Source of the DNA: a virus | Reading direction: 5' to 3' (one strand) | IMG/VR virus record: IMGVR_UViG_3300046535_000406 | Coordinates: 32,001-96,000 of that record | DNA length: 64,000 bases | Shown here: in pieces, positions 1 to 64,000 of the stretch | How positions within the stretch are numbered: the first letter of the stretch is position 1 | Layout of the letters: each line of letters starts with the position of its first letter | Translations under genes and position numbers: made by a program | Notes under the pieces: generated by a model | What the model saw: only the letters and a program-made list of their open reading frames with translations | The model's database searches: none | Told to the model about the DNA's origin: nothing

Positions 1-62
1 CAGCAGCCGGGGCACGTCGGCACCCAGAGACACGACTCGATCGATCAGCGACGCCATTCGTG

Positions 63-272
63 TCATCGCTTGTCCCTCCTGTCCACGACGTGCTGCGCTG
101 CGACAACCTCGTCCATGAAGCGCGTTACCCGGTCCGATACCACTGTCGCACGCATCGCAGCACGCTGTGCCGCCCGCGCCGCGTCAGCCGAAGCACGATG
201 GGCTTCGGCAGCCTCCGAGGCAGCATCAGTCATGCTGTTCAGGGCCTCCCGGAGCTTCTTTAGGGCGTTCAT
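63..272 (-). CDS. small Ala-rich coiled-coil hypothetical protein
   Basis: ATG at 272 (MNALKKLRE...) follows GGAGG and overlaps the stop of 269..691 (ATGA coupling). Confidence 0.55.
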   Translation of the reverse strand: MNALKKLREALNSMTDAASEAAEAHRASADAARAAQRAAMRATVVSDRVTRFMDEVVAAQHVVDRRDKR

Positions 273-691
273 GTGCCCTCCCGCCGTGGCGGACGCGACG
301 ACTTGCCCTCCTGCTCGATTTCCCGACGCAGACGGGACTCGGTGTTCATTTCCTCGAATGCCGATAGCAAGCGATCGGTGACGCTGCTCAGCTTCTCGAC
401 CGAAGGCACGAGAGCCGAAGTGGTCTTGACTGACTCCTGAGCTATGGCCTTCCATTCAGATGAGACGGAGCCACGCTCCACCTTCCCGGACAGGAACAAC
501 CCGATCAGGATCGCCATGCCCGTGATCAGACCGACCGTGCCGCCGGTCGCAAGGGTCGGTAGCTGATCGACCGTGTTCGCCGACGGAGCAATGGCCTCCG
601 CGAGCACGGCGCCCGCGCCGATCCCCAGCAGCAGCCCGACCGTTGGCAGCATCGCCACCAGAGCGATGCGCACACTCAGGCGGAGCGGCAT
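269..691 (-). CDS. two-TM membrane protein with C-terminal coiled coil (holin-like/lysis-associated candidate)
   Basis: GAGGAGG SD before ATG; two hydrophobic segments then a charged helical tail. Confidence 0.55.
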   Translation of the reverse strand: MPLRLSVRIALVAMLPTVGLLLGIGAGAVLAEAIAPSANTVDQLPTLATGGTVGLITGMAILIGLFLSGKVERGSVSSEWKAIAQESVKTTSALVPSVEKLSSVTDRLLSAFEEMNTESRLRREIEQEGKSSRPPRREGT

Positions 692-710
692 GGGACCTCC
701 TCAGATAGAG

Positions 711-740
711 CGAGGGGCCGGGCCGAAGCCCGACCCCTCG
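711..740 (-). terminator. hairpin after the major capsid gene
   Basis: Minus strand GAGGGGTCGGGC-TTCG-GCCCGGCCCCTC: long stem with C(UUCG)G tetraloop, ~20 nt after the MCP stop; weak U-tract. Confidence 0.65.
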
Positions 741-762
741 GAACTCGGTGCGAGAGCGAGGT

Positions 763-1755
763 TTAGCTCGCGGCGACCCGCGACGCGCCCCACCACAGCC
801 CGGGAGCCCCGCCCCACTCGTACCGGACCTTGTAGCGCATCACGTCGAAGTCAAACTCGTACGGATCGTCGCCACCGGCGACGTTCGTCGTGACTGGCTT
901 CTCGATGAGCAGGTCCGGCGTGTCCTTCCCGTTCAGGAAGCCCACGAGGAAGGCAGGAACGTCGTTCGGGTCGGCGAAGACGTACCACGCATCCGTCTTG
1001 GTGAGGAACGGATCGACCACGATGTCGAGGTAGTTCTGCAAGACGTTGGCGTTGCCGATCTGCGTGACGGTGCCCGTTGTGCCCACTGCCACGATCAGCG
1101 CCGAGTTGATGATCTGCCGGGCGCTGAACTCAAGGTTCGGCGGCAACAGCAGGAACTTCGGCGTGGCCGAGTAGTAGTTGTTCAGGACCGTCTGGTTGCG
1201 CATGGTCGTGATGGCGGTCTGAATGTTGGTGCTGTTGAACAGCCCCAGCGTGCCGCTCACGACGTTGTTGTTGTGCGTGTTGGTGTCGAACAGGGCGACC
1301 GCGTCGAACGCGAGGCCGTTGGCCTCTACCAGCGAGCGGGCGACCCACTGCGACAAGGTCCGGGTGGCGGCACGGCCAAACCGGCGCGGTTGCTGCCGGA
1401 TATAGCCCATGTCGTCGTTCAGGATGACGTTGCGGTTGATGCTGAAGGCGCGGCCAAACGTGCCGATCTGCCACGTGAAGGCCGCATCCCCGAGCACCGA
1501 GTCCTGATATTGGCCTTCCTCGCCGATCGCGAGGAGGTCTTCGGACTCGTACCCGACCATCGCCGTCTGCGGGCGAAGGTCAGGCGCTTCGGTGATCGAC
1601 ACGTACTGTCGCCAGACCTGCGGGACGCTCTGCGCCCAGTCGATCAGTCGGCGGTACATGACGTTGCCGAGGATGTTCGGGAAGTCCGAGGTAGACCCGG
1701 ACTCGCGAAGCTCGGCGTAGTCGTCCAGAAGCGTCTGGCGGCGATACCGTCCCAC
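763..1755 (-). CDS. major capsid protein (Mu gpT-like, HK97 fold)
   Basis: AAAGGAG SD + GTG; motifs STSDFPNIL, TFGRAFSINRNVILNDD, PKFLLLPPNLEF, WYVFADP, FLNG, YKVRYEWG typical of Mu gpT-like head proteins; position after protease/scaffold and cement genes. Confidence 0.9.
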   Translation of the reverse strand: MGRYRRQTLLDDYAELRESGSTSDFPNILGNVMYRRLIDWAQSVPQVWRQYVSITEAPDLRPQTAMVGYESEDLLAIGEEGQYQDSVLGDAAFTWQIGTFGRAFSINRNVILNDDMGYIRQQPRRFGRAATRTLSQWVARSLVEANGLAFDAVALFDTNTHNNNVVSGTLGLFNSTNIQTAITTMRNQTVLNNYYSATPKFLLLPPNLEFSARQIINSALIVAVGTTGTVTQIGNANVLQNYLDIVVDPFLTKTDAWYVFADPNDVPAFLVGFLNGKDTPDLLIEKPVTTNVAGGDDPYEFDFDVMRYKVRYEWGGAPGLWWGASRVAAS

Positions 1756-1840
1756 CGGGGACTCCTTTCGTTACTGGACTCGGGTCACCCGCCGAGTCGC
1801 CCGGGGGCCGGTTGCCATCCGGTCCGTTGTACGGCTTGGG

Positions 1841-2479
1841 TTAGGCGAGGATGCCTGCCGTTTGCAGCTTCACGATGACCGCGTTCTGTTTGGTCGCAAG
1901 CTCGGTGACGGCGGCCTTCAGGGCGGTGATCGCTGCGTTGATGTCGGTGGCCTGCTGCGCGGTCGGGTCGGTCGAACCGTTCCACGAGAGGGTGGGGTTG
2001 GTGACAGCACCGATGGTGCCGTCCGCCGATGCCCCGGTGCTGTTGTCGATGAGCGCGGGCTCGGCGGTCACCGGGATGGCCGTTGCGAGCGTGTGAAGCT
2101 CGGCGGCATCCGCTGCGGACTCGTTGTAGGTGATGCCTTCGGGGGCCAGCTGGATGATGGCCTTGGTCGAGGCCCGGTCGGTGAGGGCGAACCCGATGAG
2201 GGTGTAGCCCGCGACCGGCGTTCGGGTCAGCACGAGCGGAACGATGTCCGCTCCCGCCGACAGGTCGGACCAGATGGCGTCGCCCTTCACGGTGCCGGTC
2301 GGCACCACGATGTTGTGCGACCCCTGTCGGTCCAGCTGCGTGCTCAGACCGACAGCCACGCCGGTGATGACGAGGCCCCAGTGACCTTCCTGCTTGACGA
2401 GTTGCCCGCCAGTCAGGGCCGTCGAGGCCGTCGCCACCGGAATGTGCTTGAAGTCCCCTCGGAACGTGTTTGCGGGCAT
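1841..2479 (-). CDS. DUF2190-like capsid cement protein with C-terminal head-fibre-like extension
   Basis: N-terminal ~115 aa paralogous to 2498..2866; C-terminus DINAAITALKAAVTELATKQNAVIVKLQTAGILA resembles trimeric head-fibre tails. Confidence 0.7.
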   Translation of the reverse strand: MPANTFRGDFKHIPVATASTALTGGQLVKQEGHWGLVITGVAVGLSTQLDRQGSHNIVVPTGTVKGDAIWSDLSAGADIVPLVLTRTPVAGYTLIGFALTDRASTKAIIQLAPEGITYNESAADAAELHTLATAIPVTAEPALIDNSTGASADGTIGAVTNPTLSWNGSTDPTAQQATDINAAITALKAAVTELATKQNAVIVKLQTAGILA

Positions 2480-2497
2480 GTGTCAGTCCCTCTCGGC

Positions 2498-2866
2498 TTA
2501 CGGCGCGAAGCTGGACTGGCTGGCGTTCAGCAGCACGACCGACTTGCCGCCCGAGTCGCGGTCGGTCAGGACCTTGCCGATCACGCGGTAGCCGCTGGTC
2601 GCGGTCCGGGTGAGCGTCACGGTCGTCGCGTCGGTGCCACCGGCGGCGATGTTGGCGTAGAGCAGGTCGCCCTTCACCGTGCTGGAAGGCACGGCGATGT
2701 TGTGGGCGCCTTGGCAGTCGAGCACGGTGCTCTTGCCGGACTTGCAGGTCGTGATGACCACGCCCACGAAGCCCTCTTGGCAGCTGAGGGTGCCGCCCGT
2801 CAGGTCCGCCGATGCGGAGGCGACGGGAATGTGCCGGAAGTCTCCCTTGTACGTGCTGGCGGGCAT
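2498..2866 (-). CDS. DUF2190-like capsid cement/decoration protein
   Basis: 122-aa Gly/Thr-rich beta protein with the GVV...G.H.I...VKGD.LY...IGKV pattern, between scaffold and MCP; AGAGGAGG SD. Confidence 0.75.
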   Translation of the reverse strand: MPASTYKGDFRHIPVASASADLTGGTLSCQEGFVGVVITTCKSGKSTVLDCQGAHNIAVPSSTVKGDLLYANIAAGGTDATTVTLTRTATSGYRVIGKVLTDRDSGGKSVVLLNASQSSFAP

Positions 2867-2917
2867 CTAGCCCCTCCTCTACTTCCGCAGCGTCCGTGCG
2901 CTGCTGATTGGGTTGAC

Positions 2918-3214
2918 TCAGCCCTCGTCGGGCTGAATGTCCTCGTCGGCCTCGTCGGCCTCGTCGGACTGGCTGTCGGCTCGGTCCTGAGCCGCTTGGC
3001 GAGACTGCTCGGCGAGAGCGGCCCCCAGCGCGTCCGAGGTGTCAATCCCGAGCGTGTGGTTGCCGCTGGTCCCGTCCATGACGGTGCCGTTGATGCGTGC
3101 AAGCTGCACGGCGGTCAGGCCAGCTTCGAGCATGGTCTGATCGTTCTCAGACAGACCGTCCTCGACGGGCGTCTCATCCGCGTCGTCCGTCTCGGTGGCC
3201 TTCTTGCGTGCCAT
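2918..3214 (-). CDS. small acidic head-module protein
   Basis: GGAGG SD, basic N-terminus MARKK then very acidic; between scaffold and cement genes. Confidence 0.6.
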   Translation of the reverse strand: MARKKATETDDADETPVEDGLSENDQTMLEAGLTAVQLARINGTVMDGTSGNHTLGIDTSDALGAALAEQSRQAAQDRADSQSDEADEADEDIQPDEG

Positions 3215-3230
3215 TGGTTCGGTCCTCCGC

Positions 3231-5498
3231 TCAGGCGTTCATGCGGGAGGCGATGGACGCCTCCGCGCTGGCCGATGACTTGCTCGTCGCCGGAGCGCCA
3301 GCGGGGGTGCCCGTGTCCTTCGCCTCGCGAAGCGGGACATCCTCGTGGCCCATGCGCCGGTCGATGTCGCCTTCCATGGACTCGCGCAGGCTCTTGGGCT
3401 TGTCTGCCTCACCGGCAGCGCCCAGACCCCGGACGAGTGACGGACGCCGGATGCCGGTGGCCTCGGCGACCTTGCGGAAGCCCGCAATCTCGCGCTCGAC
3501 CTCGGTGCCCAGTGCGTCGTCGTCGGCGTAGCCGAAGCCTTCACCGACAGCCGACTCGCGGAAGCGATCGGCGATGTATTCCCGCGCCGGGCGCGGCAGG
3601 TCGCTCTCGGAGAGCATCGAGGTCACGAGCGCATTGGCCCGGCCCTTGGCCTCGACTGCGGCCTCCTTGACCTTCATCTCGGCAAGCTCGCGCTTCAGGG
3701 CGTCGAACTCCTCGCGAGAGGCGAACCCGGACTCGGCCACCTTGGCGTCTTCGGCCTTGGCCTCATCCTTGGGAGCAGCTGCGTCGTCGGCCTTCGCCTC
3801 GGTCTTCGCGGCTTCCTTGGGCTCACCCGCCTTGGGCTGCTCGTCTTCGTCGTCTGCCTCGCGGATGGCGAGATACAGGTCTGGCGCGGCCTCCCGCAGC
3901 TGCGCCGGTGTCATCTGCGCGATGTCGGCCATTTCCATCTCCTCGTAGTCGGCTTCAGCGAAGTCAATCGACCCGCCTGCACCTGCTTCGGTGACCCAGT
4001 CGATGCTGTTGATGTGCGCGATCGACTCCACGATCTGCGCGTCGCGGTTGCCCACTCGACCAGCGCGTGCCTTGCCCTTACCGAGCACGGAGAACGCCAC
4101 CTGATCGGGTGCGGCCTTCCACTTCGCGTAGACCCCGTCATCGATCACCTGAACACGGGAGCGCGGGACGCCACGGGTGTGGTCCCACTTCGTCTCCCGG
4201 ATGACGCCTACCCAGTCACGCACGTCACGCTCGGGGCGTTCGCCCTCCTCGCGACGGGTGGGATGGTTGGCGTACATCTTGCGTCCGTTGAACACGCCTG
4301 AGTCCACGGCCTCGCGGACGGAGTCCGTCGGGTAGTACCGCTTGTCACGCGAGTTGCCGAAGCCCGGTTTGATCGGGGTGATCCAGACCTCGTGCTTGGC
4401 GTCATCGAACTCGGCACCGGCCTCGGCCAGCGTCACGAGTGCATCGCCACCGCCGGACGACTCGTGGAAGCGCACGTCCTCGGGCTTTGACTCGGTGTCG
4501 GTGATGGAGAAGGACTCCTTCACCTGCGACACCGGCAGGTCGGGCTCCTTGCCCTCATCGTCGGCCCAGTTGGGGTCGTTCTTCATGTCGCAGGACGCCC
4601 CGGCCTTCATCAGGGCATCGTGGGCGCCTTGGATCATGCCCTGATCGGCTGCGCTGTTGCGCTTGCCGACCTCGGCCAGAGTCACGTCAACTGCCACGTC
4701 CATGGCCTCCTTCAGTCCCGTCAGGTAGCCACCACGGTCAGCGATTTCAGAGATGGCTTGCGCGTCGCCCTTGTCGGCGAGCATGAACAGAACGCTGTCG
4801 GACACGTGGTGGTAGGGATTGGAGTCGTCGCGAGACGACTGGGGACGCGAGTTGGTCAGGTCGCTGGCCTTGCCGCCGTACCGGGCGAACCGCTCCTCCG
4901 CCGACAGCATCTGCCCGGCGTCCTGCCCAGTGCTGGGCGGAATGTCACTGACGGGGACGGCGTCCTTGCGGCTGATCTTGAGTGCACCGATGTGCGCGAC
5001 CTCGTGGTAGCCGGGCGTGCCCTCTTTCGCGGCGGCCTTCGCTTCGAGCCCCGAGTAGAGCTTGCTCGCCGCCTCGGCGCGGTTCGCCATCGGACCGCCC
5101 GGGTGCCCGCCGGATGACGCTGAGCCGCCCTCCCAAGCGCCATAGAAGTGATCGCCCTCGTCCAGCGGCACCTCACTGGCCTCACGGAGGGTGCGATCCC
5201 ACTCGCCGGTGACCGCGTCGGCCTCACGGATGGAGTCCGGGTACTCGTCCGGGCTCTTGCCCCACTTCTTGTAGCCCTGCCGGAGCTTGGCTTTGACGGC
5301 CCCCATGGCCGCGTCGGGGATGTCGGCCTGCTGCCCTCGGAACCCGCCAGCTGAGAGTGCGGCAGCTGCGCCGGGGAGGTGGTCAGGATCAGGTGCGCCA
5401 GTCGCTGTGAGGTACGGCAGCTTCCACGTGGAGGGATCGGCTGACGGCGCGTAGGCGTAAGCCTTGCGCGGGAGCCCATCCTTCATCTGGTCGGCCAC
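3231..5498 (-). CDS. multi-domain prohead protease/scaffolding protein
   Basis: Likely start GTG 5498 after GGAGG (track start 5540). Protease core ITPIKPGFGNSRDKRYYP...KMYANHP...DVRDWVG...FSVLGKG...VESI...SIDWVTEAGAGG; acidic coiled-coil scaffold C-terminus; N-terminal accessory modules (YAYAP..PSTWKLP; KRNSAADQGMIQGAHD). Confidence 0.85.
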   Translation of the reverse strand: MADQMKDGLPRKAYAYAPSADPSTWKLPYLTATGAPDPDHLPGAAAALSAGGFRGQQADIPDAAMGAVKAKLRQGYKKWGKSPDEYPDSIREADAVTGEWDRTLREASEVPLDEGDHFYGAWEGGSASSGGHPGGPMANRAEAASKLYSGLEAKAAAKEGTPGYHEVAHIGALKISRKDAVPVSDIPPSTGQDAGQMLSAEERFARYGGKASDLTNSRPQSSRDDSNPYHHVSDSVLFMLADKGDAQAISEIADRGGYLTGLKEAMDVAVDVTLAEVGKRNSAADQGMIQGAHDALMKAGASCDMKNDPNWADDEGKEPDLPVSQVKESFSITDTESKPEDVRFHESSGGGDALVTLAEAGAEFDDAKHEVWITPIKPGFGNSRDKRYYPTDSVREAVDSGVFNGRKMYANHPTRREEGERPERDVRDWVGVIRETKWDHTRGVPRSRVQVIDDGVYAKWKAAPDQVAFSVLGKGKARAGRVGNRDAQIVESIAHINSIDWVTEAGAGGSIDFAEADYEEMEMADIAQMTPAQLREAAPDLYLAIREADDEDEQPKAGEPKEAAKTEAKADDAAAPKDEAKAEDAKVAESGFASREEFDALKRELAEMKVKEAAVEAKGRANALVTSMLSESDLPRPAREYIADRFRESAVGEGFGYADDDALGTEVEREIAGFRKVAEATGIRRPSLVRGLGAAGEADKPKSLRESMEGDIDRRMGHEDVPLREAKDTGTPAGAPATSKSSASAEASIASRMNA

Positions 5499-5592
5499 GG
5501 ACCGCCCTCCACAGGTGCACGCCTGAAACGGCGTCTGCAACGACTGGGAGGGGCCGGGCTTACGCCTTCGGCTGACCTACTTCCGGGATCGC

Positions 5593-5622
5593 AGTCTAGC
5601 GATGCTGATAACACTGCGTCAA
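5593..5622 (-). promoter_or_regulatory. sigma70-type promoter for the protease-capsid operon
   Basis: TTGACG-N18-TAGACT on the minus strand in the intergenic gap upstream of the protease gene. Confidence 0.6.
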
Positions 5623-5635
5623 TCAGGAACGCGCA

Positions 5636-6088
5636 CTACTGGCGTAGGACGACCTCGACTGGCGCTCGACGTGGGCTGAATGATCGCCCACAACCTTCCA
5701 TTCCGCAACGGAACACGGGGTGGAGGACCGATGCGTACTTGCGCGGGATGATCGCCGGGGTGATCTTCTGACGAGGAATGGGCACCTCGTCCCACGGACA
5801 TATCAGCGGCTCGGGGATCGGCGGCAGCGCGCTCGGTTGTATCGGACCGGCCACCTCCACGATCAGGCCACCACGCGGGCTGAAGTGCTTCCCGCACATG
5901 CCACAGCGGATGATGTCGTTCAGAAGCTCGGCCCAGTTGGGCGGCTTGGTGATCATGCTGCTGAGCCGGATCGGGATGATCCGCTCGCAGAAGGGGCAGA
6001 CCCAGCGGTTCTGGTAGACCGGGACGGTCAGGTCTTGGGGCTGGTCCTCGGACTCGGCGTCAGGCTTGGGGTTGACGACTGCTGCCAC
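5636..6088 (-). CDS. double zinc-ribbon protein
   Basis: Internal duplication CPFC...RCGMCGKHFSPR / CPWD...RCGMEGCGRSFSPR; start uncertain. Confidence 0.55.
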   Translation of the reverse strand: MAAVVNPKPDAESEDQPQDLTVPVYQNRWVCPFCERIIPIRLSSMITKPPNWAELLNDIIRCGMCGKHFSPRGGLIVEVAGPIQPSALPPIPEPLICPWDEVPIPRQKITPAIIPRKYASVLHPVFRCGMEGCGRSFSPRRAPVEVVLRQ

Positions 6089-6200
6089 GAGGGCAAGCCT
6101 ACAACCCGCCGGGCACGAGCGCGGGCTTCTTCCTCGGTGGTGACGAAGCCGATGCGCAGCCGCCGGGCGATCGCCAGCAACTCCTCGGGCGGTCGTTCGA

Positions 6201-6584
6201 TCATCCGACGGCCCAGCGGCGGGTCCACAGCACGATCCCGCCACCCACCATGAAGGTGGCGTCGGCCAGCGGGGGAGCGCCGACCGGCTGGGAGAAGAAC
6301 AGTTCCACACCTTCCGTGGTCGCCTCCGCCGCCACTCCCCCAGCCCGCTCGAATGCCTTCGCGGCCTTGCGGTTCATGCGCGCCCGGACTTGGATGGAGC
6401 CGGGCTGCCACGTGGCGTCAATGACCCTCCCCACCCGCTCGCCAGACTCGAACACTGCCACGCCAGACATCGAGGAGGCGTTCGCCGGAGTGAGGTGCGC
6501 CAACTCCTCCCTGTCTTCGATGACGAAGGTCACGATGGGGTCGAGCGACCGAGGCCGCTTGTGCCGCTGCATCGGATTGGTCAT
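6201..6584 (-). CDS. hypothetical protein
   Basis: ATG 6584 (MTNPMQRHK) coupled to the stop of the upstream ORF. Confidence 0.5.
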   Translation of the reverse strand: MTNPMQRHKRPRSLDPIVTFVIEDREELAHLTPANASSMSGVAVFESGERVGRVIDATWQPGSIQVRARMNRKAAKAFERAGGVAAEATTEGVELFFSQPVGAPPLADATFMVGGGIVLWTRRWAVG

Positions 6585-6991
6585 GCCTTCGCCTCCGGCC
6601 CGATGATGGCGGGCACTGGACGGGAGACGAACGACGCCACGCTGGCTGGCCGGTAGCTGGTCAGGGCGTCGCCGCTCAGGCCCAGCACGAGTGAGGCGTA
6701 GAGCAGGTCGATGGTCGGCTGCATGTTCGCAGCTGGCACTTCCTCGATCCACAGGTCCTGCCCGTTCGACAGGGCGTCAAGCGAGTAGCCGATCCAGTCT
6801 TCCCATGTCCCACGGACCGTCTCGCCCTCGGGGATCGGCGGCTTGGCGTTCTCGATGATCGTCTGGACCATGGTCGTCAGGACGCCGGGCAGGAAGCGCG
6901 CAGCGAGCGCGATCTTGGTTCCCTGCCACACGCCGACGGGCTTCCACGTGCCGGTGCCCTGTCGGAGGTACTGCAACGCGGCCCTAGACAT
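6581..6991 (-). CDS. hypothetical protein
   Basis: MSRAALQYLRQG...; protein-like composition, overlaps the stop of 6984..7289. Confidence 0.55.
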   Translation of the reverse strand: MSRAALQYLRQGTGTWKPVGVWQGTKIALAARFLPGVLTTMVQTIIENAKPPIPEGETVRGTWEDWIGYSLDALSNGQDLWIEEVPAANMQPTIDLLYASLVLGLSGDALTSYRPASVASFVSRPVPAIIGPEAKA

Positions 6992-7289
6992 CGTCATCCA
7001 CCGGGGCGTCCCAACTCGTGCCCGAGCTTCCCGGGATGCTGAGCACCATCTCACTCACCCCGGCGCAGATCAGCGTCAACGCACCCTCCGCCGCTCTCTC
7101 CTGCTCGGCCACCGTCTTCGGCGGCCATGAGGGCACGTCGTCCAGCGGAGGGGAGAGCCGGAAGACCGCCTCTGCCTCGCACGAGTCGTGCTTGACCTCC
7201 GGTCCGTGTTCGCCGGGGCAGAACTGGACGCTGACGATCACGGCGATGCTCAGCTTTGCGCCGCTGTGGACCTCGGTGCGCTCACTCAC
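6984..7289 (-). CDS. hypothetical protein
   Basis: Part of the coupled run of small ORFs between MuF and protease. Confidence 0.45.
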   Translation of the reverse strand: MSERTEVHSGAKLSIAVIVSVQFCPGEHGPEVKHDSCEAEAVFRLSPPLDDVPSWPPKTVAEQERAAEGALTLICAGVSEMVLSIPGSSGTSWDAPVDDDV

Positions 7290-7554
7290 CGAACGGTCCC
7301 GGGACTCGGCGCACGGTGCGACCGTCCATGCGGATCACCACCTCGTCTCTCACTGGGTTGGGCACTGGACGGAAGAAGTCTCGCAGGCCGCGCTCGATGG
7401 CCTCGTCAACCGTGACCACCTCCGCGCTCGCCGGAGCGTCGAGTGGTTCACCCATGGCTTCGAGCCGCCTCACGGCGATCGCCGCCTCGTGTGGCGAGTC
7501 GGTCTGGTGGGCCATCGCCCGGAGCTTGGCGATGCGGGCCTGACGATCAGACAT
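7282..7554 (-). CDS. DUF2786-like small protein (copy 2)
   Basis: MSDRQARIAKLRAMAHQTDSPHEAAIAVRRLEAMG matches the RI.KL.A.A....PHEA..A...L helical hairpin. Confidence 0.6.
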   Translation of the reverse strand: MSDRQARIAKLRAMAHQTDSPHEAAIAVRRLEAMGEPLDAPASAEVVTVDEAIERGLRDFFRPVPNPVRDEVVIRMDGRTVRRVPGPFGE

Positions 7555-7723
7555 GGGGCTTGGTCCACGTGAGCGGCGGCTCGGGCGCCCGCTGGCGCGG
7601 CCTGTTGATGGACACGCCCATGGCTGCCAGCGCAGCCTTCGCTGCCCGGGCCTCGTGGGGCGACTTCGTCTGCTCGGCCATGGCTCGCAGCTTAGCGATC
7701 CGGGCGGAGCGGTCAGCTGCCAT
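7547..7723 (-). CDS. DUF2786-like small protein (copy 1)
   Basis: MAADRSARIAKLRAMAEQTKSPHEARAAKAALAAMG. Confidence 0.6.
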   Translation of the reverse strand: MAADRSARIAKLRAMAEQTKSPHEARAAKAALAAMGVSINRPRQRAPEPPLTWTKPHV

Positions 7724-7815
7724 GGAGGCGGTCCCGGTTGACGCGAAGCGCATCCACGCATTCGGTGGCGTCCTTCAGCAGCACTTCGAGGTGCGCAATG
7801 ATCTGGATGATCCGC

Positions 7816-8296
7816 TCAGCCTGATCGGGCGCGGCTGGCTTGCTGGGTGGCTTCTGCGAGCATGATCGCAGCCTTAGCACGGTCCCTCCATCCCGGGTCC
7901 ATCGCCCAGACCCCGAGGCGCTGTTTCGCCTGCGACACGGTGCAACCGTGCAGCCGGGCGTATCGATCGAGCAGCGTGGCGTCACCGAGCCCCAGCAGGC
8001 TCTTGGGATCAGCTGCCATTCATCACCGCCAACTTCCTTGCCTCCCTTCTGGTCCTCTCGTGGGTTGCCTTGGTCACGGTCCGAGCCACTTGGGGCTCGA
8101 ACACGTCTAGGAGCCTTGCCGGGATGGGGTCGTCCGAGGCGACCGCCCGGACGTTGCCCTCCCTGTCGATCCATGCCGCAACGAACGCATCCGCCGTGAT
8201 CGTCTCCGGGTCACCGGGCTCGGGCACGATCGTCCGGCCACATTCGCCACAGTGATCCACGTCATCGGTGTCAAGGACCACGAGCCGCAGGCTCAT
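7816..8296 (-). CDS. two small hypothetical proteins (7816..8019 and 8009..8296)
   Basis: Overlapping start/stop coupling; 8009..8296 has a CGEC motif. Confidence 0.45.
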
Positions 8297-8616
8297 GCGC
8301 CCTCGCTCTCGACGCCACTGGCGTAGAAGCCGATCCAGTAAGCCATGGCCTCGTTGATGTCCTGAGTGATCGCCTCATCGGTGTGGCGGTCCACAATCTC
8401 GATCGCCTCGCGGTCGGAGGCGCCCATGGCGAGCGTCCAGAGCAGCATCGGGTGGCGCGGACCCAGCGCGTTGCGGGCGATCAGGAACAGGCGCAGACGG
8501 CGCGACTGGTCCTGCTTGGGGATCGACCAGAAGCGTTGCGGCGGCTCCTCATGGTCGATCAGTTGGAGGAACGGATCAGGGTCCGGGAAGGTGCGCGGCG
8601 GCACGGTAGGAAGCAT
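8293..8616 (-). CDS. hypothetical protein, candidate immunity protein for the MuF C-terminal domain
   Basis: 107-aa helical ORF immediately downstream of the giant MuF gene; function inferred from position only. Confidence 0.5.
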   Translation of the reverse strand: MLPTVPPRTFPDPDPFLQLIDHEEPPQRFWSIPKQDQSRRLRLFLIARNALGPRHPMLLWTLAMGASDREAIEIVDRHTDEAITQDINEAMAYWIGFYASGVESEGA

Positions 8617-8668
8617 GAAGCTAACCGGCGCTCAGAGCTATTGTTCCCGCTCCGTACATCGTACTTCC

Positions 8669-11600
8669 TCACCAGCCGCTGGACGTGCTGTTCTGGACCA
8701 CCGGGCCGCTGTAGTTCTTGGTGTATTCCCACGGGTCCATGCCCGCCTTCCGGGCTTCGTTGTTCCACATGCTGCCGTCGTACTTGGACAGCCGGATGAT
8801 CTGGGGCAGCTGAAGGTCGCGGGCGATGATTTCGCGCTCGCCCTCGGTGGACTGGAACCAGCTGGGGTTGACGAAAGAGGTGGCGTAGAAGTTTTCGAGG
8901 TTCATCTTGGCCGTGATCATCACGCCCGCGTCCTGCACGAAGCCCGCGCTCAGGCCCAGCGAGCCGCCGCGACCTGACGGGTAGCCCAGCCTGCTGAGTC
9001 GTTCGTAGTACGCCTGCGCATCCGTCGTGTCGGCGACGTTGCGCACCCACAGCCACGTGCCGGTGGCCGGGTCGTAGGCGTTGCGAATGTCCTTGATCCA
9101 CTGGACGCTGCTGTTCTCGTAGCGCGGGTCGAAGGTGGCATGGAGCACGGCCCACTGGTTGATCTTGGAGGCGTAGGCGTAGGCATCGGCGTCCGTCTTG
9201 GAGGCGATGAGCCCGGCACCGTAGGTGCGAGCCGAACCCATCTTCTCGACCGTCTTCTCGCCCGACATGCCGCTGCCGGAGTAGCTATGCACGTATCCGA
9301 GGGCTTCCTGCATGGACGACTTGCTCGGGCGACCCGGCACGTCGGAACTCGGGTCCAGTAGTCGCCGCGCCTCCTTCAGGGGATCGGTGGTCGGCGACGG
9401 CAGCAGGTCGCGGTCCCACTCGGCCATCTTGTCGATGTGCTGCTCGTCGTACGTCAGTTGGAGCCGGAAGACGCCGCCGTCCTGAAGCAGCCAGTCACGC
9501 CACGACTGCGGCACATCGGCGCCCTTGGGACCGGCCATGGCAGCCTTGACTTCACTCGCGAAGAAGGTCTGGTAGTCGCCGCGCACTTGGTTCTTGCGCA
9601 GCAGCGCGGCCTCGCGGAAGGCGTCGTACGACTTCTGGCGCAGGCCCTTCCAGTCGTTCAGCACCGGCTGAATGATCTGTAGGAACTGCTGGTCCGACAT
9701 GGCTTCGAGGTGGCCCAGCGTGCGGGCGATGGCCTTGGGATCGACGTTCGCCAGCAGGGCCGGGTTCTTCCGGGCGTCGCGCCAGAACATGCTCCACATG
9801 GGCAGCAGGCCCATCTCGCCGCCCTGCCCCTCGTTGGCCGGGTCCAGCGTGTCGAACTTGCCGCCCATGCCCACCCAAGAGCGCGTCTTGTCGATGCCCC
9901 AGAGGTGGCCGTCGCTCTGGGACACCATCCAGTTGCCGATGTGGGCGTCGTCGTTGGCCGTCAGCCAGTCAAGGACCGACTGCTGGAAGAACTCGGTCGT
10001 CTGGTCTGGCGTCAGTTCGCCGGGGCTCTTTACGTGCTCGATGTCCGGCACGAGCTTCTGAAGCGCGCCGTTGGTCATCTTGCCGTTGATTTCGAGGGTG
10101 TATTGCTTCACCGGCGGCGTGCGCAGGTCGAGCAGCCCAGCCAGCTGGTTCACGGCCACGTCGGTGCGCGCTCCGCGACCAGAGGCACCGATCTTGAACA
10201 TCCACTCGTTGCCCTGCGAGTCAATGAAGGCGGCCTTGGGCGACTGGCCGCCGAGCCCCTTGGCGCTGAGCAGCTTCAGGTCCTGCGGCACCGGCCAGAT
10301 GGTTGGAGCCACGATCGGGGTCGCGACCGTCCCGGCGGCGGAGGACGCGCCCATCTCGGCTTCGATGTCCTGCCGCATCATGTTGGCCCGGTCGGCGGTC
10401 ACCCTGATCCATGCGCGGCTCGTGGTGGCCGCTTCGGCGCCCTTGTAGCGCAGCAGCAGGTCACGCAGAGCCGGGTTGGCGCTCAGCACCTGCTGGTCCA
10501 CTTCGAGCACGGTGCCGGGCGTGGCAGCGATGTTGGAGAGCAGCGAGTGGAGCATCCGGACGGTGGAGGCGGTGACCTCGGCCTCGGTCGTGCCGGAGGC
10601 GATCGTCAGGTTGGTCCATTCCATGATCGGCCCGGTGCGCAGCCACTCGGCTTCGACCTTGCCGCCCGCCCAGCTGGACACGGCTCGCAGGCCGTTGGCG
10701 CGGATCGTCTCGCCCCCGGCCAGCCACAGGTTGTCGGGGGTTCCGCCCATGATCTTGATGGGCTGGTTGGCGAGCACGCCCTTGGGCAGGTCCACCAGCT
10801 GGGGAGGCTTGGGGATCGCCGCGAGGACTTGCCCCTGAAGGAGCGGGTCTTCGGTGTTGGCGAGCAGCGCGTTGGCGAGCGTTTCAGCCTGCGGCCCTTC
10901 GAGCCTGACGCCGGGACCCAGTGCGTCGAAGAAGCCACCGCCCTGCCCCTCGGCAGGCCGGACCCTGAAGTCCGTGCCGCCCGCACGCAACAGCAGGTCC
11001 TTCATGCCCGGGTGCGCGTCGAGGACCGCGTCGATCACGTACAGGCGGGAGGCGGCCATCACGTTGCCGTCTTCGTCCACGCGCTGGGCCGTCTTCTGTG
11101 CGAGGTCCAGCAACTCGGACCACGTGGCGTCGTTGACTTCCTTCGCGGTGGCACCCAAGCTCTCGGCGCCGACCAAGCTCACCAGCGATCCCGTGGTGCT
11201 GACGGCGTACAGGGTCTTGACTTGGTTGCCGCCCGACACGGTGTACGTGGCTGTCTGGATCGTCTGTGGCAGCTTCGTCCCGGGCACGATCTGCTGGGGA
11301 CCCGGGAGCGCCGCCTCGGACGCACCGAGGTGGTGGGTCGCGATCATCTCGGAGTGGTCGTAGCCCAGCAGGGTGTCGAGCCGGGAGGACGCGGGGATCA
11401 GCGGACCCTGAGCTACCTGCGACAGGGACTGGGCGCTGACCGGCGGCACGTAGAGCGGGCTGTTGGGCGTGATCAGCTTGGCGTTCGGGACGTAGGGCAC
11501 GATCGGTGCCGCCTTCAGGGCGCCCGGCACCATGGTCACCGGCGTGCCGTCTTCGAGCTTCACGCTGACCGTGCTCATGGTCGTGGAGGTGACGGTGCCG

Positions 11601-14600
11601 TTGCCCTGCGGCGTGATCACCTTGTCGCCGAACTTCCACGGGTTCGGCGCGTACGGGCTGGCCTTCAGTTGGTCCAGCGTGGCCGTCTGGATGACGGATG
11701 AGCCCTTCATCGAGAGGGTCACATCGCCGACCGGGCTGATCGAGGTGATCATGGCGTTGACGCCATTGGGGAGCAGCGCGTAGTCGCCGACCTTCCACGG
11801 CTGGGGCAACTGCTTCAGCAGCAGCTGGTTGTACGTCTCGACCACCGGCGGCAGGCCCTCGGGTGCCACGTTGACGAGCAGCCCGGACGGAGAGGCGGCG
11901 TTGGTGACCACGCCCATCTGGCCCTTCGGCGTCATCACGAAGTCGCCGGTCTTCAGCGGATTGGCAGGCGGCTCGGGAGCCTTCAGGTCGGGGATCGCCG
12001 CGCTGGCCGGGTTGCCGCCCACGTCGAGCGTGATGGTGTCGGTGCTCACGTTGGTGACGGTGCCGACCTTGCCGCTGGGAAGCTGGCCGATGTCACCCGC
12101 CTTCCACAGCTTGGGGATCGGCTTGATGTCCTGCCCGACCAACGTCTGCGTGGTGCCGTCTTCGAGCGCCACGGTCACGGTGGCCGGGTTCACGGTGCTA
12201 TCGACCGACACGACCTCGGCGAGCCCGAAGCCGGAGGCGAACACCGGGTCGCCGGTTTCGAGGTTGCCGACGCCCTTCTGGACGATGGTGACCGAGGTCT
12301 TGCCCAGCTGCTGCACGTTGCCCGTGGTGTTGCCCGAGTAGAGGGCCTTCAGGTAGTAGCCGGTGTCGGGTATCTCGGTGACGACGTAGGGCTTGCCGCC
12401 GGTGTAGTAGACGACCGTGTCGCCCACGGCCACTTCGGATGCGGGCCACGTCTGGACGTAGGACAGCTGCGACATGGGGATGTTCGCGCCGGAGCCGTAG
12501 CTCTGGATGGTGACCTTCGCCTTGCCGTTCTTGAAGACCTTGACGATCTTGCCGTAGTTACCGTCCTGCTTCAGCACCCAGTCGCCCACGGCGAGCTTGT
12601 GGGCCGAGAGGGCCGCCTTGGACAGGGTGGGCGCAACGACCTTGGGCACGTTCACGCCGGTCGGCGTCAGGAAAGCTACGTTGGTCCACGACTTGGGATA
12701 CGTGTCCCAGTCCACCAGCACGGTGCTGCCGCTGGACACCTCGGTCACGGTGCCGGTGCCGAAGCTCGGGTGGGTGACCTGATCGCCGACCTTCAGCCCA
12801 GCCGGGGCCGTGCTCGCCTTCACGGTCGCGACTGTCCCCGGCTCGACCTTGGTCAGGGTCGAGATGCCGACCAGCTGCTTGCCGTTGGCCCCGAAGTCCA
12901 CCATCGCGGTCGGGCTGTAGGGGGTCTTCTCAATGACCGTGCCGGTGCCGTAGAGGGGCTGAGCCACGGTGTCCCCGGGCTTGGGGACGTACGTCTCACC
13001 GGCGGACGGCACGGGCTTGACGATGCTGGCGTAGGCGCTGCCGGGTCCACCCTTGGCGGTGCTGACCGTGCCGCTGCCCTCCCACTTCACCGTGACGGCG
13101 TTGTCGCTGACATTGGTGACAACGCCGCTGGTGCCGGTGGGGGTCCACTTCACCTTGTCGCCGACGACGAAGGTCGCAGGGACTGGCTCGGGCGCCACGA
13201 ACGGGGTCAGGTCGCTCTCCGCCTTCAGGAGCGGGTAGCCAGTCACGTCGGAGGTCACGATGACCATGCCGCTCGGCTGGTTCAGCTGGGTCACGGTCGC
13301 CGTGATGGGCTGGTTTCCGGCGTCAGTGAACGTCACCTTGTCGCCGATGGCGTACTTGGGCGCGGCGGCTGGCTTCAGGAGTTCCGTCTTCACGGTCAGG
13401 GTGCCCGTCCCGGAGCCCACTCCTGCTGTCCCGAGGGTCACGTTGGCCTTCGTGCCGTCGTCGGTCACGTAGGCGATCTTGCCGGTCTGGCCGGTCGGCA
13501 CGGTCACCCAGTCGCCTTGGTGAAAGCCCGGTTGGACCTTGACCAGCGTCAGGTCCTTCGTCTCCTGAGTGAGGTTCGCCGTCATGGTCGTGACATGGGC
13601 CGTCAGGCCGTCGGGAGAGAGGTAGTTCACGACGCCCTCGTCGCCGCCGTAGGTGAGCACGGAGTCGCCGACCTTGATCTGAGGCTTGGGCGTGAGCTTC
13701 GCTGGGTTGTAGATTTTCGATGACGGGGCGTTGGGCGACGTGAGCGGGTCGAACGACACCTCGACGGTGGCCGAGTTGACTTGGGCGATCGTGCCGATGC
13801 CGTAGTCGTTCGTCAGCACCTTGTCGCCGACGGCAAACTTGGGCGCAGGCGTGGTCGCCGTGATCCAGCCCTTGTTCACGCTCTCCGGGACCAGCACGAA
13901 TGGCGTGCCGTCCACGCCCATCGCCTGCACGTTGCCGGTCACCGGGAACAGCTTGGTGACGGTCAGGTTCTGGCCGCCATAGTTGACGTGTTCGCCGATG
14001 CGGAACGGCGCCGGGTTGGCGTTCTCCAACTCGCTCGGCTCGAACGTCACCTGTGTGGCGTGCTCGTCGTTCAGGATCACTTCGATGTCCAAGCCGTCAG
14101 GCGAGATGGCCGTGATCGTGCCCGTCTCGCCGTCGAAGGCGCCACCGATCGCCTTCACGGTGACCTTGCCACCGACCTTGGGACCGACAGCCGCCGACAA
14201 CTGGGAGGTTGGGAAGTAGCCCCATACGGGCTCGCCCGGGAACTCGACTCCCCACGTCATCTCGCCGTTCACGATCCCGTGGGTGCCCATGACGGTCCCT
14301 GTCTTGCCGTTCACGCTGACGGTGTCTCCGGCCTTGGGGGTAAGCGGGCTCGGGACAGCGGCAGGCGTCAATGTGCCTGCCTTGGCAGAGACGATCACCT
14401 CGTTCTGGGCGAAGGTCCCCGTACTCCCATCGAGCATGGTCACGTCCATCATCTGGCCGTTCAGTGACACGTAGTTCACGGTGCCCATCTGCCCGCCGTA
14501 CGTGGCGACATCGCCGGTGGCGTCGCCGCCGCCGGGCTTGACCACGATTTCGTCGCCCACCTTGGCGAGCACAGGCGGCGGAGCACCGACCAGCTTCAGG

Positions 14601-17600
14601 TTCACCTGCGGCGACTCAAGCCCCTGCGCTCCACCGAACCCCGGCCACTTCACATTGGCGGTCTTGGATACGTCGTTGATCGCCACGACCGTGCCGCCCT
14701 TGTATGCGGAGTTGCCGTTCATGTGGTCCACGATGTCGCCGACCTTCAGGCCAGCTGGCTCAGCCGGTTTCGCGAGCAGCATGTCCTTGCCGAAGAAGGG
14801 CAGGCCCGGCGCACCGGCAACGTGGTATTCGTCCACGCCGTCGATCGAGGCGATCACGTCCACCTTGCCGTTCGGGAGCACGACCTGATCGCCGATGCTG
14901 AAGGCCGCCTGCTTGGTGGGCTCGGCCACCTTCGTCACGCTGCCCGCCGGAACGATGTCGCCGGGCGCGAAGGTGTTGCCGATCGACAGCTGCACGTTGC
15001 CGTTGTCGAAGGTGTGCATGACCTTGGCGTACTTGCCGTCCGGCTTCAGCGCCCAGTCTCCGACCTTCAGGCCCTCGGGCGGGATCGGCGTGAAGGCCGG
15101 GACCACGCCCACCTTCACGGCGTGCTCGCCGTTCATGTCGGCCCAGAGATTGCCGTCTGAGTCCTTCACGTCGATCAGGCCGTTCGGCTTCACGGCCATG
15201 ACCTCGTACGTGGGCGGACCGGAGCCGACGAACTTCACCTTGTCGCCGACAGCCAGTGTCGTCGGCGGCGGCTCGATCACGCCCTTCGCGAAGGAGACGG
15301 CAGGCGCGACCTTCGAGAGGTTGGGGTTGGTGGCGGCCTTGTGCACGACCGCGCCGGACTGGGTCGTGATCGTAAGCTCGCCGGACTGGCTGATCTGGGT
15401 GACGGTGCCGGTCTGCATGGGCGTGCCCAAGCTCGGCTTCCCCCACTGCACCTGATCCCCGAGGTTGTAGCCGCCCGCCTTACTGCCCGGGAAGACGACG
15501 TTCGGGGTGGTCGCGGTGTAGGGCGTCACGTCCTCGGGCTTCAGCTTGAACGTCGTGCCGCTGACGGAGGTGACGCTCAGCTTCCCGTTGTGGTCCACGG
15601 AGGTCACGAAGCCGTTCAGCCCCTTGCCCCAGACGATGTGATCGCCTGCCGCGTAGCTGCTTGCGACGGTGGTGGCAGGGACCGGCTTGGGCGCTGACTG
15701 GATCGTCGGCGCGATGCCGGGCGCAGCCTTGGCTTTGACTTCGTCGGCCTTCAGGTCCTTCAGCAGGGCCTCGGCGTCGAGTCGGCCCATCTTGATGTCG
15801 CCCTTGGTGGCAGCGGTGCCGTAGGCCACCTCGAACAGGTTGCGCAGGTCGAGCGGCATCCCGCCCACGATCGACGCCCGGACGACGGTGTATTCGATGC
15901 CCGGCGTGGTTTCCATGGCCTCCGCCATGCGCTTCATGTGGGCCAGCAGCAGGGTGGGCGTGTAGTCGCCTTCGGCGCTTGACACCTCGATGCGCTGGCC
16001 GATCCGCCGCCACTGGACCTTCAGGGCCTGATTGCCGTCGCCGTAGATCGTCTCCTTCAGGGCCTTGTTGGCCGTGCCCGCGAGGTGCACCGGGTGGATC
16101 GTCTGCTCGATGTCAGGGATCGACGCCAGAGCGATCGCCTGCGGGTCGTAGCCCTCGATGGTGCCGAGTGTCGAGAACGTCGGAGCGACCGGCGGTGGGG
16201 CGACGGTCACGATGGTGGGCGCCTGCCCATCGGCCACCAGCTTGTCCCGGATGGCCTGCACGTCCTCCGGCTTGAACGCCATGTCGTTGGTCTTGGACAG
16301 CACGCCGCCGTACGCCTTCAGGGTGTCGCGCATCGACAGGCTGGTCGCGAGGAAGGCGTCGGAGTCAATGCGCAGCCGGTACAGGGAAGGCGTCTTGTCG
16401 AACAGGTCCGCCGCGTGCTGGATGAACGCGAACGCGACGTTGTCCGCGATGTGCTCGGATGGCGCGGTCAGCTTCAGAAGCTCCACCCGGTTGCCCAGTC
16501 GGCGGTAGTCGAGCGAGGAACCGCCGCCCCAGACGACGTGCTTGACGCTCGTGTTGGCACCCGACAGGTAGGCCGCCTTCTCGTTCGTCTCCACGCCCCA
16601 GTGCATGGCGAAGTTGTCCACCACGGCGGGGTCGTATCCGGGCACTGAGCCGAAGGCGAGCGTCACCGGGACAGCGTTGGTCGCGGCTCCCACCTCGGAG
16701 TCGAGGTCGGACACGATCTGGTCCACGTCGGACTTCAGCAGCTTCTGGCTCGGGTCCCAGCCAGCCTCCTCCAACCATGTGCGCACGGGACCCGGTTCGA
16801 GGATCGGCCCCTTCAGGTTCAGGTGAGTCAAGGACGGCGTCGCGTCCATGTAGTCGTTGAACTTCCGCATCTGGGCGGCGAACACACCCAGCTGGTCGCC
16901 GGTGGTCTGCCATAGCTCCAAGCGGTTGCCGATGCGCCGCCACTCCGCCGTGCCGCCGTCGATCGCGCCGGTGCCGTAGTGCGTCTGCTTCATGGTCGTG
17001 TTGGCGCCCGACAGGAGCGAGTGGCCGCTGACCGACTTCTCGTACTGGACGGTGTAGAGGGACGCCGTCAGGGGGTCGTACGCGCCGACGGTGACGGGAT
17101 TGGGCACTGCCAGCGTCGCGCCGGTCAGCACGCCCGTCTGGGGCGGCACAGGGAGCGCCTGTGGACTGGCGATGCCCGACGCCTGCTTGATGTCCTTGGC
17201 AAGCTGCTGGGCGTCTTCGTAGGGCAGGATGATGCGGGTCTGGGAGCCGCTGAGGTCCAGCGATCCGTTGTAGTGGTCGAGCAGCATGTTCTTCCAGTGC
17301 TCATCGATCACGGACAGCGCCTGATCCTCGTAGATGAGCTTCTGCCCGTAGCTCAGTGACTCACCGGCGTACTGGGTGACGACCATGAAGGTCGTGTTCT
17401 GCATGGCGATAGGCGAGGTCAGGTTCAGGATGCGCATCGGCTTGGTGGCGTTGGGCGGGTAGTCGAGCGTCCCGCCGATGTCGAACTTGCCCGCCTTCCA
17501 TGACAGGCTGAGCGCGCCACCTCCGAGGGCCAGCGTGTCTGGGATGGCTCCGATGGCGGCTGCCATCTGGGCGATGTCCTCGGTGGCCCAGCCTGCGAAG

Positions 17601-20600
17601 TCAATCGACCCGGCGACCTTGGTGCCACCGGCTGCCAGCGATCCGACGGTGATCAGCTGGGTGTCCGTGGAGAGTTTCGTCGCGAGGTCCGTGGCCTGCG
17701 CAGCCGTCAGCGTCAACCAGCCGTACTGGCTCTCGACCGCGCCCGCCTGCTTCATCAGGTCGCTCAGCGTGGGCATGGCGTTGAGGAACGAGGTGGGCAC
17801 GATCAGGTTCTTTGGCGCGATCTTCAGCGGGTCGAGCGGGAACGAGGCGATGCCGGACAGCGCGGCCAGATACGAGGCGTCGCTGCCCAGCGTCGTGCCG
17901 CCGATCGAGTAGAGGACCAGATCGCCTTGCAGGTTCTTCTTCATCGAGGCGTACAGGCCGCCGATCGCGCCGCCGACGGGCTTGACTTGGTACGCAGACT
18001 CACCCGTGGCGAGTTGGGTCTGCCAGCCCTTGTCGAACTCAGCCTTGCTGACGCCCAGCTTCTGGAACAGGCCGCCGACTGCCCCCGGCGGACGGGTCAT
18101 CTTCAGTGTCGCGGGGCTCGTCACGAGCGAAGTGCCGTCGGGGAGCTTCATCACGATCATCCCGCCGGACACGCCCTGCGGCGGAGTGATTTCGCTGACC
18201 ACGCCCGAGGAGCCTGACGGCGTCGTCACGTGGTCGCCGATCTTGAACGGATTGGTGGGTACGACAGGCGTCGGTGCGGCCCCGGCTGGCTTCACCAGCG
18301 CCCAGACAGGCCACTTGTCGATGTGGCCGTCGGCGTATTGGACGGTCGCGCCGTAGAAGTCGAGGCCAGTGATCGACTTGATTTCGACCTTGGTGCCGCT
18401 CGGCAGCAGGGCCGTGTCACCCACGTTCCACGTCAGGAACGGGTGCAGGTTCTTGGCGCTCACGTCCTGCGCGGTCGCGCCGTCGAGCTTGGTGACCGCG
18501 TACGTGCCGTTCGGGTGGATGGCAGAGATGATGCCGTCTTGGCCGTCGAGCGAGGACACGCCGGTGCCAGAGATGTGGACCTTGCCGTCGATCCGCAATG
18601 GCGGGCCGTGCTGGACCATCACCACCTTGGCGTCGCCGATCCCATAGGCCGTGGTCGAGCCCCCGGTATCGACCGCGATGGTCAGGATGCCGTTCGGCGC
18701 GATCTGGGTGACCGTGCCGGTCAGGCCCTCGATTTCGACCTTGGCCCCCACGGTGATGCCCGCAGGCACCCCGCCGGGAGCCATGACGCCGGGCGCCGTA
18801 CCCGGAGCGGGCGCCAACTCCTCGGCCTTGAACGAGACATAGGGAGCGCCGGGCAGCGCCACGTCGTAATACGTCTCGCCGGACGAGAGCAGCCCCACGT
18901 GGGTGATCGAGCCGACCTGCCCGCTGAACGCAGCGCCCTTGGTGACCAGCACCGCATCGCCGACCTTGAACGGCTCGGTAGTCGCTGCCGGGACCCGCGC
19001 CAGTTCCGTCGGTGCGACGGGGAAGGCGTTGGCCGCAGCGCCCTTGACGGTGATCAGGCCGCTGGGCGAGACTGCTTGGATGGTCACCTGCTCCGGGTGG
19101 GCGAAGCCGGGTGGCTGCCAGAGAGCCTGATCGCCGACCTTCCACGGCTCGGCAGCAGTCGTCACGGCACCCGTGCCCGGCGTAAGGCCCGGGTACTTGC
19201 CGAGCTTCAGGTCCTTCTGAACCTCGGAGACGGGGCTGGTGAACTTCGCGCCGCCCGTGACGGCGATGACTTGGTTCGCGTCGATGGTCTGGACGATCGC
19301 TCCGTGTTGGAGCTTGTCGCCGACCTTCACCACGTTGTCCGGGTTAGCCCACGCCCAAGCCTCGCTGCCGACAGCCTTGACCTGTATCTGGACCGGCGTG
19401 ATCCCGGTGTCGATCTTGGTGATCGTGGCGTGGCCCAGCGTCGGGTGGATGACCGCGTCGCCCACCTGCGGAGCCACCGAGGACAACTCGCCGACGGTGA
19501 AGCTCTTGTAGGCGCCGGACGGCAGGGTCACCTCGATCACGTCACCGGGCAGGACCTTGTTGACCTTGCCCACGCCGAACGCGGTCTTCACCACGTCGCC
19601 CTGCACGAAGGTGGTGACGGCGGCCACGGGGGTGGCTGTTCCGACCGCCCACGCCGGGCTGCTGAAGCCGGGTTTCACGAGCGACGACACGGCCATCCAC
19701 GTGGTCGAGCCATCCGGAAGCTCCACGAGCGCGAGTGTCCCGACCGGGTCGATGGTCTGAACGGTGACCATCTGGCCCTTGCCGCTGATCTGCTCGATGA
19801 CCGTGTCGCCGACCTTCAGCGGCGGCTGGGTCACGCCGACATCCGGTACGTGCTTCAGGCCAACGGTGGTCGGGTCGATCAGCAGCCCCGCTCCCGCTCC
19901 GGGCGAGATGTCCCACGTGATGCCGACCTTGCCGTCCGCCACGTTCGTGATCGTGCCGGTGGCGTCCCACATATTCGCGACGTGATCCCCGACCTTGAAC
20001 GTGGCCGACGGCTCGACGTGCTTCAGCATGACGTTCGGGTGCGTGGGATCGAAGGCGGTGCTCGTGATGCCGCTGTCCCACGTGACGGTCACCTTGCCTG
20101 CGTCTGGGAACACGGCAGCGATCACGCCCTTGGTGCCAGAGAGGCCGCCGGACTGGACCTTGTCGCCGACGCGGAAGCCAGCAGCAGAGGGAGCCGCAGG
20201 CGCAGTAGGCGCACCGAGCGACCCGGTCTTGGTGAGGGGAACGCCGAGCGTCGTCGCGTTGGGGTCCACGTGGATGGAGGGTGAGGTTCCAGTGGCCCAG
20301 TGCACGTCGATGAAGCCATCGGCATGGACGAACGTCACCGCGCCCTTCACGCCTGCGCCGTTGACGAGCGTGTCGCCGACCTCCCACGCGGGCTGCGACC
20401 CGATGAACGTCAGGTTCGCGTTCCATGGCTCGGTCGCGAACAGCTTGCCATCGGCGGTGGTCTTCAGGAACAGGATGTCCGGCTCGATCTTGGTGATCGA
20501 GCCCTCGTTGCCGAGATAGTTGACGAGGTCGCCGATCTGCCATTGGTGGGCCAGCGACAGGTCGGCGATCGAGAAGGTCTGCTCCCCGAAGCCGATCTTC

Positions 20601-23600
20601 ACGAGGGCCTTCTGCCCATCGGCGCTGATCGAGGCGATCAGGGCGGGCTTGTTGTCGAGGGTGTGCACCATGTCGCCGGGCTTCAGCGACGTGATCGCCT
20701 TCACGATCGGCTTCAGCTGGTCCGCGAGGAAGTAGCTCGTCACGCTCGGGAACTTCACGTAGAACGTGCCGCCCGCCACGGCATCGATCACCGTGCCGAT
20801 CCCATAGGTCGCGTGGAGCACGGTGTCGCCGATCGCGAACGCTGCCGGGGCGACCGAGGCGACCGCCGCCACGTCGGTCAGGTCGTTCAGCAGCGAATGG
20901 ACGAGGCCGATGGTGTTGGGGCGGCTGAGTATCCAGCCACCGAGCACGCTCGACGGCTTCAGCCCGGCAGCCGTGAGCATCTGCTTGGTCTTGTCGCCCA
21001 GCACGTTCATAACCGCGTCATCGATGCGGACCGCGAGGTGGTTGACCCCGTACAGGGCGGGGTTCTGCATCACGCCCGCGAAGTATTGGAGTTGCCCCAC
21101 CAGCGCCGCCGCCACGTCAGGCTCGCTTACGTTCTCGCCGGTGATCACTTGGTTCAGCCGGAGGTTGCCGTTGGGCGACGTGTCCCAGTAGAACTCCACG
21201 TCGCCGCCCTTGCTGGTCGTCCACACCTGCTTCTGCGGGTGCGACTTCAGGTCAGGGCCGTCAGGCGTCGGGATGCCGGTCCCGGTGCCGTTGACGAAGT
21301 TGTACGCCTCGTGCTGGTCGAAGCCCCACTTCTCGCCGATGCCCGTGGTGCCTTGGGCCGACAGCTTGTTCGGCGTGGCCGTGACCACGTGGCCCAGCGT
21401 CTGATCGAGCGACTTGGCCTGCGCAGCAGGGTGCATGGCAGCCGTGGTGATCCCGGGTGGCGGCAGCAGTGACGTGATCGAGACGTTCTGGTCGGTGGCC
21501 TTCCGGAGCAGCTGAAGCTGCGGAGCGTCAAGCCGCCACGAGCCACCCTCGCTCTTGCTGCCGAGCACGGTGAACAGGTCCGCCAGCTTGGCCGTCTCGG
21601 TGGTGGAGACGGTGACTTCGACCTCCATGCCCTTGTCGGCCTGTCGCAGGATTTCCTTCAGCAGGATCGCCCGGCGCGTCTCGATGCCGGTGACCTTCCA
21701 CTCGGGCACGCCCATGCGGACGAAGCTGCTGGCCGCGTTCGGGTAGAACAGGTTGATGGGCTGATCGGTGGTGCCGATCTTCCAGTGCACGCTGCTCAGG
21801 ACTTCGTCCGGTGCCTTGCCTTCGCTGACGAACAGCGAGGTGTCCCATGCGGGCTTGGCGACGCCGTACGTCTCGAAGAACGGGTCCGCCGGAGCCTCCA
21901 CGCCATGGGTGGCGAAGTGCGTTGGCGTGTTCGTGCCGACGATCTGTCCCACGGCGATGGTCGGGTCAGCCGGTCCCAGCTTGGCCGCGAGGGTGTCAGT
22001 GACAGCCGGTGTCAGTGTCAGTGTCGGGGCGTCAGCCGACAGGGCGGTGGGATCGGCCATGATCTTGGCGACCTTCACCGCATCGCCGTTGCCGATCAGC
22101 AGGGTCTTGCCGAAGCCGGGCACCTCGCCCGGGATGCCCAGCAGGGCGAAGTCAGCCTTGCCGAAGCCCATGGAGCCCTCGATCGAGAGGTCCCAGCCCT
22201 TGGGCAGGTTGGTCACCATGGCGAGCATCGCGTTGGCCCGAAGCTGGGCCATGGCCGGATCAGCCGCCGCCACCAGCACGCCGCTGTCGTTCTTGAACGC
22301 CGTCAGCACCCAGCGACGTGTCTTGGCCGCTTCGTCGTCGCGGAAGAACACCGAGGACGTGCCATCTGGTCCGCCCGGAAGCTCGACCTTCATCAGCCCG
22401 GTCGGCATCGAGGTGGGCGTCCAGACGCCAGCCGATGCCTCAGCGATCTGGGGGTCGTACCCCAGTTGCTCGTGGAGGAACGGCGATCCGCCACTCACGT
22501 CATCGGGGGACATGCCCAGCAGGCGGGCAGGCGGCTCGGTGATCGGAGGCGCGACCGGCGGCAGGCCAGCCTGTTCGAGGTAGGAGTCGAGCACCTTGGT
22601 GTCGCGGGAGTCGGGCTTGTCGTAGCGCAGCAGGACCGGGCGCACCTCGGACGGAGTGCCCAGTCTTACGCTGTACGTCTCCTTGATCGTCTTGGCCCAC
22701 GCCGGACCGCCGCCTGTCCGGTGGGCCACGTAGTAGCGGGTGATCGAGCCGTTGTCGGTGGCGGTGAAGTCACCGAGGTACTTGTCAAGCTCCACGCTGA
22801 AGCCCATTTCCTCACGGGCCTCGCGCACGGCAGCCTGCGCGGTCGTCTCGTTCAGGTCCACGCCGCCCTTGGCGAAGGTGTTCTCGTAGCCCGCCCAGCG
22901 GTTGCGCGGGGAGATGATCCACATGCGGCCATCGGGCTCGACCAGCACCACGCCTGCACGGAGGCTGTGTGTGCCCTTCTTTGCCACGTCGTAGGCGTCG
23001 ATCGTGTCCAGCTGCTTCTGGCTGTAGCCCAGCGTGTCCTTCCAGAACGCATCGCTGTTGGTGTCGAGCCCACCCTTGACGGCCTTGTCCAGCGCATCGA
23101 GGTCGGCCTTGGACTTGGCCGCGTAATACTGGCTGCCGATCTTCTGCTCGAACAGGCCAGCCTTCTTTGCGGCGTCCGACTCGGCTTGGCTCCACGTGAT
23201 CGCGTACTTGGCCTCGCCCGACTGGACGGCCTCCCAGCGCAGCCACGCCTTGTCGGCGGCCTCGCGCATGTCCTTCAGCTGCCAGTCCGCCACGGCGCCT
23301 TCAGGCAGCGGAGGCTCCTCGGGCACATGGCCGGTCCAGTCAACCGGCGGCGTGTTCAGCGGAGCGATCCCTTCGACGGGGATGGGCTCCACCGTGGTGC
23401 CGGGTTCGAGCACCGGCGCCTTCTCATCGATCTTGAACGTCAGCCCGTCGAACGGCGTGTCAGGCTTTGGCGGGGCCGTGAACGACTTGAACGGGACGCC
23501 CGTGTATTGGTAGCCCGGCACGACCCCGGTGTCCGGCACGAGGTCTACGACCGAGACGTTCTCGGCCAGCCCAAGCTCCTTGCCGTCGGTGACGCGCACG

Positions 23601-26600
23601 ATCCGCCAGCGCAGGTTGCGCGGCAACTGGACCTGATAGGTGGCCTCGCCTGCGCTGAGCCGGAAGCCCTTGGGCACGTGCATTCGCTGGACCACCCCGC
23701 CGGGGATCGCGAAGTTGTACGCCTTGTTGCCGCTGCTCGTGGCGAACGGGATGGCCTTGTCCACGTAGCTGTCGCCGACCTTGCCCAGCGCGCCCGCCTT
23801 CAGGCTCTGGCCTCGGTACAGGATGCCCGGGGCCGTCGTCTCGGCTTGGGTGGACAGGCGGTCGTAGTAGTCGAGCAGGTCCTTGCCCTTGACCATGGTT
23901 CCATCGACCGACTGGTCGGCGACGTGCTCCCCTGCGCGAAGGGACTTGTTGATGGCGCCCGTGTCCACCGCGTTCCACTCGGCGGCGTCCGCGATGGGCT
24001 TCAGGTTCGGTTCCAGCCACCACTCGTCCTTCGGGTTCAGCAGCTGGGTGACGATGCCAGCCGAGCCCTCCGGCGCAAACTCGGCGGCGGTGGGCGCTGG
24101 CGGCAGTGGCACTTCTGGCTTGGACCACTGCGGCGTGAGCTTCTTGTCCCAGAGCGTCGCCGCAGCCGGTAGCACCTCGGTGGGCGCCTCGAACGTGCTG
24201 CCCTTGATGAGCCACACCTGCCAGTCGGTGGGCACGACGGACACGTCCTTCTTCCACAGCGTCGCCATGTTCCGGATCAGCTTGGTGGCGCCTTCGCGCT
24301 CAGCCTCGGGCAGAGCGAGCACGGCGTCGCGCACCGCCTGCGGCGTGTTGTTCTTGAAGAAGCCGGTGTCCTTGGGCTTCATCACGTCCGTCAGGTTCAC
24401 GCTCGGCAGGTCCTGCGGAGAGAAGCCCAGCAGCGGATCGGCTGGCTTGGCCGGGTAGAACTTGTCGAAGATCGCGGCCAGCTGCTTCGTCTCGGGCTGG
24501 TTCATCCCCTCGATGGCGCCCGCGAACGTCTCGGCCCATAGCTCGTGCTGGTTCGAGCGGGCGTACTTCGAGATGTGCGTCGTCTTCAGGGCAGGCCAGA
24601 GGGTTGACTTCAGCCACGGCTCCAACTCCTGCCGCACCGGCGCGTAGCGATCCGCGCCCAGCCGCGAGTGGAGGTTCATGCCCAGCCATTCGTGGCCCAT
24701 CTCGTGGGTCACCACGTCGGAGGCCCACTCGTCGGCGTTGGTCGCGATCTGGCCGCCGACGCTGAACGGGACGTTGGCCTTGTCCCGCAGGAACGCCTTC
24801 TGCAAGGCCGTCGAGTCGGTGAACATGGCGCGGTTCAGGAACACCTTGGAGCCGGGCACGTTGGGGTCGATGCGGGCCACTTCGGCGATCGTGCCCTTGC
24901 CCGGCGCGTAGGTGCGCAGCGCGACGCCACGGAAGCTGGGGATCGTGCCGAAGCGGCTGAACAGCATGTCCATGCGCTTCGCCAGCACCTTGCCGGTGTC
25001 AAACGGCACTTCGAGCAGGCCGCTCCAATCCGTGCCCGGGTAGCGGGCCTCCATGCGCGCCACAAGCTCGGACACGTTGGTGACCTCGGACACGGTCGCG
25101 CCCAGATCAGCCGGTGGCGTGTACGGGAAGGTGCCGCCGTCATCGAGCCACGCCTTCCACGCTGCGCTCGGGTGGTCGGCGATGGTGGTGCGATCTGCGA
25201 ACAGGTCCTCGACCGATTGACGCAGGTTGTGCTTGCGGCTCAGCAGGTCGGCCTTGGCGGCGTCCGTGGTGAGCGCGTCACCGACGGCGTTCAGCAACTG
25301 CTGGTCGGTGACGCCATCGAAGCGATCGAGCGTGGTCGCCACGTCCTGTGGGGTGAGGCGCAGCAGCAGGTCCGGGGAGTGGTCGATCCTGCCGAACATC
25401 GACGCATCAGCCCGCTCATAGAAGTCCGTCAGGGATGGCGTCAGGCCGGAGCCCAGCCGGTCGAAGCCGTAGCCCTTGTCGATCGCCCACACGCGCCCGG
25501 AGTCGTAGAGGTAGTTCCCGCCGTGGCCGTCGGCGTTGTGGATCAGGTAGTCAACGAGCCCGTGGCCGAACAGCTGCCGTTCCTCGTCGTGGCCCAGCAC
25601 CCGGGCCAGCGTGGCGGCGTCGGGCGCTCGGACCCAGTAGCTCTGGGCGGTGCGAGGCACGAGTGCCTGCCACGCATACCACGGGTTGTCGCCGGTGCCG
25701 AACGCGATCCGCGCAACCGGCGGAGCATCGAGGCCAAACAGGGTGGTGACGCGGGAGCCTGCGACTTCCTCCGAGACGCCGTAGGGCTTCAGCAGGAACT
25801 CCTGCCCGGTCGGGTCCTTCAGCAGGACACGCGGCGTGGTGCCCTTGCCCAGCTTGTCCGCGCTGCCCCACTTCCAGCCGGGCAGCAGGCCGCCGGTGCC
25901 CCACTTGCTCGGGTCAACGAGCACCTGCTCGGTCGGGAAGGCGCCGAACTTGGTGACCGGGAACGTAATCTCGGGCGTGTGCCACACACCCCCTTCGCGC
26001 ATCAGCGACCACGCCTCGGTGTCACCGGCCAGCGTGCCGGGAATGTAGTCGGGCCGGGTCATGGCGGTGAACGCCTCGGCCCAGAACTCCTCGTCCGAGG
26101 TGTCGGCGTAGGACTTCAGCTTCAGCAGGTTGTCGCCCCGGAAGTCAGCCTTGAACGTGTTCCAGCGATCAGCGCCCAGTCGCTGAGAGAGGCGGTTCGA
26201 CACGAGGTGGCCGTACTCGTGAGCCCATGCGTCGCCGAAGGTGTTCGAGACGGTGATCTTCCCGGCCAGCCCCATCTCGGGTTCGAGGTTGATGCGCCCG
26301 TCGCTGAAGGCTCGGCCCGCGTAGCCCACGCCGTCGCTTGACTCGATCACGGACAGCGCGCTGTTCAGGGAGCGGTCGATGCCCAGCTGGTCGAATAGCT
26401 CGGCCTTGGCTCGCAGCATGTCCCACTGGGCAGACGAGAACGCCTCGCCCGCGAGGTTCTTCATGCCCGGGAACAGGGCCATGGCGTCGGCCATGGGGTG
26501 CTCCGGCGACGGCTCGAAGGCGGTCTGGACGATGGCGTTGGCGTTGCTGACGTGCGGCTCCGCCGCAAGGGCGCGGAAGCTGGGCATCTCCGGCATCTCG

Positions 26601-28780
26601 CGCATCCACGTCAACTGCGGCCCGGGCAGGATCGGGTGCTCGGTGAAGATCGAGGCTCCGGCGGCGATCGTGTCGGGGATGCGCTGTGCCAGCGGTAGCT
26701 CGGCGGACACCGCGCCCAGCCCGTTCAGGAAGTCGGCCAGCCCCTGATTGACCAGCCGGTTGTCGAACTGAAGGCTGAGCCCGCGCTCTGCTGCGCTCTG
26801 AGCGGCCCAGCGGATGGCCGCCACGGTCATTTCCGGCTCGAAGGTGTGTGAAGACGCACCCGTCATCGCGCCGGTGATGAAGCGCAGGTTCTTGGCGTCC
26901 TCCTGATAGACGGCGGAGTAGGTGTTGTCGCCCAGCGCGAACTTCTGGACCAGCACCGGACCGACGCCCGGCTCGCGTATCCCATCCCGAATGTACGGAG
27001 CGTGCAGATCGGGCGGGTGCTTCAGCCACGCAAGCTCCTCGGGCAGGGCCAGCGCCGGGGCGTCAACGACGATCTGGGAGGCCACGTCGGTGTCCCACGT
27101 GAAGGCGTTCTGGTCGGCCACCGGCTGCTGCGACGGACCGTAGTCAGGCAGGTCGCCCAGCAGCGACGCCACCGGGATGGGCGTGCCGCAGGCGTCGGCC
27201 TCCTTGATCCACACGAGGTTGATCGGTCCCTCGGTGACCATGGACTCGGCGAAGTCGGAGATGCCTGCCAGCGGGTCGCCGCAGACGGTGTCGGGCACGT
27301 CGTACTCGAAGCGGCACTTGCAGTTGAGTCCGCACTGGGTGTGGCCGGAGCCCGGGAACAGGCCCATGCTCATCAGCGCGTCGTAGCTGTACGGGCTCAT
27401 GTCCGATAGCTCGATGCAGTCGTCGCAGTGGTCCGCGTCGCCCAGCGTCCACCAGACTTGGATGATCTGGCCCATGGGCGTCGGCGAGAACACGTGATCC
27501 TGACCGATGGCCGACTGCACGTTCGCCACGTCGGCAACCGTCTGGGCCGTGGGTGTGGCGCCCGTCACGGGCGCGATGTTGTCGCCCACTCGGAAGGCTG
27601 CGCGCTCGCCCGCCTGCGCGAGGGAGTGGAAGTCGTTCAGGGCACCGCCGACCAGCAGCGCCCGGAGCCACTTCACCGTGTCCGGCTGTGCGAGGTTCCA
27701 CGGGTTCAGGACGTTCTTCACGATCCAGTTCAGCAGGCCGCCCTTGGCGTGGAGCGCGGCATCTGCCGCCACCATGCTGTCGGTGATGTCGCCTTGGTTG
27801 TCGGCGCTCAGCTGGTTCGCGTTGCGAGCACCAGCGGCCCTGCGCGCTGCCCGCATGGCACGGAGAGCTTGGGCGTGCAGGATGGCGTTGACTCGGGCAG
27901 CGGCCTCCTGCGGCGTGATCCTCCCGGATTGGAGCAGCCGGGTGACCACGGCCAGCTGGTTGCGCACGGCGGCCTGAGCACTGGCGCTGATCTTGGCGAT
28001 GGCGGCCAGCAGCTTCCTGACTTGGGCCTGCTGCACCAGCGTCTGGTTGGCCTGTGCCAGCTTCGCTCGCTCAGCCGCGATGCGATCGAGGATGACCGGG
28101 ATTGACGTGTTCTCGGAGTCGGCCACCGCCCGAGCGAAGCCCTTGCGCATCACGTCGTCCATGCGCACGGCGACCGACTGCAACAGCAGGGCCTCCATGG
28201 CCGGGGCGTCCTTGGCCTGCTTGGGGTCCTTGCCGTTGGTGGTGGTGATCAGGCGCCCGATCAGGTCGCCCACGGAGCCGACCGGGATGACCGTCTCGGC
28301 GGGTGCCAGCCCGGCGGCCATGAGCGTGCGCTGAATGTCCTGCTGGTCCTGCGTCGAGAGCCGTGACAGGTTGCCCAGCGATCGCTTGCCGACGGTGTAG
28401 GCGTTGCTCGCCTGACGCAGGTAGGCCGCGCTGAGCGCCGCCGTGAACTGGGTGCTGGTCAGCGTGCCAGCCTGAAACTGCTCGATCAGCAGCAGCGCCG
28501 ACTCCACGAACTGGCGCACTGCCCGGGACAGGCGCTCATCGGCGCCGGGGTTGCGCTGGGCCGGTCCCCAGCCGATCACCGGCAGCCCTGCGCTCAGCGC
28601 GTAGGCGATCGCCTGAAGGTGGTTGATGTCCCGGTCCGAGGCGACGATGCCCGTCGCGTCCTCTTGGATGGCAACGTCGTACTGGGGGTCGTACCAGAGA
28701 GGATCACTGGCGCTTCGCAGCGCCTCGGTGATCTGTTCCAGCAGCGCCTCGGTGAGGTCCCGGTCAGTCTCCGCGACCAT
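8669..28780 (-). CDS. giant MuF-type (head morphogenesis) polyvalent protein, ~6,703 aa
   Basis: Directly after portal; likely ATG 28780 with GAGG SD. MuF-type Cys cluster WWTLGDADHCDDC...FPGSGHTQCGLNCKCRF (~27300-27460). Then zincin HEYGH (~26210), kinase NADGHGGN/IDKG (~25470-25550), zincin HEMGH (~24700), ART-like (~23550-23990), Nudix box GGVDLNETTAQAAVREAREEMG (~22800-22870), KOW/SH3-like arrays, second kinase NDDAHIGN/IDKT (~9885-9970), C-terminal ART-like EGEREI. Confidence 0.85.
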   Translation of the reverse strand: MVAETDRDLTEALLEQITEALRSASDPLWYDPQYDVAIQEDATGIVASDRDINHLQAIAYALSAGLPVIGWGPAQRNPGADERLSRAVRQFVESALLLIEQFQAGTLTSTQFTAALSAAYLRQASNAYTVGKRSLGNLSRLSTQDQQDIQRTLMAAGLAPAETVIPVGSVGDLIGRLITTTNGKDPKQAKDAPAMEALLLQSVAVRMDDVMRKGFARAVADSENTSIPVILDRIAAERAKLAQANQTLVQQAQVRKLLAAIAKISASAQAAVRNQLAVVTRLLQSGRITPQEAAARVNAILHAQALRAMRAARRAAGARNANQLSADNQGDITDSMVAADAALHAKGGLLNWIVKNVLNPWNLAQPDTVKWLRALLVGGALNDFHSLAQAGERAAFRVGDNIAPVTGATPTAQTVADVANVQSAIGQDHVFSPTPMGQIIQVWWTLGDADHCDDCIELSDMSPYSYDALMSMGLFPGSGHTQCGLNCKCRFEYDVPDTVCGDPLAGISDFAESMVTEGPINLVWIKEADACGTPIPVASLLGDLPDYGPSQQPVADQNAFTWDTDVASQIVVDAPALALPEELAWLKHPPDLHAPYIRDGIREPGVGPVLVQKFALGDNTYSAVYQEDAKNLRFITGAMTGASSHTFEPEMTVAAIRWAAQSAAERGLSLQFDNRLVNQGLADFLNGLGAVSAELPLAQRIPDTIAAGASIFTEHPILPGPQLTWMREMPEMPSFRALAAEPHVSNANAIVQTAFEPSPEHPMADAMALFPGMKNLAGEAFSSAQWDMLRAKAELFDQLGIDRSLNSALSVIESSDGVGYAGRAFSDGRINLEPEMGLAGKITVSNTFGDAWAHEYGHLVSNRLSQRLGADRWNTFKADFRGDNLLKLKSYADTSDEEFWAEAFTAMTRPDYIPGTLAGDTEAWSLMREGGVWHTPEITFPVTKFGAFPTEQVLVDPSKWGTGGLLPGWKWGSADKLGKGTTPRVLLKDPTGQEFLLKPYGVSEEVAGSRVTTLFGLDAPPVARIAFGTGDNPWYAWQALVPRTAQSYWVRAPDAATLARVLGHDEERQLFGHGLVDYLIHNADGHGGNYLYDSGRVWAIDKGYGFDRLGSGLTPSLTDFYERADASMFGRIDHSPDLLLRLTPQDVATTLDRFDGVTDQQLLNAVGDALTTDAAKADLLSRKHNLRQSVEDLFADRTTIADHPSAAWKAWLDDGGTFPYTPPADLGATVSEVTNVSELVARMEARYPGTDWSGLLEVPFDTGKVLAKRMDMLFSRFGTIPSFRGVALRTYAPGKGTIAEVARIDPNVPGSKVFLNRAMFTDSTALQKAFLRDKANVPFSVGGQIATNADEWASDVVTHEMGHEWLGMNLHSRLGADRYAPVRQELEPWLKSTLWPALKTTHISKYARSNQHELWAETFAGAIEGMNQPETKQLAAIFDKFYPAKPADPLLGFSPQDLPSVNLTDVMKPKDTGFFKNNTPQAVRDAVLALPEAEREGATKLIRNMATLWKKDVSVVPTDWQVWLIKGSTFEAPTEVLPAAATLWDKKLTPQWSKPEVPLPPAPTAAEFAPEGSAGIVTQLLNPKDEWWLEPNLKPIADAAEWNAVDTGAINKSLRAGEHVADQSVDGTMVKGKDLLDYYDRLSTQAETTAPGILYRGQSLKAGALGKVGDSYVDKAIPFATSSGNKAYNFAIPGGVVQRMHVPKGFRLSAGEATYQVQLPRNLRWRIVRVTDGKELGLAENVSVVDLVPDTGVVPGYQYTGVPFKSFTAPPKPDTPFDGLTFKIDEKAPVLEPGTTVEPIPVEGIAPLNTPPVDWTGHVPEEPPLPEGAVADWQLKDMREAADKAWLRWEAVQSGEAKYAITWSQAESDAAKKAGLFEQKIGSQYYAAKSKADLDALDKAVKGGLDTNSDAFWKDTLGYSQKQLDTIDAYDVAKKGTHSLRAGVVLVEPDGRMWIISPRNRWAGYENTFAKGGVDLNETTAQAAVREAREEMGFSVELDKYLGDFTATDNGSITRYYVAHRTGGGPAWAKTIKETYSVRLGTPSEVRPVLLRYDKPDSRDTKVLDSYLEQAGLPPVAPPITEPPARLLGMSPDDVSGGSPFLHEQLGYDPQIAEASAGVWTPTSMPTGLMKVELPGGPDGTSSVFFRDDEAAKTRRWVLTAFKNDSGVLVAAADPAMAQLRANAMLAMVTNLPKGWDLSIEGSMGFGKADFALLGIPGEVPGFGKTLLIGNGDAVKVAKIMADPTALSADAPTLTLTPAVTDTLAAKLGPADPTIAVGQIVGTNTPTHFATHGVEAPADPFFETYGVAKPAWDTSLFVSEGKAPDEVLSSVHWKIGTTDQPINLFYPNAASSFVRMGVPEWKVTGIETRRAILLKEILRQADKGMEVEVTVSTTETAKLADLFTVLGSKSEGGSWRLDAPQLQLLRKATDQNVSITSLLPPPGITTAAMHPAAQAKSLDQTLGHVVTATPNKLSAQGTTGIGEKWGFDQHEAYNFVNGTGTGIPTPDGPDLKSHPQKQVWTTSKGGDVEFYWDTSPNGNLRLNQVITGENVSEPDVAAALVGQLQYFAGVMQNPALYGVNHLAVRIDDAVMNVLGDKTKQMLTAAGLKPSSVLGGWILSRPNTIGLVHSLLNDLTDVAAVASVAPAAFAIGDTVLHATYGIGTVIDAVAGGTFYVKFPSVTSYFLADQLKPIVKAITSLKPGDMVHTLDNKPALIASISADGQKALVKIGFGEQTFSIADLSLAHQWQIGDLVNYLGNEGSITKIEPDILFLKTTADGKLFATEPWNANLTFIGSQPAWEVGDTLVNGAGVKGAVTFVHADGFIDVHWATGTSPSIHVDPNATTLGVPLTKTGSLGAPTAPAAPSAAGFRVGDKVQSGGLSGTKGVIAAVFPDAGKVTVTWDSGITSTAFDPTHPNVMLKHVEPSATFKVGDHVANMWDATGTITNVADGKVGITWDISPGAGAGLLIDPTTVGLKHVPDVGVTQPPLKVGDTVIEQISGKGQMVTVQTIDPVGTLALVELPDGSTTWMAVSSLVKPGFSSPAWAVGTATPVAAVTTFVQGDVVKTAFGVGKVNKVLPGDVIEVTLPSGAYKSFTVGELSSVAPQVGDAVIHPTLGHATITKIDTGITPVQIQVKAVGSEAWAWANPDNVVKVGDKLQHGAIVQTIDANQVIAVTGGAKFTSPVSEVQKDLKLGKYPGLTPGTGAVTTAAEPWKVGDQALWQPPGFAHPEQVTIQAVSPSGLITVKGAAANAFPVAPTELARVPAATTEPFKVGDAVLVTKGAAFSGQVGSITHVGLLSSGETYYDVALPGAPYVSFKAEELAPAPGTAPGVMAPGGVPAGITVGAKVEIEGLTGTVTQIAPNGILTIAVDTGGSTTAYGIGDAKVVMVQHGPPLRIDGKVHISGTGVSSLDGQDGIISAIHPNGTYAVTKLDGATAQDVSAKNLHPFLTWNVGDTALLPSGTKVEIKSITGLDFYGATVQYADGHIDKWPVWALVKPAGAAPTPVVPTNPFKIGDHVTTPSGSSGVVSEITPPQGVSGGMIVMKLPDGTSLVTSPATLKMTRPPGAVGGLFQKLGVSKAEFDKGWQTQLATGESAYQVKPVGGAIGGLYASMKKNLQGDLVLYSIGGTTLGSDASYLAALSGIASFPLDPLKIAPKNLIVPTSFLNAMPTLSDLMKQAGAVESQYGWLTLTAAQATDLATKLSTDTQLITVGSLAAGGTKVAGSIDFAGWATEDIAQMAAAIGAIPDTLALGGGALSLSWKAGKFDIGGTLDYPPNATKPMRILNLTSPIAMQNTTFMVVTQYAGESLSYGQKLIYEDQALSVIDEHWKNMLLDHYNGSLDLSGSQTRIILPYEDAQQLAKDIKQASGIASPQALPVPPQTGVLTGATLAVPNPVTVGAYDPLTASLYTVQYEKSVSGHSLLSGANTTMKQTHYGTGAIDGGTAEWRRIGNRLELWQTTGDQLGVFAAQMRKFNDYMDATPSLTHLNLKGPILEPGPVRTWLEEAGWDPSQKLLKSDVDQIVSDLDSEVGAATNAVPVTLAFGSVPGYDPAVVDNFAMHWGVETNEKAAYLSGANTSVKHVVWGGGSSLDYRRLGNRVELLKLTAPSEHIADNVAFAFIQHAADLFDKTPSLYRLRIDSDAFLATSLSMRDTLKAYGGVLSKTNDMAFKPEDVQAIRDKLVADGQAPTIVTVAPPPVAPTFSTLGTIEGYDPQAIALASIPDIEQTIHPVHLAGTANKALKETIYGDGNQALKVQWRRIGQRIEVSSAEGDYTPTLLLAHMKRMAEAMETTPGIEYTVVRASIVGGMPLDLRNLFEVAYGTAATKGDIKMGRLDAEALLKDLKADEVKAKAAPGIAPTIQSAPKPVPATTVASSYAAGDHIVWGKGLNGFVTSVDHNGKLSVTSVSGTTFKLKPEDVTPYTATTPNVVFPGSKAGGYNLGDQVQWGKPSLGTPMQTGTVTQISQSGELTITTQSGAVVHKAATNPNLSKVAPAVSFAKGVIEPPPTTLAVGDKVKFVGSGPPTYEVMAVKPNGLIDVKDSDGNLWADMNGEHAVKVGVVPAFTPIPPEGLKVGDWALKPDGKYAKVMHTFDNGNVQLSIGNTFAPGDIVPAGSVTKVAEPTKQAAFSIGDQVVLPNGKVDVIASIDGVDEYHVAGAPGLPFFGKDMLLAKPAEPAGLKVGDIVDHMNGNSAYKGGTVVAINDVSKTANVKWPGFGGAQGLESPQVNLKLVGAPPPVLAKVGDEIVVKPGGGDATGDVATYGGQMGTVNYVSLNGQMMDVTMLDGSTGTFAQNEVIVSAKAGTLTPAAVPSPLTPKAGDTVSVNGKTGTVMGTHGIVNGEMTWGVEFPGEPVWGYFPTSQLSAAVGPKVGGKVTVKAIGGAFDGETGTITAISPDGLDIEVILNDEHATQVTFEPSELENANPAPFRIGEHVNYGGQNLTVTKLFPVTGNVQAMGVDGTPFVLVPESVNKGWITATTPAPKFAVGDKVLTNDYGIGTIAQVNSATVEVSFDPLTSPNAPSSKIYNPAKLTPKPQIKVGDSVLTYGGDEGVVNYLSPDGLTAHVTTMTANLTQETKDLTLVKVQPGFHQGDWVTVPTGQTGKIAYVTDDGTKANVTLGTAGVGSGTGTLTVKTELLKPAAAPKYAIGDKVTFTDAGNQPITATVTQLNQPSGMVIVTSDVTGYPLLKAESDLTPFVAPEPVPATFVVGDKVKWTPTGTSGVVTNVSDNAVTVKWEGSGTVSTAKGGPGSAYASIVKPVPSAGETYVPKPGDTVAQPLYGTGTVIEKTPYSPTAMVDFGANGKQLVGISTLTKVEPGTVATVKASTAPAGLKVGDQVTHPSFGTGTVTEVSSGSTVLVDWDTYPKSWTNVAFLTPTGVNVPKVVAPTLSKAALSAHKLAVGDWVLKQDGNYGKIVKVFKNGKAKVTIQSYGSGANIPMSQLSYVQTWPASEVAVGDTVVYYTGGKPYVVTEIPDTGYYLKALYSGNTTGNVQQLGKTSVTIVQKGVGNLETGDPVFASGFGLAEVVSVDSTVNPATVTVALEDGTTQTLVGQDIKPIPKLWKAGDIGQLPSGKVGTVTNVSTDTITLDVGGNPASAAIPDLKAPEPPANPLKTGDFVMTPKGQMGVVTNAASPSGLLVNVAPEGLPPVVETYNQLLLKQLPQPWKVGDYALLPNGVNAMITSISPVGDVTLSMKGSSVIQTATLDQLKASPYAPNPWKFGDKVITPQGNGTVTSTTMSTVSVKLEDGTPVTMVPGALKAAPIVPYVPNAKLITPNSPLYVPPVSAQSLSQVAQGPLIPASSRLDTLLGYDHSEMIATHHLGASEAALPGPQQIVPGTKLPQTIQTATYTVSGGNQVKTLYAVSTTGSLVSLVGAESLGATAKEVNDATWSELLDLAQKTAQRVDEDGNVMAASRLYVIDAVLDAHPGMKDLLLRAGGTDFRVRPAEGQGGGFFDALGPGVRLEGPQAETLANALLANTEDPLLQGQVLAAIPKPPQLVDLPKGVLANQPIKIMGGTPDNLWLAGGETIRANGLRAVSSWAGGKVEAEWLRTGPIMEWTNLTIASGTTEAEVTASTVRMLHSLLSNIAATPGTVLEVDQQVLSANPALRDLLLRYKGAEAATTSRAWIRVTADRANMMRQDIEAEMGASSAAGTVATPIVAPTIWPVPQDLKLLSAKGLGGQSPKAAFIDSQGNEWMFKIGASGRGARTDVAVNQLAGLLDLRTPPVKQYTLEINGKMTNGALQKLVPDIEHVKSPGELTPDQTTEFFQQSVLDWLTANDDAHIGNWMVSQSDGHLWGIDKTRSWVGMGGKFDTLDPANEGQGGEMGLLPMWSMFWRDARKNPALLANVDPKAIARTLGHLEAMSDQQFLQIIQPVLNDWKGLRQKSYDAFREAALLRKNQVRGDYQTFFASEVKAAMAGPKGADVPQSWRDWLLQDGGVFRLQLTYDEQHIDKMAEWDRDLLPSPTTDPLKEARRLLDPSSDVPGRPSKSSMQEALGYVHSYSGSGMSGEKTVEKMGSARTYGAGLIASKTDADAYAYASKINQWAVLHATFDPRYENSSVQWIKDIRNAYDPATGTWLWVRNVADTTDAQAYYERLSRLGYPSGRGGSLGLSAGFVQDAGVMITAKMNLENFYATSFVNPSWFQSTEGEREIIARDLQLPQIIRLSKYDGSMWNNEARKAGMDPWEYTKNYSGPVVQNSTSSGW
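11520..15660 (-). repeat. protein-level array of ~24 KOW/SH3-like small beta-barrel repeats inside the giant protein
   Basis: Units begin (F/W/L)x(V/I)GD.V followed by G.(G/V)TV..V, about 50-60 aa each; counted by eye. Confidence 0.75.
18110..20840 (-). repeat. protein-level array of ~16 KOW/SH3-like repeats inside the giant protein
   Basis: From FAIGDTVLHATYGIGTV to FKIGDHVTTPSGSSGVV; counted by eye. Confidence 0.75.
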
Positions 28781-30839
28781 ACGTCGCCTCGGCAGCATCT
28801 GCGGCCTGCCGTGCAATCTCTACCAGACGGTGGACGCGGACCCGCTCGTCCGGCGGAGCCCACGACTCCTGAATGGGAGGCGCGGTGTCCTGCTTGACTC
28901 CGGCCTTCTGTGCCGCCGTCGGCATCATGCCCGGCACCGGCGAGAGCTTCGTCGGGAAGCCGCCCTGAGCCGCCAGTGGCGTCAACAGCGACTGCGGGTC
29001 GATCGGCTGTGGGCCGGTGGCGCCCTTCATCATGCCCTCGGGCAGCGGCGGGAACAGGCGGTCCATCAGCTGGTCCACGTCCTCGATTTCGAGCGCGACC
29101 ATGGCGATGGACAGGACCCACTTGCCAGCCTCGGGGTTCTGAAGCGGCAGCATGTCGTAGAGCGCCTTCAGGGCCGTGAAGTAGGCCGCAAGGTCCTTCT
29201 TGATGATCGGCGGGAAGACGACGCTCACGTACCAGTCGATCGGCTTGCTCGGCCCCGGGTCTTGGTCCGACAGGGCCGTGAAGACCATCGGCTGGACGGC
29301 AGGCGGCGGCGGCGGCACGAACGGCTGGGGCGGGCCACCCGGCGCGGCGGGGTCGGCAGGCTTGGACGGATCGGCAGTCGCCTTGGCAGGGTCGGCGCCG
29401 TTCACCTTGGCGCTGTCGCCCTTCACGTGAATGTTGATGTCGCCCTCGTGCAGTTGCACCGGCGAGCCTGCGCGACCGGCAGGCGGTCCACCTGCGCCGA
29501 CGGGTGCCGTGGTCGGACCCGGGTTCAGCTGAGGCGGTCCAGCTGGCTGTGCGGACGAGGTGTCAAGCACCTGCTGCGCCGTCATCGACCGCTCGCTGTA
29601 TTTCGTGGAGTCGTCGCGTGGGCCGAGCTTGCCAGCGTCGTGAGCCGTCTCCAACGCGAAGGTGACGATGTCCGACATGATGTCGCCCAGCCACTTCTGC
29701 CACGACTCGTACATCTTCAGGAGCGGAAGCTCCATGGCGGTCGCGGTCGCGAGGTTGGCGTTGGCCTCGTCGCCGAAGTAGTGGTTCGGGATGCCGCCCA
29801 TGCCCGAGCCGCCCATCATGCGGAGGATGCGCTCGTCGGCCAGCGCGTTCGTGCCGCCGGTGTCGTTCTTCATCCATTCGAGGGACGAGTAGTCGTTCTC
29901 CACGATGGTCGAGCCCGGCGCCGGAGCAGGGTTGGTGTCGTAGCCGGTGGCGCTCACCTGCATTGACGACTGAAGCCGGGCGACCTCGGCGGCCACATCC
30001 TGAGCCGTGCTGTTCTTGCGCTTCTTCTTCCACGCGAACGTGGCAGCTGCGTCAGTGATCGTGGAGCGGTTCTCCATGAACCGCTTGTGCGCGTTGACCC
30101 AGTCGAGCGCGGCCTCTATCTCGGACTCGCCCATCTTCGACTTGCCACGGCGGCAGAGCATGACCAGCCCGTCCTCGACCGCCTTGGGCGCGGTCTGGCC
30201 CTTGGGGTCCAGAGGAGCGTCGTTGCGCCACTCGCGATACCAGATGAAGTCGTCTGCCGTGGTGGCGGAGTAGGAGCCAACGTTGAAGTCGTAGCTGCCG
30301 CCCAGCTTGCGCACCTTCACCCAGAGCGGGATGCGCCAGTTCTCGGGATCGGTGACCACGTCCTCGATCAGCAGCGAGTCGATCGAGCCAAGCTCGACCT
30401 TGCCTTCATCGGTGTCGGGGAACATGACCAGCACTTGCAGGCCGTCGGTGAAGGCACCCTTCAGGAAGTCGGACTGGGCCATGTAGCCGAAGAACGTCTG
30501 CTGGTTCACCGGGTTCTGGACAAGCTCGTCAACGATCTTCGCGACACGGGTCTTGTTGGCGGCGGAGAGAGTCACGCCGCGCCCGATGGTGTAGTTCACG
30601 AGCAGGTTGGACGCCTGCTTCACGAGCGGGCTGCGCCGGGCTGCGCGTCGCGCACGGCGGATCGTCGTGATCCGCTCGTCTCGGGTCAGGTACGTCTCGT
30701 CGCCGGAACGGTCGTACGAGAGGTTCGTCCAGTTGGCGTCTTCGAGAGCGCGCTCGACCGTCAACAGGGCTTCGCGAATGCTGACCGGCTTGGGTCCAGC
30801 GAAGGCGGGAGCGCCGTTCGGCTGCACGGTGAGTCCCAT
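28764..30839 (-). CDS. portal protein
   Basis: Likely ATG 30839 (MGLTVQ). SPLVKQASNLLVNYTIGRGV, DPEN, G.SEI...DW, GGIPNHYFGDEANANLATATAMELPLLKMYESWQ and FPPI are typical portal motifs; Pro-rich insert near C-terminus; precedes MuF. Confidence 0.88.
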   Translation of the reverse strand: MGLTVQPNGAPAFAGPKPVSIREALLTVERALEDANWTNLSYDRSGDETYLTRDERITTIRRARRAARRSPLVKQASNLLVNYTIGRGVTLSAANKTRVAKIVDELVQNPVNQQTFFGYMAQSDFLKGAFTDGLQVLVMFPDTDEGKVELGSIDSLLIEDVVTDPENWRIPLWVKVRKLGGSYDFNVGSYSATTADDFIWYREWRNDAPLDPKGQTAPKAVEDGLVMLCRRGKSKMGESEIEAALDWVNAHKRFMENRSTITDAAATFAWKKKRKNSTAQDVAAEVARLQSSMQVSATGYDTNPAPAPGSTIVENDYSSLEWMKNDTGGTNALADERILRMMGGSGMGGIPNHYFGDEANANLATATAMELPLLKMYESWQKWLGDIMSDIVTFALETAHDAGKLGPRDDSTKYSERSMTAQQVLDTSSAQPAGPPQLNPGPTTAPVGAGGPPAGRAGSPVQLHEGDINIHVKGDSAKVNGADPAKATADPSKPADPAAPGGPPQPFVPPPPPAVQPMVFTALSDQDPGPSKPIDWYVSVVFPPIIKKDLAAYFTALKALYDMLPLQNPEAGKWVLSIAMVALEIEDVDQLMDRLFPPLPEGMMKGATGPQPIDPQSLLTPLAAQGGFPTKLSPVPGMMPTAAQKAGVKQDTAPPIQESWAPPDERVRVHRLVEIARQAADAAEATYGRGD

Positions 30840-30982
30840 CACCAGCACCTGAAGTGCGCCCCATCCTGAACGTCGAAGCTCGGCACGCCCGGATGGGGCA
30901 GAACGCCGCTCCTCAAGAACCGGGGTTGCCGGTCGCGGGGAAAGCCTATCACGGGCGTCCAGACTGCTGGTACTGTGCGCGC

Positions 30983-31210
30983 ATGACCCGCCCCCATCCA
31001 CGCCAAGCGGACGCGCTTGCGCTCGCCTCGGGCATCGCCATCGTCTCCGTGGCCCTCATTGCCGTCGCAGACATCGTCGCCCACGGATCACTCGAACCGG
31101 CGGTGATGACGCTCGTGGCCTCCACGATCGCGCCTCTGACGCCCGCCCTGATCATCCGCTACGGGATCAACCCGAACCGTAGCGGGCACGAGCAGAGCCC
31201 GCCCCAGTGA
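30983..31210 (+). CDS. small two-TM membrane protein (counter-oriented)
   Basis: TACTGT 6 nt before ATG (leaderless-type); two hydrophobic helices. Confidence 0.5.
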   Translation: MTRPHPRQADALALASGIAIVSVALIAVADIVAHGSLEPAVMTLVASTIAPLTPALIIRYGINPNRSGHEQSPPQ

Positions 31211-31524
31211 ACATTCCCGACTGGCTCGCGTGGGTCCTGCTGGCGATCCCCGTATTCACGTCGGTCGTGTTCGTGCGCATGGCGTGGCGAGCAGGGAAGG
31301 ACATGCTCGGGCTGAAGGCGACGACGCTGCCGCTGGTGGAGGCGCGGCTGGTGGTCGGCTGCGGGTTGGCCCTGATCAGCCTCGGTAACGTCCAGACCGG
31401 GATCGGCTACATCGCCCAGATCGGGAGTGCGACGGACATCAACATCGCCGTCGGCGCCATCGTGGTCCGGGGAGCCCTCCTGCCGGTCGCGCTGTACGTC
31501 CTGCTGCGGTATCGGGGCGGCTGA
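31207..31524 (+). CDS. three-TM membrane protein (counter-oriented)
   Basis: GTGA coupling to the previous ORF; three hydrophobic segments. Confidence 0.55.
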   Translation: MNIPDWLAWVLLAIPVFTSVVFVRMAWRAGKDMLGLKATTLPLVEARLVVGCGLALISLGNVQTGIGYIAQIGSATDINIAVGAIVVRGALLPVALYVLLRYRGG

Positions 31525-31529
31525 GGAAG

Positions 31530-31740
31530 TTAGCACCCGGGGGTTGCTACCGGAGTCCCAGAGCGGCGTTCTGATCGCTCGCCCCAGACCTTCCTGCCGG
31601 TCAGAGCTTCCCTATCACCTCAGTTGCGGCTACCGCAGAGACAGTTGGCGTCCAGCACGCTCGGGCCACATGCAACCCGGGCTGCGCCCTCCCGTGAGAC
31701 GGCGCGAAGCTGACGCCCGTCGTCATTAGCGCCGGGCTCC
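31530..31740 (-). ncRNA. candidate ~200-nt structured RNA
   Basis: No convincing ORF; starts just after a TACACT -10 (31744-31749); ends can pair (CCCGG-CGCTA ... TAGC-AACC-CCCGGG). Confidence 0.3.
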
Positions 31741-31743
31741 GCC

Positions 31744-31767
31744 AGTGTACCGCAGGGAGTCAATAGG
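31744..31767 (-). promoter_or_regulatory. phage promoter motif, short-spacer type
   Basis: CCTATTGACTCCCTGCGG-TACACT (TTGACT-N8-TACACT). Confidence 0.55.
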
Positions 31768-31768
31768 T

Positions 31769-33136
31769 CTAGTGGAAGCGTCCCGTGGAGCGGTGGCTCC
31801 CAAAGCGCCTCATGCGGGCTCCCGGCGCTCCCGTTGGCGGCGGGATGCCAACGGAGACGGCTGGCGTACCCGGGCGAGCGTGCGCCACGACCGGGTCCGG
31901 GTGGAGCCCGTAGGCCCAGTTGATGGTCGGAGCCTTGGCAAGCGCGGCCACTGCGGTCGGCGTGAGGGTGACGTTGTTGTAGCCGAGCAGGACCGTGGCC
32001 GCTATGCCGTCCATGTAGGGCACGGACGCGATGTTGTTCGAGAAGCCGCCACGCATCTTCAGGGAGTTGACCTTGGCGGCAGTCCACGAGCCACCCGACG
32101 GCGGAGCCGAGAGGAACACGTGCCTCACGACCACGGTCGTGTCTGACACGTCCTCGTTGGTCAGCAGGCTCGTGGTATGAGCCCAGTTGTCGTCAGACAC
32201 CTGAATGCTGATCTGATCGGCGGTCGTGCCGCTGGCGTGGAACGTCATGGTGAAGCCCACACCCTTGATGACCTTGCTGCCAGTCTCGGGCAGGTCGGAC
32301 ATCAGCCATTCGAGGTAGGCGGTCGAGCGCGCAACCTTCTGGCGCAGCGGGTTGGTGATGACCGACAGGTCAGTCTTGCCGACGTAGGTGTTCGTGTCGG
32401 TCGCGTTGGTCGCCACGTCGCCGCCAGCCGTCCCGTATCCGAAGTCGCCAGCCGTGAAGCTGTGCGAGCCATCAGAGGTTGGGCGGAGCACCACCTGCTC
32501 GCTGCCGAACGCGCCGGAGGTGGCGTAGTCCGCGCCGGGAGTTGTTCCGGGAGCCGACCAGATGTCCACCCAACGCGCATTCAGCACGGAGGTGGCGCCT
32601 CCGGCGGCAACCGACCAGTTGGAGATGTTGAACGACTCGGACAGGCCGAGTGAGCCGTTCGTTCTCGTCGTCCAGACGCCAGTCGAGCTATCCCACGTGC
32701 GCCAGCGCACCGTGTTGGTGCCGGTCGTGGCGTCAATCTCGAACGCCAGCGCATACAGCCGGTTCGCCACGAGCGTCGGCCCGCTGACGGTGCCGTAGTT
32801 GCATTGCAGGACGCCGCCGGTCGTCACCTGAAACGTGAGGTTGTTGCCGCCTGCCTTCACGACATTCACGAGGGCGACCGTTGCGCCGACGGGTAGCGCG
32901 TCGATGGTGAAGTAGCCCTCCCACGCCAGCACCTTGTTCCCAGATGGAATGGGGTGGCGGTGTAGTTGGACCGTCGCGTTAGGCGACTCCTTGTAGCAGT
33001 GCGAGCGCCCGGAGCGGATGCTCGACGCCTCGATGGACGCCGCGCCGTTCACGAGCGACCAGTACGGGCTTGTGCCCTGCGTCGCGCCCGTGACGTTGAT
33101 GCCCTCCTCGGAGGTGGTGCAGAAGTCAACGGCCAT
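31769..33136 (-). CDS. probable virion structural/receptor-binding protein (beta-sandwich, LamG-like)
   Basis: ATG 33136 in TGATG overlap; Thr/Ser/Gly-rich all-beta composition; W.EGYF and PSGGSWTAAKVNSLKM motifs seen in phage tail/fibre proteins. Confidence 0.6.
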   Translation of the reverse strand: MAVDFCTTSEEGINVTGATQGTSPYWSLVNGAASIEASSIRSGRSHCYKESPNATVQLHRHPIPSGNKVLAWEGYFTIDALPVGATVALVNVVKAGGNNLTFQVTTGGVLQCNYGTVSGPTLVANRLYALAFEIDATTGTNTVRWRTWDSSTGVWTTRTNGSLGLSESFNISNWSVAAGGATSVLNARWVDIWSAPGTTPGADYATSGAFGSEQVVLRPTSDGSHSFTAGDFGYGTAGGDVATNATDTNTYVGKTDLSVITNPLRQKVARSTAYLEWLMSDLPETGSKVIKGVGFTMTFHASGTTADQISIQVSDDNWAHTTSLLTNEDVSDTTVVVRHVFLSAPPSGGSWTAAKVNSLKMRGGFSNNIASVPYMDGIAATVLLGYNNVTLTPTAVAALAKAPTINWAYGLHPDPVVAHARPGTPAVSVGIPPPTGAPGARMRRFGSHRSTGRFH

Positions 33137-34431
33137 CAGAGCACCAGCCCGGTGACGAACGGATGGCCGTTGTCGATGGTGTTGTCGCCGCCCCATTCAG
33201 TCGTGAAGAACTGCCGCTTCCCGTCCTGCGACGGCACCGCCATGGGATCGTTGTTGTAGTGATCGTTGCCGTGGTGGGAGAAGCAGAACGGGTGCCACGT
33301 GCCGGTCCCGTCGAGGTCGAGCACGCCCACCTGATCATTGCCCTTCAGCCCGGCACCGGCGGTCGAGTCGTAGCAGGACAGCGTCACCTTGCCCGGCTGC
33401 CAGATGTTGCGGCACGAGATGTGGCCGAAGGCCATGGCCCCGGTGCCGGTTAGCTCGTTCCGCTCGGTGCCGTCCGAGAGACGGTGCGTGATCAGGTTGG
33501 AGCCCTTGTAGACGACGGCGACCTCGTTGCCCGCCGAGTCGTAGCCGAAGTCCCAGTGCTGCCCACCCGAAGTGCTCATCTGGCGGATGCGACCGTAGTC
33601 GTTCGCGCCGGTGAAGAAGTCCGATGCCCGGAACAGCCAGATGCCGCGATCCGTCGTGCCCGTGTTCAGGCCCGTCTCGCTCGTGGCGAACTGGACGCCC
33701 ACGTACTGGCCCGATTGACTCACGGTGGCGTTGTTGGCCCGAGGCGAGCACGGGAACAGGACCCCGACGCCATCCGAGTTCGTGCCGCCGGTGCCAGCCA
33801 TGCTGTAGAGCACGACCTTCTCGGCACCCGACACCGAGCCCTGAAAGACGACCCACAGATCGTCGTTCGACAGGTTGCCCTCCGCGTCTCCAATCTCCAT
33901 GTTGGCGAGCCCGAGCCCGGAGAAGTCATGGATCGTCGTCAGGGCGAGCGACGAGATGGTGCGCTTCGAGAACACGCTCTTGGGAGAGCCCCCGGTCGTG
34001 TAGAGGAACGGTGCCGACAGGAAGCCCGCCGTCACGGTGTTGGGCCATCGCGACCCCGAGTTGATCGTGACCGTCGGGCCTTTGGCGACGGATAGGTCGC
34101 TCATGTTGACGATGATGCGTCCGCTCGTGCTGTCCAGTTGCAGGAGCTTGCCGTCAGGCGACAGCGGCTGCTGGCGGGAGTAAAGCTGCTTCGACCACGT
34201 CGTGTCGCTGAGCTTCTTGACTTTGGCTCCGAACGTGGAGTCCGTGATCACGGAGCCTGCCGATGCAGGGGCAGAGTCACCGTTGGTGGCGGTGTATGTC
34301 ATCGCGACACCAGCTGGGGTCACCCCGGACGCACTCAGGACGGGACGGGCGTAGGCCCGGACCGCCTGCGGGTTCAGGTTCCGAGCCGGAGGCGACCAGC
34401 TATGAGTGATGGTGACGCTGCGACCGGCCAC
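33136..34431 (-). CDS. beta-propeller protein (TolB/WD40-like), probably virion-associated
   Basis: Blade-like repeats LSPDGKLL, LSNDDLWVV, VSQSGQYV, DSAGNEV, PSQDGKRQFF. Confidence 0.65.
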   Translation of the reverse strand: MAGRSVTITHSWSPPARNLNPQAVRAYARPVLSASGVTPAGVAMTYTATNGDSAPASAGSVITDSTFGAKVKKLSDTTWSKQLYSRQQPLSPDGKLLQLDSTSGRIIVNMSDLSVAKGPTVTINSGSRWPNTVTAGFLSAPFLYTTGGSPKSVFSKRTISSLALTTIHDFSGLGLANMEIGDAEGNLSNDDLWVVFQGSVSGAEKVVLYSMAGTGGTNSDGVGVLFPCSPRANNATVSQSGQYVGVQFATSETGLNTGTTDRGIWLFRASDFFTGANDYGRIRQMSTSGGQHWDFGYDSAGNEVAVVYKGSNLITHRLSDGTERNELTGTGAMAFGHISCRNIWQPGKVTLSCYDSTAGAGLKGNDQVGVLDLDGTGTWHPFCFSHHGNDHYNNDPMAVPSQDGKRQFFTTEWGGDNTIDNGHPFVTGLVL

Positions 34432-34437
34432 CGAGGG

Positions 34438-34881
34438 TTACCCGGCTGCGACTTGCAGCAACCCTGCCACGTCCACCGTCACGTTCACGGCACCGCCACC
34501 ACCGGCGAAGGGGAAGCCGCCGCTGTCCACGAACGCAATCGGGATGTCGTTCGCACCACCGTTCACGTTCTTGACGATCACGTATCCCTGCGCCTGACGG
34601 GTGCCGGGGCCGACCGTGGTGCCGAACGTGAAGTCAGCGGCGTCGGTCCATGAGAGGTGTGTGCTGTTGTTCTCCGCAGAGGCGGACATGCTCAGGGTCG
34701 GGCGGGAGTAGCCCGAGCCGTCGAACTCATCCAGTGTCGTGAAGCCGCCGACGGTCGCCTTGTCGCGCTCCGTGTCGGCGGTCGTGTTGGTCATCACGAG
34801 GATCGCCCGGAGGTCAGACGTGCCGGGGTTCAGGGCCGCCGTGTTCAGCAACTGCAACGCATGGTCGTACCAGAAGCTCAC
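34438..34881 (-). CDS. conserved phage structural protein (tail-fibre-associated type)
   Basis: D.RAILV...E..GSGYSRPTL...DAADFTF...IPIAFVD...P..GG..V pattern common in phage virion proteins; GGAAGGGA SD. Confidence 0.65.
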   Translation of the reverse strand: MSFWYDHALQLLNTAALNPGTSDLRAILVMTNTTADTERDKATVGGFTTLDEFDGSGYSRPTLSMSASAENNSTHLSWTDAADFTFGTTVGPGTRQAQGYVIVKNVNGGANDIPIAFVDSGGFPFAGGGGAVNVTVDVAGLLQVAAG

Positions 34882-34883
34882 GG

Positions 34884-35234
34884 TCAGTCCCTTCCGTAGG
34901 TCAAGTGCACGACGGCGGCAGCCGACGTGGAGCGGACATGAGCGGTGTCGTCAGCGCCGACACCGCTCGCCTTCGTGGGATACGTGATGGACGCTCCGGC
35001 ACCCTGCCAGTAGCCGATCCCGTTCGTCGTCGCCTCGCCCATCGCCACGGCGCACTCAGCCGAGCAGTAGACCGTGACGTAGGTCGTGCCAGCTGGCATC
35101 GCGCCGCTGGCCGGGTAGTCGGTGTTCGCGTTGGTGCAGGTGACCGCCTCGTGTGCACTCCGGCCCTTCAGGAGAGGGTTGGCCGTCACGGCGGCACCCG
35201 TTACCTCGACCCCGTACAGCGGCTGCGAACCCAC
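34884..35234 (-). CDS. small beta-rich structural protein
   Basis: 116 aa, Ala/Thr/Gly-rich, first gene of the structural cluster. Confidence 0.55.
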   Translation of the reverse strand: MGSQPLYGVEVTGAAVTANPLLKGRSAHEAVTCTNANTDYPASGAMPAGTTYVTVYCSAECAVAMGEATTNGIGYWQGAGASITYPTKASGVGADDTAHVRSTSAAAVVHLTYGRD

Positions 35235-35438
35235 GTGTCACTCCCAGTTGGCGATGGCGTGGTGATCCTACACGATGCAGGAAGTGCCGGGCGGGTGCCC
35301 CAGTGCCCAGAGCCCCCAGTCCTTGACGAGCCCAGCCACTTCCGCCCGGCCCGGCACAGCATACGTTGCCCGGGGCCTACTTGCGCAAGCCCCGGGCTGC
35401 CCAAACGGCTCCTCGGTTACCCGGGGCGCTGGAACAGC

Positions 35439-35651
35439 CTAGCGGACACGTCTCTTGGCGGGCGGCTCGACCTGTAGGCGGATCAGGTCCTGAAGGGCGG
35501 CCATCTCGGCGAGCACGCGGACGGATCGACTACCCATCTCGTCGGCGTCCTTGGAGAGGCGTACGGCGCTCGCTGCACTCGCCCGTGTCGCGGCGGCCTC
35601 CGTGGAAGCCTGCCGCCCCGGAGTGAACGCCCGGCGCAGGCGATCGATCAC
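35439..35651 (-). CDS. small coiled-coil protein
   Basis: GTG 35651 lies 7 nt after TAATCT; MIDRLRRAF... Ala-rich helix similar in style to 63..272. Confidence 0.45.
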   Translation of the reverse strand: MIDRLRRAFTPGRQASTEAAATRASAASAVRLSKDADEMGSRSVRVLAEMAALQDLIRLQVEPPAKRRVR

Positions 35652-35704
35652 GTGCCACAGATTACCCCCTACGGCCAATAGGTCGTAGTGCTTAGTGGCC
35701 CGGA

Positions 35705-36055
35705 CTATGCGTTCCGGATGCAGGCGATGAACAGGTAGCCCAGCGACAGGGCGATCACGCCGCGAGCCAGATCGACCGAAGTCGCGACCCACTCCGGGAA
35801 CACGGTGTGTCCCGCCGGTGTCGAGGGCAGATACAGCTGGCGGAGGATGCCGATCGCGCACAGGTAGACGGTAGCGACGGCGACGCCGGTGAGTGAAGCT
35901 GCCAGCACATGGGTGAGCCACAGAGTCTTGCGACCTTCTGCCACGGCGAGCCTCCGGTCAGTCAGGTACAGCCGCCACATGAACGCCGGTGCGCTCACCG
36001 CGAGAGCCCCGAAGATTGCCAGCGCGAGGATGATGACCATGCCGGAGAGGTCCAT
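35705..36055 (-). CDS. three-TM membrane protein
   Basis: Three hydrophobic segments. Confidence 0.6.
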   Translation of the reverse strand: MDLSGMVIILALAIFGALAVSAPAFMWRLYLTDRRLAVAEGRKTLWLTHVLAASLTGVAVATVYLCAIGILRQLYLPSTPAGHTVFPEWVATSVDLARGVIALSLGYLFIACIRNA

Positions 36056-36418
36056 TCACGTGGATCGTAGCGCGCTTGCACCCGCATTGCGAGCTTCCTG
36101 AGCCCTTCGATAGGTTCGCCGTCCGATTGCAAGGTGGCATTCCTTGCAGCGAGCGCGATCAGGCCGGTCGCGCCCAGCTGAGTGGATCACCGTGTTTGAC
36201 GCCTCTCGGGGATGCCCGCACGGGTAGCGCGCCTCGATGGTGACGTGAGGCTCGGCCAGCCGACAGGCTCGGCATCGGGAGTAGGACCAGACGCGGCCAT
36301 CCGGCCTCTTGCGAAGGTGCCAGAACTCGGCGTCGAACGGCCACCACTCACGGCAGCCGAAGCACAGGCGCTGAGGTCCAAGCTCAGGCTCGGACGGCAC
36401 CACGAGGGTCAGGCTCAC
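36056..36418 (-). CDS. Cys-rich zinc-binding protein (HNH-associated type)
   Basis: CFGC...CRAC and CGHP...NT...RCKEC motifs. Confidence 0.55.
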   Translation of the reverse strand: MSLTLVVPSEPELGPQRLCFGCREWWPFDAEFWHLRKRPDGRVWSYSRCRACRLAEPHVTIEARYPCGHPREASNTVIHSAGRDRPDRARCKECHLAIGRRTYRRAQEARNAGASALRST

Positions 36419-37381
36419 TCGCCCAACTCCGATCGCGCCCAGTCGCGCCAGCACTCGGGGCAGAAGTCGAGATACCGTCCGTAGTGGACGACGTACAGGC
36501 GACCGTATCCCTGCTTGCGAGCGGCGGTCCGGGCCTCGCGCTTGGTCGGCTCCATGCTGGACTCGTTCTCGCAGTCTGGGTCGTCGCAGTGGACGACGTT
36601 GTAGGCGCGGCTGGTCACCCCGTCACCTCATCGCGGGCCTCGGCTGCGCGGAACGCCCTGTCACGGTCACAGTGCGTGCATTCGCCCGGTGGGCAGAGAT
36701 AGAGCAATCCATCAGCCACCACCGCATCCCGCTCCGCGCTGGCGGGTGGCGTGGCGGCTAGGATCAAGTCGCAGACTTCGCACTCGTCGGTCGGTGTCTC
36801 GTCGTCGTACTCCACCCAGCCATCGCGGATGCCGACGTGACCGCCGAAGTTGCCGCTCCACTCTGATACGGCCTTGCGGTGCTCTCCGATCAGCGCCTCC
36901 CGCTCCGCGCTGGCGGGTGGCGTGGCGGCGAGGGCGGTCAAGATCGCATCTGTCGCGGCTGTCGCTTCGCCTTCAATCTCCCTGACCGCATCGGCGTAGT
37001 CCGAGTGGTCGGTGGCGACACCGTAGATGTGCGTCAGCGACTCGAAAGCGTGTACCAGCGCCTCCCGCAGCAGCGCGTCCGGGGTCACGACCGGGCCTCG
37101 GCTGCGCGCTGTCGGCGTCCACCCTTCGGGTGACCGCCTCGGGTGTGCCGGGTTGCGGGACTTCGCTCCGCGCTGGCGGGTGGCGTGGCGAGTCCTTCGC
37201 GACGCACCGCGTCGTCGTAGCCGTTCTGATACGCCTGCTTCAGTTCAGTCGCTTGACTCGATAGGTCACGAGCACAGTGTTCGCAAACGGTGAGGCTGCT
37301 GGCGAACGGCATCACTCGGTCGCAATCACCGCACATGCAATGGCGATCTTCGTTGGCGCGTCCCGTGGTCGGGGTGGTCAT
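36415..37381 (-). CDS. three small coupled hypothetical proteins (36415..36618, 36615..37088, 37085..37381)
   Basis: GTGA/ATGA overlaps; CxxC motifs; shared TPPASAER and RAAEAR blocks. Confidence 0.55.
36730..37190. repeat. 27-nt direct repeat x3 encoding ATPPASAER
   Basis: cgctccgcgctggcgggtggcgtggcg at 36730, 36901 and 37164. Confidence 0.85.
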
Positions 37382-37593
37382 TCGCGTTCCTCGATCGCCT
37401 GACGGAGGTAGACCACGAGGTCCAGCGCCTCCTGATAGGCGTCAACGAGGGCGTCGCGTCCGTTGTGCGCCTGCAAGGGCGTGCCGTACCGCGCTCGACC
37501 TACCCGGTCGCGCTCCTGCATGTCGGCCACCACAAGCTCCCAGATCGGCTTGCCCGGCGTGGGGATCGGCGGCGGCTGGTCGATGATCTTCAC
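37378..37593 (-). CDS. small all-alpha NTP pyrophosphohydrolase-like protein
   Basis: ER..VG..RYGTPLQAHNGRDALVDAYQEALDL.VYLRQ conserved phage motif with acidic helix. Confidence 0.6.
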   Translation of the reverse strand: MKIIDQPPPIPTPGKPIWELVVADMQERDRVGRARYGTPLQAHNGRDALVDAYQEALDLVVYLRQAIEERE

Positions 37594-37841
37594 GACGTTG
37601 ACTTCGAGCGGGGCGACCAGCCGTGCGGGTGGACGCCCTGCTCGGTCGTGTAGTCGAGGCCGCACTGGGCGCACCGTGCGATGGCCTCCGGCGTGGAGAG
37701 CCGCTTCACCACGGCTCGGCATTCCCGGTCGATCGCCTCCGCGTAATCAGGGGCGTCTGGCTCAGGGAAGCCGTACATGCGAACCCGCTCGACAAGCTCA
37801 GAGAGTGTCGAGCGGAGAGCGCCGGTGCGAGGTTCGGTCAT
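37590..37841 (-). CDS. hypothetical protein, leaderless
   Basis: TAAGAT 6 nt before ATG; CAQC...H..H. Confidence 0.5.
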   Translation of the reverse strand: MTEPRTGALRSTLSELVERVRMYGFPEPDAPDYAEAIDRECRAVVKRLSTPEAIARCAQCGLDYTTEQGVHPHGWSPRSKSTS

Positions 37842-37847
37842 GCCTGT

Positions 37848-37870
37848 ATCTTACTACAGGAAGTCAATAG
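37848..37870 (-). promoter_or_regulatory. phage promoter motif, short-spacer type
   Basis: CTATTGACTTCCTGTAG-TAAGAT-N6-ATG (TTGACT-N8-TAAGAT). Confidence 0.6.
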
Positions 37871-38551
37871 CTACCCGCTGACGCCGGAGTCCGTGCAGCT
37901 GCCAGAGTCGGCCTCAGCACGAGCCTGTCCGAGCAGCCTGCCAGCCTGCGTGAAGCCGTCACCGATCGACTTGGGCGGTGTGCCCGCGCCGTTGGTGCGC
38001 ACGATCCAGCGGAGGAAGGCGACGATCTTGCCGTGGAGGGTGGACATGCCCTGCCGGTAGCTGTTCCACGCATCGGTCATGCAGGCCGAAGGCGTGTAGC
38101 TCAGGGCGACCTGCTGCTTGGCGAAGGTGCCGATCGAGACGTAGGCGTTGATCAGCTGCCGCAGGGTGGACATGGACGCCACCGAGTTGGACCAGTCGAA
38201 CACCCGCTGGACGCCGTCGTCAATCGTGGTGACGATCAGCTGGTCGTCGTTGGCGGCGGTGGGCTGAGGTGTGGGGTCAGGCGTCGGAGCCGTGGTCGGC
38301 TCGGTGGTGGGAGCGGGACTGGCGCACGGTCCTGCCGCGATGATGACGACGGAGTGGTCCGCGACGGCGGCTGCCAGCGTGATCGGGTCCCAGCCCTGAG
38401 ACGGCACTGGGCCGTACACGTCAACGCACAGCGAGGTCGTGGTGGGAGCCGGTGCCTGCGATGGCGACTGGGCGAAGGCCGTGCTGCCGATCGCCACGAA
38501 GGTGGCGGCCAGCACGGCGATGGCGATGGGTGAGAGAGAGCGAGTGCGCAT
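37871..38551 (-). CDS. secreted protein with signal peptide and Pro/Thr linker
   Basis: MRTRSLSPIAIAVLAATFVAIGSTAFA|Q signal peptide; PT-rich linker; helical C-terminal domain; AGGAAGG SD. Confidence 0.7.
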   Translation of the reverse strand: MRTRSLSPIAIAVLAATFVAIGSTAFAQSPSQAPAPTTTSLCVDVYGPVPSQGWDPITLAAAVADHSVVIIAAGPCASPAPTTEPTTAPTPDPTPQPTAANDDQLIVTTIDDGVQRVFDWSNSVASMSTLRQLINAYVSIGTFAKQQVALSYTPSACMTDAWNSYRQGMSTLHGKIVAFLRWIVRTNGAGTPPKSIGDGFTQAGRLLGQARAEADSGSCTDSGVSG

Positions 38552-38553
38552 GA

Positions 38554-39729
38554 TCAGCCTTCCTGTTCGGTGATGACGTTGGAGTGAGCCTTGGTGTTCT
38601 CGACCAGCGGCTCGTTGCGGTCCCGGGACTGCCAGCCCTCGCGGAACCACGCCGAGTGCTCGTCGTCCGGGCCGGGCGTGTCGCCCAGTGATTGGGTGGC
38701 GTAGTGCCACGGGTTGCCGCACCCGATGACCGGGATCGGCTTGGAGTCCTTCCAGAACACCGGCCAGCCATCGGCCAGCCGGGCCATGATCCCGTCACCA
38801 CAGACAGGGCAGACCTCGACCGGGCTGCCGCCACCAGCAGGCTGAGCGGCCATGTCCCGGAGCGCGTCTCGCAGCGCGGCGTAGGTGAGCGCGTCGGCCT
38901 CGGACGGACGGACGGGTTCCTCGAAGGACATGCGGATGTCCGCCTCCACCTCGACCTCGTCGTCCGACGCTGGGGCCAGCGGCTGCCAGATCGTGGGCGG
39001 ATGCGGCTGCCCGTACCACGGGTTGTGTGACGTGTCGTCCTCGCTGAGCGTGTCCTCGACAGAGGCCGTCAGGTGGTTCTGCCGCCACTCCTCCTCGGCG
39101 ATGGCGCGGTAGTCGGCAGTCGAATACAGGTCGGCGAGCACCGCTGCCCGGGCGACGTAATACTCGGCCATGTAGCGGTTCTGGTCCTCGATGTCATCGG
39201 CCTGCTCCAACGCACGGATGGCAGCGAGGCGATAGCTCTCCGGATCGGGGCGGGGATCGGTCATGGGAGCCTCCTTGTGCTCAGGTGGGGTGGCTTGGAT
39301 GGCAAACTCCCCGTGGGAGTGGTCATCGAACCAGCTGTCAATCCGCTTCTTGCGGGCCATCAGAGCCCAGAAGTCCTCGAATGCGCCCTCTGGATTGTTG
39401 GGAACCGCGCTTATGGCGCGATCATCGATGTAGACCTCGGCTGGCACCTTGTCCGCCGTGATCAGGTCGAACGGCAACTCCCACTTGTTCAGCCAGTCGC
39501 GGACCCACTTGCGCTCGCGCTTCACGTCCCCCGGGGAGATGGAGGTCCGGCTGCACCGCGTGGTGTGGATCACGATGCGGTAGCCCTTGGCGCGAAGGTC
39601 GTCAAGGAAGGTGGTGGCGCCCGAGAGTGGTGTCGCCCCCATGTGGTAGAGCGATGTGTTCGGGTAGATCACGCCGTCGAAGTCAACGGCCACCACTCCG
39701 GTGCCGGTGTGCAGGTTGGGCCAACTCAC
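38554..39729 (-). CDS. HAD-superfamily phosphatase with unrelated C-terminal extension
   Basis: VAVDFDGVI (motif I), HTTR (II), DK...YIDDRA (III/IV); internal SD AAGGAGG + ATG at 39264. Confidence 0.75.
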   Translation of the reverse strand: MSWPNLHTGTGVVAVDFDGVIYPNTSLYHMGATPLSGATTFLDDLRAKGYRIVIHTTRCSRTSISPGDVKRERKWVRDWLNKWELPFDLITADKVPAEVYIDDRAISAVPNNPEGAFEDFWALMARKKRIDSWFDDHSHGEFAIQATPPEHKEAPMTDPRPDPESYRLAAIRALEQADDIEDQNRYMAEYYVARAAVLADLYSTADYRAIAEEEWRQNHLTASVEDTLSEDDTSHNPWYGQPHPPTIWQPLAPASDDEVEVEADIRMSFEEPVRPSEADALTYAALRDALRDMAAQPAGGGSPVEVCPVCGDGIMARLADGWPVFWKDSKPIPVIGCGNPWHYATQSLGDTPGPDDEHSAWFREGWQSRDRNEPLVENTKAHSNVITEQEG

Positions 39730-41459
39730 AGGATTGGGTTCCTCCGGTCATACAGGGCGATGCCAACGAGCGCCCCGGGGATGCCGCACAGCAGACCGAG
39801 GATCAGGCCAACGATGAACGCGACGCCGGTGCTCCACGAGCCGATGCCGCCGGTGAGCGTCATCAGCAGCAACTCGACCAGCCAAGCGAACAGGCAGCCG
39901 ATCAGGGCTCCCCCCATCACGTAGGCGGCGTACCTCACAGATCGGCCCATGGGCGCTGCCCGGCGTATCGGCACTTGGCGCCGGGGTGGAGGTCGTGCCA
40001 TGCCCGGTGCACTGACGGCTTGGCCGTGCCCTTCACCGGCTGGTCGTCAAGGTCGGGCTCGCCCATCATCGTCACGATGGTCCACGCCAACGCCAGCGAC
40101 GGCTCGGCCATCCCATTGGCTTCCAGCGCCGTGGCGATGTCGATCAGGGCGTGCCACGGAGAGCCCGGGGCAGCATTCCGCAACGCCTCGATCAGCCAGT
40201 CCTTGTGCTCGGCCACCGGGCTCGCGGTGTAGAAGCCCATCCGCTGGGGGTTGCGCAACTGCATCAGGGTGACGAACGCCTCGGCTCGCCGTCGGCACGT
40301 CACGCAGTCGGCGGCATCGCCGGTGTGATGGCGATCGAGGAAGTGGAAGGACGCCGCCACGTCCTCGATGCTCAGGCTCACCAACAGGCTCCGTTCGACC
40401 CGGGCCTGCCCACTGCGCCACTCGCACTTGCAGCCCTGCATCGAGCAGCGCGAGCCACGCGGGTGGTGGTGGTGATCCTCGATCACGCAGCTGCCGCACA
40501 GGTCCTCGAACGCGGTCATCGCTTTGGGTTCTCCCTAGCCAGCACGGTCATGTCGCCGTTGTCGTCAGCGCCGACGGAGGCGTTCGGATACCACTGGGAC
40601 ACGGCCTGAAGGATCGCGGCGGAGCAGCCCATGTCGATGGGCAGGTGGAGCGTCACCAGTGGACGGGCCACCACGCCCCGCGCCTTCAGGTCGCGGTCAA
40701 TCTCCTGCCGGTGCCGCTTGGTGGGCGTGCTCATTGCGCAGCCAACGCGATGGCCTTGCGGACAGCGCCTGCGATGGCCTCGGATGCCTCCATGATCCAG
40801 ACCTCGCGCAGGTGGGCCTCCAACTGTTCCGACTCGTCGTCAGGCACGTCGATGGGGCGCTCCTTCGGCCCCCAGCCGCAGTCGCAGGACACGTGCTCGT
40901 ACGCCCAGTCGATCCGGATGCCGTGCTTCACGTCAGCCATCGGTCGGCTCCTTCACGGTCGGCTCCTTCACGTTGCGCCATACGTCAGGCGAACGCTGCG
41001 CCCAGTCGAGGACGTTCCGGTACAGCAGCTTGCCGACCACCTGATCGAACGAGGACTGCTGCCAGACCGAGGCCCCGCGCTCCTGCCCGCAGGGACAGGT
41101 GTACCAAGCCTCGGTGACGTGCTCGACGGACAGGATGCCGCTCACCTCGAAGGGGATGACGCCCGGGTCATGGACCTCGGACCGGCGCACGGTCAGCGGG
41201 TGGTAGAGCCACGCGCAGCGGAGTCGGCGGAGTCGGCGCCTCATGCGGCCACCAGTCTCAGCGCCACGTCACGCTCGGGATCGAACACGGCCATGACGAT
41301 CAGGTCATCGGGCAGGTCGAGCGTCGCCATCAGGTTGCGCTCGAAGAACTGGGAGTGGCCGCACAGGCAGGGATCGCTGTCGCCGTACCCACCGAAGCGG
41401 GCGGGACACGGCTGGTCGCCGTGGGCTCGATGTGCGCAGCTGGGGCAGGAGGGGAGCAA
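39726..41459 (-). CDS. run of six small coupled hypothetical genes (39726..40001, 39935..40519, 40516..40734, 40731..40940, 40933..41244, 41241..41459)
   Basis: Start/stop overlaps; several Cys/His metal-binding motifs; one membrane protein; downstream of promoter 41571-41599. Confidence 0.5.
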
Positions 41460-41570
41460 CGGTTACCTCGGTCAGTGCTAAGCGCGGTCCCAGAGCCCTC
41501 GAAGTGGAGCCACCGCCGTTCTTCCCGGGGGATGAATGGTGGTTCCTGACTCTCAGGACCGCGTCCAGAG

Positions 41571-41602
41571 AAGGTACAGGAAGATGTGCAGGAAGTCAAC
41601 AG
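41571..41602 (-). promoter_or_regulatory. phage promoter motif
   Basis: CTGTTGACTTCCTG...; TTGACT-N17-TACCTT. Confidence 0.7.
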
Positions 41603-41613
41603 CTAGGTTTGGT

Positions 41614-41641
41614 CCGGGTGCCGCTCGACGGCGGCACCCGG
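41614..41641. terminator. perfect 11-bp hairpin
   Basis: ccgggtgccgc-tcgacg-gcggcacccgg just upstream of the promoter. Confidence 0.55.
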
Positions 41642-42000
41642 CTGCACCACATGGACACCGCTCGTGCTTGCATCCTCTCGCGACCGTCGAGTCCGGAGGC
41701 TGGACTATGGGCACGTGCTGGTCCGTACCACGCCCGGGTGGAGCAAGCGACCAACCACCGTCACGGGCCGTGTCAGGGCAGACGGTGGGGCTTCCCGATC
41801 GACGGCTCGCCCCTGCGCAGTGTGCCCGCGCATCATACATGAGGTCAACAGGTATGATGCCCTCGCGAGGCTGTCCGGCTAAGCGCCTTCGGGCGTTACG
41901 GTTAGGAGGGTGGCGGGCAGTGACGGCCACGTCCCCGTGAAACATCGGGGCTCCGTGAAGGCCATGGCACGCGGTGACGTTGTGCGCTGTAGCTGCCGGA

Positions 42001-43449
42001 TCAGCCTCGCAGGATGATGCCGTCCACTTCGGCGATCTGGGACTCGTGGAGCGCCTTGCGGGCGATGCCCTCATTGGCGGCCCACTGGTCGGCGTTGCGC
42101 AGCAGGGCGACAGCTGGCATGTCCACCCGGAGCACCGGCACCCGGTAGTCGGCAGCCGTGCTCATGTCGTGCGCGATCGAGGCGGCCCATTGGTGGTGGC
42201 CGTCGATCACATAGTTGTCGGCGGAGATGAGCACCGGCTTCATCGGCTGGCCGCTGCCGTGCCCTTCGAGCGAGTCCAAGAAGCCAGCCGTCTTGGCGAC
42301 ATTGACTTCATTCTGGGAAGGCTTCAGGTCCTGCGGTCTGATCCGATCGCTGGTCACAGCGATGCCATCGTCGCGCAGCCCGTTCAGGTAGTCGTTCACC
42401 TTGGTCGCCGGTATCTGGGGCATCTCGTCACGTGGGATGCCCAGCGACGGGCCGAACGTCTCGTTGCCGTCCACCCTCAGCTTCGTCAAGTCGAGCGGAG
42501 CGCCATCGTGGGACTGGGACGCCTGAAGTGTGGGCTTCAGGTCGGACCGGGCGACGTTGGCGTCCTTCCCGGCAGCCAAACGCTGGATGGCCTCGGACGG
42601 TGAGTGGGCCGCGTGTCCCCCGGCACCAGCTGATCCGCCCAGCCACGCGCCATAGAAGTGGCCGTCTTCCGACTCCTTGACCGGCACGAAGCTCACCGTC
42701 CGGTGGTCCATGGGTCCGCCGTGCACCGCCGTGTAACCCCGGGTCGGGTAGCCGTTCCGCCCGGCTGCCGCCATGACGGCGTCGATGAACGCCTTGGCCC
42801 CACCCTCGTAGCCGCCTGAGCCGTACAGCATCCCGTCCGCATAGGCGTCGGCAATGTCTTCGCTGAGCGATCCGCCGGTGATCGAGCCGTTGCCCTGCAC
42901 GGTGAACAGGCCCGGGACGTTCCAGTGGTTCTCTCCGACCTTGTATTGGTCCAGCACCGACTTCACGTCCGCGTAGGCAACACTCGTTCGGTGCCCGGCC
43001 TCGTGGTACATCAGGTTCATCAGCCGGTTGTTGCGCTCCTCCGGCGTCTCGCTGATCCGCCCGCCGGTGCCCAGCACGTTCGACCCGAGGGTGATGTTGC
43101 GATCCGTGTTGTAGCCCGCATGGCCCACGATGGCGCCTCCGCCGGGATGGCCCTCGTCGTGTGCCGCCGCAGCGTTGATCGAGCCGAGACTGCCCGTGAT
43201 CACGATGCCCGGGGCCTCACCGTTCTGAAGCTGCTGGTCGGTCATCGCCCACGGCTTGGTCTGGGGCCAGCCGTTCACGTCCTTCCTGAGCGCCTGAGAG
43301 GCCGGGAAGTCAGCGAAGCGGTCCTTGGTCGCCGGGTGACCACCGGCTGAGGCGCTACCGCCCGTCCAAGCGCCGTAGAAGTGATTGTCGTCGTCCGACT
43401 CCCGGTAGCGACCCATCGCCGCCTGAATGTCGTCGCGAATGCCGCTCAC
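42001..43449 (-). CDS. two-module effector: zincin-like metallopeptidase + ParB/Srx-like domain, each preceded by an HFYGAW tag
   Basis: LMYHEAGH...SEDIADAYA; GIPRDEMPQI, DLKPSQNEV, PVLISADNYVIDGHHQWAA; tags at 43366-43383 and 42643-42660; GTGA-coupled. Confidence 0.75.
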   Translation of the reverse strand: MSGIRDDIQAAMGRYRESDDDNHFYGAWTGGSASAGGHPATKDRFADFPASQALRKDVNGWPQTKPWAMTDQQLQNGEAPGIVITGSLGSINAAAAHDEGHPGGGAIVGHAGYNTDRNITLGSNVLGTGGRISETPEERNNRLMNLMYHEAGHRTSVAYADVKSVLDQYKVGENHWNVPGLFTVQGNGSITGGSLSEDIADAYADGMLYGSGGYEGGAKAFIDAVMAAAGRNGYPTRGYTAVHGGPMDHRTVSFVPVKESEDGHFYGAWLGGSAGAGGHAAHSPSEAIQRLAAGKDANVARSDLKPTLQASQSHDGAPLDLTKLRVDGNETFGPSLGIPRDEMPQIPATKVNDYLNGLRDDGIAVTSDRIRPQDLKPSQNEVNVAKTAGFLDSLEGHGSGQPMKPVLISADNYVIDGHHQWAASIAHDMSTAADYRVPVLRVDMPAVALLRNADQWAANEGIARKALHESQIAEVDGIILRG

Positions 43450-43643
43450 GCGATCGCCTTGTTGACTTCGTCCATGGACACCCGGTCGATGTCGGCGCCG
43501 GTCACCAGCAACTCGATCAGCCGGGGATCAGGGACCCACTTCTTGGACGCCCAGTCCCAACGCTCAGCCGTGGAGCCGTCATCGGCTCGCCGGTAGGCGA
43601 CCTCGACCTTGCCGTGGTTGTCGTGGATCAGGTAGCCGATCAT
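43446..43643 (-). CDS. candidate immunity protein for the upstream alarmone-synthetase toxin
   Basis: 65 aa, ATGA-coupled to the toxin stop; Y..R....ERW.....WVPD......G....VS.DEV pattern. Confidence 0.6.
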   Translation of the reverse strand: MIGYLIHDNHGKVEVAYRRADDGSTAERWDWASKKWVPDPRLIELLVTGADIDRVSMDEVNKAIA

Positions 43644-44770
43644 GGGTTGCGCAACTGCACGCCACTGGGCGGCCACCCGCCGGGGACCGGCACGGTGTTC
43701 TGGTTGGCCTCCATCTGAAGCCACAGAGACGCCCTTTCGTCAGGGCTTGACGAGGTCCGCCACGCCTCGTAGAGCACGTGCTGCGAGCGCGCCGTCGCGA
43801 CGGACTCCGGCGTGTGGAACTGCAACTCGAAGCGAATGTCGGTGCCCGGCTTCTCGAAGACGGCGTTGACGCCCTGATAGACCGCCGGTGGTGGCTCATG
43901 GTCCCAGAAGTTCTTGGGCGCCTTGCCGCCCAGTGGGGCGTAGCCCTTCCGAAGCAGGTCGGTGTAGGCGCTCTGGAAGGTGTCCCGGTACGTGGAGTCG
44001 TCAGCCACCATCGTGTAGCGGAGGCTGTCGTTGATCCCGCCCGCCGCCTCCGGGATGGTGAGGTTCTTGTCCCGGGCGTCAGCGGCGATCTTCTCGGCCA
44101 GTCGGTCCTCGCCCTTCAGCCGGGCGTCAAGGCCCTGCATGGTCGCTCCGACCTTGCCGGAGATGGTCTGAAGGTCGGCTGTTACCTGCGGCTCGTTCTT
44201 CACCGCCGCCAAGCGCATCGCGTGGGCGGCTGCCGCCACCGTCGTCATGCCAGCTGGGATGGGATGGCCGCCCTTCCCGCCCCACCACGCGCCGTAGTAA
44301 TGGTCGTCGTCGCTGGCCTCGTGAAGGGGCTTCCACTGCCAGTCCCACGCCTTGCCAGCATCGGTCAGGGCCGGTGTCGCCTTGGCTGCCTTGTCCGCTT
44401 CCGCCTTGGCTGCCTTGGTGAGCATCGCCGACACGCTGTTCGCGACATCGGGTGCCCAGATGCCTTGCGAGTGCGCGGTCATGTACCAGATGTCACCGAC
44501 ACGATTGAACGTGGCTGACGCCTTGCCCTTCGTGATCGTGACTGCCTGCCCGTCCGGGTGGACCTCCACCTTGTCCGGGTGAGCGGCCAGCCGCTTCTGC
44601 TCGTCGTGCCCAGCGTGCGCCGACAACTCGTGACCCATCGCCTCCGGGTGTCCGCCGGACGATGCCTTGCCGCCTTCCCACGCTCCGTAGAAGTGATCGC
44701 CGCCCGACTCGACCAGACGGTGCGTGTCCATCTCGGTGGCGATCGCCTCGCGGAGGCTGGGCTCCCTCAC
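43640..44770 (-). CDS. RelA/SpoT-type nucleotidyltransferase toxin (Tas1/Apk2-like) with two HFYGAW tags
   Basis: Likely GTG 44770 (coupled to the stop of 44767..44979). RLK...KI...DSLRYT...KNFW...YQGVN...FELQFHTPES...HVLYEAWR is the small alarmone synthetase signature. Confidence 0.8.
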   Translation of the reverse strand: MREPSLREAIATEMDTHRLVESGGDHFYGAWEGGKASSGGHPEAMGHELSAHAGHDEQKRLAAHPDKVEVHPDGQAVTITKGKASATFNRVGDIWYMTAHSQGIWAPDVANSVSAMLTKAAKAEADKAAKATPALTDAGKAWDWQWKPLHEASDDDHYYGAWWGGKGGHPIPAGMTTVAAAAHAMRLAAVKNEPQVTADLQTISGKVGATMQGLDARLKGEDRLAEKIAADARDKNLTIPEAAGGINDSLRYTMVADDSTYRDTFQSAYTDLLRKGYAPLGGKAPKNFWDHEPPPAVYQGVNAVFEKPGTDIRFELQFHTPESVATARSQHVLYEAWRTSSSPDERASLWLQMEANQNTVPVPGGWPPSGVQLRNP

Positions 44771-44979
44771 GACACGAGCCTTGACTGGCGTGGGGCGATC
44801 AGCGTCGGGTTGCAGCAGCAGGCGTAGGCGTTCATCACCGCACAGATCGGCTGGTGCATGACGACGAAGTTGCCCTGATCGTGGTTCTCGCCGGTCCGGG
44901 GCCAGACGCTGAGCAGAGCGTCCAGCGTGGAGTCGTACTCGCCCGCCGCCGGGAGCACATCGATCGACGTGTGTTCCAC
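44767..44979 (-). CDS. small hypothetical protein
   Basis: Coupled to the toxin gene; H...C...CCCNP motif. Confidence 0.45.
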   Translation of the reverse strand: MEHTSIDVLPAAGEYDSTLDALLSVWPRTGENHDQGNFVVMHQPICAVMNAYACCCNPTLIAPRQSRLVS

Positions 44980-45003
44980 CCGGGCACGATAGCGTGATCG
45001 GGA

Positions 45004-46047
45004 CTAGAGCGCCAGCCCGCGTTGCAGCCAGTGGAGCCGGTCCTCGGCGATCAGCACGTACTCGTGCTCGCGCTCGATGCCGATCCAGCGGTAGCCCTCC
45101 AACTCGGCGGCCACGCCGGTCGTCCCTGACCCGAGGAAGGGATCGAGGACCACGCCGTCCCGGGGCGTCACGAGCCGGACCAGATGGCGCATCAGGTCCA
45201 CCGGCTTGCACGCCGGGTGAGTGTTCTGGCGCATGGTCTTGCGCTCGTAGACCTTCTGGTCGGCGTCGCCCCAGTTGACTGCCGTGACCTTCGAGCTTCC
45301 CGTGCTCGCGACCGGCTGCGCTTCGCGGTCGGACAGGATCGGCTCCCGATCGGGTCCGGCTTTGGGCACGAGGAACATACGGGAGTAGTCGCCTCGCAGG
45401 ACAGGGTCGGTGAGCAGCAGGTTCGCGGGCCAGCGGTCCCCGACCCGTGCCCCCTCGATGTTCAGCGCGCCGGTGCCGGAGCGGAGCACATTGGCGGCGA
45501 TCGAGCCGGGGTGTGGCTTGCGCGCCATGACGATCGGCTCCCACGCTGGCTTCAGCGCGGTGCCCCAGCCTTGCCACTTCTGGGCGTCAGATGTGATCGC
45601 CACATCTGAGAGCACGTCGAAGTCCAGCTTCGAGCGGCCCTGATCGCCCTGCTCGACGTTCGTTGACGCCATTCCGGGTGCGCGCATGGTGCCGACCACC
45701 TCGCGCTGTGCGCCTTGGAGCCGGTCGATGTCCTTGGAGATGTTCCGGGACTTGGGGAAGCCCTGAGCGTAGGCCCAGCAGAGGGTGTCGCGAAGCTCCC
45801 AGCCAGCGTCCTCGATCGCCACCATCATCCGGTGGAAGGTGCGCGTGCCGCCGAAGGCGAGCAGGTAGGCTCCCGGCTTGGCGACCCTCAGCATCGCCGA
45901 CCACGTGGCCGGGTCGAAGGCGATGCCCGTGCTGTCCCACGCCTTGCCCATGAAGCCAAGCTCGTAGGGAGGGTCTGTGGCGATTGCGTCAATCGAGTCC
46001 GCTTCCATGTCCGCCATGGCCGCGATGCAATCCGCCTCGATGATCAC
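45004..46047 (-). CDS. DNA N6-adenine/N4-cytosine methyltransferase (beta class)
   Basis: TDPPY (motif IV) precedes VLDPFLGSGTTG (motif I); GWGTALKPAWEPIVMARKP, HPACKPVDLMRHLV; likely GTG 46047. Confidence 0.92.
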   Translation of the reverse strand: MIIEADCIAAMADMEADSIDAIATDPPYELGFMGKAWDSTGIAFDPATWSAMLRVAKPGAYLLAFGGTRTFHRMMVAIEDAGWELRDTLCWAYAQGFPKSRNISKDIDRLQGAQREVVGTMRAPGMASTNVEQGDQGRSKLDFDVLSDVAITSDAQKWQGWGTALKPAWEPIVMARKPHPGSIAANVLRSGTGALNIEGARVGDRWPANLLLTDPVLRGDYSRMFLVPKAGPDREPILSDREAQPVASTGSSKVTAVNWGDADQKVYERKTMRQNTHPACKPVDLMRHLVRLVTPRDGVVLDPFLGSGTTGVAAELEGYRWIGIEREHEYVLIAEDRLHWLQRGLAL

Positions 46048-47920
46048 GGGAGTGTCCGGTAGACCAGCGCCCAGACGACCGCCGTCAGCACGACAACGAG
46101 GACCAAGCTGGCAGCGCCAACGGTGTTGTCGTGTGGCAGGCCGAGCAGGTTGATAGCCGTCGCCACGACGGCGCCCACGCCCATCAGGACGAGCCCAGCG
46201 CACCATCCCCAGAGGTCACGGGTCATTCGGTCGTCCCCAGACCCGGCAGAGGCTGCTCGGACTCAGGCGTCGGGATCGGATCGTCGGCGTGCCTCCACGG
46301 GATCACCGGGCGCAGGAACGATCCTGCCAGCCGCCGACCGCATCGGATCGTCCGCTTCTCGTTCAGGAATGTCTCGCAGAACCAGTCGCCCTTCTCGTGG
46401 CCGCCGGGCGCGTAGTGCGGGTCGATCACGTGCTCGGTCAGGGCAGCACCTCGATCGAGGAACGGTCCACGTCGTACTGACCGTTGATGCCGTCGAGCAT
46501 GATCAGGGCGCGGATGCGCTTCGCCCCGGCCCCAGAGCCGTCGTAGACAGCGAGCACGGTCCCCATGACCCCGGGCTTGGCGACCCGCTCCGTCGCCCAC
46601 TGGCGATGGCCGAGCGGGATCGCCCGGGCTACGCGGCAGCGCGGCCCGGGAGGCGGCTTGGGGAACGCAACGACATCGCCCACCTCAGACGATCAGGCCC
46701 GTCTTCCGCTTGGGCTTCAGGCCGAAGTAGCGCACGTCGTACTGGCAGTGGAAGCAGCGGGCGACGTTGCGCTCCACCGCCGGGTTGGCGTCGTTCGGGT
46801 CCATGCCCTTGGGCACGGAGGCGTACCACTGTTCGAGCGCCCCGGGCTGGGCCACGTTGGTGTGGGTGACAGGGTCAATCTCGACCTGCTCGATCGTCGG
46901 TGCCCAGATCAGGTAAGCGTCGCAGCACTTGCAGTAGAGCGGAGGACCCGACAGATCGAGGCTGTTCTGCTGGAAGATGGCGGCGGCCTCGCCCAGCCGT
47001 TCACGTGATCCACGGCAGTAGCCGGTGCACGGAGGGATGATCGGGCGCTGGTCGTACTCAGCTGAGACGGGCATCAGTCGTTGTCTCCCATGGGCAGGTC
47101 GCCTTCCTCCCAGATCGCGAGAGGCACCTCGGCGAGAATGCGGGACTCCTCGGGCTCGGCGCCCTCGGCGATCAGCTTCGCCAGTAGCTCGTGACCGGCG
47201 TCAAGCGCCTTCTGAAGCATGTCGTCGGAGACTGGGACACCGGGCCTCACGAGCGCGCCGGTGCGCCGGTCGATCACCGGCATCTTCTCCATCGGGTCGC
47301 CCAGATACTCCCTGATCTGCTTCAGGCTGTAGCCGTCGCGCTGCATCCGGGCGGCGGCCAAGATCGTGTCCTGAGCCGACACCTTGGTCAGCTTGCCGGG
47401 CTCACCGATGCGGTCGATCGAGAGCAGACCCATGGGCTCCTGACGAATGTGCTCGCCGGACACGCTGATCGTGCCGTCGGCGTTCTTCACGAGCCTCGGG
47501 CCACCGCGCCCGGGGATGATCAGTCGGTCCATGCGCCGTTCTCCTTGGCTGCGTCAACGAGGACGTGCAGCTGCTTCTGACCGGCTGGCCCGATCAGGCC
47601 CCACATCCGGTTGGCCTCCATCAGGTGGGCCGAGCAGGGCGGGCTGACGGCGGGCACACGGTGGGCCGCGACGCACAGGCGCCTCGCAAGCTCGACGTTG
47701 GTGATCTGGCCGCTCATATCATCCTCTCCATTGCCTTGGGGTCGAACACGACCAGCTGGTCAGGCGGGCACACGGGGTTCACCTCGATCAGGTCCAGCAG
47801 GCCGCCCGTCAAGCCGCGCTCCCGGAGGCTCTCAATGGTCGCAGCCGTGGCGTAGACATGAGCGCCATTGCGGATGGCCTCTCGGGCGCGCTCCCAGCGG
47901 GCTTCCTCGTCGGGGCTCAT
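46044..47920 (-). CDS. run of small hypothetical genes (incl. 46044..46226 membrane, 46438..46683, 46685..47074 Zn-finger, 47074..47532, 47520..47717)
   Basis: Coupled minus-strand ORFs with protein-like composition. Confidence 0.5.
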
Positions 47921-48360
47921 CCGGCCACCAGCATCTTCTGGCCGTCCCCGGCCACCCAGTCGGCCATCGTCTGGCCGTTGGCGAGCATCAGGTAGGGCAT
48001 GAACTCGCGCTCGACCGTCGTCTCGCCGCCGTCGGCAAACTCCATCTTGGCCTTGATGAGCAGGACGATCGCCCGCCACCTTCGGCGCCACTCGGCATCG
48101 AGCGCGACCTCCTGATCAGCTTGGTGACGCCAGCCCCAGTCGGTCTTACCGGCGGAGAGGAACGACTCGCGGGCGTCATCCATGGACGGTCGGTCGATGC
48201 TGAACTTGTAGAGCTTGCCGCCAATCTCGAACTGAAGGAAGTCGCCGGTCGGCTTGGTGCCCCACGCCATCGTGGACACGCCGTGCTTCGCGAGGATGCC
48301 CGTAATCTCGCCCCGGCTGTCTGTGGCGCTGACCTTGGTGCCGTAGGCGTATCGAGCCAT
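47917..48360 (-). CDS. conserved phage hypothetical protein
   Basis: YA.GT.VS...SRGEI..IL.KHG ... RRRWRA..L.IKAK.E ... EFMPY family motif. Confidence 0.65.
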   Translation of the reverse strand: MARYAYGTKVSATDSRGEITGILAKHGVSTMAWGTKPTGDFLQFEIGGKLYKFSIDRPSMDDARESFLSAGKTDWGWRHQADQEVALDAEWRRRWRAIVLLIKAKMEFADGGETTVEREFMPYLMLANGQTMADWVAGDGQKMLVAG

Positions 48361-48573
48361 CAGTCTGCCCACTCCGTAGCGAGTCCGATGCGATGGGTGG
48401 AGCAGCGCCAGCACATCGCGTTGCGATAGTCCGGGTCCTCTGGGAAGGTGGCGCTGCTCACCGCTGGGTGCATGACCTCCCCGCAGTCGGCGGTAACGGC
48501 GGTTCCGCCGGTGCGCCAGTAGTCCGGGAAGTCAGCAGGTAGTGTAACGGTGTGCCACCAGCCGACGAAGCCG

Positions 48574-48972
48574 TCACGCTTCGGGCGGACCCACCACCTG
48601 CTCGATATGGACGTGGACGGCTGAGAGCTTGGGGGTGACGACGATGACTGGGCTCCCGAGGATGACGTGATCGGCGGAGTCGTCCGGAATGAGATGCGCG
48701 TCTCGGATGCCGTCAAGGATGGGCTTGCAGGCGGCGACGAGGTTGTCGCGATCACGCCGGGATCGACTCGGTACGTGGAACTCGTAGGTGATCCGAGTGG
48801 TCGGCCACGGAAACTCACTGGCCCGAGCCTCGTTTCGAGCCGAGACGGCTGCGAGGTAGGCGTCGGATCGCCACTGTCGGACGATCTTCCCCTTGGAGCC
48901 CCAGTGGAGCCGGTTGAGTTGGTTGGGTCCGGGCGGGATGCCTGCGAGGACGACCGTGATGCTGTCTGCCAT
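48574..48972 (-). CDS. RusA-like Holliday junction resolvase
   Basis: PPGPN...W; RRDRDNL...KPILDGI.....IPDDS catalytic Asp/Lys pattern. Confidence 0.8.
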   Translation of the reverse strand: MADSITVVLAGIPPGPNQLNRLHWGSKGKIVRQWRSDAYLAAVSARNEARASEFPWPTTRITYEFHVPSRSRRDRDNLVAACKPILDGIRDAHLIPDDSADHVILGSPVIVVTPKLSAVHVHIEQVVGPPEA

Positions 48973-49485
48973 GCGTACATCATCAGGCACCCGAGCACAT
49001 AGGCACCGGCCACCATGATGGCCGTTCGGACATCGATCCCCACCCACGCGATCGCCAAGCATGTGACCCCCTCGATGATCAGACCGATGCCGAGCGTCGC
49101 GAGGAACGCCGCTCGCCTCACGGCCTCATCTGTCATAGACACGAAGCTCCTTCCCCCGGCGATGCACGCCGAAGTGGCCCCCGCACACGTCAACGGGGTC
49201 GTCCTCGGTGAACAGGCGGATCACCGCGTCCTTGGGGCACTGGCCGCCGCTCGCCTCGGAGAGGGACATGCAGCGCGTCAGTGGGCAGGTCGAGCCGCAG
49301 TAGTCGTACACGTCGTTGGTCGGTACGGGTGGCGCCGGGTCGCGCATGATCACCGAGCCGTTGGGCCGGTGCTCAGCCAGTTCGAGGGCGTGGTAGGCGT
49401 TCGGGTCGATGTGGGCTTGCAGCCGGTAGGTGTTCCGATCGTCGGCTTCCTGCCGGGCGCAGCAGAGCGTGTGGGTGTAGCTCAC

Positions 49486-50649
49486 CTAGCGGACCAACTC
49501 GAACACCCGGGACTTGCGGACGATCAGGTCCTTCTCAGGCGGACCCTTGACGAAGCTGTTGATCCAGACCTGCCGGTGGATGCCCAGAGACTTGTAGGGC
49601 TGGTTCCGCCAGAAGCCACGGACGATCCAGCGTCCACGCCACTCCACGTGGCGCACCGGCTGGCCGTCGGGGGGCTCGTGCTTGGGGCGCCGGAGCCGGA
49701 TCACGGTGATCGGCTTGGCCGTGAGGTTGGCCCGCTCCCAGCGGCGGCGGAAGTTGTTGGGCGCCCGGACCTGCTCGCGGGTGGCGAGCGTCTGCTGCAT
49801 CAGCCGCCACAGCGACTGGACGTGGACTTCGATGCTGTCGGTCTTGGTGCGGGCCGCCTCGAACTCCGGGGAGCCCGGCTCGTAGATATGGCCCTTGCCG
49901 TCGCGCTCTTGGACCTCCACGCGCTCCATGCCGTGGCTGGTCCCAAACTCCCACGTGTAGAGCATGTCCACCGTCAGGGTGCCGTTCCGGAACGGGATGC
50001 GCGTCCGGGTCACGCCCTCCGTGCCATCCAACTCCGAGGGCGGGATGACGTGATCGTCCAGCACGTGAGTCATGGACAGGTCCTCGTCGGGCCGGACTTG
50101 ACCCCCGGACAGGCGGCGGCGTTCCTCGTCAGCCTCTGGGCCGTTGTAGTGCAGGAAGTCACCGCCCAGATCGTAGTCGTCGGTGTCACCGACGGCATGG
50201 AAGGCGTAGATGGCGATGCCCTTGGCGTCGGCGGGTGAGTCGTCGCCCATCCCGGGCAGCATCTTCTTCTTGGGCATCTTCAGCTTGGCGGGCGACCACA
50301 TCAGGGCGCGGTAGGTCGTCTTGCGACCGTGCACGTCGAGCGTCGTGTGGGGGCGCGGGAACAGGACGAACCCGGCGGGCATGATCAGGTCTTCCGGCAC
50401 CAGTGGCTCCGGCTGGAAGGTCGGGATGGCGGCCTCCCAGAGCGTCTGCATGTCGGGATCGACCCACACCGGGTCAGCCGCCATGGCGCTCCATCTGATC
50501 TTGGCCGCGATGTCGTGCGACGGTGCCAGCCGCTTGGACTCGACCTCCTGATCGAACCAGCCGTTCACGTACATCTTCATCGTGGGCTCGTCCATGGACG
50601 TGATCAGGTCCAGCTGCGCGTCGAGCGCGTCTTCCCATCGGGCGGTCAT
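49486..50649 (-). CDS. conserved phage protein with C-terminal VRGFWRNQPY...WI..FVKGP motif
   Basis: ATG 50649 in TAATG overlap; basic C-terminal motif widespread in phages. Confidence 0.65.
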   Translation of the reverse strand: MTARWEDALDAQLDLITSMDEPTMKMYVNGWFDQEVESKRLAPSHDIAAKIRWSAMAADPVWVDPDMQTLWEAAIPTFQPEPLVPEDLIMPAGFVLFPRPHTTLDVHGRKTTYRALMWSPAKLKMPKKKMLPGMGDDSPADAKGIAIYAFHAVGDTDDYDLGGDFLHYNGPEADEERRRLSGGQVRPDEDLSMTHVLDDHVIPPSELDGTEGVTRTRIPFRNGTLTVDMLYTWEFGTSHGMERVEVQERDGKGHIYEPGSPEFEAARTKTDSIEVHVQSLWRLMQQTLATREQVRAPNNFRRRWERANLTAKPITVIRLRRPKHEPPDGQPVRHVEWRGRWIVRGFWRNQPYKSLGIHRQVWINSFVKGPPEKDLIVRKSRVFELVR

Positions 50650-51221
50650 TACGCGCCCCCCATCGGGGTCGCGTACGTCTTGCCGCCAGCGAAGATGATC
50701 AGGCGCTCGCTGTGCCGGTGGCCGGGCTTCATCTTGGGCTCGCTCGTGGTGTACGGGCACGTCTCCCCAGCCGCCTCGACCGGACAGGGCACGAGCTTCC
50801 CGCGCTTGGCTGCGATGCGGGCCTGATACGCCTCGTACCGCTTGGCTTCAGCGGGGGCTCCGAGGGCGATCACGGCCTTCTTCCAGCCGGGTCCGTGGCT
50901 GCCCTTGCGGATGAGGTGGGCCACCTCGTGGATCAGCATGTCGGTGGCCTTGCCGGATGGCGTCAGGACGCGCTTGGCGGAGCGGAAGCACACCCAGTCG
51001 AGCCACGGGTCGCCCAGTCGGTTGTGGGCGTGGGCAGAGCGGCGGAACGCGCCCTGCCGGTCGGTGCCGATGGCCTCGACGCAGCCACCGACCGAGACGC
51101 CGCGAACGGCGTCGATGGGCAGCGGGTAGAGACGGGCGTCGTCGGCCCGGAGGGACAGCGCGTTCAGCGCGTCGCGGACCGGGCCGTAGAGGTTGATTTC
51201 GTCGTACAGGACCTCAGCCAC
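50649..51221 (-). CDS. SprT-like zinc metalloprotease
   Basis: LIHEVAHL...HGPGWKK...LGAP followed by a Cys pair. Confidence 0.7.
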   Translation of the reverse strand: MAEVLYDEINLYGPVRDALNALSLRADDARLYPLPIDAVRGVSVGGCVEAIGTDRQGAFRRSAHAHNRLGDPWLDWVCFRSAKRVLTPSGKATDMLIHEVAHLIRKGSHGPGWKKAVIALGAPAEAKRYEAYQARIAAKRGKLVPCPVEAAGETCPYTTSEPKMKPGHRHSERLIIFAGGKTYATPMGGA

Positions 51222-52394
51222 GGGACACCGCCTTGGGCTTGGGCGCGTGGAGCAGCCCGGCCTCGGCGGCGTGATGCCAGCAGTACCACTTGCCATTGCG
51301 CTTGTCCTCGACGTTGCCGCGACGGCCATCGCGGCCATCGCAGAAGCCGCGCCGGGGAGCGCGGATCGTTGCCTTCACGGTGCAGTCTCCTGAGTCTTGG
51401 GCTGGAATGTCCAGCCGGGGAGGGTCCCGGCCATCAGCCGGTTCAGGTCGCGCCGGGCTCCGGCGACGTAGAGCTTGAACTTCGTCTCGCGGCTGCCCTC
51501 GGTGTCGGGCTTGTCGGCACCGCCGACGTTGACTGGGTTGGGGCGCAGGAAGCGGGTGAAGGCCGCCTTCCGCTGGCCCTCGATGGTGGATAGCTCGGGC
51601 CATGCAGCGCAGACGCGCTTCGAGGCTTCGAGGCGGTGCTCCCCGAAGACGATCGGCTCGCCCTTGGCGGGCAGCTTCGCCTTGCGCTCGGGCAGCTTGT
51701 TCTTGTCGTCGGCGGTCAGCTTGCGGGCCATTACGACTGCACCATCCCACGCGACTCGGCCATGGCCGCGACGAGCGCCGTGATGCCGTTGGGGTCGAGC
51801 CCGTCGCCCGGGGTGTTGTACCCGCTGGGGCGGAAGGCGAGCTTGCCGTCGGTGCGGAGCGTGGCGACCACTTCCGTCGAGTCGCCCTCGCGACCGACGT
51901 AGATCACCGCGCCCAGTTCGCGCCGGTAGGTGTCGCGGGCCTGAGCACGAGCAGCTGCGATGGCAGCCTCGTGGTCCATGGCCGTGACCATGAATGAGTA
52001 TCCGTCTGGGACTACTGAGAAGCCCAGTGCGCGAAGCGGATCGTTGACGCTTGGAGTCGTCATCGGAACCTCCTGTGGGGGCCGGGTCACTCGCTCGGCC
52101 TCCACCTAGAGCCTAGCAGGTCAGCTACAGGGAGTCAATAGGTTAGATCAGGACCCGGGTCGGGTGGCACCGCTGCGCGATCTTCGGATCGGTCGCGTCC
52201 ATCCCGCACCGCTGGCAGAACCGGCTGTCCGGCTGCCCAGTCAGGGAGTGGGTCCAGTGGCGCTTCCGCTTGATCGTGGCCGAGAAGCGCGGCTTCGCTA
52301 GAGCCCGCTGGTGGGTCATGCCGTGGGTGTGGTCCCGGTAGAACCCCTTGGGGTAGTGGCCGTCGCATCGGCGGCAGGTCGCTTGGGTGTTCAT
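51214..52394 (-). CDS. four small hypothetical genes (incl. 51375..51731, 51731..~52063, 52143..52394)
   Basis: Downstream of promoter motifs at 52110-52138 and 52439-52467; SD sequences present. Confidence 0.5.
52110..52141 (-). promoter_or_regulatory. phage promoter motif
   Basis: CTATTGACTCCCTG; TTGACT-N17-TAGGCT. Confidence 0.75.
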
Positions 52395-52438
52395 GGCTTG
52401 GAGCCTCCATGTTGACGGGGTGGTCCCCGCCTAGTACC

Positions 52439-52470
52439 AGTCTACCACAGTCGCGACAGGAAGTCAATAG
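52439..52470 (-). promoter_or_regulatory. phage promoter motif
   Basis: CTATTGACTTCCTG; TTGACT-N17-TAGACT with extended TG. Confidence 0.75.
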
Positions 52471-52910
52471 GTTGTTGGGCGGGCCTCGACAACTTGATCC
52501 GACCGGACGACTCCGTAGGTCCCGTCGCGCCAGCGGATCACCGGGTCGTCGCCTCGGTGCCCGACCACCATGCCGCTCTGCTCGGCCTCGAACGTCAGGG
52601 GGTCGTCGCCTCGGGGGTCAAGGTTGTCGGCGGCCTCCTTCAGCTGGACCGTGGTCCCGGAGGCGATCATCGGACGCGGAGCACAACCGGCAGCCTGACT
52701 ACCTCGAAGGTGGCGTGCCATCGGTCCGGGGTGCCCTCGACCGAGCGGCACACGGCCTCGCGGTCAGGGAGCTTGGTGCCGTCGTTGCCGGTCAAGGACC
52801 AGCGGTCCCCGAGCTTGGGTGGCCGGAGCTTCTGGCTGTAGGACCAGCCCGGTCCCGGCTCAGGTCCATCCACCGCGAACACCCAGCCCACGTCCCCGAA
52901 CCGGGGCTCG

Positions 52911-53435
52911 CTACCGGACCCGGAGCCCGGCACAGACGGCGCAGCGCATGGCGGCGTGAGGCGACATGGTGAAGCCGCCGCCCGGGGCAGCACCCACGAG
53001 GTTGTAGAGCACCCGGCGCTTGCCGCATCCGGCGCACCGGGCTCGGTCGCTCATCCGGCGAAGCTCGATCGTCAGCGACAGCCTGCGCTCGCGGACCGGC
53101 TTGACGAGCGTCCCGATCAGGGCTTGCACCCGGGCGTACTTCTCGTCCGTGGAGTGGCCGTCCCACGTTCCTCCGAGCGGGCTGACGTGCCTGAACAGGG
53201 GCATCTCGGAGTCGTGCACGTGCCATGACACCTGCCCGGTCGGCAGATCGACGTACACGACGTTCCCCCAGCCCTCACCAGCCGACAGGTCGCGGCCCAG
53301 CCACGACGGGTAGAGGGCAGCCAGCAGGGCGACCAGCTGGTCACGCTCCTGATAGGCGGCGTTCTTGTCCTTGACTGCCGCGAGAGCGGCGTCATCCGAC
53401 GCCTTCAGTAGCTCGCTGTCAGTCGGTGCTCCCAT
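52911..53435 (-). CDS. WDGH-motif phage protein
   Basis: AYQERDQLVALL...VYVDLPTGQVSWH...WDGHSTDEKY.R. Confidence 0.7.
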   Translation of the reverse strand: MGAPTDSELLKASDDAALAAVKDKNAAYQERDQLVALLAALYPSWLGRDLSAGEGWGNVVYVDLPTGQVSWHVHDSEMPLFRHVSPLGGTWDGHSTDEKYARVQALIGTLVKPVRERRLSLTIELRRMSDRARCAGCGKRRVLYNLVGAAPGGGFTMSPHAAMRCAVCAGLRVR

Positions 53436-54772
53436 CGTCGTCCTCCACGGACAGGACCACGGTGCCGGTCGTCATGTCTGGTTCGAGCTTCAGCCCGCCG
53501 GGGGCGCGTAGCTCGTCAGCGCGGAGCACCAGCGGCCCAGTCCGGCGCACGAGCGCCCGGATGATGGCGTAGCTCCATTGCAGCGCACCGGCTTGGTCGA
53601 TGATCTGGGCGGTGGCCTCGATCGGGTTGTCCTCGACCGCCTTGACGGTCCGAACAGCGCCGGTCAGGTCCTCGTCGGAGAAGGTGGGCTCGCTCACGAG
53701 GGCACCGGGTGTCGGCGGGCTTCAGCGCACACGTGGTCCGGGCACTCCTCATAGGGGTAGGGCTCGCCAGTCCACTTGTGATGGGTGCGGACATGGGGAT
53801 GACAGGAGCACCCGCCTTCGATGTGGCGTAGCCGGGCCATGGCGTGCATCCCCTTCAGGTAACGCTCGGGATAGTCGCTCACGAGGCCACCGCGCAAAGC
53901 TCGCAGAGCATCTTGTCCTCGACCTCCATGGCCGACTCGGCGGAGCGCACGCGCTTCAGGGCGATCGCCCGGCCACAGCGGGCCACGATGGTCTTGCCCG
54001 GGCGGACGGCAGAGACGATGTGCCAGCGTCCTCGGCGCGATACCCGGGCGTACTTCGGCTTCCGGGCGGTCATCCGAGCGCGGGGAGGGCCGCCTTCAGG
54101 GCGCCCAGTCGTGTGCTGGCCCGGACGGTGATGGCCTCGATGGTGGTGATGCGGATGACCGTGCAGGTCCACACATCGTCCGTGCCCTTGGCGATCGACG
54201 CGATGGTGGCTCCTGCCGCCCTGATCTTGTCGGCGACTGCCGCCTCACTGGGTGTGGCGTGCTCGATCTGGTGGTCATCTGGCTGGGACAAGGAGCCTCC
54301 TGCGAAGTTGCCGACCGGGACGTTTGCACCGGCCACCGGACCCGCCCTTGGATCAGAGTGGACCCGCCCCGGTCGGCTGCGCTGAGTCTAGCAGGAAGTC
54401 CAGCAGGAGGTCAATGGGTTAGACGGTCTGCGTCTCCCACGGCGCGTGGCCCTCGACCAAGACGCCCGGGCCTGCCCGCTCCACCGGCGCGACCGGCTCA
54501 GGCGGCTCGGGGACGGGCAGCAGGCCAGCTGCCTCCTTGTCCCAGTAGTCGGCGTTGGTGGGCTCGCGGTACTTGCCGTTCATCAGGGCCACGCCTGCGG
54601 CGGTGGGGATGGGCAGGTACTTCTCCACGAACGTCGTGTCGTACTCGCCGATGGGCATGGACCACGACGTGGGCAGCGCCTTCATCACCACGATCGAGGC
54701 GTAGCCGGACGAGACGCCCTCGACCTTGACGACCACGTCGTTGTCGCGCTTCCGGAACAGGGGACCGTGCAT
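53419..54772 (-). CDS. five small hypothetical genes (53419..53697, 53694..~53882, 53879..~54073, 54070..54336, 54419..54772)
   Basis: Coupled minus-strand ORFs. Confidence 0.5.
54385..54417 (-). promoter_or_regulatory. phage promoter motif
   Basis: TTGACC-TCCTGCTGGACTTCCTGC-TAGACT (N18; two TCCTG half-sites). Confidence 0.65.
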
Positions 54773-54775
54773 CGC

Positions 54776-55021
54776 TTAGACCTCCAACCTGCCAAGCAAC
54801 TCTGGGGGCAGGCTTCTCTGCCAATAATCGACGTTGTTCAGCGGGATGACAACCTCACCGGGCAGCGACCGCCACGCCACGTTGTTGGTGTTGGGCACCT
54901 CACCGGCGATCTGGGCCGCCGCGAGGATGAAGCCGTTCTCGCCCACCTCGCGCAGGACGCCACGGATAGTCGTGTCGGTCTTCAGGGTCACGATCACGAC
55001 CGCCAACGGTTCAGTAGGCAT
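54776..55021 (-). CDS. Sm/LSm-fold-like small protein
   Basis: VIVTLKTDTTIRGVL....FIL...GEVVIP.NNVDYWQ matches Sm1/Sm2 spacing; directly after terL. Confidence 0.55.
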   Translation of the reverse strand: MPTEPLAVVIVTLKTDTTIRGVLREVGENGFILAAAQIAGEVPNTNNVAWRSLPGEVVIPLNNVDYWQRSLPPELLGRLEV

Positions 55022-56666
55022 TGCCGATCCTCACTCGCTCGTACTCCTCATCGAGGTCTTCGGCCATCACCACGTTGGTTTCACCCGGCTTCAAGCCGTT
55101 CACCTCGATCATGCGGATGCCTCGCTCGGCGAGCCACCACGCCATCACGGTGTCGTCGTGCTCGCCGACGGACTGCAACTTGCCGTCAGCGTAGCCGAAG
55201 GCGTTGGCCTCGGTGCGCCACGTGCTGGCAAACTCCGCCGACTCGGCGTCGCCGGACGGGATCATCCAGAGGTTGTTGGCGAGGATCACCTTCAGCGACG
55301 GGACGCCCTCGATCAGGGACTGCTTCTCGATCCCGGTGGTGTGCCCGAACACCCGGCTGGCCGTCTCGGCGTACTTCATCAGGTGCTGGGCCAGCCACTT
55401 CTGGAAGGCGTTCTGCTCGATGATCAGGACCTCGGGCCAGAAGTCCTTGCACACCTGCCGGACCATGGCGACCTGCTCGTCAAACGTCAGCCCGCGCAGG
55501 CGGCAGGCCCACAGCAGGCGCCGTTTCCCGGTCACCCGGTTGTAGCTCACCATCCAGACGACGGTGTAGTCGGCTCCGGCTGTCTCCGACACAGCCAAGT
55601 CCATGCCGCCCACGACCGCCTCGTTGGGCTCTCGATCGGCAGGCAGGTAGGGCCGGACGAAGTTCAGGCCCTCTCCGCCCATCAGAGCCCGGCCTGTCAA
55701 CTCCCACGGGAAGGTGGAAGTGGCGTCGTCGCGAGGGTCCATCTGGTACTCGCGGCTGAACAGGACCGGGTCTGTCTTCTGAAGGTCCAGCAGGTACTTC
55801 AGCGAGTAGCGTTCCTCCCAGAGCGCCTGCCCGGTGTCGAGGTTGGCGGCCCGGGACTTGACCCACGTCCAGCCCGGCTTCCCGCGCAGCCGGTGGAGTG
55901 CGTCCTCGTAGTGCTGGGGCGTGCCGACCACGATCAGCTGGCCCGTGGCGCCCGCCATCGGCATCAGGGTCGAGACGATGTACGACCAGACGCGGCCTCG
56001 CTGAAGCGGCGTGCGCCCGTTCTTCTCCGTCACGATGTCGTCGGCGATGATCACCTGCGGGTGCGGGCCTCGGATGGACGAGCCGATCGACTTGGGCTGA
56101 AGCGTCGCGTGGTTGCGCAGCCGGAGCTTGGTTCTGGACCACACGTCCTTGATGACCGACTGCGGCAGGCCCTTCAGGCGGATCGGGAGGATGTCCTCGA
56201 AGAACTGCTCGTTGTCCAGCATCAGCTGCTTGACTCGCTCGAACCGCTCCTTGGCGATGTCGATGTTCGAGGTGAAATACATCACTTCGAGGTCGCCCTC
56301 GGGCCAGCTGGGGATCAGGAACCCGTCCGGGCCTCGGTTGTGCCGCCACATGCGCCACGCGATGTAGGCGTAGCAGACGAAGGTCTTGCCGTGGTCGCGG
56401 GCCGCCATGAGGCACAGCAGCCGCTCGTCCTGAAGGAGGTTGCACCACTCCCGGTTGTGCCAGCGGCTGATCAGGTAGGCGCCCTTGTCGTCCTTCAGCT
56501 TCGACAGGAAGTAGGCGAACGAGCCCCACAGAAGCGCGGACTCGGTGACCTCGTAGCCCTGACCGACCAGCCGGACGGCGGCTTCCTCGCGGGCTGCCGC
56601 CGCTTGGATCGCTGCGCCGATCCGGTTGTCAGCCGCGCTCGATGGTGACCAGTCCTGAGCGAGCAT
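55011..56666 (-). CDS. terL: terminase large subunit
   Basis: Walker A AARDHGKT, Walker B IRG...IIADD, VVGTP motif, nuclease GMDLA...ADYT, EQNAFQ, HDDTVMAWW. Confidence 0.95.
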   Translation of the reverse strand: MLAQDWSPSSAADNRIGAAIQAAAAREEAAVRLVGQGYEVTESALLWGSFAYFLSKLKDDKGAYLISRWHNREWCNLLQDERLLCLMAARDHGKTFVCYAYIAWRMWRHNRGPDGFLIPSWPEGDLEVMYFTSNIDIAKERFERVKQLMLDNEQFFEDILPIRLKGLPQSVIKDVWSRTKLRLRNHATLQPKSIGSSIRGPHPQVIIADDIVTEKNGRTPLQRGRVWSYIVSTLMPMAGATGQLIVVGTPQHYEDALHRLRGKPGWTWVKSRAANLDTGQALWEERYSLKYLLDLQKTDPVLFSREYQMDPRDDATSTFPWELTGRALMGGEGLNFVRPYLPADREPNEAVVGGMDLAVSETAGADYTVVWMVSYNRVTGKRRLLWACRLRGLTFDEQVAMVRQVCKDFWPEVLIIEQNAFQKWLAQHLMKYAETASRVFGHTTGIEKQSLIEGVPSLKVILANNLWMIPSGDAESAEFASTWRTEANAFGYADGKLQSVGEHDDTVMAWWLAERGIRMIEVNGLKPGETNVVMAEDLDEEYERVRIGNAY

Positions 56667-57171
56667 CTTCGTCGGGCTCTGGGCCTGTCAACTGGGAGAG
56701 GAGGCGCTGGTTCCCCATGGCTTCGAGGTCGGCTCGGGTGATGACGACCACGTTGGTCTGCTGGCCGATGCGGGGACCACTGGCGATCGCGGGCGGCGGC
56801 GCGGGCGGCGGAGGCATGTGGCGTTGACGCCAGTGTGGGTCCTCGTTCTCTAGGAACCACATGGCGGCCTTGGGGTCGGCGAGCATGTGGAGGTTGATGG
56901 ACGACATGGCCCGGGCGTGGGCCTTGGCACGGGCCATCCGGATGTCCTCGGCCAGCTGCCGGTAGAACGGCGTCGCCGGGCGCTCGTCTCGGCCCTCGCC
57001 ACGCCGGACCCACTCCTCGATCGTGTTGGCCGGGACACCAGCCAGAGCGGCGGCGACTTGGAGCTTGTTGCCTTCCTCGATCCGGGCCAGCAGGACCTCC
57101 CGCTGGTCCTCGGCGAGAAGCGGCTTCCGCCCGCCCTTGTGCCGGATGATGGTGCCCTGTTCAGCCGCCAT
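56629..57171 (-). CDS. terS: terminase small subunit (HTH)
   Basis: GGRKPLL...G....AAALAGV...TIEEW..RG...A.A.A...AAMWFLE; directly upstream of and overlapping terL. Confidence 0.75.
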   Translation of the reverse strand: MAAEQGTIIRHKGGRKPLLAEDQREVLLARIEEGNKLQVAAALAGVPANTIEEWVRRGEGRDERPATPFYRQLAEDIRMARAKAHARAMSSINLHMLADPKAAMWFLENEDPHWRQRHMPPPPAPPPAIASGPRIGQQTNVVVITRADLEAMGNQRLLSQLTGPEPDEDARSGLVTIERG

Positions 57172-57281
57172 GAGCGAAGTGTTGCACAGCCCCGATAGGA
57201 GTAGGATCACTGGTCCTAGAAAGCGGAAGGCCCCCCTCCAATCGAAGGGGAGCCTCGCGCAAGCTGACCGAGCCTGCGCAC

Positions 57282-57311
57282 ATCTTAGCCCTTGTGGTCA
57301 CAGCAAGTCAA
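57282..57311 (-). promoter_or_regulatory. putative promoter for terS/terL
   Basis: TTGACT-N18-TAAGAT, followed by a leader hairpin at 57228-57255. Confidence 0.5.
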
Positions 57312-57326
57312 CACCACAAGATGTAG

Positions 57327-57806
57327 ATGTTCCGCCTCGGTACGAAGGAGTATCAGGTGGACCACTGGCAACGCCGTATCGACCGACCGAACGCCCCGGC
57401 AGTCCCGATCAGGGTCCGGCGAATGCACCGCACGTTCTGGGCACCTCCCCGCTACGAGGCCCTGTGCCGCTACGTCGCCTCCCACCCGGAGTTCGACCAG
57501 CGCACCGCCGCCGAAGCCACCGGCTACTCGCTCACCGGCCTCCACCGCGCTCTGGCGCGGCTCGCCGAGTGGGGCTGCCTGATCCTCTCGGCGACCCGGG
57601 GCAGGCTCGGCAGGACCCGCGTCACCGTCCAGTCCGACGTTCGCTTGGCGAATGTTTCACCCACAGGAGAGACTTCGTATCTCCCCCCTAGATACAGGTT
57701 CTTAGAGAGTGCTTCTGTGGCTGAAACATTCCCGGAGGTGACGGTCCCGGAGTCATGGACGGCGCTCCGAGGGCTAAGCTGGAATGCGACCCGCACCGCG
57801 CTCTAA
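57327..57806 (+). CDS. winged-helix DNA-binding protein (possible replication initiator/regulator)
   Basis: DQRTAAEATGYSLTGLHRALARLAEWGCL..S..RG wHTH pattern. Confidence 0.6.
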   Translation: MFRLGTKEYQVDHWQRRIDRPNAPAVPIRVRRMHRTFWAPPRYEALCRYVASHPEFDQRTAAEATGYSLTGLHRALARLAEWGCLILSATRGRLGRTRVTVQSDVRLANVSPTGETSYLPPRYRFLESASVAETFPEVTVPESWTALRGLSWNATRTAL

Positions 57807-57859
57807 CACCGCCCAGTTCGGCGGAGCACGAGAGCGGGTCGCCTGTGGAGGGTAAGCGA

Positions 57860-58471
57860 ATGGGCAAGCTGCCGGTGGTCGTTGTTGCGGGGCTGGGCCG
57901 GTGCGGGACCAGCTTGGTGTTGCAGATGCTCGACAAGGCGGGCGTCGCCACGGTCGGGACCTTCCCGGACTACGAGTCCCGGGGCACCCATGCCTCACCC
58001 GGTCAGGCCGTGAAGTGGCTGGACGCCTTCCGCACGAACCCGCCGTTCAATCGCTCACGACGGGCGATCGTCATCTGGCTGGACCGTGACCCGGAGCAGC
58101 AGGCGCTCTCGATGGTGAAGATGCTCGGGCTCGGCCTCGCGGTTGACGTGCCCGAAAGCGCGGTGGTCCAGATCGCCACCTCGATCGGCCCGGACACGAA
58201 GCGGTGTCTGGCGGTTCTCGGCCAGTGGCCCAAGCTCCTGCTCCGCTTCGAGGACCTGATCGACCGGCCCCAGATGGCGGCGGAGCGGATCACGGACTAC
58301 CTCTCCCGGTACGGCTTCCCGGAGCTTGATCCCTCGGAGATGGCGGGCTGCCTGATCCCACGCGAGTCGGCGTGCACGCCGGACCTGTCGATCGAGCTTG
58401 CGCTGATCGCTGAGTCAGCCCCAGCGGATGTCGGAGGGATGATCGAGCACATCACCGGGGCTCGGGTCTAA
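57860..58471 (+). CDS. sulfotransferase-family P-loop protein
   Basis: VVVAGLGRCGTSLVLQML (5'-PSB-like), IWLDRDP....LS (3'-PB-like), LRFEDLI..P; GGAGG SD. Confidence 0.7.
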   Translation: MGKLPVVVVAGLGRCGTSLVLQMLDKAGVATVGTFPDYESRGTHASPGQAVKWLDAFRTNPPFNRSRRAIVIWLDRDPEQQALSMVKMLGLGLAVDVPESAVVQIATSIGPDTKRCLAVLGQWPKLLLRFEDLIDRPQMAAERITDYLSRYGFPELDPSEMAGCLIPRESACTPDLSIELALIAESAPADVGGMIEHITGARV

Positions 58472-58723
58472 CGGCGCGAGGGTGATCGTGCCCTTCGCCA
58501 CGACGGGGCCGAACGGGTCCGGCAGAGGGTCGTCAAGGTCAGGAACGTCGGGCAGTGGCTCCTCCTCCGCCTCCGTCTCGGTGGGCTGAGAGTCCTCGAT
58601 CAGGACCATTCCCCAGCCTTCGCAGGTCTGGCACGGGTCCCCAGTGGAGTCAATGCAGGCTCCGCCGCAGTCGGGGCAGAGCGGCGGGATGCCCTTGGGC
58701 TGGACTTCAGGCATGTCGATCAT
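58415..58723 (-). CDS. DnaJ-type CxxCxGxG zinc-finger small protein, leaderless
   Basis: CPDCGG...CQTCEGWG; TACAAT 6 nt before ATG. Confidence 0.55.
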   Translation of the reverse strand: MIDMPEVQPKGIPPLCPDCGGACIDSTGDPCQTCEGWGMVLIEDSQPTETEAEEEPLPDVPDLDDPLPDPFGPVVAKGTITLAPLDPSPGDVLDHPSDIRWG

Positions 58724-58738
58724 GGCCGGATTGTAGAC

Positions 58739-58789
58739 ACAGAGACGCCCCCGCCAGTCGCTCCAATCGACCTACGGGGGCGTCTCTGT
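58739..58789. terminator. 15-bp perfect stem hairpin
   Basis: acagagacgcccccg ... cgggggcgtctctgt. Confidence 0.6.
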
Positions 58790-58874
58790 TCGCTCGCGTC
58801 ACCCCGACCCCGAAGGGTGGGCTCCACTCCGGGATCGTACCCTGACAGGCAAGGGCTGCGAGCTATGTCAATGG

Positions 58875-59492
58875 CTAAGTAACGGGCTCGAACCCGGGAG
58901 GGGCCTCCTTGTAGCCGTCTCCCAGATCGACCAGTGCGGCGACGGCCTGACCGGCATTGGCGTACCGGATGGTCACGGACTTGACCGCCATGGTGAGGGT
59001 GCCGCCGGAGCGGTACATGAACGCGAGGTCGTCCCCCTTGCGGGGGACGAAGCTCTCATCGAGGCTGGCCTCGTAGCGGACCGGCTGGTCGCCCTTTGGC
59101 CCGAGGATGGCGTGGTGGAGATAGGTGGCAATGATCTGCATAGGGGGCCTCTAGTTGGGTCGCTCCCCCTTGGGAGCGAGTCCGGACATGGCGGCGAAGC
59201 CCTCCGCCTCCGGGTCGATGTCGAGCAGCTGGCCGGTCTTGAGCGCCTCGGTCATGTCGGCGGTGATGCCCAGCGCCGCGCCGTTCTTGGCGAGGATGGC
59301 AGCCGCCTTGCACAGGTCGAGCAGCTGGTCGCGGTCCACGTTGTCAAGCGACGCGAACCGGGACAGGAAGCCGGTCTTGTTCAGGGCCTCCTGCATCTCG
59401 TCGCGGGCTTCGCGGGTCGAGATGAACAGGAGCTTCCCGGTGGACTGGGCGGCCTCGATGGCCGCCTCCTTGTGTTCGTTGGACATGGACAT
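58875..59492 (-). CDS. two hypothetical proteins (58875..59141, 59151..59492)
   Basis: SD sequences GAGG and AAGGAG; follow the DUF932 gene. Confidence 0.6.
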
Positions 59493-59511
59493 GGTGGTGG
59501 TTCTCCTTCGA

Positions 59512-60504
59512 CTAGGACAGCAGCGCGAGCGCCTTGTCCTTCAGCGCGGCGGCAGGGCCGTCGAGGATGGCCTCAGCCCGAACATCGGCGGGGCTGGCGC
59601 CCTTCTTGCGGTAGGTCCGGAAGTGGTCGGCGTACTCGATCGTCGCCTGAAACAGCCGGTAGCTGGTGTTGGGGACTCCGACCAACGTCTCGCTGTTCAC
59701 GAACAGGTCGGCGATCAGGTCGCGTGCGGCCTCGCGGCGGGGAGCCTGCTCGGCCTCCGGCGGGGTGGGGATCAACTTCTCCGTGAAGGCGAGCACGTCG
59801 TCCAGAGAGAGGGTCCGCTTGGTCAGCGCGATCATCTTCTGCTCGAACGCCTCGTCATACGCGGCGACCATCTTGAGTGCCCGGCGGGCCTCATCGACGT
59901 TGACATCCATGTGCTTGGTGTGGCGGACGGTAATCTCGGGGCTGACCTCACCCATCGCCGCACTGGCGGTGTTGGAGCAGACCACCCGGGTCTGGACGCG
60001 CTTGGCCTTCATGGCGTGGCGCCCATCGTGGCCGGTGATGCCCAGAAGGCGTCGCTGCCACGGAGAGTCGTCGCCCGGAACCTTGAACTTGTCGCTGTCA
60101 CCGAGGTCCAGCTGGGCGAAGACGATGCGACCGTTGTAGAGCGAGCCCGCCGTGTCGTACTCGGCACCGGACTCGTCCCGGACCGCGTCGAGGAAGTCGG
60201 TCAGGTCGGTGAACTGGAACAGGCTGTAGGACGGGCGCACGAGCCCAAGCTGGGCGTTCGTGTCGGTGCGGATGACGGCGTTCCAGTCCGGAACGGCCAC
60301 GTGGAGCGGGCCGTCGGGCGTGGGGACCACGGCCTCGACCGGGACCTTGGCGACCTCGAAGGCCACTTCGGCGCAGACCTCTACGATCTTCTTGGCGGTC
60401 ATGCCGCCCGGGAAGGCGGTGCCGTCGCCGTGCCACGGCTTGCCGTTCAGGGAGTTGTAGACGAAGGCCGCTTTGCCGGTCGTCTTGTCGATCATTGCTG
60501 GCAT
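59512..60504 (-). CDS. DUF932-family (phage/plasmid TIGR03299-like) protein
   Basis: PWHG.G, A.IRTDT..LG.V..SY..FQ, TAGSL.NG..VF, GHDG, RVVCSNT, VRHT, QA..EYADH. Confidence 0.85.
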   Translation of the reverse strand: MPAMIDKTTGKAAFVYNSLNGKPWHGDGTAFPGGMTAKKIVEVCAEVAFEVAKVPVEAVVPTPDGPLHVAVPDWNAVIRTDTNAQLGLVRPSYSLFQFTDLTDFLDAVRDESGAEYDTAGSLYNGRIVFAQLDLGDSDKFKVPGDDSPWQRRLLGITGHDGRHAMKAKRVQTRVVCSNTASAAMGEVSPEITVRHTKHMDVNVDEARRALKMVAAYDEAFEQKMIALTKRTLSLDDVLAFTEKLIPTPPEAEQAPRREAARDLIADLFVNSETLVGVPNTSYRLFQATIEYADHFRTYRKKGASPADVRAEAILDGPAAALKDKALALLS

Positions 60505-60676
60505 TGGAGCTACCTCGTGTGGGGGAGCGAAGCGATTGGAGTGATGATCCTGCCCCGGGGGTTCAGCCCATGTTCCGGGGACAGGTCATCAGCGGGAACA
60601 ATCCGGCGTAGCGTCGCGCCGGTCGCTCGTGGGTGCCGTTGGGCCTCCTTCCTGACTGGGTGTTCCATCTGACGTG

Positions 60677-60708
60677 ATTGTGCTCCTGTCGGAGCAGGAA
60701 GTCAACAG
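60677..60708 (-). promoter_or_regulatory. phage promoter motif
   Basis: CTGTTGACTTCCTG; TTGACT-N17-CACAAT; TCCTG...CAGGA inverted half-sites in the spacer. Confidence 0.7.
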
Positions 60709-60709
60709 G

Positions 60710-61443
60710 TTACTTGGTGGGTTCGCAGGACAGGTGGTTGCCCGTCTCGCCGTTCCAGCCGGGCGTCAGGTCGTCGGCCCACTCGATCTTGGTGCAGTAG
60801 TCGCAGTGGAGCATCCCCTCCGGCTCGGGCTCGATAGGCTCGTTCCCGGGCGGGTCGCCCTTGCGCTCCATGAAGTGTCCGTTCGGCTTCCAGCGGGAGC
60901 CCGGGTTGGAGGCGTGTTGCTTGCAGACGGCCATGGGGCCGCTATCAGACTCGATGACGAGGGTCGGCTTCCGCTCGCAGCGCCACGTGTGCGGGGCTCG
61001 CCCCTGCTCCCAGACGGCAGTCTGGCAACGGGCGATCGTGCCGCTGTACGGGATGGCAGCGACGAGCCGGTCGGCCCGCCGCTGCTTGTCCTTCGCCTTC
61101 TCCCACTCCGGGTAGTCGAGCGATCGTGGCTGGTGAACGAGGCCATCCTTGGTCTGTGTGAGCGCCCGGTGGCAGGTGCCACAGGCGTAGGTCACGACCG
61201 GGACGGCCTCGTGGCCGTAGAAGTCTTCGGGTGGGCGGTAGCTCACTTGGAGCCCGCCTTCGGGAGCGCATGGGCGTTGATGCCCTGCGTGAGAAGGCGA
61301 TCGAGAGCGCCGTAGTAGGCGGCGAGAGCCGCGTCCTGCGCCGCGTCGCCGACAGGTCCGTCGCCGAAGTAGGCGTCGTACGGGTTGCCCTGCTGGACGA
61401 CCGCGATGTCCGCGTCGTTCTGGGCGGTGGTGGGATCGGTCAT
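60710..61443 (-). CDS. two hypothetical proteins (60710..~61246 Cys-rich; 61243..~61443)
   Basis: Downstream of promoter 61497-61525; GTGA coupling. Confidence 0.5.
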
Positions 61444-61496
61444 CTTGCTGGACCTCGCGGCGGGGGGCCTCTTGGAGCGGGCCTCCCGACACACGT

Positions 61497-61528
61497 AGTC
61501 TGCGCCTTCCTGCTCAGGAAGTCAACAG
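61497..61528 (-). promoter_or_regulatory. phage promoter motif
   Basis: CTGTTGACTTCCTG; TTGACT-N17-CAGACT; palindrome TTCCTG-AG-CAGGAA. Confidence 0.7.
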
Positions 61529-61774
61529 GTCACGCCGAATAATCACGTCAATCGTCGTCTCGATCGAGCCCGAGTGCGCCACGAGCCCAGTTCTGGACGG
61601 CGGTCTTGCGCAGGTCCCTCTCTCGCAGGATCGCCCAGAGGCTGTCGCGCTCGACGCGCCCGATCGGCGGCACGGCCTGTCGCTCGACCTCGATGGGTTC
61701 GGCTGGTGCGCCACATCTGGTCAGGGCCGGGTGGGACTGCTTGCAGCTGGGGCACACCCGGGGGTTCAGGGTCG

Positions 61775-62299
61775 TCATGCCCAGCCTTCGTCGTCGGACC
61801 AGCCCATCAACTCGCGCAGATCGAAGCGTTTGCCCAGCGCATCCCGTATGCCGATCAGCGGCCCGGAGAACTTCGGGCTCACCAGACGGCCATCGTAGAC
61901 GTGCGCGTACTTGGGTACATACAGCGTCCCGAGGATGAAGCGCACGCCGTCCGGGGTGAGCCGCCACCAGCCAGCACGCCCGCCGTCGGGGCGCTTCTCA
62001 TGTGCTTCGAGGGTGAGTCCCCAGTAGACCAGCTTGGCGTCGTCGCCTGCGCGACCGGGTCCCCGGCCCAGCACGGTCGGCACGTCTACGAAATCGTCAG
62101 CCGCGCCCGCCCGGTACATCTTGACCAGTGCCCACGCCATCGAGGACGTGATCGTTCGCTTGTAGACCTTCGCGAACTGGGTGCAGCAGGGGCACTTGGC
62201 GCCTTCGAGGCGACGGTCGCGGAGCCATTGACGGGCATCCCCGAGCGTCATGTGATCGGGGAGGTTCGGCCCCTCGTTTGCGTCGGTGGCAACAGTCAT
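61775..62299 (-). CDS. conserved phage protein (CPCC + winged helix)
   Basis: GGAGG SD + ATG 62299; CPCC.QFAKVYKR...AKL.YWGL...G.W.LT..G..F. Confidence 0.65.
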   Translation of the reverse strand: MTVATDANEGPNLPDHMTLGDARQWLRDRRLEGAKCPCCTQFAKVYKRTITSSMAWALVKMYRAGAADDFVDVPTVLGRGPGRAGDDAKLVYWGLTLEAHEKRPDGGRAGWWRLTPDGVRFILGTLYVPKYAHVYDGRLVSPKFSGPLIGIRDALGKRFDLRELMGWSDDEGWA

Positions 62300-62315
62300 G
62301 CAGTCCTCCAATCGC

Positions 62316-62732
62316 TCATCCGAGCCATCCATTCGCGATGCCGAACAGGCTGCGTGAGTAGAGGGCGGCAGCCAGTGCGCCCAGATCGTCAACCTTGGAC
62401 AGATACGTGCGGATCACATCCCGGTTGGCAAGCTCCCATCGCTGGACGCCGTGACCGGCGCAGGTGACGATCAGGTGGGCGGCGTCCGACGGGGCGCGCT
62501 TCCCCATCATCGCGTGGTCCCGAACGTGGTCGAGCGTCATACGCTCCACGTTGGTGGCAGCCAGCACGTTGTCGAAGGTGTCGGTGCACAGGCCCGGAGC
62601 GCCCAGCATCGACGGCACGCAGGCGCCGTCGCGACGGAACACGAACGCGGCCACGTCCGGCGTCACCTTGTCCTCGGGCTTGCGCCGCCATGCCTTCAGG
62701 GGCGTCCGGCGGATCGGGGCGCTGCGCTTCAC
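62316..62732 (-). CDS. HNH-endonuclease-like protein
   Basis: KR..I.RTPL basic N-terminus, VFRRDG.C...C...LDHV...L...C..H. Confidence 0.55.
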   Translation of the reverse strand: MKRSAPIRRTPLKAWRRKPEDKVTPDVAAFVFRRDGACVPSMLGAPGLCTDTFDNVLAATNVERMTLDHVRDHAMMGKRAPSDAAHLIVTCAGHGVQRWELANRDVIRTYLSKVDDLGALAAALYSRSLFGIANGWLG

Positions 62733-63180
62733 TTGTCGTTCTCCTCGATGAACCCGGCCCACTGGTCGAGCCTCGCGGCACCTTCTGGGTGCACTCGGTC
62801 GTGCTCCTCCCGTATCTTCCGCACGACCTCCGCCGGAAGGCGGGCTGCCATCATGGCCCCGGCGATGAACAGGCCAGCTGCGAGCTTGTTGCCCTCGAAG
62901 CCGTTGACGCCTGCGTACGCCTCGGCGGTGTAGATCAGGGCGTCAGCCGCATCCGCCTTCCGCCTGCTCATGCCGGAGCCGCCTTCCGCTTCGGATGCCT
63001 GCCTCCCCGGGCCGCGCTCCCACGGTGGCTGGGGGCATCGGCGTAGGGGGACTTGCCGGTGGTCGAGATGGCCCGCTCCACGTCACCGTAGGTGCCATCG
63101 TCGCGCTGGAAGCGTTCGAGCACGTCCTGTTCGAGCGGCGGCACGATCCGCCAGCCGCCGCCCGGGAGCTTGACTTTCAT
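62729..63180 (-). CDS. two small hypothetical proteins (62729..62971, 62968..~63180)
   Basis: ATGA/GTGA coupling. Confidence 0.45.
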
Positions 63181-63839
63181 TCCGGGATCAGCCCCCGATC
63201 CTCGGCGGTGCGCTGGCACATGGCGGCAGTCTGCACCAACTCCTTCAGGGCCTTCCTGTCCGAGGTGTCACGGCCCTTGTGGCCCTGAGAGTGCCACCGC
63301 TGGACCTGCCGCCAGAACTCGCCCAACTCCTCCTTGATGATGGCGTAGCCCTCGTGGAGGCTGTTCACGGGTCCGTGGGCCTCACGGGCCTTGGCAAGCT
63401 CCGTCTCCACCATCTGGGGGAAGCTGCCGTAGCGAGGCTGCCCGGCGATGCGGCCACGCTCGATGGCGTTGGCGAACCAAGCGTGCAGGTCGTCCAGCAG
63501 CCCTTGGTCGTACGGGATGCCGGTGGCGTGGCGCTCGCCCGGCAGGGGAATGTACCTGCCCCCGAAGCGGGCCTGAAACGCCTTGGCCCATTCCATGCCG
63601 TCGGTGGTTTCGAGGGGGTCCGGCTCGGCCTTGACGGCCTCGGCCTTCACCACGTAGCTCTGCTGCTCCCGGTTCCAGTGCTCGCCGCCCATGGACTTCC
63701 ACTCGTCGTGGCTCAGATGATGGACCTTGCGGAGGTGCATCACCCACGACTGGGCGGACCCGATCGGCCCGTGCTCGGAGCACCAGTCGTGACCGTTCCC
63801 GGATATGAACGCAGGGACATCAAGCGGCAATGCTGGCAC
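63177..63839 (-). CDS. protein with C-terminal MazG-like NTP pyrophosphohydrolase domain
   Basis: AAGGAG SD + GTG 63839; EL.KA...HG...S.HEGYAIIKEEL.E.W...ELVQ.AAMC.R. Confidence 0.65.
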   Translation of the reverse strand: MPALPLDVPAFISGNGHDWCSEHGPIGSAQSWVMHLRKVHHLSHDEWKSMGGEHWNREQQSYVVKAEAVKAEPDPLETTDGMEWAKAFQARFGGRYIPLPGERHATGIPYDQGLLDDLHAWFANAIERGRIAGQPRYGSFPQMVETELAKAREAHGPVNSLHEGYAIIKEELGEFWRQVQRWHSQGHKGRDTSDRKALKELVQTAAMCQRTAEDRGLIPE

Positions 63840-64000
63840 TGGCGACTCCTTCGCTGTTCTGGGTGACCTCGATGCGGTGCGCTCCCATGCGCTCCAACCG
63901 CTCGATGACATCTGGGTGGTGGGACACGACGAGGATGCGGGTGAAGTCGTCGGCGATCGACGCGAGGGTGTCAAGCACGGCGTTGCGCCCAGCGTCGTCC

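What the first reader, a model, noticed from the sequence alone, without database searches (positions are those of the whole stretch)
5101..44712. Shared H(F/Y)YGAWxGG...GGH tag links the prohead protease/scaffold to stand-alone toxins: candidate capsid-loading signal
Seen: a ~20-aa motif occurs five times in three otherwise unrelated proteins. Protease/scaffold: LDE|GDHFYGAWEGGSASSGGHP (5101-5160). Zincin+ParB protein: YRE|SDDDNHFYGAWTGGSASAGGHP (~43334-43400) and VKE|SEDGHFYGAWLGGSAGAGGH (~42613-42678). Alarmone-synthetase protein: LVE|SGGDHFYGAWEGGKASSGGHP (~44646-44712) and LHE|ASDDDHYYGAWWGGKGGHP (~44261-44325). Codons differ between copies, so conservation is at the protein level. Every copy is immediately preceded by hydrophobic-x-Glu|small, and in the effector proteins each copy sits at the start of a separate module. 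Known: T4 internal proteins use an N-terminal capsid-targeting sequence, and T4 gp21 and phiKZ gp175 head proteases cleave after Glu. Inference: these are polyproteins recruited to the prohead and cut by the prohead protease into tag-headed effectors delivered with the DNA. This would be a MuF-independent, modular virion effector-loading system encoded ~37 kb from the head genes.
Basis: partly seen in the sequence, partly recalled or inferred. Interest (0 to 1): 0.92.

Follow-up and report, generated by a model that had tools for sequence, protein, structure and literature searches.

The report
Portable tag on phage-packaged effector modules
An uncultured 109-kb phage, and at least 127 metagenomic protein clusters, put the same roughly 25-residue peptide in front of dozens of unrelated toxin-like domains, just after a head-protease-type cut site, so it most likely marks enzymes that are loaded into the capsid, cut apart and injected with the DNA.

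Summary
The motif h-R-E|(A/G/S)-x2-3-DDH(F/Y)YGAWxGGxxxxGGHP occurs 5 times in the window. It occurs 12 times in 8 genes of the whole 109,497-bp phage contig, against 0.0002 expected by chance. Seven copies lie just outside the window, inside the head-tail gene block.

A profile of the tag finds 127 metagenomic protein clusters carrying 186 tags. These head about 96 unrelated module families:
- GNAT acetyltransferase, ParB/Srx and Zeta toxin;
- ADP-ribosyltransferase, zincin peptidase and an Apk2-like alarmone synthetase;
- fusions to the C-termini of portal proteins.

The protease domain folds like T4 gp21. Its presumed site h-(R/K/H)-E-(A/G/S) occurs 12 times in the protease/scaffold protein (0.7 expected) and once at the capsid protein's N-terminus. 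In 93% of tags it lies 2-9 residues before the tag's His, mostly 4-5.

The tag is not intrinsic to the protease: 54 of 59 homologues lack it. Here a tag-plus-module cassette is inserted into the protease/scaffold gene.

Best reading (about 0.6): this is a portable junction for virion-packaged, protease-released effectors. Whether the tag loads cargo, docks the protease or acts after maturation is open. No Pfam or NCBIfam model covered the tag in the proteins scanned, and no paper holds its core string. Among the scan's notes returned here, the tag appears only on this genome; conceptually similar T4-type tags are noted on other phages.

The parts
3231..5498 (-). Protease/scaffold polyprotein: N-terminal domain (NTD), inserted tagged cassette, gp21-like protease, scaffold-like tail. 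Residue numbers below count from the TTG at 5540.
   Evidence: Matches phrog_15531, head maturation protease. 59 homologues were found. Library protein P0137 (755 aa) starts at GTG 5498.
5211..5483 (-). NTD of the protease/scaffold family (aa 20-110); also used as an N-terminal carrier in front of tag+effector in other proteins
   Evidence: Present in 21 of 59 protease homologues. It forms module cluster 4, with 10 members that are always N-terminal. Matches phrog_19463.
4761..5177 (-). Inserted cargo cassette (aa about 122-260): tag plus a module of about 110 aa, bounded by TLRE|AS and GLKE|AM
   Evidence: Absent from the closest homologue, P0138: 63% identity on the C-terminal side, 57% over the NTD. 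The first part of this region matches no other homologue.
5100..5165 (-). Tag copy 1: LDE|GDHFYGAWEGGSASSGGHP
3861..4448 (-). Prohead serine protease domain (aa 365-560), invariant His426 and Ser484
   Evidence: Alignment A3. AlphaFold2 model with mean pLDDT 86.8. Top PDB matches are the three chains of T4 gp21 (5jbl; E 1.4e-4, prob 1.00, TM 0.41-0.50), then herpesvirus proteases.
3234..3860 (-). Scaffold-like C-terminal region, dense in h-(R/K)-E-(A/S) sites
   Evidence: The whole protein has 12 sites against 0.7 expected from shuffles; 5 of them lie in this C-terminal stretch and another at its N-terminal edge.
763..1755 (-). Major capsid protein; ELRE|SGS at aa 16-18 (window 1702-1710) suggests an 18-aa propeptide
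   Evidence: PF25209 Phage_capsid_4, E 6e-39. Site found.
28764..31001 (-). Portal protein
   Evidence: phrog_10963, E 2e-34
43640..44731 (-). Two-module tagged protein: tag, unknown module of about 105 aa, tag, alarmone-synthetase-like module
   Evidence: Identical to library protein P0008. Tags found.
44645..44716 (-). Tag copy 2: LVE|SGGDHFYGAWEGGKASSGGHP
44261..44326 (-). Tag copy 3: LHE|ASDDDHYYGAWWGGKGGHP (three residues shorter)
43643..44260 (-). RelA/SpoT-homologue small alarmone synthetase-like module, related to the Apk2 toxin domains of MuF toxins
   Evidence: PDB 8vx3 'SaSAS', E 1.6e-14. tblastn gives 37-38% identity to the C-termini of pneumococcal prophage 'head morphogenesis' proteins. 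Matches phrog_7625 and phrog_2841. The Apk2 family is described in PMC12226406.
42001..43449 (-). Two-module tagged protein: tag, HExxH module, tag, ParB/Srx-like module
43333..43407 (-). Tag copy 4: YRE|SDDDNHFYGAWTGGSASAGGHP
   Evidence: pLDDT is below 50 in the model, i.e. predicted disordered.
42682..43332 (-). HExxH (MYHEAGH) zincin-like module; the fold is not confirmed
   Evidence: 55% identical to P0125 and related to P0002 and P0005 modules, all of which carry HExxH. No Pfam hit. Foldseek found nothing for this half.
42610..42681 (-). Tag copy 5: VKE|SEDGHFYGAWLGGSAGAGGHA
   Evidence: pLDDT below 50.
42004..42609 (-). ParB/sulfiredoxin-fold module (DdrB-type ParB; YVIDGHHQW motif)
   Evidence: Foldseek hits to ParB N-domains, sulfiredoxin and Noc with prob 0.96-1.00 but E only 0.02-0.2. 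phrog_2859, E 4e-26. It belongs to the second largest tagged module family, 25 members.

Best explanation
The motif is the junction of a portable cargo cassette. It consists of a gp21-type prohead-protease site, h-(R/x)-E|(A/G/S/K), followed mostly 4-5 residues later by a disordered, almost invariant peptide, DDH(F/Y)YG(A/P)WxGGxxxxGG(H/G/R)P, and then an effector module of about 100-320 aa.

Cassettes hang on different carriers: a short N-terminal leader, the NTD of the protease/scaffold, the portal C-terminus, or another cassette.

Proposed mechanism:
1. The precursors enter the assembling prohead.
2. The T4-gp21-like protease cuts after the Glu. It does the same at a dozen untagged sites in its own scaffold region and at the capsid protein's N-terminus.
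3. The released modules, each now headed by the tag, stay in the capsid.
4. They leave with the DNA and act on the host. Modules in this phage include ADP-ribosyltransferases, an Apk2-like (p)ppApp/alarmone synthetase, a ParB/Srx domain and zincins.

Because the tag keeps a fixed distance from the scissile bond, I think it most likely docks on the protease or prohead core. That would serve both recruitment and processing.

Shown here: the motif, its spread, the module identities, the protease fold, the site enrichment and the cassette insertion. Inferred: cleavage, packaging, ejection and the docking partner.
For: 1. Twelve copies in eight genes. Five of those genes (seven copies) lie between the capsid and tail genes, interleaved with a Neck1-like gene.
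2. 127 cluster representatives carry 186 tags. Their 210 modules fall into 96 BLAST clusters, and the first tag lies within 70 aa of the N-terminus in 98 of 127 proteins.
3. Module families include GNAT, Zeta toxin, ART, ATLF-like zincin and ParB/Srx.
4. Portal-tag-module fusions occur in L004/P0066, P0104 and P0019.
5. The same effector domains are attached in other phages to known head-internal carriers. The synthetase module matches MuF 'head morphogenesis' C-termini, and the ART module matches T4-like Alt and an Enterococcus 'minor head protein'.
6. The protease model's best PDB match is T4 gp21, with invariant His and Ser.
7. [LIVMFWY][RKH]E[AGS] occurs 12 times in the protease/scaffold against 0.7 expected. 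The genome mean is 1.5 per 1000 aa and the protease/scaffold family averages about 10 per 1000 aa. The capsid protein has LRE|S at aa 16-18.
8. 170 of 182 tags have h-x-E upstream, and in 136 of them 4-5 residues separate the Glu from the His.
9. The 12 exceptions carry a basic residue followed by A/S. They belong to the subfamily whose one available contig has an HK97-type protease.
10. A tagged cassette is inserted in the protease/scaffold relative to P0138.
11. Tagged proteins and protease homologues share contig length and source on six other contigs: 115194, 111848, 21620, 18696, 19004 and 7138. This is inferred co-location.
Against: - There is no virion proteome and no cleavage data; every biochemical step is inferred.
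- Eleven of the 12 sites in the scaffold protein have no tag, so the tag is not needed for a site to exist.
- The tag stays perfectly conserved in cargo fused to portal or scaffold, where a loading signal seems superfluous.
- The tag is the same in phages with different protease families (gp21-like here, phrog_80/HK97-type in L004) and different portal families. This is awkward for a protease-specific docking site, unless a feature of their shared fold is what is recognised.
- The two window genes lie 37 kb from the head genes, next to a DNA methylase, and their timing of expression is unknown.
- Co-location with the protease family rests on equal contig lengths, not on reading the contigs.
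Confidence: 0.6

Rival explanations
1. The Glu site and packaging are real, but loading is done by the carriers (leader helix, NTD, portal, scaffold). The tag works only after maturation, on each freed module. It could hold the module in the capsid, thread it through portal and tail at ejection, or address, activate or time its decay in the host cell.
For: - Every module keeps its own tag, including internal ones and those fused to portal or scaffold.
- No conserved cut site follows the tag, so it would stay on the mature N-terminus.
- The tag is invariant across phages whose proteases and portals differ.
- N-terminal copies have a conserved amphipathic leader ending at the Glu, resembling a T4 capsid-targeting sequence.
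Against: - Some leaders are only 7-8 residues long (P0053, P0148 and the window's own 43640-44731 protein), too short for a targeting helix.
- The tight 4-5-residue spacing between Glu and tag is unexplained if the two are read by different partners.
Confidence: 0.22
2. The tag is the recognition or cleavage site of a co-encoded enzyme other than the prohead protease. The obvious candidate is the zincin metallopeptidase modules, which Iyer et al. proposed as processors of polyvalent proteins. Another candidate is a modifying enzyme.
For: - HExxH modules are recurrent tagged cargo: 25 of 210 modules against 2 expected.
- They are present on five held sequences: this genome, L004, L125, L128 and L130.
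- MPTase processing of polyvalent proteins is proposed in PMC5512222.
- An earlier scan note (e1-127136) describes a shared phage tag that turned out to go with a modifying enzyme.
Against: - The zincins fall into at least five unrelated clusters and are themselves tagged cargo, whereas the tag is nearly invariant.
- The upstream Glu motif is shared with untagged scaffold and capsid sites, which points to the head protease.
Confidence: 0.08
3. The tag has nothing to do with the virion. It is a linear motif for a host factor, a secretion route or intracellular regulation of phage toxins made during infection.
For: - The two window genes lie far from the structural genes.
- The tag is predicted disordered, like many short linear motifs.
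Against: - Portal and protease/scaffold fusions exist.
- Five tagged genes lie inside the head-tail block.
- The same toxin domains ride on MuF or Alt in other phages.
- A head-protease-type site is coupled to the tag.
Confidence: 0.05

Closest known systems
Phage T4 internal proteins IPI-III and Alt, with the capsid-targeting sequence, processed by gp21 (Mullaney & Black 1996, as cited in PMC10052503; (L/I)-x-E specificity from my own knowledge)
   Same: - A gp21-fold protease.
- Hydrophobic-x-Glu sites.
- Short N-terminal leaders ending at the Glu.
- An Alt-related ADP-ribosyltransferase among the cargo.
- Unrelated proteins sharing one address element.
   Different: - In T4 the conserved targeting peptide lies before the cut and is discarded. 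Here the strongly conserved part lies after the cut and would stay on the mature protein.
- The tag is about 20 residues, Gly/aromatic-rich and far more conserved.
- It repeats inside polyproteins and occurs in non-T4-like phages with a tape measure.
Ejection and inner-body proteins of giant phages SPN3US and phiKZ, cut by gp245/gp175 after an x-E motif (PMC10052503)
   Same: Many head proteins, including portal and ejection proteins, are cut after Glu. Multiple motif copies sit in regions that are degraded.
   Different: Those substrates have long or short N-terminal propeptides but no shared downstream tag. Their cargo is not built from tag-headed exchangeable modules.
MuF polymorphic toxins, including Apk2 (PMC5576092, PMC12226406)
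   Same: - Variable toxin domains carried by a head-associated element.
- The window's synthetase module is homologous to Apk2-type MuF C-termini.
- In L004 the cassettes sit between the portal and protease genes; from my own knowledge that is where MuF usually sits.
   Different: - No MuF domain in the tagged proteins or anywhere in this genome.
- The carrier is a roughly 25-aa peptide, not a domain.
- There are several modules per protein.
- A weak MuF-like hit does follow a tag in L129.
Phage-type polyvalent proteins (Iyer, Burroughs, Anand, de Souza, Aravind 2017, PMC5512222) and the phage P1 Dar/DdrB head proteins discussed there
   Same: - The same hub domains: zincin MPTase, DdrB-type ParB, ART, RelA/SpoT, GNAT and fusions to portal.
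- Predicted packaging and delivery with the DNA.
   Different: - That work proposes processing by the zincins. My term searches of it found no inter-domain tag ('linker' and 'glycine' have 0 occurrences).
- Here the modules are split over eight genes.
- Every module is preceded by one conserved tag plus a head-protease-type site.
Encapsulin cargo-loading peptides (from my own knowledge)
   Same: A short, disordered, portable peptide attached to unrelated enzymes, in a system built on an HK97-fold shell.
   Different: No binding of the tag to the capsid protein was tested. Encapsulin peptides are not coupled to a protease site and the cargo is not ejected.

Membership tests
T4-type capsid-targeting-sequence cargo | Prohead protease of the gp21 type | tested here: met
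   The model of aa 365-560 (pLDDT 86.8) has T4 gp21 (5jbl) as its top PDB match (E 1.4e-4, prob 1.00, TM 0.41-0.50), followed by herpesvirus proteases. His and Ser are invariant across 37 sequences.
T4-type capsid-targeting-sequence cargo | Hydrophobic-x-Glu cleavage site at the end of a short N-terminal leader | tested here: met
   170 of 182 tags have such a site. It is enriched 12 against 0.7 in the scaffold protein and is present at the capsid protein's N-terminus. Cleavage itself was not shown.
T4-type capsid-targeting-sequence cargo | The targeting element lies N-terminal to the cut and is removed | tested here: not met
   The conserved block (information 3-4.3 bits per position) lies 4-5 residues C-terminal to the Glu. 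Positions before the site carry about 0.5-1 bit.
T4-type capsid-targeting-sequence cargo | Proteins present in the virion and ejected | not testable with these tools
   Uncultured phage; no proteome exists.
MuF polymorphic toxins | N-terminal MuF domain (PF04233) | tested here: not met
   No Pfam hit in the tagged proteins. No PF04233 match in the whole contig at E<=1. PHROGs found none in three 1000-aa segments of the giant ORF (aa 1-2000 and the last 999 aa).
MuF polymorphic toxins | Variable C-terminal toxin domain shared with other toxin systems | tested here: met
   ART PF03496, Apk2-like synthetase, and Zeta toxin and GNAT in relatives.
Phage-type polyvalent proteins (Iyer et al. 2017) | Two or more effector domains from the characteristic repertoire in one polypeptide of a phage | tested here: met
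   - HExxH + ParB/Srx (window 42001-43449).
- Zincin + ART (L001 12242-13498).
- Up to 6 modules in P0001.

Phage-type polyvalent proteins (Iyer et al. 2017) | Processing by the embedded zincin peptidase | not testable with these tools
Encapsulin-like cargo-loading peptide | The peptide binds the inner face of the HK97-fold shell protein | not tested

The most novel reading that the evidence does not exclude
The tag is a self-sufficient, portable address that works across phages with different portals and proteases, a tailed-phage counterpart of the encapsulin cargo-loading peptide. Any protein placed behind 'h-R-E|A-x-x-DDHFYGAWxGGxxxxGGxP' would then be recruited to the prohead, released by the protease and injected. 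On this reading, the roughly 96 module families it heads are a ready-made catalogue of injected host-takeover and anti-defence effectors, most of unknown function.
Probability: 0.3. Interest if true: 0.88.

Novelty: new variant of a known kind. Interest (0 to 1): 0.72.

Why it matters
Protein cargo injected with phage DNA (T4 Alt and internal proteins, P1 Dar, MuF toxins) matters in the first minutes of infection, but it is hard to recognise from sequence. A nearly invariant tag of about 20 residues would give a simple sequence handle for finding such cargo. It already flags about 96 module families, most of them without any annotation, next to known toxin folds: ART, Zeta, GNAT, (p)ppApp synthetase and ParB/Srx.

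If the tag, with its cut site, is enough for loading and release, it would also be a practical way to load chosen proteins into phage capsids. It also suggests how phages shuffle cargo: whole cassettes move between leader, portal, scaffold and other cassettes.

Tried and rejected
All 120 hits were chance matches or an unrelated Rokubacteria 'YHYYGAWGGW' protein. Prophage and cellular distribution is therefore untested.
- IMG/VR holds only one tagged contig, L004. The metagenome scan gave 7 true contigs and 1 chance hit.
Co-location with the protease family is inferred from equal contig lengths only.
- The genome search draws no relatives for a virus record.
- The complex prediction of protease domain with tag gave no verdict, so it says nothing either way.
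- phmmer of the protease/scaffold against PDB found nothing.
- Foldseek of the 482-aa model gave no match for the HExxH half.
- tblastn of the protease/scaffold against GenBank phages found nothing.
- No paper contains 'HFYGAW'. NCBIfam has no model on the tag.
- No MuF was found in the genome or in the giant ORF.
- The apparent alignment of the tag region to T4-like Alt is just the ART domain.
- The idea that the tag is a DNA-level recombination repeat is rejected, because synonymous codons differ.
- P0056 (LRR/dockerin protein) is a false hit of the profile search.

Full report
**Setting.** The window is bases 32001-96000 of a single 109,497-bp virus contig with 66.9% G+C. CheckV's estimate of completeness is 87%. 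Nearly all genes are on the - strand and there are no tRNA genes.

The head genes in the window are:
- portal, 28764-31001 (phrog_10963, E 2e-34);
- a 6715-aa ORF, 8669-28816;
- the protease/scaffold protein, 3231-5498;
- the major capsid protein, 763-1755 (PF25209).

Downstream, outside the window, come a Neck1-like gene, tail proteins and a 1568-aa tape-measure protein.

**Observation.** The whole contig has 12 copies of H[FY]YGAW followed by xGG...GGH. All are in coding frames of the - strand, against 0.0002 expected from composition.

The seven extra copies lie in five genes at genome 25.1-29.8 kb (L001 11092-15840), between the head-completion and tail genes. Over the 17 core codons the copies are 71% identical in DNA. 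Half of the codon pairs that encode the same residue differ, so selection acts on the peptide.

**What the tagged proteins are.**
- In the window:
  - 43640-44731 reads tag, unknown module, tag, small-alarmone-synthetase-like module. The synthetase module matches PDB 8vx3 at E 1.6e-14. It is 37-38% identical to the C-termini of pneumococcal prophage MuF proteins, the Apk2 (p)ppApp-synthetase toxins.
  - 42001-43449 reads tag, HExxH module, tag, ParB/sulfiredoxin-fold module.
- Outside the window:
  - two clear ADP-ribosyltransferases (PF03496, E 5e-26 and 5e-22), one of them behind an ATLF-related zincin;
  - several unknown modules.
- The ART domain is related to T4-like Alt and to an Enterococcus phage 'minor head protein'.
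- In the AlphaFold model the two tags are the low-confidence, unstructured stretches between folded modules.

**Spread.** A profile of the 12 copies, searched against 1.84 billion cluster representatives, gave 128 hits at E<=0.001, all metagenomic. 127 of them hold 186 tags when rescored; the other is a false hit. There are up to six tags per protein.

Cutting the proteins at the tags gives 210 modules in 96 BLAST clusters. The largest are:
- GNAT acetyltransferases, 29 modules;
- ParB/Srx, 25 modules;
- Zeta toxins, 10 modules;
- an N-terminal domain (NTD) that always comes first, 10 modules.

Further points:
- The first tag lies within 70 residues of the N-terminus in 98 of 127 proteins.
- The tag follows the portal domain in P0066/L004, P0104 and P0019.
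- No Pfam or NCBIfam model matched the tag in any scan, PHROGs gave no annotated family for it, and no paper holds the string HFYGAW.

**The Glu site.** Across the library, 170 of 182 tags have hydrophobic-x-Glu 2-9 residues before the His, and in 136 cases the gap is 4-5 residues. P3 is L/V/I/F/M, P2 is Arg in 53%, and P1' is A/K/G/S.

Three independent results tie this site to the head protease:
1. The protease domain (aa 365-560) models with pLDDT 86.8. Its best PDB matches are T4 gp21, then herpesvirus proteases, and His426 and Ser484 are invariant in 37 homologues. From my own knowledge, gp21 cuts after Glu in (L/I)-x-E. The related giant-phage protease gp245 cuts after an x-E motif.
2. 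[LIVMFWY][RKH]E[AGS] occurs 12 times in the protease/scaffold protein, against 0.7 expected from shuffles and 1.5 per 1000 aa genome-wide. The density is about 10 per 1000 aa across the 59 homologues. This is what one expects of a scaffold that is degraded by its own protease.
3. The capsid protein has ELRE|SGS at residues 16-18.

The 12 tags without a Glu site form one subfamily ('GK-ADSEDD', 'DR-ADDEDD'), with a basic residue before A/S. The only contig of that subfamily that includes its protease gene (L004) has an HK97-type protease (phrog_80, E 6e-33). The site seems to change with the protease while the tag stays. This rests on one contig.

**The tag is cargo-side, not protease-side.** Only 4-5 of the 59 protease/scaffold homologues carry a tag. 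The closest homologue, P0138, aligns to residues 20-121 and 261-767 of the window protein. The window protein therefore has a roughly 140-residue insertion: tag plus a module of about 110 aa, bounded by TLRE|AS and GLKE|AM.

The NTD is a regular part of the protease/scaffold family (21 of 59). It also serves as the N-terminal piece of NTD-tag-effector proteins. The same cassette is thus found behind four carriers: short leaders, the NTD, portals and other cassettes.

**Link to the protease family.** Tagged proteins and protease homologues share source and exact contig length on six other contigs: 115194, 111848, 21620, 18696, 19004 and 7138 bp. This is inferred co-location.

**Mechanism.** I read the unit as a portable junction for virion-packaged effectors that are released by the head protease.

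The step I am least sure of is what the tag itself does.
- Against a pure 'loading signal': it is kept where loading is already guaranteed (portal and scaffold fusions), and untagged scaffold sites exist.
- For a link with the protease: the fixed spacing from the scissile bond, and the presence of site plus tag even when the leader is only 7-8 residues long.

My preferred version is that site and tag are read together by the protease or prohead core, which would serve both recruitment and release. A role after maturation (retention, ejection or action in the host) is the main rival. The zincin-processing idea of Iyer et al. is possible, because HExxH modules are over-represented among the cargo (25 against 2 expected). 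It fits the site statistics less well.

**Comparison with known systems.**
- The system works like T4 internal-protein/Alt loading with gp21 processing.
- Its domain repertoire is that of phage-type polyvalent proteins and MuF toxins.
- It fails the T4 pattern in one tested respect: the conserved element lies after the cut.
- It lacks MuF.

I therefore file it as a new variant of a known kind.

**Earlier scan notes.** Notes on neighbouring windows of this same genome list the same tag. A sequence look-up found no look-alike stretches in the scan's other windows. Conceptually similar T4-type tags are noted on other phages.

Noticed in passing
window 8669-28816 (-): A single 6715-aa ORF lies between the portal and the head genes. 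Pfam finds only a NUDIX domain (aa 1951-2024). It has no tag copy, and Pfam, PHROGs and BLAST against L129 detect no MuF domain, although other first readers called it MuF-anchored.
   Followed up: partly
L130 (whole 7.5-kb contig), L128 262-996, L131 3-710: A second inter-module motif, roughly Y-x-P-D-Q-P-R-x-P-x-G-x3-GG-E-W, sits in the same kind of position: after the portal domain, between modules and at N-termini. It occurs in contigs that also carry the HFYGAW tag. It is absent from this genome.
   Followed up: partly
window 43446-43643 (-): A 65-aa ORF lies between the synthetase gene and the HExxH/ParB gene. Its start abuts the upstream stop and its stop overlaps the downstream GTG. 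It may be an immunity or partner protein for the Apk2-like module; in Apk2 prophages the immunity genes follow the toxin gene.
   Followed up: no
window 45004-46206 (-): An N6/N4 DNA methylase (PF01555, E 1e-33) lies directly upstream of the two tagged window genes. Methylases are a hub domain of polyvalent proteins, but this one has no tag.
   Followed up: no
window 1702-1710 (-), in the capsid gene 763-1755: The capsid protein has the presumed protease site ELRE|SGS at residues 16-18, which implies an 18-residue propeptide. The portal has SIRE|A at residues 75-77.
   Followed up: partly
window 33136-34431 (-): A 431-aa protein has a weak RHS-repeat hit (E 5e-4, just under the Pfam cut-off) and no PHROG family.
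   Followed up: no
window 43640-44731 (-), aa 164-327: The synthetase module also matches the C-terminal part of the XopAD/skwp type III effector models in NCBIfam (E 1e-22, domain level only). The same nucleotide-pyrophosphokinase-like domain therefore seems to be used in very different delivery systems.
   Followed up: no
L001 13405-13824 (-) (genome 27405-27824): A small 139-aa tagged protein has only a short Lys/Glu/Ala-rich, probably helical tail after the tag and no enzyme-like module. This shows that the tag also heads non-enzymatic cargo.
   Followed up: no

Follow-up and report, generated by a model that had tools for sequence, protein, structure and literature searches.

The giant gene and its place in the head module

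The window, i.e., the whole stretch of 64,000 nucleotides analyzed here, carries on its minus strand one uninterrupted ORF encoding a giant protein of 6,703 aa (Table 1), to which the uncultured phage (~110 kb; 109-kb record) gives 18% of its genome. The frame is open from TTG 28816 down to position 8669 (6,715 codons), and the likely start of the gene is ATG 28780 (MVAETD...), which is preceded by GAGG and agrees with the starts of the relatives P0004 and P0002, as well as with the database gene call of P0003. The GC3 values of 0.85–0.95 in every 200-codon bin indicate that this frame is coding throughout. No tandem DNA repeats were found in the gene, nor any direct DNA repeats of more than 84% identity over 60 nt, therefore a misassembly driven by repeats is unlikely. 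In addition, at least 14 independently assembled relatives share the same frame. Fourteen relatives from other assemblies have unbroken frames of 4.8–7.7k aa with the same module order, and the giant frame of one of them was inspected directly at the DNA level. Given the uniform GC3, the absence of assembly-prone repeats and these relatives, a false fusion of separate genes into one frame by an assembly or annotation error is exceedingly improbable. The giant gene is real and not an assembly artefact, and the single 20-kb ORF reported in the initial annotation stands.

Table 1. Features of the giant gene and the adjacent portal gene (window positions; residue numbers of the giant protein are counted from TTG 28816).
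Feature	Position	Strand	Residues (aa)	Remarks
Portal gene	28764..31001	-		phrog_10963, E 2e-34
Giant gene	8669..28780	-		6,703 aa from ATG 28780; ORF open from TTG 28816
N-terminal helical region	27617..28780	-	13-400	in all giant relatives; AF2 pLDDT 76, long helices
Cys-rich domain	27182..27499	-	~440-545	family phrog_24776; all 7 Cys of the giant protein
Post-Cys domain	26537..27181	-	546-760	family-conserved; weakly related to U/GYD domains
Zincin-like module 1	25937..26536	-	761-960	HEYGH at 866, EEFWAEAF downstream
Kinase 1	25037..25864	-	985-1260	paralogue of kinase 2; D-x-H-x-x-N, I-D-K present
Zincin-like module 2	24452..25024	-	1265-1455	HEMGH at 1371, HELWAETFA; phrog_16681
ART-like domain 1	23447..24049	-	1590-1790	Y-R-G, F-A-T-S-S motifs
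Pre-Nudix region + Nudix hydrolase	22517..23446	-	1791-2100	Pfam match aa 1951-2024
U1a-c, three U/GYD-type domains	20852..22516	-	2101-2655	
Repeat array 1, 16 copies	18086..20848	-	2657-3577	~55-aa x-x-V-G-D-x-V small beta-barrel-like unit
U2a, U2b + three GYDP units	15662..18085	-	3578-4385	
Repeat array 2, 24 copies	11495..15664	-	4385-5774	same ~55-aa unit as array 1
U3a, U3b	10247..11494	-	5775-6190	conserved; directly precede the C-terminal kinase in almost every relative
Kinase 2	9467..10246	-	6191-6450	PI4KII/CtkA/HipA-type atypical; F-K, N-D-D-x-H-x-x-N, I-D-K invariant
C-terminal domain "ART2" (putative)	8672..9160	-	6553-6715	R / S-x-S-like / E-x-E pattern

The start of the giant gene overlaps the end of the portal gene, with the portal stop lying 17 nt inside the giant gene, which confirms the position directly after the portal that had been described as that of a MuF gene. 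The portal itself probably starts at 30839, because its conservation with the portal of a relative begins at M55. Downstream of the giant gene are found a protease/scaffold-like gene, then a cement-like gene and the major capsid gene. The same order, i.e., portal (same PHROG), giant, protease/scaffold-like and decoration genes, was observed in an independent viral contig, and in the relative L008 the giant gene is likewise found directly downstream of the portal. The giant gene is thus encoded among packaging/head genes, as polyvalent proteins are. Comparison of the portal with deposited phage genomes yielded distant matches alone (22–29% identity), while a tblastn search with the N-terminal 700 aa of the giant protein against 50,697 deposited phage genomes gave no match. 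No tRNAs were found in this phage. The HFYGAWxGG tag of its other cargo genes is absent from the giant protein, and the prohead-protease motif [LIV][RS]E[AS] shows no enrichment there (1 site observed vs. 0.8 expected).

An exhaustive search retrieved 14 giant relatives of 4,805–7,742 aa, as well as two fragments of 2.2–2.7k aa. The family shares the frame Nhel-Cys-postC-[kinase/zincin]-Nudix-[variable middle]-U3a-U3b-kinase-C-terminal domain, in which the two ends stay constant while the middle can be swapped at will. A search for homologues of the C-terminal 525 aa among proteins of 288–919 aa found nothing, and PDB sequence searches with both halves of the giant protein returned nothing useful.

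Enzymatic modules and repeat arrays

Analysis of the whole giant protein and ten sub-fragments of it against Pfam and PHROGs revealed the Nudix domain as the only significant match, with none to MuF, ART, KOW or LPD families. The polyvalent, multi-enzyme architecture proposed initially is supported: a Nudix domain, two kinases, two HExxH modules and ART-like domains within 6,703 aa. The Nudix domain matches PF00293 (E-value, 2.8e-9; 37.5 bits vs. a cut-off of 21.1), the box core R-E-x-x-E-E-x-G is kept in all 16 family members, and the full box G-x5-E-x7-R-E-U-x-E-E-x-G-U, read in the window protein alone, is intact; on these sequence features the assignment is solid.

The two kinases are the product of a real duplication (aa 1004–1183 vs. 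6202–6387; 28% identity; E-value, 3e-12). The model of kinase 2 (pLDDT 83) has a Foldseek match to CtkA (E-value, 2e-4), and its motifs are invariant across 14 sequences; PF00454 and PF07804 remain sub-threshold on the giant kinases and are precomputed on the relative P0005. The assignment of both domains to PI4K/HipA/CtkA-type kinases is solid. As in CtkA of H. pylori, HipA/HipT and type II PI4-kinases, the modelled fold is atypical, and the catalytic loop and the metal-binding Asp are intact. The giant kinases differ from these enzymes in being duplicated and part of a phage head-module protein, and they share only 10–15% identity with them; a protein, a lipid or another compound could be the substrate.

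As for the two proposed zincins, the conserved HExxH motifs stood, while the HMM matches stayed below threshold. Module 1 matches ATLF (E-value, 0.003; 17.6 bits) and has HExxH in 14 of the 16 family copies, whereas module 2 matches Peptidase_Mx (E-value, 0.005; 16.7 bits) and has HExxH in all three of its copies. Both are therefore putative zincins at the motif level.

ART-like domain 1 is, among the giants, confined to the window protein. It resembles ADP-ribosyltransferases in its Atlas language-model score of 0.94, with the ten best matches all belonging to ADPrib_exo_Tox/ART clusters, and in the motifs given in Table 1. On the other hand, it has no Pfam or PDB sequence match, and it carries Q-V-Q at the position which we take to be that of the catalytic E-x-E; the domain may thus be inactive, and its identity as an ADP-ribosyltransferase is a lead only. 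The C-terminal domain, also presented initially as ART-like, retains a conserved Arg on strand 1, an S-x-S-like element on strand 2 and, ahead of strand 5, E-x-E (aa 6660/6662), i.e., an ART-like strand order, with the E-x-E invariant or nearly so in 14 giants. It has no PDB match by sequence or by a four-sequence profile, and hhalign detected no similarity between the two ART-like domains. When the C-terminal model (kinase 2 and ART2) was used in fold searches, the result lists were filled by kinases. Candidate effectors of host takeover or anti-defence are the Nudix module and the conserved C-terminal kinase together with the E-x-E domain.

An iterated HMM confirmed the exact counts of 16 and 24 repeats in the two arrays, three array copies being weak. 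The description of these repeats as KOW-like is unproven: there was no KOW match, CarD_TRCF_RID reached 20.6 bits (cut-off, 23), SH3_15, YajC and PDZ_2 were also sub-threshold, and the database copy P0003 carries a precomputed PF02559 match. The triple GYDP module is real. U2a and the GYDP units belong to one domain superfamily with U1b, U1c and U3, from which U2b is excepted and which U1a joins weakly.

More than half of the giant protein consists of non-enzymatic repeats, which would suit a structural protein of the ejection apparatus, i.e., a trans-envelope conduit or DNA pilot with the arrays and U domains as a long fibre, in which the zincins would cut peptidoglycan and the other enzymes would be accessory. 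There are two parallels: a conduit of this kind has been proposed for phi24B gp47 (bioRxiv 10.64898/2026.04.10.717836), and the annotation of Mu gpF is that of a DNA pilot. However, large arrays are confined to the window protein and P0004 and are nearly absent from most relatives, and the arrays are the least conserved part of a protein whose conserved frame is made of the enzymes and both end modules. We therefore regard this role as rather unlikely, although it is compatible with that of an ejected cargo, and the two are not exclusive.

The putative Cys-rich anchor and the MuF slot

The zinc-finger-like, Cys-rich domain is characterized by the motif W-x-L-G-x-x-D-H-C-x-D-C ... P-G-S-G-H-T-x-C-x-x-x-C-x-C. 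An invariant V-x-E-A, a possible cleavage site, directly follows this motif. Five Cys and a His are invariant in the family, which suggests Zn sites that are absent from gp7/gpF at the first motif, and the domain is thus a putative, and probable, Zn binder.

The initial annotation assigned the N-terminus to the MuF family, and had named the lack of a match to MuF as grounds for dropping that assignment. The N-terminus matches no MuF model. PF04233 and PF06152 had no match in the giant protein (E ≤ 5) or across the whole 109-kb record (E ≤ 10), none of 80 small relatives matched them (E ≤ 0.001), and no gene passed the PF04233 cut-off in six records with a Cys-domain gene. When the profile of the Cys-domain family was aligned by hhalign with the single sequences of SPP1 gp7 and Mu F, NC[RK]C alone was aligned (probability, <5%). 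Fold searches gave no significant match: the top rows of a Foldseek search against BFVD include "head morphogenesis" and "MuF-like" proteins, at E-values of 0.013–0.2. In one Atlas neighbour cluster, 18% of the members carry PF04233. Membership in the MuF family is thus unsupported.

Judged from gene order and domain arrangement, the Cys-rich domain occupies the MuF slot. Small phrog_24776 members are found directly after portal genes in L002 and L015, and P0049 is a fusion in which the Cys domain follows a portal. Variable cargo invariably lies C-terminal to the domain; it includes the C-terminal part of the Mu gpF-type PHROG and a domain common with DarB-like polyvalent proteins. Three giant relatives contain inteins at an identical site within the Cys core motif, which marks the anchor as essential. 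A complex prediction for the portal (aa 55–745) and the giant protein (aa 300–560) scored 0.00 and was uninformative for either side.

According to the literature, SPP1 gp7, a member of the MuF superfamily, binds the portal (PMC5576092). As in Mu gpF, SPP1 gp7 and MuF toxins (PMC5576092), the giant gene immediately follows the portal and its product combines an N-terminal anchor with variable C-terminal cargo. The Cys domain and MuF have in common the motif layout W ... D-x-x-[RH]-[TC]-x-x-[HC] ... P-x-G-x-x-NC[RK]C, and some Cys-domain proteins carry cargo also present on MuF proteins. MuF toxins usually carry one toxin domain, unlike the dozens of modules of the giant.

Rather than a diverged MuF, the Cys-rich module could also be a separate, zinc-dependent domain for portal docking and ejection piloting that has its own capsid-loading route. 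The Cys-free chain behind it would be threaded through the tail in an unfolded state. The arrays of ~55-residue beta-barrels would then serve as fast-refolding ratchets that draw into the cell the chain of ~700 kDa, perhaps together with the DNA end. We consider this possible but improbable; if true, the family would model phage export of megadalton-scale cargo.

All seven Cys of the giant protein lie in the Cys-rich domain, while the other ~6,170 residues contain none; about 67 would be expected there from the Cys content (1.08%) of 40 other window genes. Exactly seven anchor Cys were found in 11 of 15 giants. The Cys-free body fits a chain that forms no disulfide cross-links while it persists outside the cell, and that later unfolds and refolds. 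It also fits any extracellular virion protein, and the major capsid and cement-like proteins of the same phage also have no Cys.

Tandem small beta-barrels without Cys are typical of exposed virion fibres, so an external head or neck fibre near the portal, displaying the beta-barrel arrays for adhesion, was considered as well. Such a fibre is very unlikely, since the intact ATP- and NAD-dependent enzymes would lack substrate outside the cell; moreover, the Cys domain of P0049 lies behind the portal core domain, which would place it on the capsid-interior side. The Cys depletion also suits secreted proteins, and MuF-toxin fusions have been discussed as inter-bacterial toxins of temperate phages (Jamet et al. 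2017, PMC5576092). The giant might accordingly be an unpackaged late polyprotein, which either acts in the producing cell or is released by lysis as a polymorphic-toxin-like weapon against neighbouring bacteria. This we find quite unlikely: the giant gene belongs to the head operon, where its translation is coupled to that of the portal, the chemistry of the kinases, Nudix and ART domains requires ATP or NAD from the cytoplasm, an immunity-like partner gene was not found, and a scan of 185,579 species genomes with the C-terminal module detected no prophage copies.

A candidate portal-docked and ejected cargo

Based on the gene position, the conserved family and its synteny, the architecture of the anchor, the Cys avoidance and the precedents in other phages, we consider it probable that the giant is a virion-associated polyvalent cargo, docked at the portal, stored in the head and ejected into the next host. 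The injected multi-effector suggested by the initial annotation stays the best reading, since in architectural terms the Cys-rich domain acts as MuF does, even though it could not be placed in that family. During head assembly, the helical region and the Cys-rich domain would attach the protein to the portal or close to it, as MuF/gp7 does in other phages; the protein would be stored in the capsid and exit, largely unfolded, through the portal-tail channel with the DNA. In the new host, the two kinases, the Nudix domain and one or two ART-like domains may modify proteins or nucleotides of the host and so serve takeover or anti-defence. By analogy with polyvalent proteins (Iyer et al. 2017, PMC5512222), the two HExxH modules might cleave the chain into working pieces. 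The ~40 small beta-barrels and ~10 U/GYD domains could, more speculatively, be spacers, fast-refolding units or binding modules.

Polyvalent proteins, predicted to be injected, have 2–15 domains and are "often >2,000 aa" (Iyer, Burroughs, Anand, de Souza, Aravind 2017, PMC5512222). The giant resembles them in being one very large polypeptide of head context with HExxH, kinase, ART and Nudix-type domains, in a module content that differs between relatives, and in the predicted packing into the capsid and delivery with DNA. It differs in its size (~65 domain units and 6,703 aa, with relatives of up to 7,742 aa), in matching no Pfam LPD (large polyvalent protein-associated domain) family, and in its anchor, which is a Cys-rich family and not Pfam MuF. 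Its kinases, which keep a full PI4KII/CtkA/HipA-like fold, may or may not belong to the truncated kinase clade described for polyvalent proteins. Other phages also store very large proteins in the capsid and expel them when they infect: examples are the ejected vRNAP of phage N4 (~3,500 aa; PMC13434306) and gp47 of phi24B, a polyvalent protein of 2,811 aa that has a metallopeptidase domain and was detected in virions (bioRxiv 10.64898/2026.04.10.717836). The giant has no sequence relation to either, is about twice as large, and contains no RNA polymerase.

The giant, most likely carried in the head and passed on to the next host, would extend an already known idea, i.e., polyvalent head cargo, to about twice the prior size. 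At ~700 kDa it is twice as large as any protein shown to be ejected, which speaks against this reading. If packaged, the giant would roughly double the maximum size among proteins that are known, or have been proposed, to cross a phage tail, and would sharpen the question of how phages store, unfold and expel such cargo. With at least 14 members of 4.8k–7.7k aa, the family is a comparative series that separates delivery machinery from payload. phrog_24776 is an unannotated anchor family which takes the place of MuF in many uncultured phages. A Cys-free body behind a Cys-rich anchor could serve as a metagenome signature for other ejected proteins.

Gene integrity and genomic neighbourhood

The giant gene is a single open reading frame on the minus strand, running from a TTG at 28816 (from which residues are numbered here) to a stop at 8669. 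An ATG at 28780 (MVAETD...), twelve codons inside the TTG and with GAGG just 5′ of it, agrees with the starts of two relatives and with the database gene call (6,703 aa), and the gene limits proposed in the initial annotation coincide exactly with this ATG-to-stop span. GC3 is 0.85–0.95 in all of the 200-codon bins, indicating a single coding frame over the full 20 kb. Tandem Repeats Finder detected no DNA tandem repeats in the gene, and its longest direct DNA repeats (≤60 nt, ≤84% identity) lie mostly over V-G-D motif codons. Given such weak DNA-level repeats, the protein repeats are old and diverged and pose no trap for an assembler; that the giant is an assembly or annotation artefact is hardly credible. 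The gene makes up 18% of the virus record (109,497 bp, without end repeats, estimated completeness 87%), of which the window covers positions 32001–96000.

With the portal gene upstream and head genes downstream, the giant occupies the usual MuF/gp7 gene position, as compared with SPP1 and Mu. The order portal, giant, protease/scaffold-like and decoration genes was also found in an independent viral contig. The listed start of the portal gene lies 54 codons before M55, the first residue conserved with a relative, and translation probably begins at 30839. The portal protein has a long, poorly conserved Pro/Ala-rich insertion (aa ~480–590). The large terminase was not identified among the genes at its expected site upstream of the portal, where the sole match was a sub-threshold one to RHS repeats (33136–34431).

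Features of the giant gene's surroundings and of a related phage record (window positions unless stated)
Feature	Position	Strand	Remarks
Major capsid gene	763–1755	minus	Downstream of giant; PF25209, E-value 6 × 10−39; Cys 0/330
Cement-like gene	1841–2479	minus	Downstream of giant; Cys 0/212
Protease/scaffold-like gene, 769 aa	3231–5540	minus	Weak prohead-protease match; one tag peptide copy
Two small ORFs		minus	Downstream of giant
Giant gene	8669–28780	minus	
Portal gene	28764–31001	minus	phrog_10963, E-value 2 × 10−34; stop inside start of giant gene
Gene upstream of portal	31769–33196		No significant Pfam or PHROG match
Gene upstream of portal	33136–34431		No significant Pfam or PHROG match
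Tagged genes	42001–43449 and 43640–45577	minus	Four tag peptide copies together; Cys 0/482 in the first
424-aa gene	49486–50760		Cys 0/424
Cys-domain gene, 325 aa, in L015 (IMGVR_UViG_3300033066_001313)	Directly after portal gene 4796–8794 of that record		phrog_24776

Proposed N-terminal anchor and its relation to MuF

Exhaustive phmmer search with aa 1–560 yielded 178 proteins. The best matches include 14 giants of 4,805–7,742 aa, the window protein thus not being the largest, and the others are mostly proteins of 150–500 aa that match only aa ~440–510. Alignment of the small relatives revealed invariant His, Trp and Pro residues beside an invariant C-x2-C ... C-x3-C-x-C pattern. Pfam MuF matches none of 80 such relatives, and 64 of them fall in the unannotated phrog_24776. 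PF04233 gives no match anywhere in the record at E ≤ 10, and none above cut-off in five other records with a Cys-domain gene. Only the NC[RK]C motif was aligned by hhalign to SPP1 gp7 and Mu F. For the AF2 model of the anchor (pLDDT 76), no structural neighbour reached significance; among the top entries of the viral fold list are several proteins labelled "head morphogenesis" or "MuF-like" (E-values, 0.01–0.2). These formal tests give no support for MuF membership of the anchor, and the assignment made in the initial annotation is not upheld.

The motif layout of the Cys-rich domain, judged by eye, parallels that of MuF. Small members are found directly after portal genes, and in one case the two form a single protein with the portal in front. 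Some Cys-domain proteins carry C-terminal cargo, namely the C-terminal part of the Mu gpF-type PHROG, the tail of a PHROG annotated as "head morphogenesis", or a domain also present in DarB-like polyvalent proteins. The same portal-adjacency logic was used by Jamet et al. to define MuF3 and MuF4 (PMC5576092). Based on motif layout, placement and cargo, it is concluded that the Cys-rich domain probably works like MuF, and we lean towards its being a distant Zn-binding branch of the MuF superfamily.

In the L015 record, the portal gene (1,332 aa) is interrupted at aa ~770–920 by an HNH-endonuclease-like segment, possibly an intein or homing element. Another uncultured phage, L006 (IMGVR_UViG_3300045744_000007, 97 kb), encodes at 1005–12505 a terminase, a portal, a 319-aa protein matching MuF-type PHROGs ("head morphogenesis", "minor head protein") and a separate 2,029-aa protein with the same kinase type as the giant, which looks like an unfused version of the giant's arrangement.

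All seven cysteines of the giant lie at aa 464–543; the remaining ~6,170 residues are cysteine-free, where ~67 would be expected from the average of 40 other window genes (1.08%). Exactly these seven are found in 11 of 15 giants. Several virion or tagged-cargo genes are likewise Cys-free (Table), and small putative non-structural genes of the phage contain 3–6% Cys.

In three of 14 relatives (P0004, P0023 and P0028), an insertion starting C-L-x-x-G-[DT]-x-V enters the Cys motif at an identical point, after G-S-G-H-T-x and before C-x-x-x-C-x-C. That of P0004 (aa ~480–757) is an intein according to precomputed Pfam PF14890 (Intein_splicing). The window protein has no insertion at the homologous site (aa 495, window ~27332). 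Inteins favour essential, conserved sites. After the Cys motif follows V-W-[VI]-x-E-A-x-x-C (aa 523–531, window ~27220–27250), in which V523, E527 and C531 are invariant and A528 nearly invariant across 15 giants; conservation of this V-x-E-A stretch would fit either a cleavage site at which the cargo is released from its anchor or a structural part of the putative Zn domain.

Domain composition

The family shares a frame with the N-terminal helical region, Cys-rich and post-Cys domains in front, Nudix inside, U3a–U3b–kinase–E-x-E domain at the back, and a variable middle. P0004 is 52–59% identical to the window protein in shared parts; it has neither the second zincin-like module nor ART1, and its repeats are far fewer.

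Among the enzymes named in the initial annotation, Nudix was borne out by Pfam (37.5 bits against a cut-off of 21.1), its box core R-E-x-x-E-E-x-G being kept in all of 16 relatives. In each of the two zincin-like modules, an E-x-W-A-E-x-F helix follows an HExxH motif, which 14/16 and 3/3 of the family copies retain, whereas their HMM matches (lethal-factor-like ATLF, Peptidase_Mx) are below cut-off. Neither putative ART has a sequence match. ART1 (aa 1590–1790) is restricted to this protein among the giants; all ten best language-model matches are ADPrib_exo_Tox/ART clusters (score, 0.94), which we treat as a lead only. It has Y-R-G and F-A-T-S-S, and what we take to be the expected E-x-E site before L-P-R-N reads Q-V-Q, so ART1 may be inactive or atypical. 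ART2 (aa 6553–6715), conserved in nearly all relatives, shows the elements in canonical ART order: strand 1 ends in a conserved Arg, strand 2 is S/T-x-S-like, and an invariant E-x-E leads into strand 5. Profile and fold searches gave it no match either, the fold lists being filled by the kinase, and the chances that ART2 is an ADP-ribosyltransferase are about even.

The repeat counts of the initial annotation were reproduced by an iterated HMM, which placed a ~55-aa x-x-V-G-D-x-V unit 16 times at aa 2657–3577 and 24 times at aa 4385–5774. Chunked self-BLAST revealed a kinase-like duplication (aa 1004–1183 and 6202–6387) and three GYDP units of ~145 aa each. U1b, U1c, U2a, GYDP, U3a and U3b form one linked set (hhalign probability, 92–99.7% along the links, not for all pairs), to which the post-Cys domain and U1a attach more weakly; the HMMs, one per segment, were iterated on the same family proteins, and each drew in members of the others. 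Read in this way, the giant would hold about ten copies of a ~130–170-aa domain of unassigned function with the signature G-Y-D ... W-R-R-x-G-N and, enzymes included, roughly 65 domain units in total.

Proposed delivery and comparison with known systems

Gene position, the MuF-like anchor, the Cys-free body, enzymes needing cytoplasmic ATP or NAD, and the precedents Alt, N4 vRNAP, DarB and phi24B gp47 (PMC5512222, PMC13434306, bioRxiv 10.64898/2026.04.10.717836) point to a portal-loaded, ejected cargo. The giant would enter the prohead at the portal, be kept in the virion while outside any cell, and then be threaded into the next host. Among the alternatives, a conduit-forming ejection protein is unlikely, a toxin that is not packaged is slightly less likely still, and an external fibre is very improbable. 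As for cargo, one 700-kDa chain would presumably occupy far less than 1% of the volume inside a capsid sized for ~110–125 kb, by our own estimate, so size alone is no bar to packaging. We infer packaging in the head, zincin processing of the giant and host targets for its enzymes.

The giant fits the definition of polyvalent proteins given by Iyer et al. 2017, yet it greatly exceeds the 2–15 domains of those proteins, no Pfam LPD family matches it, and its anchor family is not annotated as MuF. A peptide tag, H-[FY]-Y-G-A-W-x-G-G ... G-G-H, has five copies in the window (5150, 42660, 43383, 44302 and 44695), and its H-[FY]-Y-G-A-W-x-G-G part was not found in the giant protein. Since the tag is present in other window genes and missing from the giant, cargo may be loaded into the capsid of this phage by two different routes.

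Follow-up and report, generated by a model that had tools for sequence, protein, structure and literature searches.

Forty predicted SH3-like mini-barrels in two arrays of a giant head-module protein from an uncultured phage

The window analysed here is a 64,000-nt stretch of a 109.5-kb virus record (67% GC) from an uncultured phage of ~110 kb. The head genes lie on one strand in the order portal, giant ORF, protease-like gene and major head protein, with the following features:

28764..31001, minus strand: portal gene (phrog_10963 portal, E 2e-34), directly upstream of the giant ORF and overlapping its start
8669..28780 (open to 28816), minus strand: giant ORF, polyvalent head-module protein of 6,703 aa, ortholog P0002
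27302..27454, minus strand: MuF-like end motif W-x-T-x-x-D...C-D-D-C...P-G-S-G-H-T-x-C-G-x-N-C-K-C, read from the translation at motif level only
25877..27256, minus strand: zincin-like block with HEYGH (aa ~866), weak ATLF (anthrax-LF-type) match at E 0.004-0.008, below cut-off
25037-25876, minus strand: paralogous copy of the HipA_C/PI3-PI4-kinase-like region, aa ~981-1260
22736..22966, minus strand: NUDIX domain, aa ~1951-2027
18092..20845, minus strand: array 1, 16 SH3-like units, aa 2658-3575 (iterated HMM)
15659..18091, minus strand: inter-array block without a known family, aa 3576-4386
11486..15658, minus strand: array 2, 24 SH3-like units, aa 4387-5777 (iterated HMM)
8672..10276, minus strand: C-terminal block with a HipA_C/PI3-PI4-kinase-like region, E 4e-4, below cut-off
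3231-5540: protease-like gene (phrog_15531, E 6e-4)
763..1755, minus strand: major head protein (phrog_133 and phrog_4523, E ~1e-51), downstream of the giant ORF

The giant ORF (8669..28816, minus strand) is an open frame of 6,715 codons, and the recorded protein of 6,703 aa (~720 kDa) places its start at nt 28780. We regard it as a real coding gene because an ortholog of 5,452 aa, P0002, is ~50% identical to it. It lies directly downstream of the portal gene in the head module, which is the position of MuF-type proteins, and a sequence-only reading of the window had named it a MuF giant. Gene order and the single motif listed above speak for that label, whereas HMM searches gave it no backing: in the search for MuF (PF04233), neither aa 1-520 nor aa 1-700 gave a Pfam, PHROG or NCBIfam match with E as high as 0.5, and hhalign against the MuF domains of the phage proteins P0150 and P0008 aligned only the NC[KR]C stretch, with a probability of 18%.

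Apart from the repeats, the NUDIX domain (41.7 bits against a cut-off of 21.1) is the sole domain of the giant above a curated threshold. At sub-threshold or motif level there are also two zincin-like blocks with HExxH, two blocks resembling HipA/PI3K and an ART-like block, and the two HipA_C/PI3-PI4-kinase-like copies cross-match in the ortholog. The inter-array block contains three ~150-aa repeats with a W-R-R-I-G-x-R motif (aa 3896-4362), and the C-terminal ~270 aa of the protein had no family match. Polyvalent proteins are recognised by several unrelated effector domains encoded with virion genes, and the giant shows this arrangement, with its NUDIX domain above threshold and its head-module context.

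Forty units of one ~55-aa repeat, identified with an iterated HMM, make up 34% of the giant protein. The 16 + 24 units agree with the approximate numbers of the sequence-only reading, and the array boundaries proposed there were correct to within about 35 nt. Unit length ranges from 45 to 77 aa (mean 58), and the units are 17-41% identical to the reference unit. When an HMM was trained on one array alone and run on the other, array 1 recovered 16 of 24 units and array 2 recovered 14 of 16; neither HMM matched anything outside the arrays in the giant, its reversed sequence or 20 whole-protein shuffles, and their background on shuffled arrays was 1 and 5 matches in 40 shuffles. Across the whole virus record, all 40 profile matches fall within the giant ORF, and a profile of either array detects the other and nothing else in the protein or the record. 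Tandem Repeats Finder detected no 150-200-nt periodicity in the DNA of the arrays, only trivial 6-15-nt repeats, in line with the sequence-only reading, which had seen no obvious tandem periodicity.

The unit consensus is x-x-[FWL]-K-V-G-D-x-V-...-G-x-x-G-x-V-x-x-[VI]-...-G-...-V-...-G-...-[LV]-K-...-P, and the positions conserved across the 40 units are only those that determine the fold (G6, D7, V9, G14, G17, V19, V22, G26, V30, G36, L46 and the terminal P). Variability in the 40-unit alignment is greatest on the strand surfaces, where the entropy reaches ~3.5 bits, and no surface position is conserved across it. The Pro/Ala linkers noticed earlier were borne out by the composition of unit tails and linkers (20% Pro, 17% Ala).

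Each unit is predicted with confidence to form an SH3-like small barrel. The AF2 model of a single unit (aa 5406-5458, with the 40-unit alignment) is a five-stranded barrel with a pLDDT of 85.5, with strands at residues 8-11, 16-22, 27-32, 38-42 and 46-49 and a 3-10 turn (43-45) before beta5. Foldseek aligned it to Tudor, PWWP and KOW structures with TM values of 0.76-0.84, a PWWP domain bound to ssDNA being the top match, and structural comparison gave Z 8-9 (maximum 9.0) for Tudor, PWWP, KOW and NusG/Spt5 structures and Z 7.2 for the PcrA/UvrD Tudor domain. The SH3/KOW-like barrels that had been proposed are supported by the model, and a continuous beta-solenoid, which would have refuted them, did not appear. 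A multi-unit AF2 model was of low confidence (pLDDT 48.5).

Family membership is less clear than fold: no Pfam family is convincingly matched by the units, and none reaches its gathering score as a single stretch. Sub-threshold matches were to CarD_TRCF_RID, PcrA_UvrD_tudor, KOW, YajC and MSSS. For CarD_TRCF_RID (PF02559), which is in the precomputed Pfam list of the giant protein, array 2 has a summed score of 24.3 bits against a cut-off of 23, with all single stretches below it and 4 of the 40 units matching at E 0.004 or weaker. PcrA_UvrD_tudor (PF21196) matches three of the 40 units (best E 2.4e-4). KOW (PF00467) stays below its gathering score, with one matching unit at E 0.005, and is not listed for the array segments in a Pfam scan at E <=0.01; the hairpin between G-D and G-x-V is ~4 residues shorter in the units than in E. 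coli NusG. The cage of 3-5 conserved aromatics that marks Tudor/'royal family' readers of methyl-lysine or methyl-arginine is absent: position 3 of the alignment alone tends to be aromatic or hydrophobic (in 21 of 39 units), and every other column is aromatic in at most 10 of 40.

The composition of the arrays is unusual. They hold 5 Arg in 2,309 residues (0.2%), compared with 4.3% in the rest of the giant, have no Cys, contain 6.3% aromatic residues and are mildly acidic, with a net charge of about -1 per unit. Arg depletion is common to the arrays of the ortholog and to the units of the MuF/ART proteins P0008, P0150, P0023 and P0102. The strongest non-orthologous matches of the unit profile, Tudor arrays of oomycetes (Phytophthora P0011, P0013 and P0017), retain 4-14% Arg.

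In the ortholog both arrays hold the same place between the same flanking blocks, with about 5 + 15 units compared with 16 + 24. The array residues without an ortholog counterpart amount to 67% and 44%. In most other blocks this share is 0-12%, with zincin-2 (65%) and the ART-like block (81%) as exceptions. For most units the ortholog partner is no closer than paralogs within the same protein. Units B01, B03 and B18 are 46-50% identical to their positional partners, nearly as conserved as the enzyme domains, so that in some units the constraint may go beyond the fold.

Among 1.84 billion representative proteins searched with the profile, no match had more than ~20 true units. Similar units without Arg recur in smaller MuF/ADP-ribosyltransferase phage proteins, where the order is MuF, 4-5 units and ART in P0150, and MuF, ART and 8-9 units in P0008. 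As the P0008 array is C-terminal, after the toxin domain, it is not simply a spacer between anchor and payload. Like the giant, these MuF toxins are post-portal head-module proteins that combine Arg-free SH3-like units with toxin-type domains; unlike them, the giant has an N-terminus below MuF HMM thresholds, is 5-6 times larger and has two arrays with ten times the units.

The units share the five-stranded SH3-like barrel (Z 7-9, rmsd 0.8-2.6 Å) with NusG/Spt5 KOW, PHF19, SMN, PcrA/UvrD C-terminal and CarD/Mfd RID domains, and the G-D-x-V...G-x-G-x-V hairpin signature with KOW/Tudor-type barrels. They differ from the latter in having no threshold HMM match, aromatic cage or conserved binding surface, in being almost without Arg and in occurring forty times, compared with one to seven copies. 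Long head-to-tail arrays of SH3-fold barrels also occur in bacterial SH3/chromo-like proteins, with at most 14 tandem copies in a survey (PMC5906684), and in the oomycete Tudor proteins; those are secreted and eukaryotic nuclear-type proteins, respectively, with normal or high Arg (4-14%) and strong Tudor and Agenet HMM matches, whereas the giant belongs to a phage head module. Polyvalent proteins of phages and conjugative elements have 2-15 domains (Iyer, Burroughs, Anand, de Souza and Aravind, 2017, PMC5512222) and resemble the giant as huge polypeptides encoded among virion genes, with unrelated enzymatic domains and presumed injection with the DNA. SH3, KOW and Tudor repeats are unmentioned in that account, as in the paper on MuF polymorphic toxins (Jamet et al., 2017, PMC5576092), and the giant has 40 mini-barrels. 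Given these two papers, the survey maximum and the outcome of the protein search, the sequence-only reading is fair in regarding so large an array as undescribed.

Our preferred explanation, held tentatively and at a little under an even chance, is that the protein is a polyvalent effector, packaged in the capsid and injected, in which the arrays act as a threadable spacer that does not stick. They would be chains of 16 and 24 independently folding five-stranded mini-barrels with short Pro/Ala-rich connectors, in a protein built into the phage head beside the portal and delivered to the host along with the DNA. What the analysis shows is the repeat with its predicted fold, its composition, its variable copy number and its gene context; capsid presence and ejection we infer from gene order, and bead independence and the spacing or threading role are likewise inferred. 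The NUDIX, zincin and kinase-like blocks in one polypeptide, together with the head-module context, fit injected polyvalent proteins (PMC5512222). The arrays would be neither enzymes nor a specific ligand-binding device; chemically bland (almost Arg-free, Cys-free and slightly acidic), they would keep three effector-domain blocks apart, probably allow a huge polypeptide to lie among packed DNA without sticking, and may allow passage through the narrow portal/tail channel bead by bead, or by unfolding easily and refolding fast. Partial unfolding for tail passage has been suggested for capsid cargo proteins (PMC10172136). Of these, the crAss001 cargo, T7 gp14-16, P22 E-proteins and T4 Alt are stored in the head and extruded via portal and tail, as we propose for the giant, and they are mostly alpha-helical, unlike its repeated mini-barrels.

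The sequence-only reading had offered three functions, namely avidity scaffold, decoy for host factors and easily unfolded domains suited to ejection. The evidence leans towards threadable, easily handled beads and away from avidity and decoy, because of the missing conserved surface and aromatic cage, the acidic near-Arg-free arrays and the two- to three-fold variation in unit number. We consider it unlikely that many weak CarD-RID-, PcrA-Tudor- or NusG-KOW-like copies capture one abundant host factor by avidity. Candidates for such a factor are RNA polymerase, the ribosome or nucleic acid. The sub-threshold family matches are consistent with one another and the structural neighbours, including the ssDNA-bound PWWP domain, would suit this role, but the arrays are acidic and nearly Arg-free, unlike nucleic-acid binders, a shared surface is absent from the 40 units, copy number is halved in the ortholog and single units stay below Pfam gathering scores.

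A library of diversified binders, in which each barrel has its own target (e.g., different host defence proteins) fused into one injected polypeptide, is distinctly unlikely. Such a library would look as the arrays do, with a conserved scaffold and variable surfaces, and it also agrees with the gain and loss of units between orthologs, from which a few units that retain 46-50% identity are exempt. However, aromatic content is low, and in a 67%-GC genome one would expect Arg to turn up in interfaces that diversify freely; that it is almost wholly missing from the 40 units and the related arrays speaks for a single, global physical constraint.

Improbable, too, is a non-ejected internal structure, such as a portal-anchored axial core, ruler or inner-body-like spool that organises DNA or sets head dimensions. 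The gene follows the portal gene in the head module, a bland surface suits contact with DNA, and the folded contour, estimated at ~45-85 nm per array from ~3 nm per barrel, is of the order of a capsid diameter; yet the NUDIX domain and the zincin, kinase and ART-like blocks would have no use outside a host cell, and array length varies too much between orthologs for a ruler. That the units are cell-wall- or peptide-binding SH3b-like modules anchoring effectors in the envelope during entry is very improbable: bacterial tandem SH3/chromo-like domains (2-14 copies), fused to zincin peptidases, have been proposed to bind peptidoglycan peptides (PMC5906684), but SH3b families such as SH3_3 and SH3_5 are not among the 25 Pfam families that the 40 units matched with E <=1 (of SH3 families, only SH3_2 and SH3_15 are there, with weak matches), KOW and Tudor rather than SH3b domains give the best structural matches, and the gene lies in a head rather than a tail or lysis module, with no signal peptide context.

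Beyond the threadable spacer that we prefer, a rather unlikely possibility is that chains of Arg-free SH3-like beads form a module of their own, so far unrecognised, in proteins that phages inject, and that the sequence of this module is shaped by delivery. The beads might unfold easily and pass packed DNA and the acidic lumen of the tail without adhering to either, with fast cytoplasmic refolding as a ratchet that would pull the enzyme blocks in; alternatively, Arg-free beads might stay unmodified beside co-packaged arginine-specific ADP-ribosyltransferases. If true, such a module would explain the tail delivery of polypeptides of thousands of residues.

How phages transfer very large capsid proteins into the cell is poorly understood, and the giant is an extreme case, with a third of its length in mini-barrels. 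The near-total avoidance of Arg, common to smaller MuF/ART proteins, is a clear and testable signature. Should the arrays be a module for delivery or spacing, they would be markers of injected cargo proteins in metagenomes and could be used as a design element for phage-mediated protein delivery in the laboratory; should they be binders of host factors instead, forty diversified barrels would make up an anti-host array of unusual size. On either reading, they add an undescribed non-enzymatic component to the concept of the polyvalent protein.

A unit HMM, started from the G-D motif and refined by iteration within the giant head-module protein (6,703 aa) until convergence, settled on 40 units of the SH3/KOW/Tudor type, which form two tandem arrays; a 41st match, at aa 2234, is apparently spurious.

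Arrays of the giant (window coordinates)
aa 2658-3575, nt 20845-18092, minus strand: array 1, 16 units
aa 4387-5777, nt 15658-11486, minus strand: array 2, 24 units

As a non-circular test, the profile from one array was run against the other. The array-1-only profile recovered 16 units of array 2 and the array-2-only profile 14 units of array 1, with no match to either elsewhere in the giant, and none in 20 shuffles of the whole protein or in its reversed sequence. Across the entire virus record, 40 of 40 matches fall within the giant ORF. Unit length ranges from 45 to 77 aa and identity to the reference unit from 17 to 41%; the tails and linkers consist of 20% Pro and 17% Ala. Recent tandem duplication at the DNA level was rejected, as Tandem Repeats Finder detected no repeat period in the 150-200 nt range. 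The sequence-only reading had described two arrays of about 16 and 24 highly diverged units, joined by Pro/Ala linkers and lacking tandem periodicity in the DNA; every element of that description was borne out, at almost identical coordinates.

No Pfam model reaches threshold on the units, the sub-threshold matches all being SH3-fold families (YajC, CarD_TRCF_RID, PcrA_UvrD_tudor, MSSS, SH3_15 and KOW), and a PDB-sequence profile search gave weak matches to Spt5 KOW, NusG KOW, CarD and L24. AlphaFold2, run on a single unit with the 40 paralogs as alignment, predicted five strands with a 3-10 turn preceding the last strand (pLDDT 85.5). Foldseek against the PDB matched this model to PWWP, PHF19/PHF1, SMN and SPF30 Tudor, Agenet, and Spt5 and NusG KOW domains (TM 0.76-0.84), and an independent VIA search returned the Hpy99I N-terminal domain, Spt5 and NusG KOW, PHF19 Tudor and PWWP (Z 8-9), as well as PcrA Tudor (Z 7.2). 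As these structural matches grade into a continuum, the predicted fold is certain, an SH3-like barrel, and the family is not. A beta-solenoid or fibre, the alternative that the sequence-only reading had set against its barrels, is contradicted by the unit model and the fold matches. An 8-unit stretch folded without alignment reached a pLDDT of 48.5, too poor for judging how the units are arranged.

Across the 40 aligned units, G6 is conserved in all and D7 in 36, together with V9, G14, G17, V/I19, V/I22, G26, V30, G36, L/V46, a unit-terminal Pro (36/36) and a hydrophobic or aromatic residue three positions upstream of G-D. The conserved columns are turn and core positions, and variability is greatest at strand-surface positions, with entropy up to ~3.5 bits. 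These units contain no aromatic cage, and we therefore rejected a role as Tudor-type methyl-lysine or methyl-mark readers.

The virus record is linear and 109.5 kb long (87% completeness, CheckV estimate), with a GC content of 65-68% across the entire window. The genes around the giant are as follows.

Genes of the locus (window coordinates)
55011-56666, minus strand: terminase large subunit
43640-45577, minus strand: separate 645-aa gene, C-terminal part matching the 'head morphogenesis' family phrog_7625 (E 3e-16)
28764-31001, minus strand: portal (phrog_10963, E 2e-34)
28816 (open) to 8669, minus strand: giant ORF, 6,715 codons; the 6,703-aa collection entry places the start at 28780
between the giant and the protease-like gene, minus strand: small ORFs
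3231-5540, minus strand: protease-like gene
763-1755, minus strand: major head protein (phrog_133 and phrog_4523, E ~1e-51)

The interval separating the terminase and portal regions also contains a phosphoheptose-isomerase/polynucleotide-kinase-like gene (38554-39729, minus strand) and a DNA methyltransferase (45004-46206, minus strand). The giant had been called a MuF protein. None of the MuF models of Pfam, PHROGs or NCBIfam matches its residues 1-520, and in an hhalign comparison with two bona fide MuF domains the alignment was confined to the terminal NC[KR]C motif, with a probability of 18%, so that across Pfam, PHROGs, NCBIfam, BLASTP and hhalign the homology comes down to that motif. 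Since the HMMs fail, what stands of the label is the gene position and one end motif. The 645-aa gene may encode a second MuF-type protein of the phage, which bears on the identity of the giant's N-terminus.

Outside the arrays, a NUDIX domain (aa ~1951-2027) is the sole one to pass a curated threshold; searches with this block returned only unrelated NUDIX genes, none with repeats. Two HExxH sites give weak, sub-threshold matches, one to ATLF and the other to Peptidase_Mx. Two sub-threshold HipA_C/PI3-PI4-kinase-like regions (25037-25876 and 8672-10276, minus strand) are mutually ~26% identical across the two orthologs, and one of them weakly matches the SCO1664 family. An ART-like region (aa ~1612-1744) is recognizable at motif level only (BLASTP E 0.07, small ART HMM E 2.2). 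Between the arrays lie three ~150-aa repeats (15731-17131, minus strand; aa 3896-4362) with the pattern G-Y-D-P ... W-R-R-I-G-x-R-[LIV]-E, which match nothing in Pfam or NCBIfam and have no usable match in the ESM Atlas. Searches of viral and genome contigs with the inter-array block as query gave no related locus.

The giant ORF is a real gene, as the ortholog P0002 (Logan assembly; 5,452 aa) is ~50% identical along the same architecture. The arrays of P0002 occupy the same places between the same flanking blocks, with about 5 and 15 units. Counterparts in P0002 are missing for 67% and 44% of array residues, compared with 0-12% in most other blocks; the enzyme blocks flanking the arrays are 53-67% identical. 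Most units resemble nothing in P0002 more closely than their nearest paralog (~30-40% over part of their length); identity rises to 46-50% in three pairs, B01, B03 and B18. No recent duplicates occur among the units. The second HExxH (zincin) block and the ART-like block (23417-25036, minus strand; aa 1261-1800) are 65-81% gapped in P0002, indicating that whole effector modules are gained and lost. Furthermore, P0002 carries a ~275-aa insert (aa ~479-754) inside the MuF-like motif G-H-T|C-G-x-x-C-x-C (window ~27340, minus strand), which the giant lacks; with its C-L-V-P-G start and its V-V-V-S-N end followed by Cys, it looks like an intein. Together, these differences make the giant both modular and polymorphic.

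Searching 1.84 billion representative proteins with the unit profile gave 692 matches at E <= 0.001. P0002 was the top match, and the next-best were proteins of stramenopiles (Phytophthora, Lagenidium, Tribonema) that carry 10-20 Tudor or Agenet domains. Prokaryote/phage-type proteins were also found, several of which combine the units with an ART.

Relatives of the giant, with arginine content in the units and in the rest of the protein
P0002, ortholog: 0.2% in units, 5.1% in rest
P0008, prokaryote/phage-type; weak Phage_Mu_F, then ADPrib_exo_Tox, then 8-9 units: 0/411 in units, 5.1% in rest
P0150, prokaryote/phage-type; Phage_Mu_F, then 4-5 units, then ADPrib_exo_Tox: 0/266 in units, 4.3% in rest
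P0023, prokaryote/phage-type; 16 units, then ADPrib_exo_Tox: 0/801 in units, 2.1% in rest
P0102, prokaryote/phage-type; units and ART: 0.6% in units, 2.6% in rest
P0126, prokaryote/phage-type; units and NUDIX domain

The ARTs of P0008, P0150 and P0023 contain R...STS...ExE, typical of the arginine-specific type. One match, P0026, is an atypical-Rib surface-protein array; unrelated beta repeats are thus picked up by the profile too, and not all of its matches are SH3-fold homologs. In a stricter per-unit recount no true SH3-type match exceeds about 20 units, which makes the giant's 40 the largest array visible to this profile. Among GenBank phages, tblastn found no match to the giant's N-terminus or to 8 units. 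A word-based homolog search with array 2, restricted to proteins of similar length, recovered the giant and nothing else.

The arrays of the giant are nearly devoid of arginine, with 5 in 2,309 residues (0.2%) compared with 4.3% in the other 4,406; Lys is raised (6.2% versus 4.5%) and GC is unchanged. In a genome of 67% GC this depletion cannot be mutational in origin. Oomycete Tudor arrays found with the same profile keep 4-14% Arg; the loss therefore follows neither from the fold by itself nor from the profile by itself. The arrays contain no Cys and have a net charge of about -1 per unit and a pI of 5.3-5.5; being acidic, they were rejected as a basic DNA-condensing protein.

Arg, Tyr and Trp are usually abundant in binding hot spots, and the giant's arrays are the opposite. 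The conservation of the fold only, the Pro/Ala connectors, the variable copy number at fixed positions, the mild acidity and the strict avoidance of Arg, also present in the arrays of smaller MuF/ART proteins, point to a global physical constraint on the arrays rather than to many specific interfaces. The gene context and enzyme blocks of the giant fit injected polyvalent proteins (PMC5512222, Iyer et al.), and capsid cargo proteins are thought to traverse the tail partly unfolded (PMC10172136). With this context and precedent added to the pattern of composition and conservation, we tentatively favour, at a little under an even chance, a reading of the arrays as bland beads-on-a-string spacers, which would keep three effector blocks apart and allow a cargo of 6,700 residues to coexist with packed DNA and to pass through portal and tail. 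The giant would then be packaged in the capsid and ejected through portal and tail, its beads would be independent of one another, and the avoidance of Arg would be part of their blandness. A role as spacer alone fits less well with the partial conservation of individual units and with P0008, whose array is C-terminal. Rivals that are each less probable are a scaffold that would capture RNAP, ribosomes or nucleic acid by avidity, a fused library of diversified binders, a non-ejected internal core, and cell-wall binding by the arrays.

The full texts of the polyvalent-protein paper (PMC5512222) and the MuF-toxin paper (PMC5576092) mention neither SH3, KOW nor Tudor, and in a survey of bacterial SH3/chromo-like domains (PMC5906684) the tandem arrays do not exceed 14 copies and belong to secreted proteins; the initial impression that an array of this size had not been described thus agrees with these sources. 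The fold and the protein class are already known; the novelty lies in such an array being part of head-module polyvalent proteins, in its size and in its Arg-free signature.
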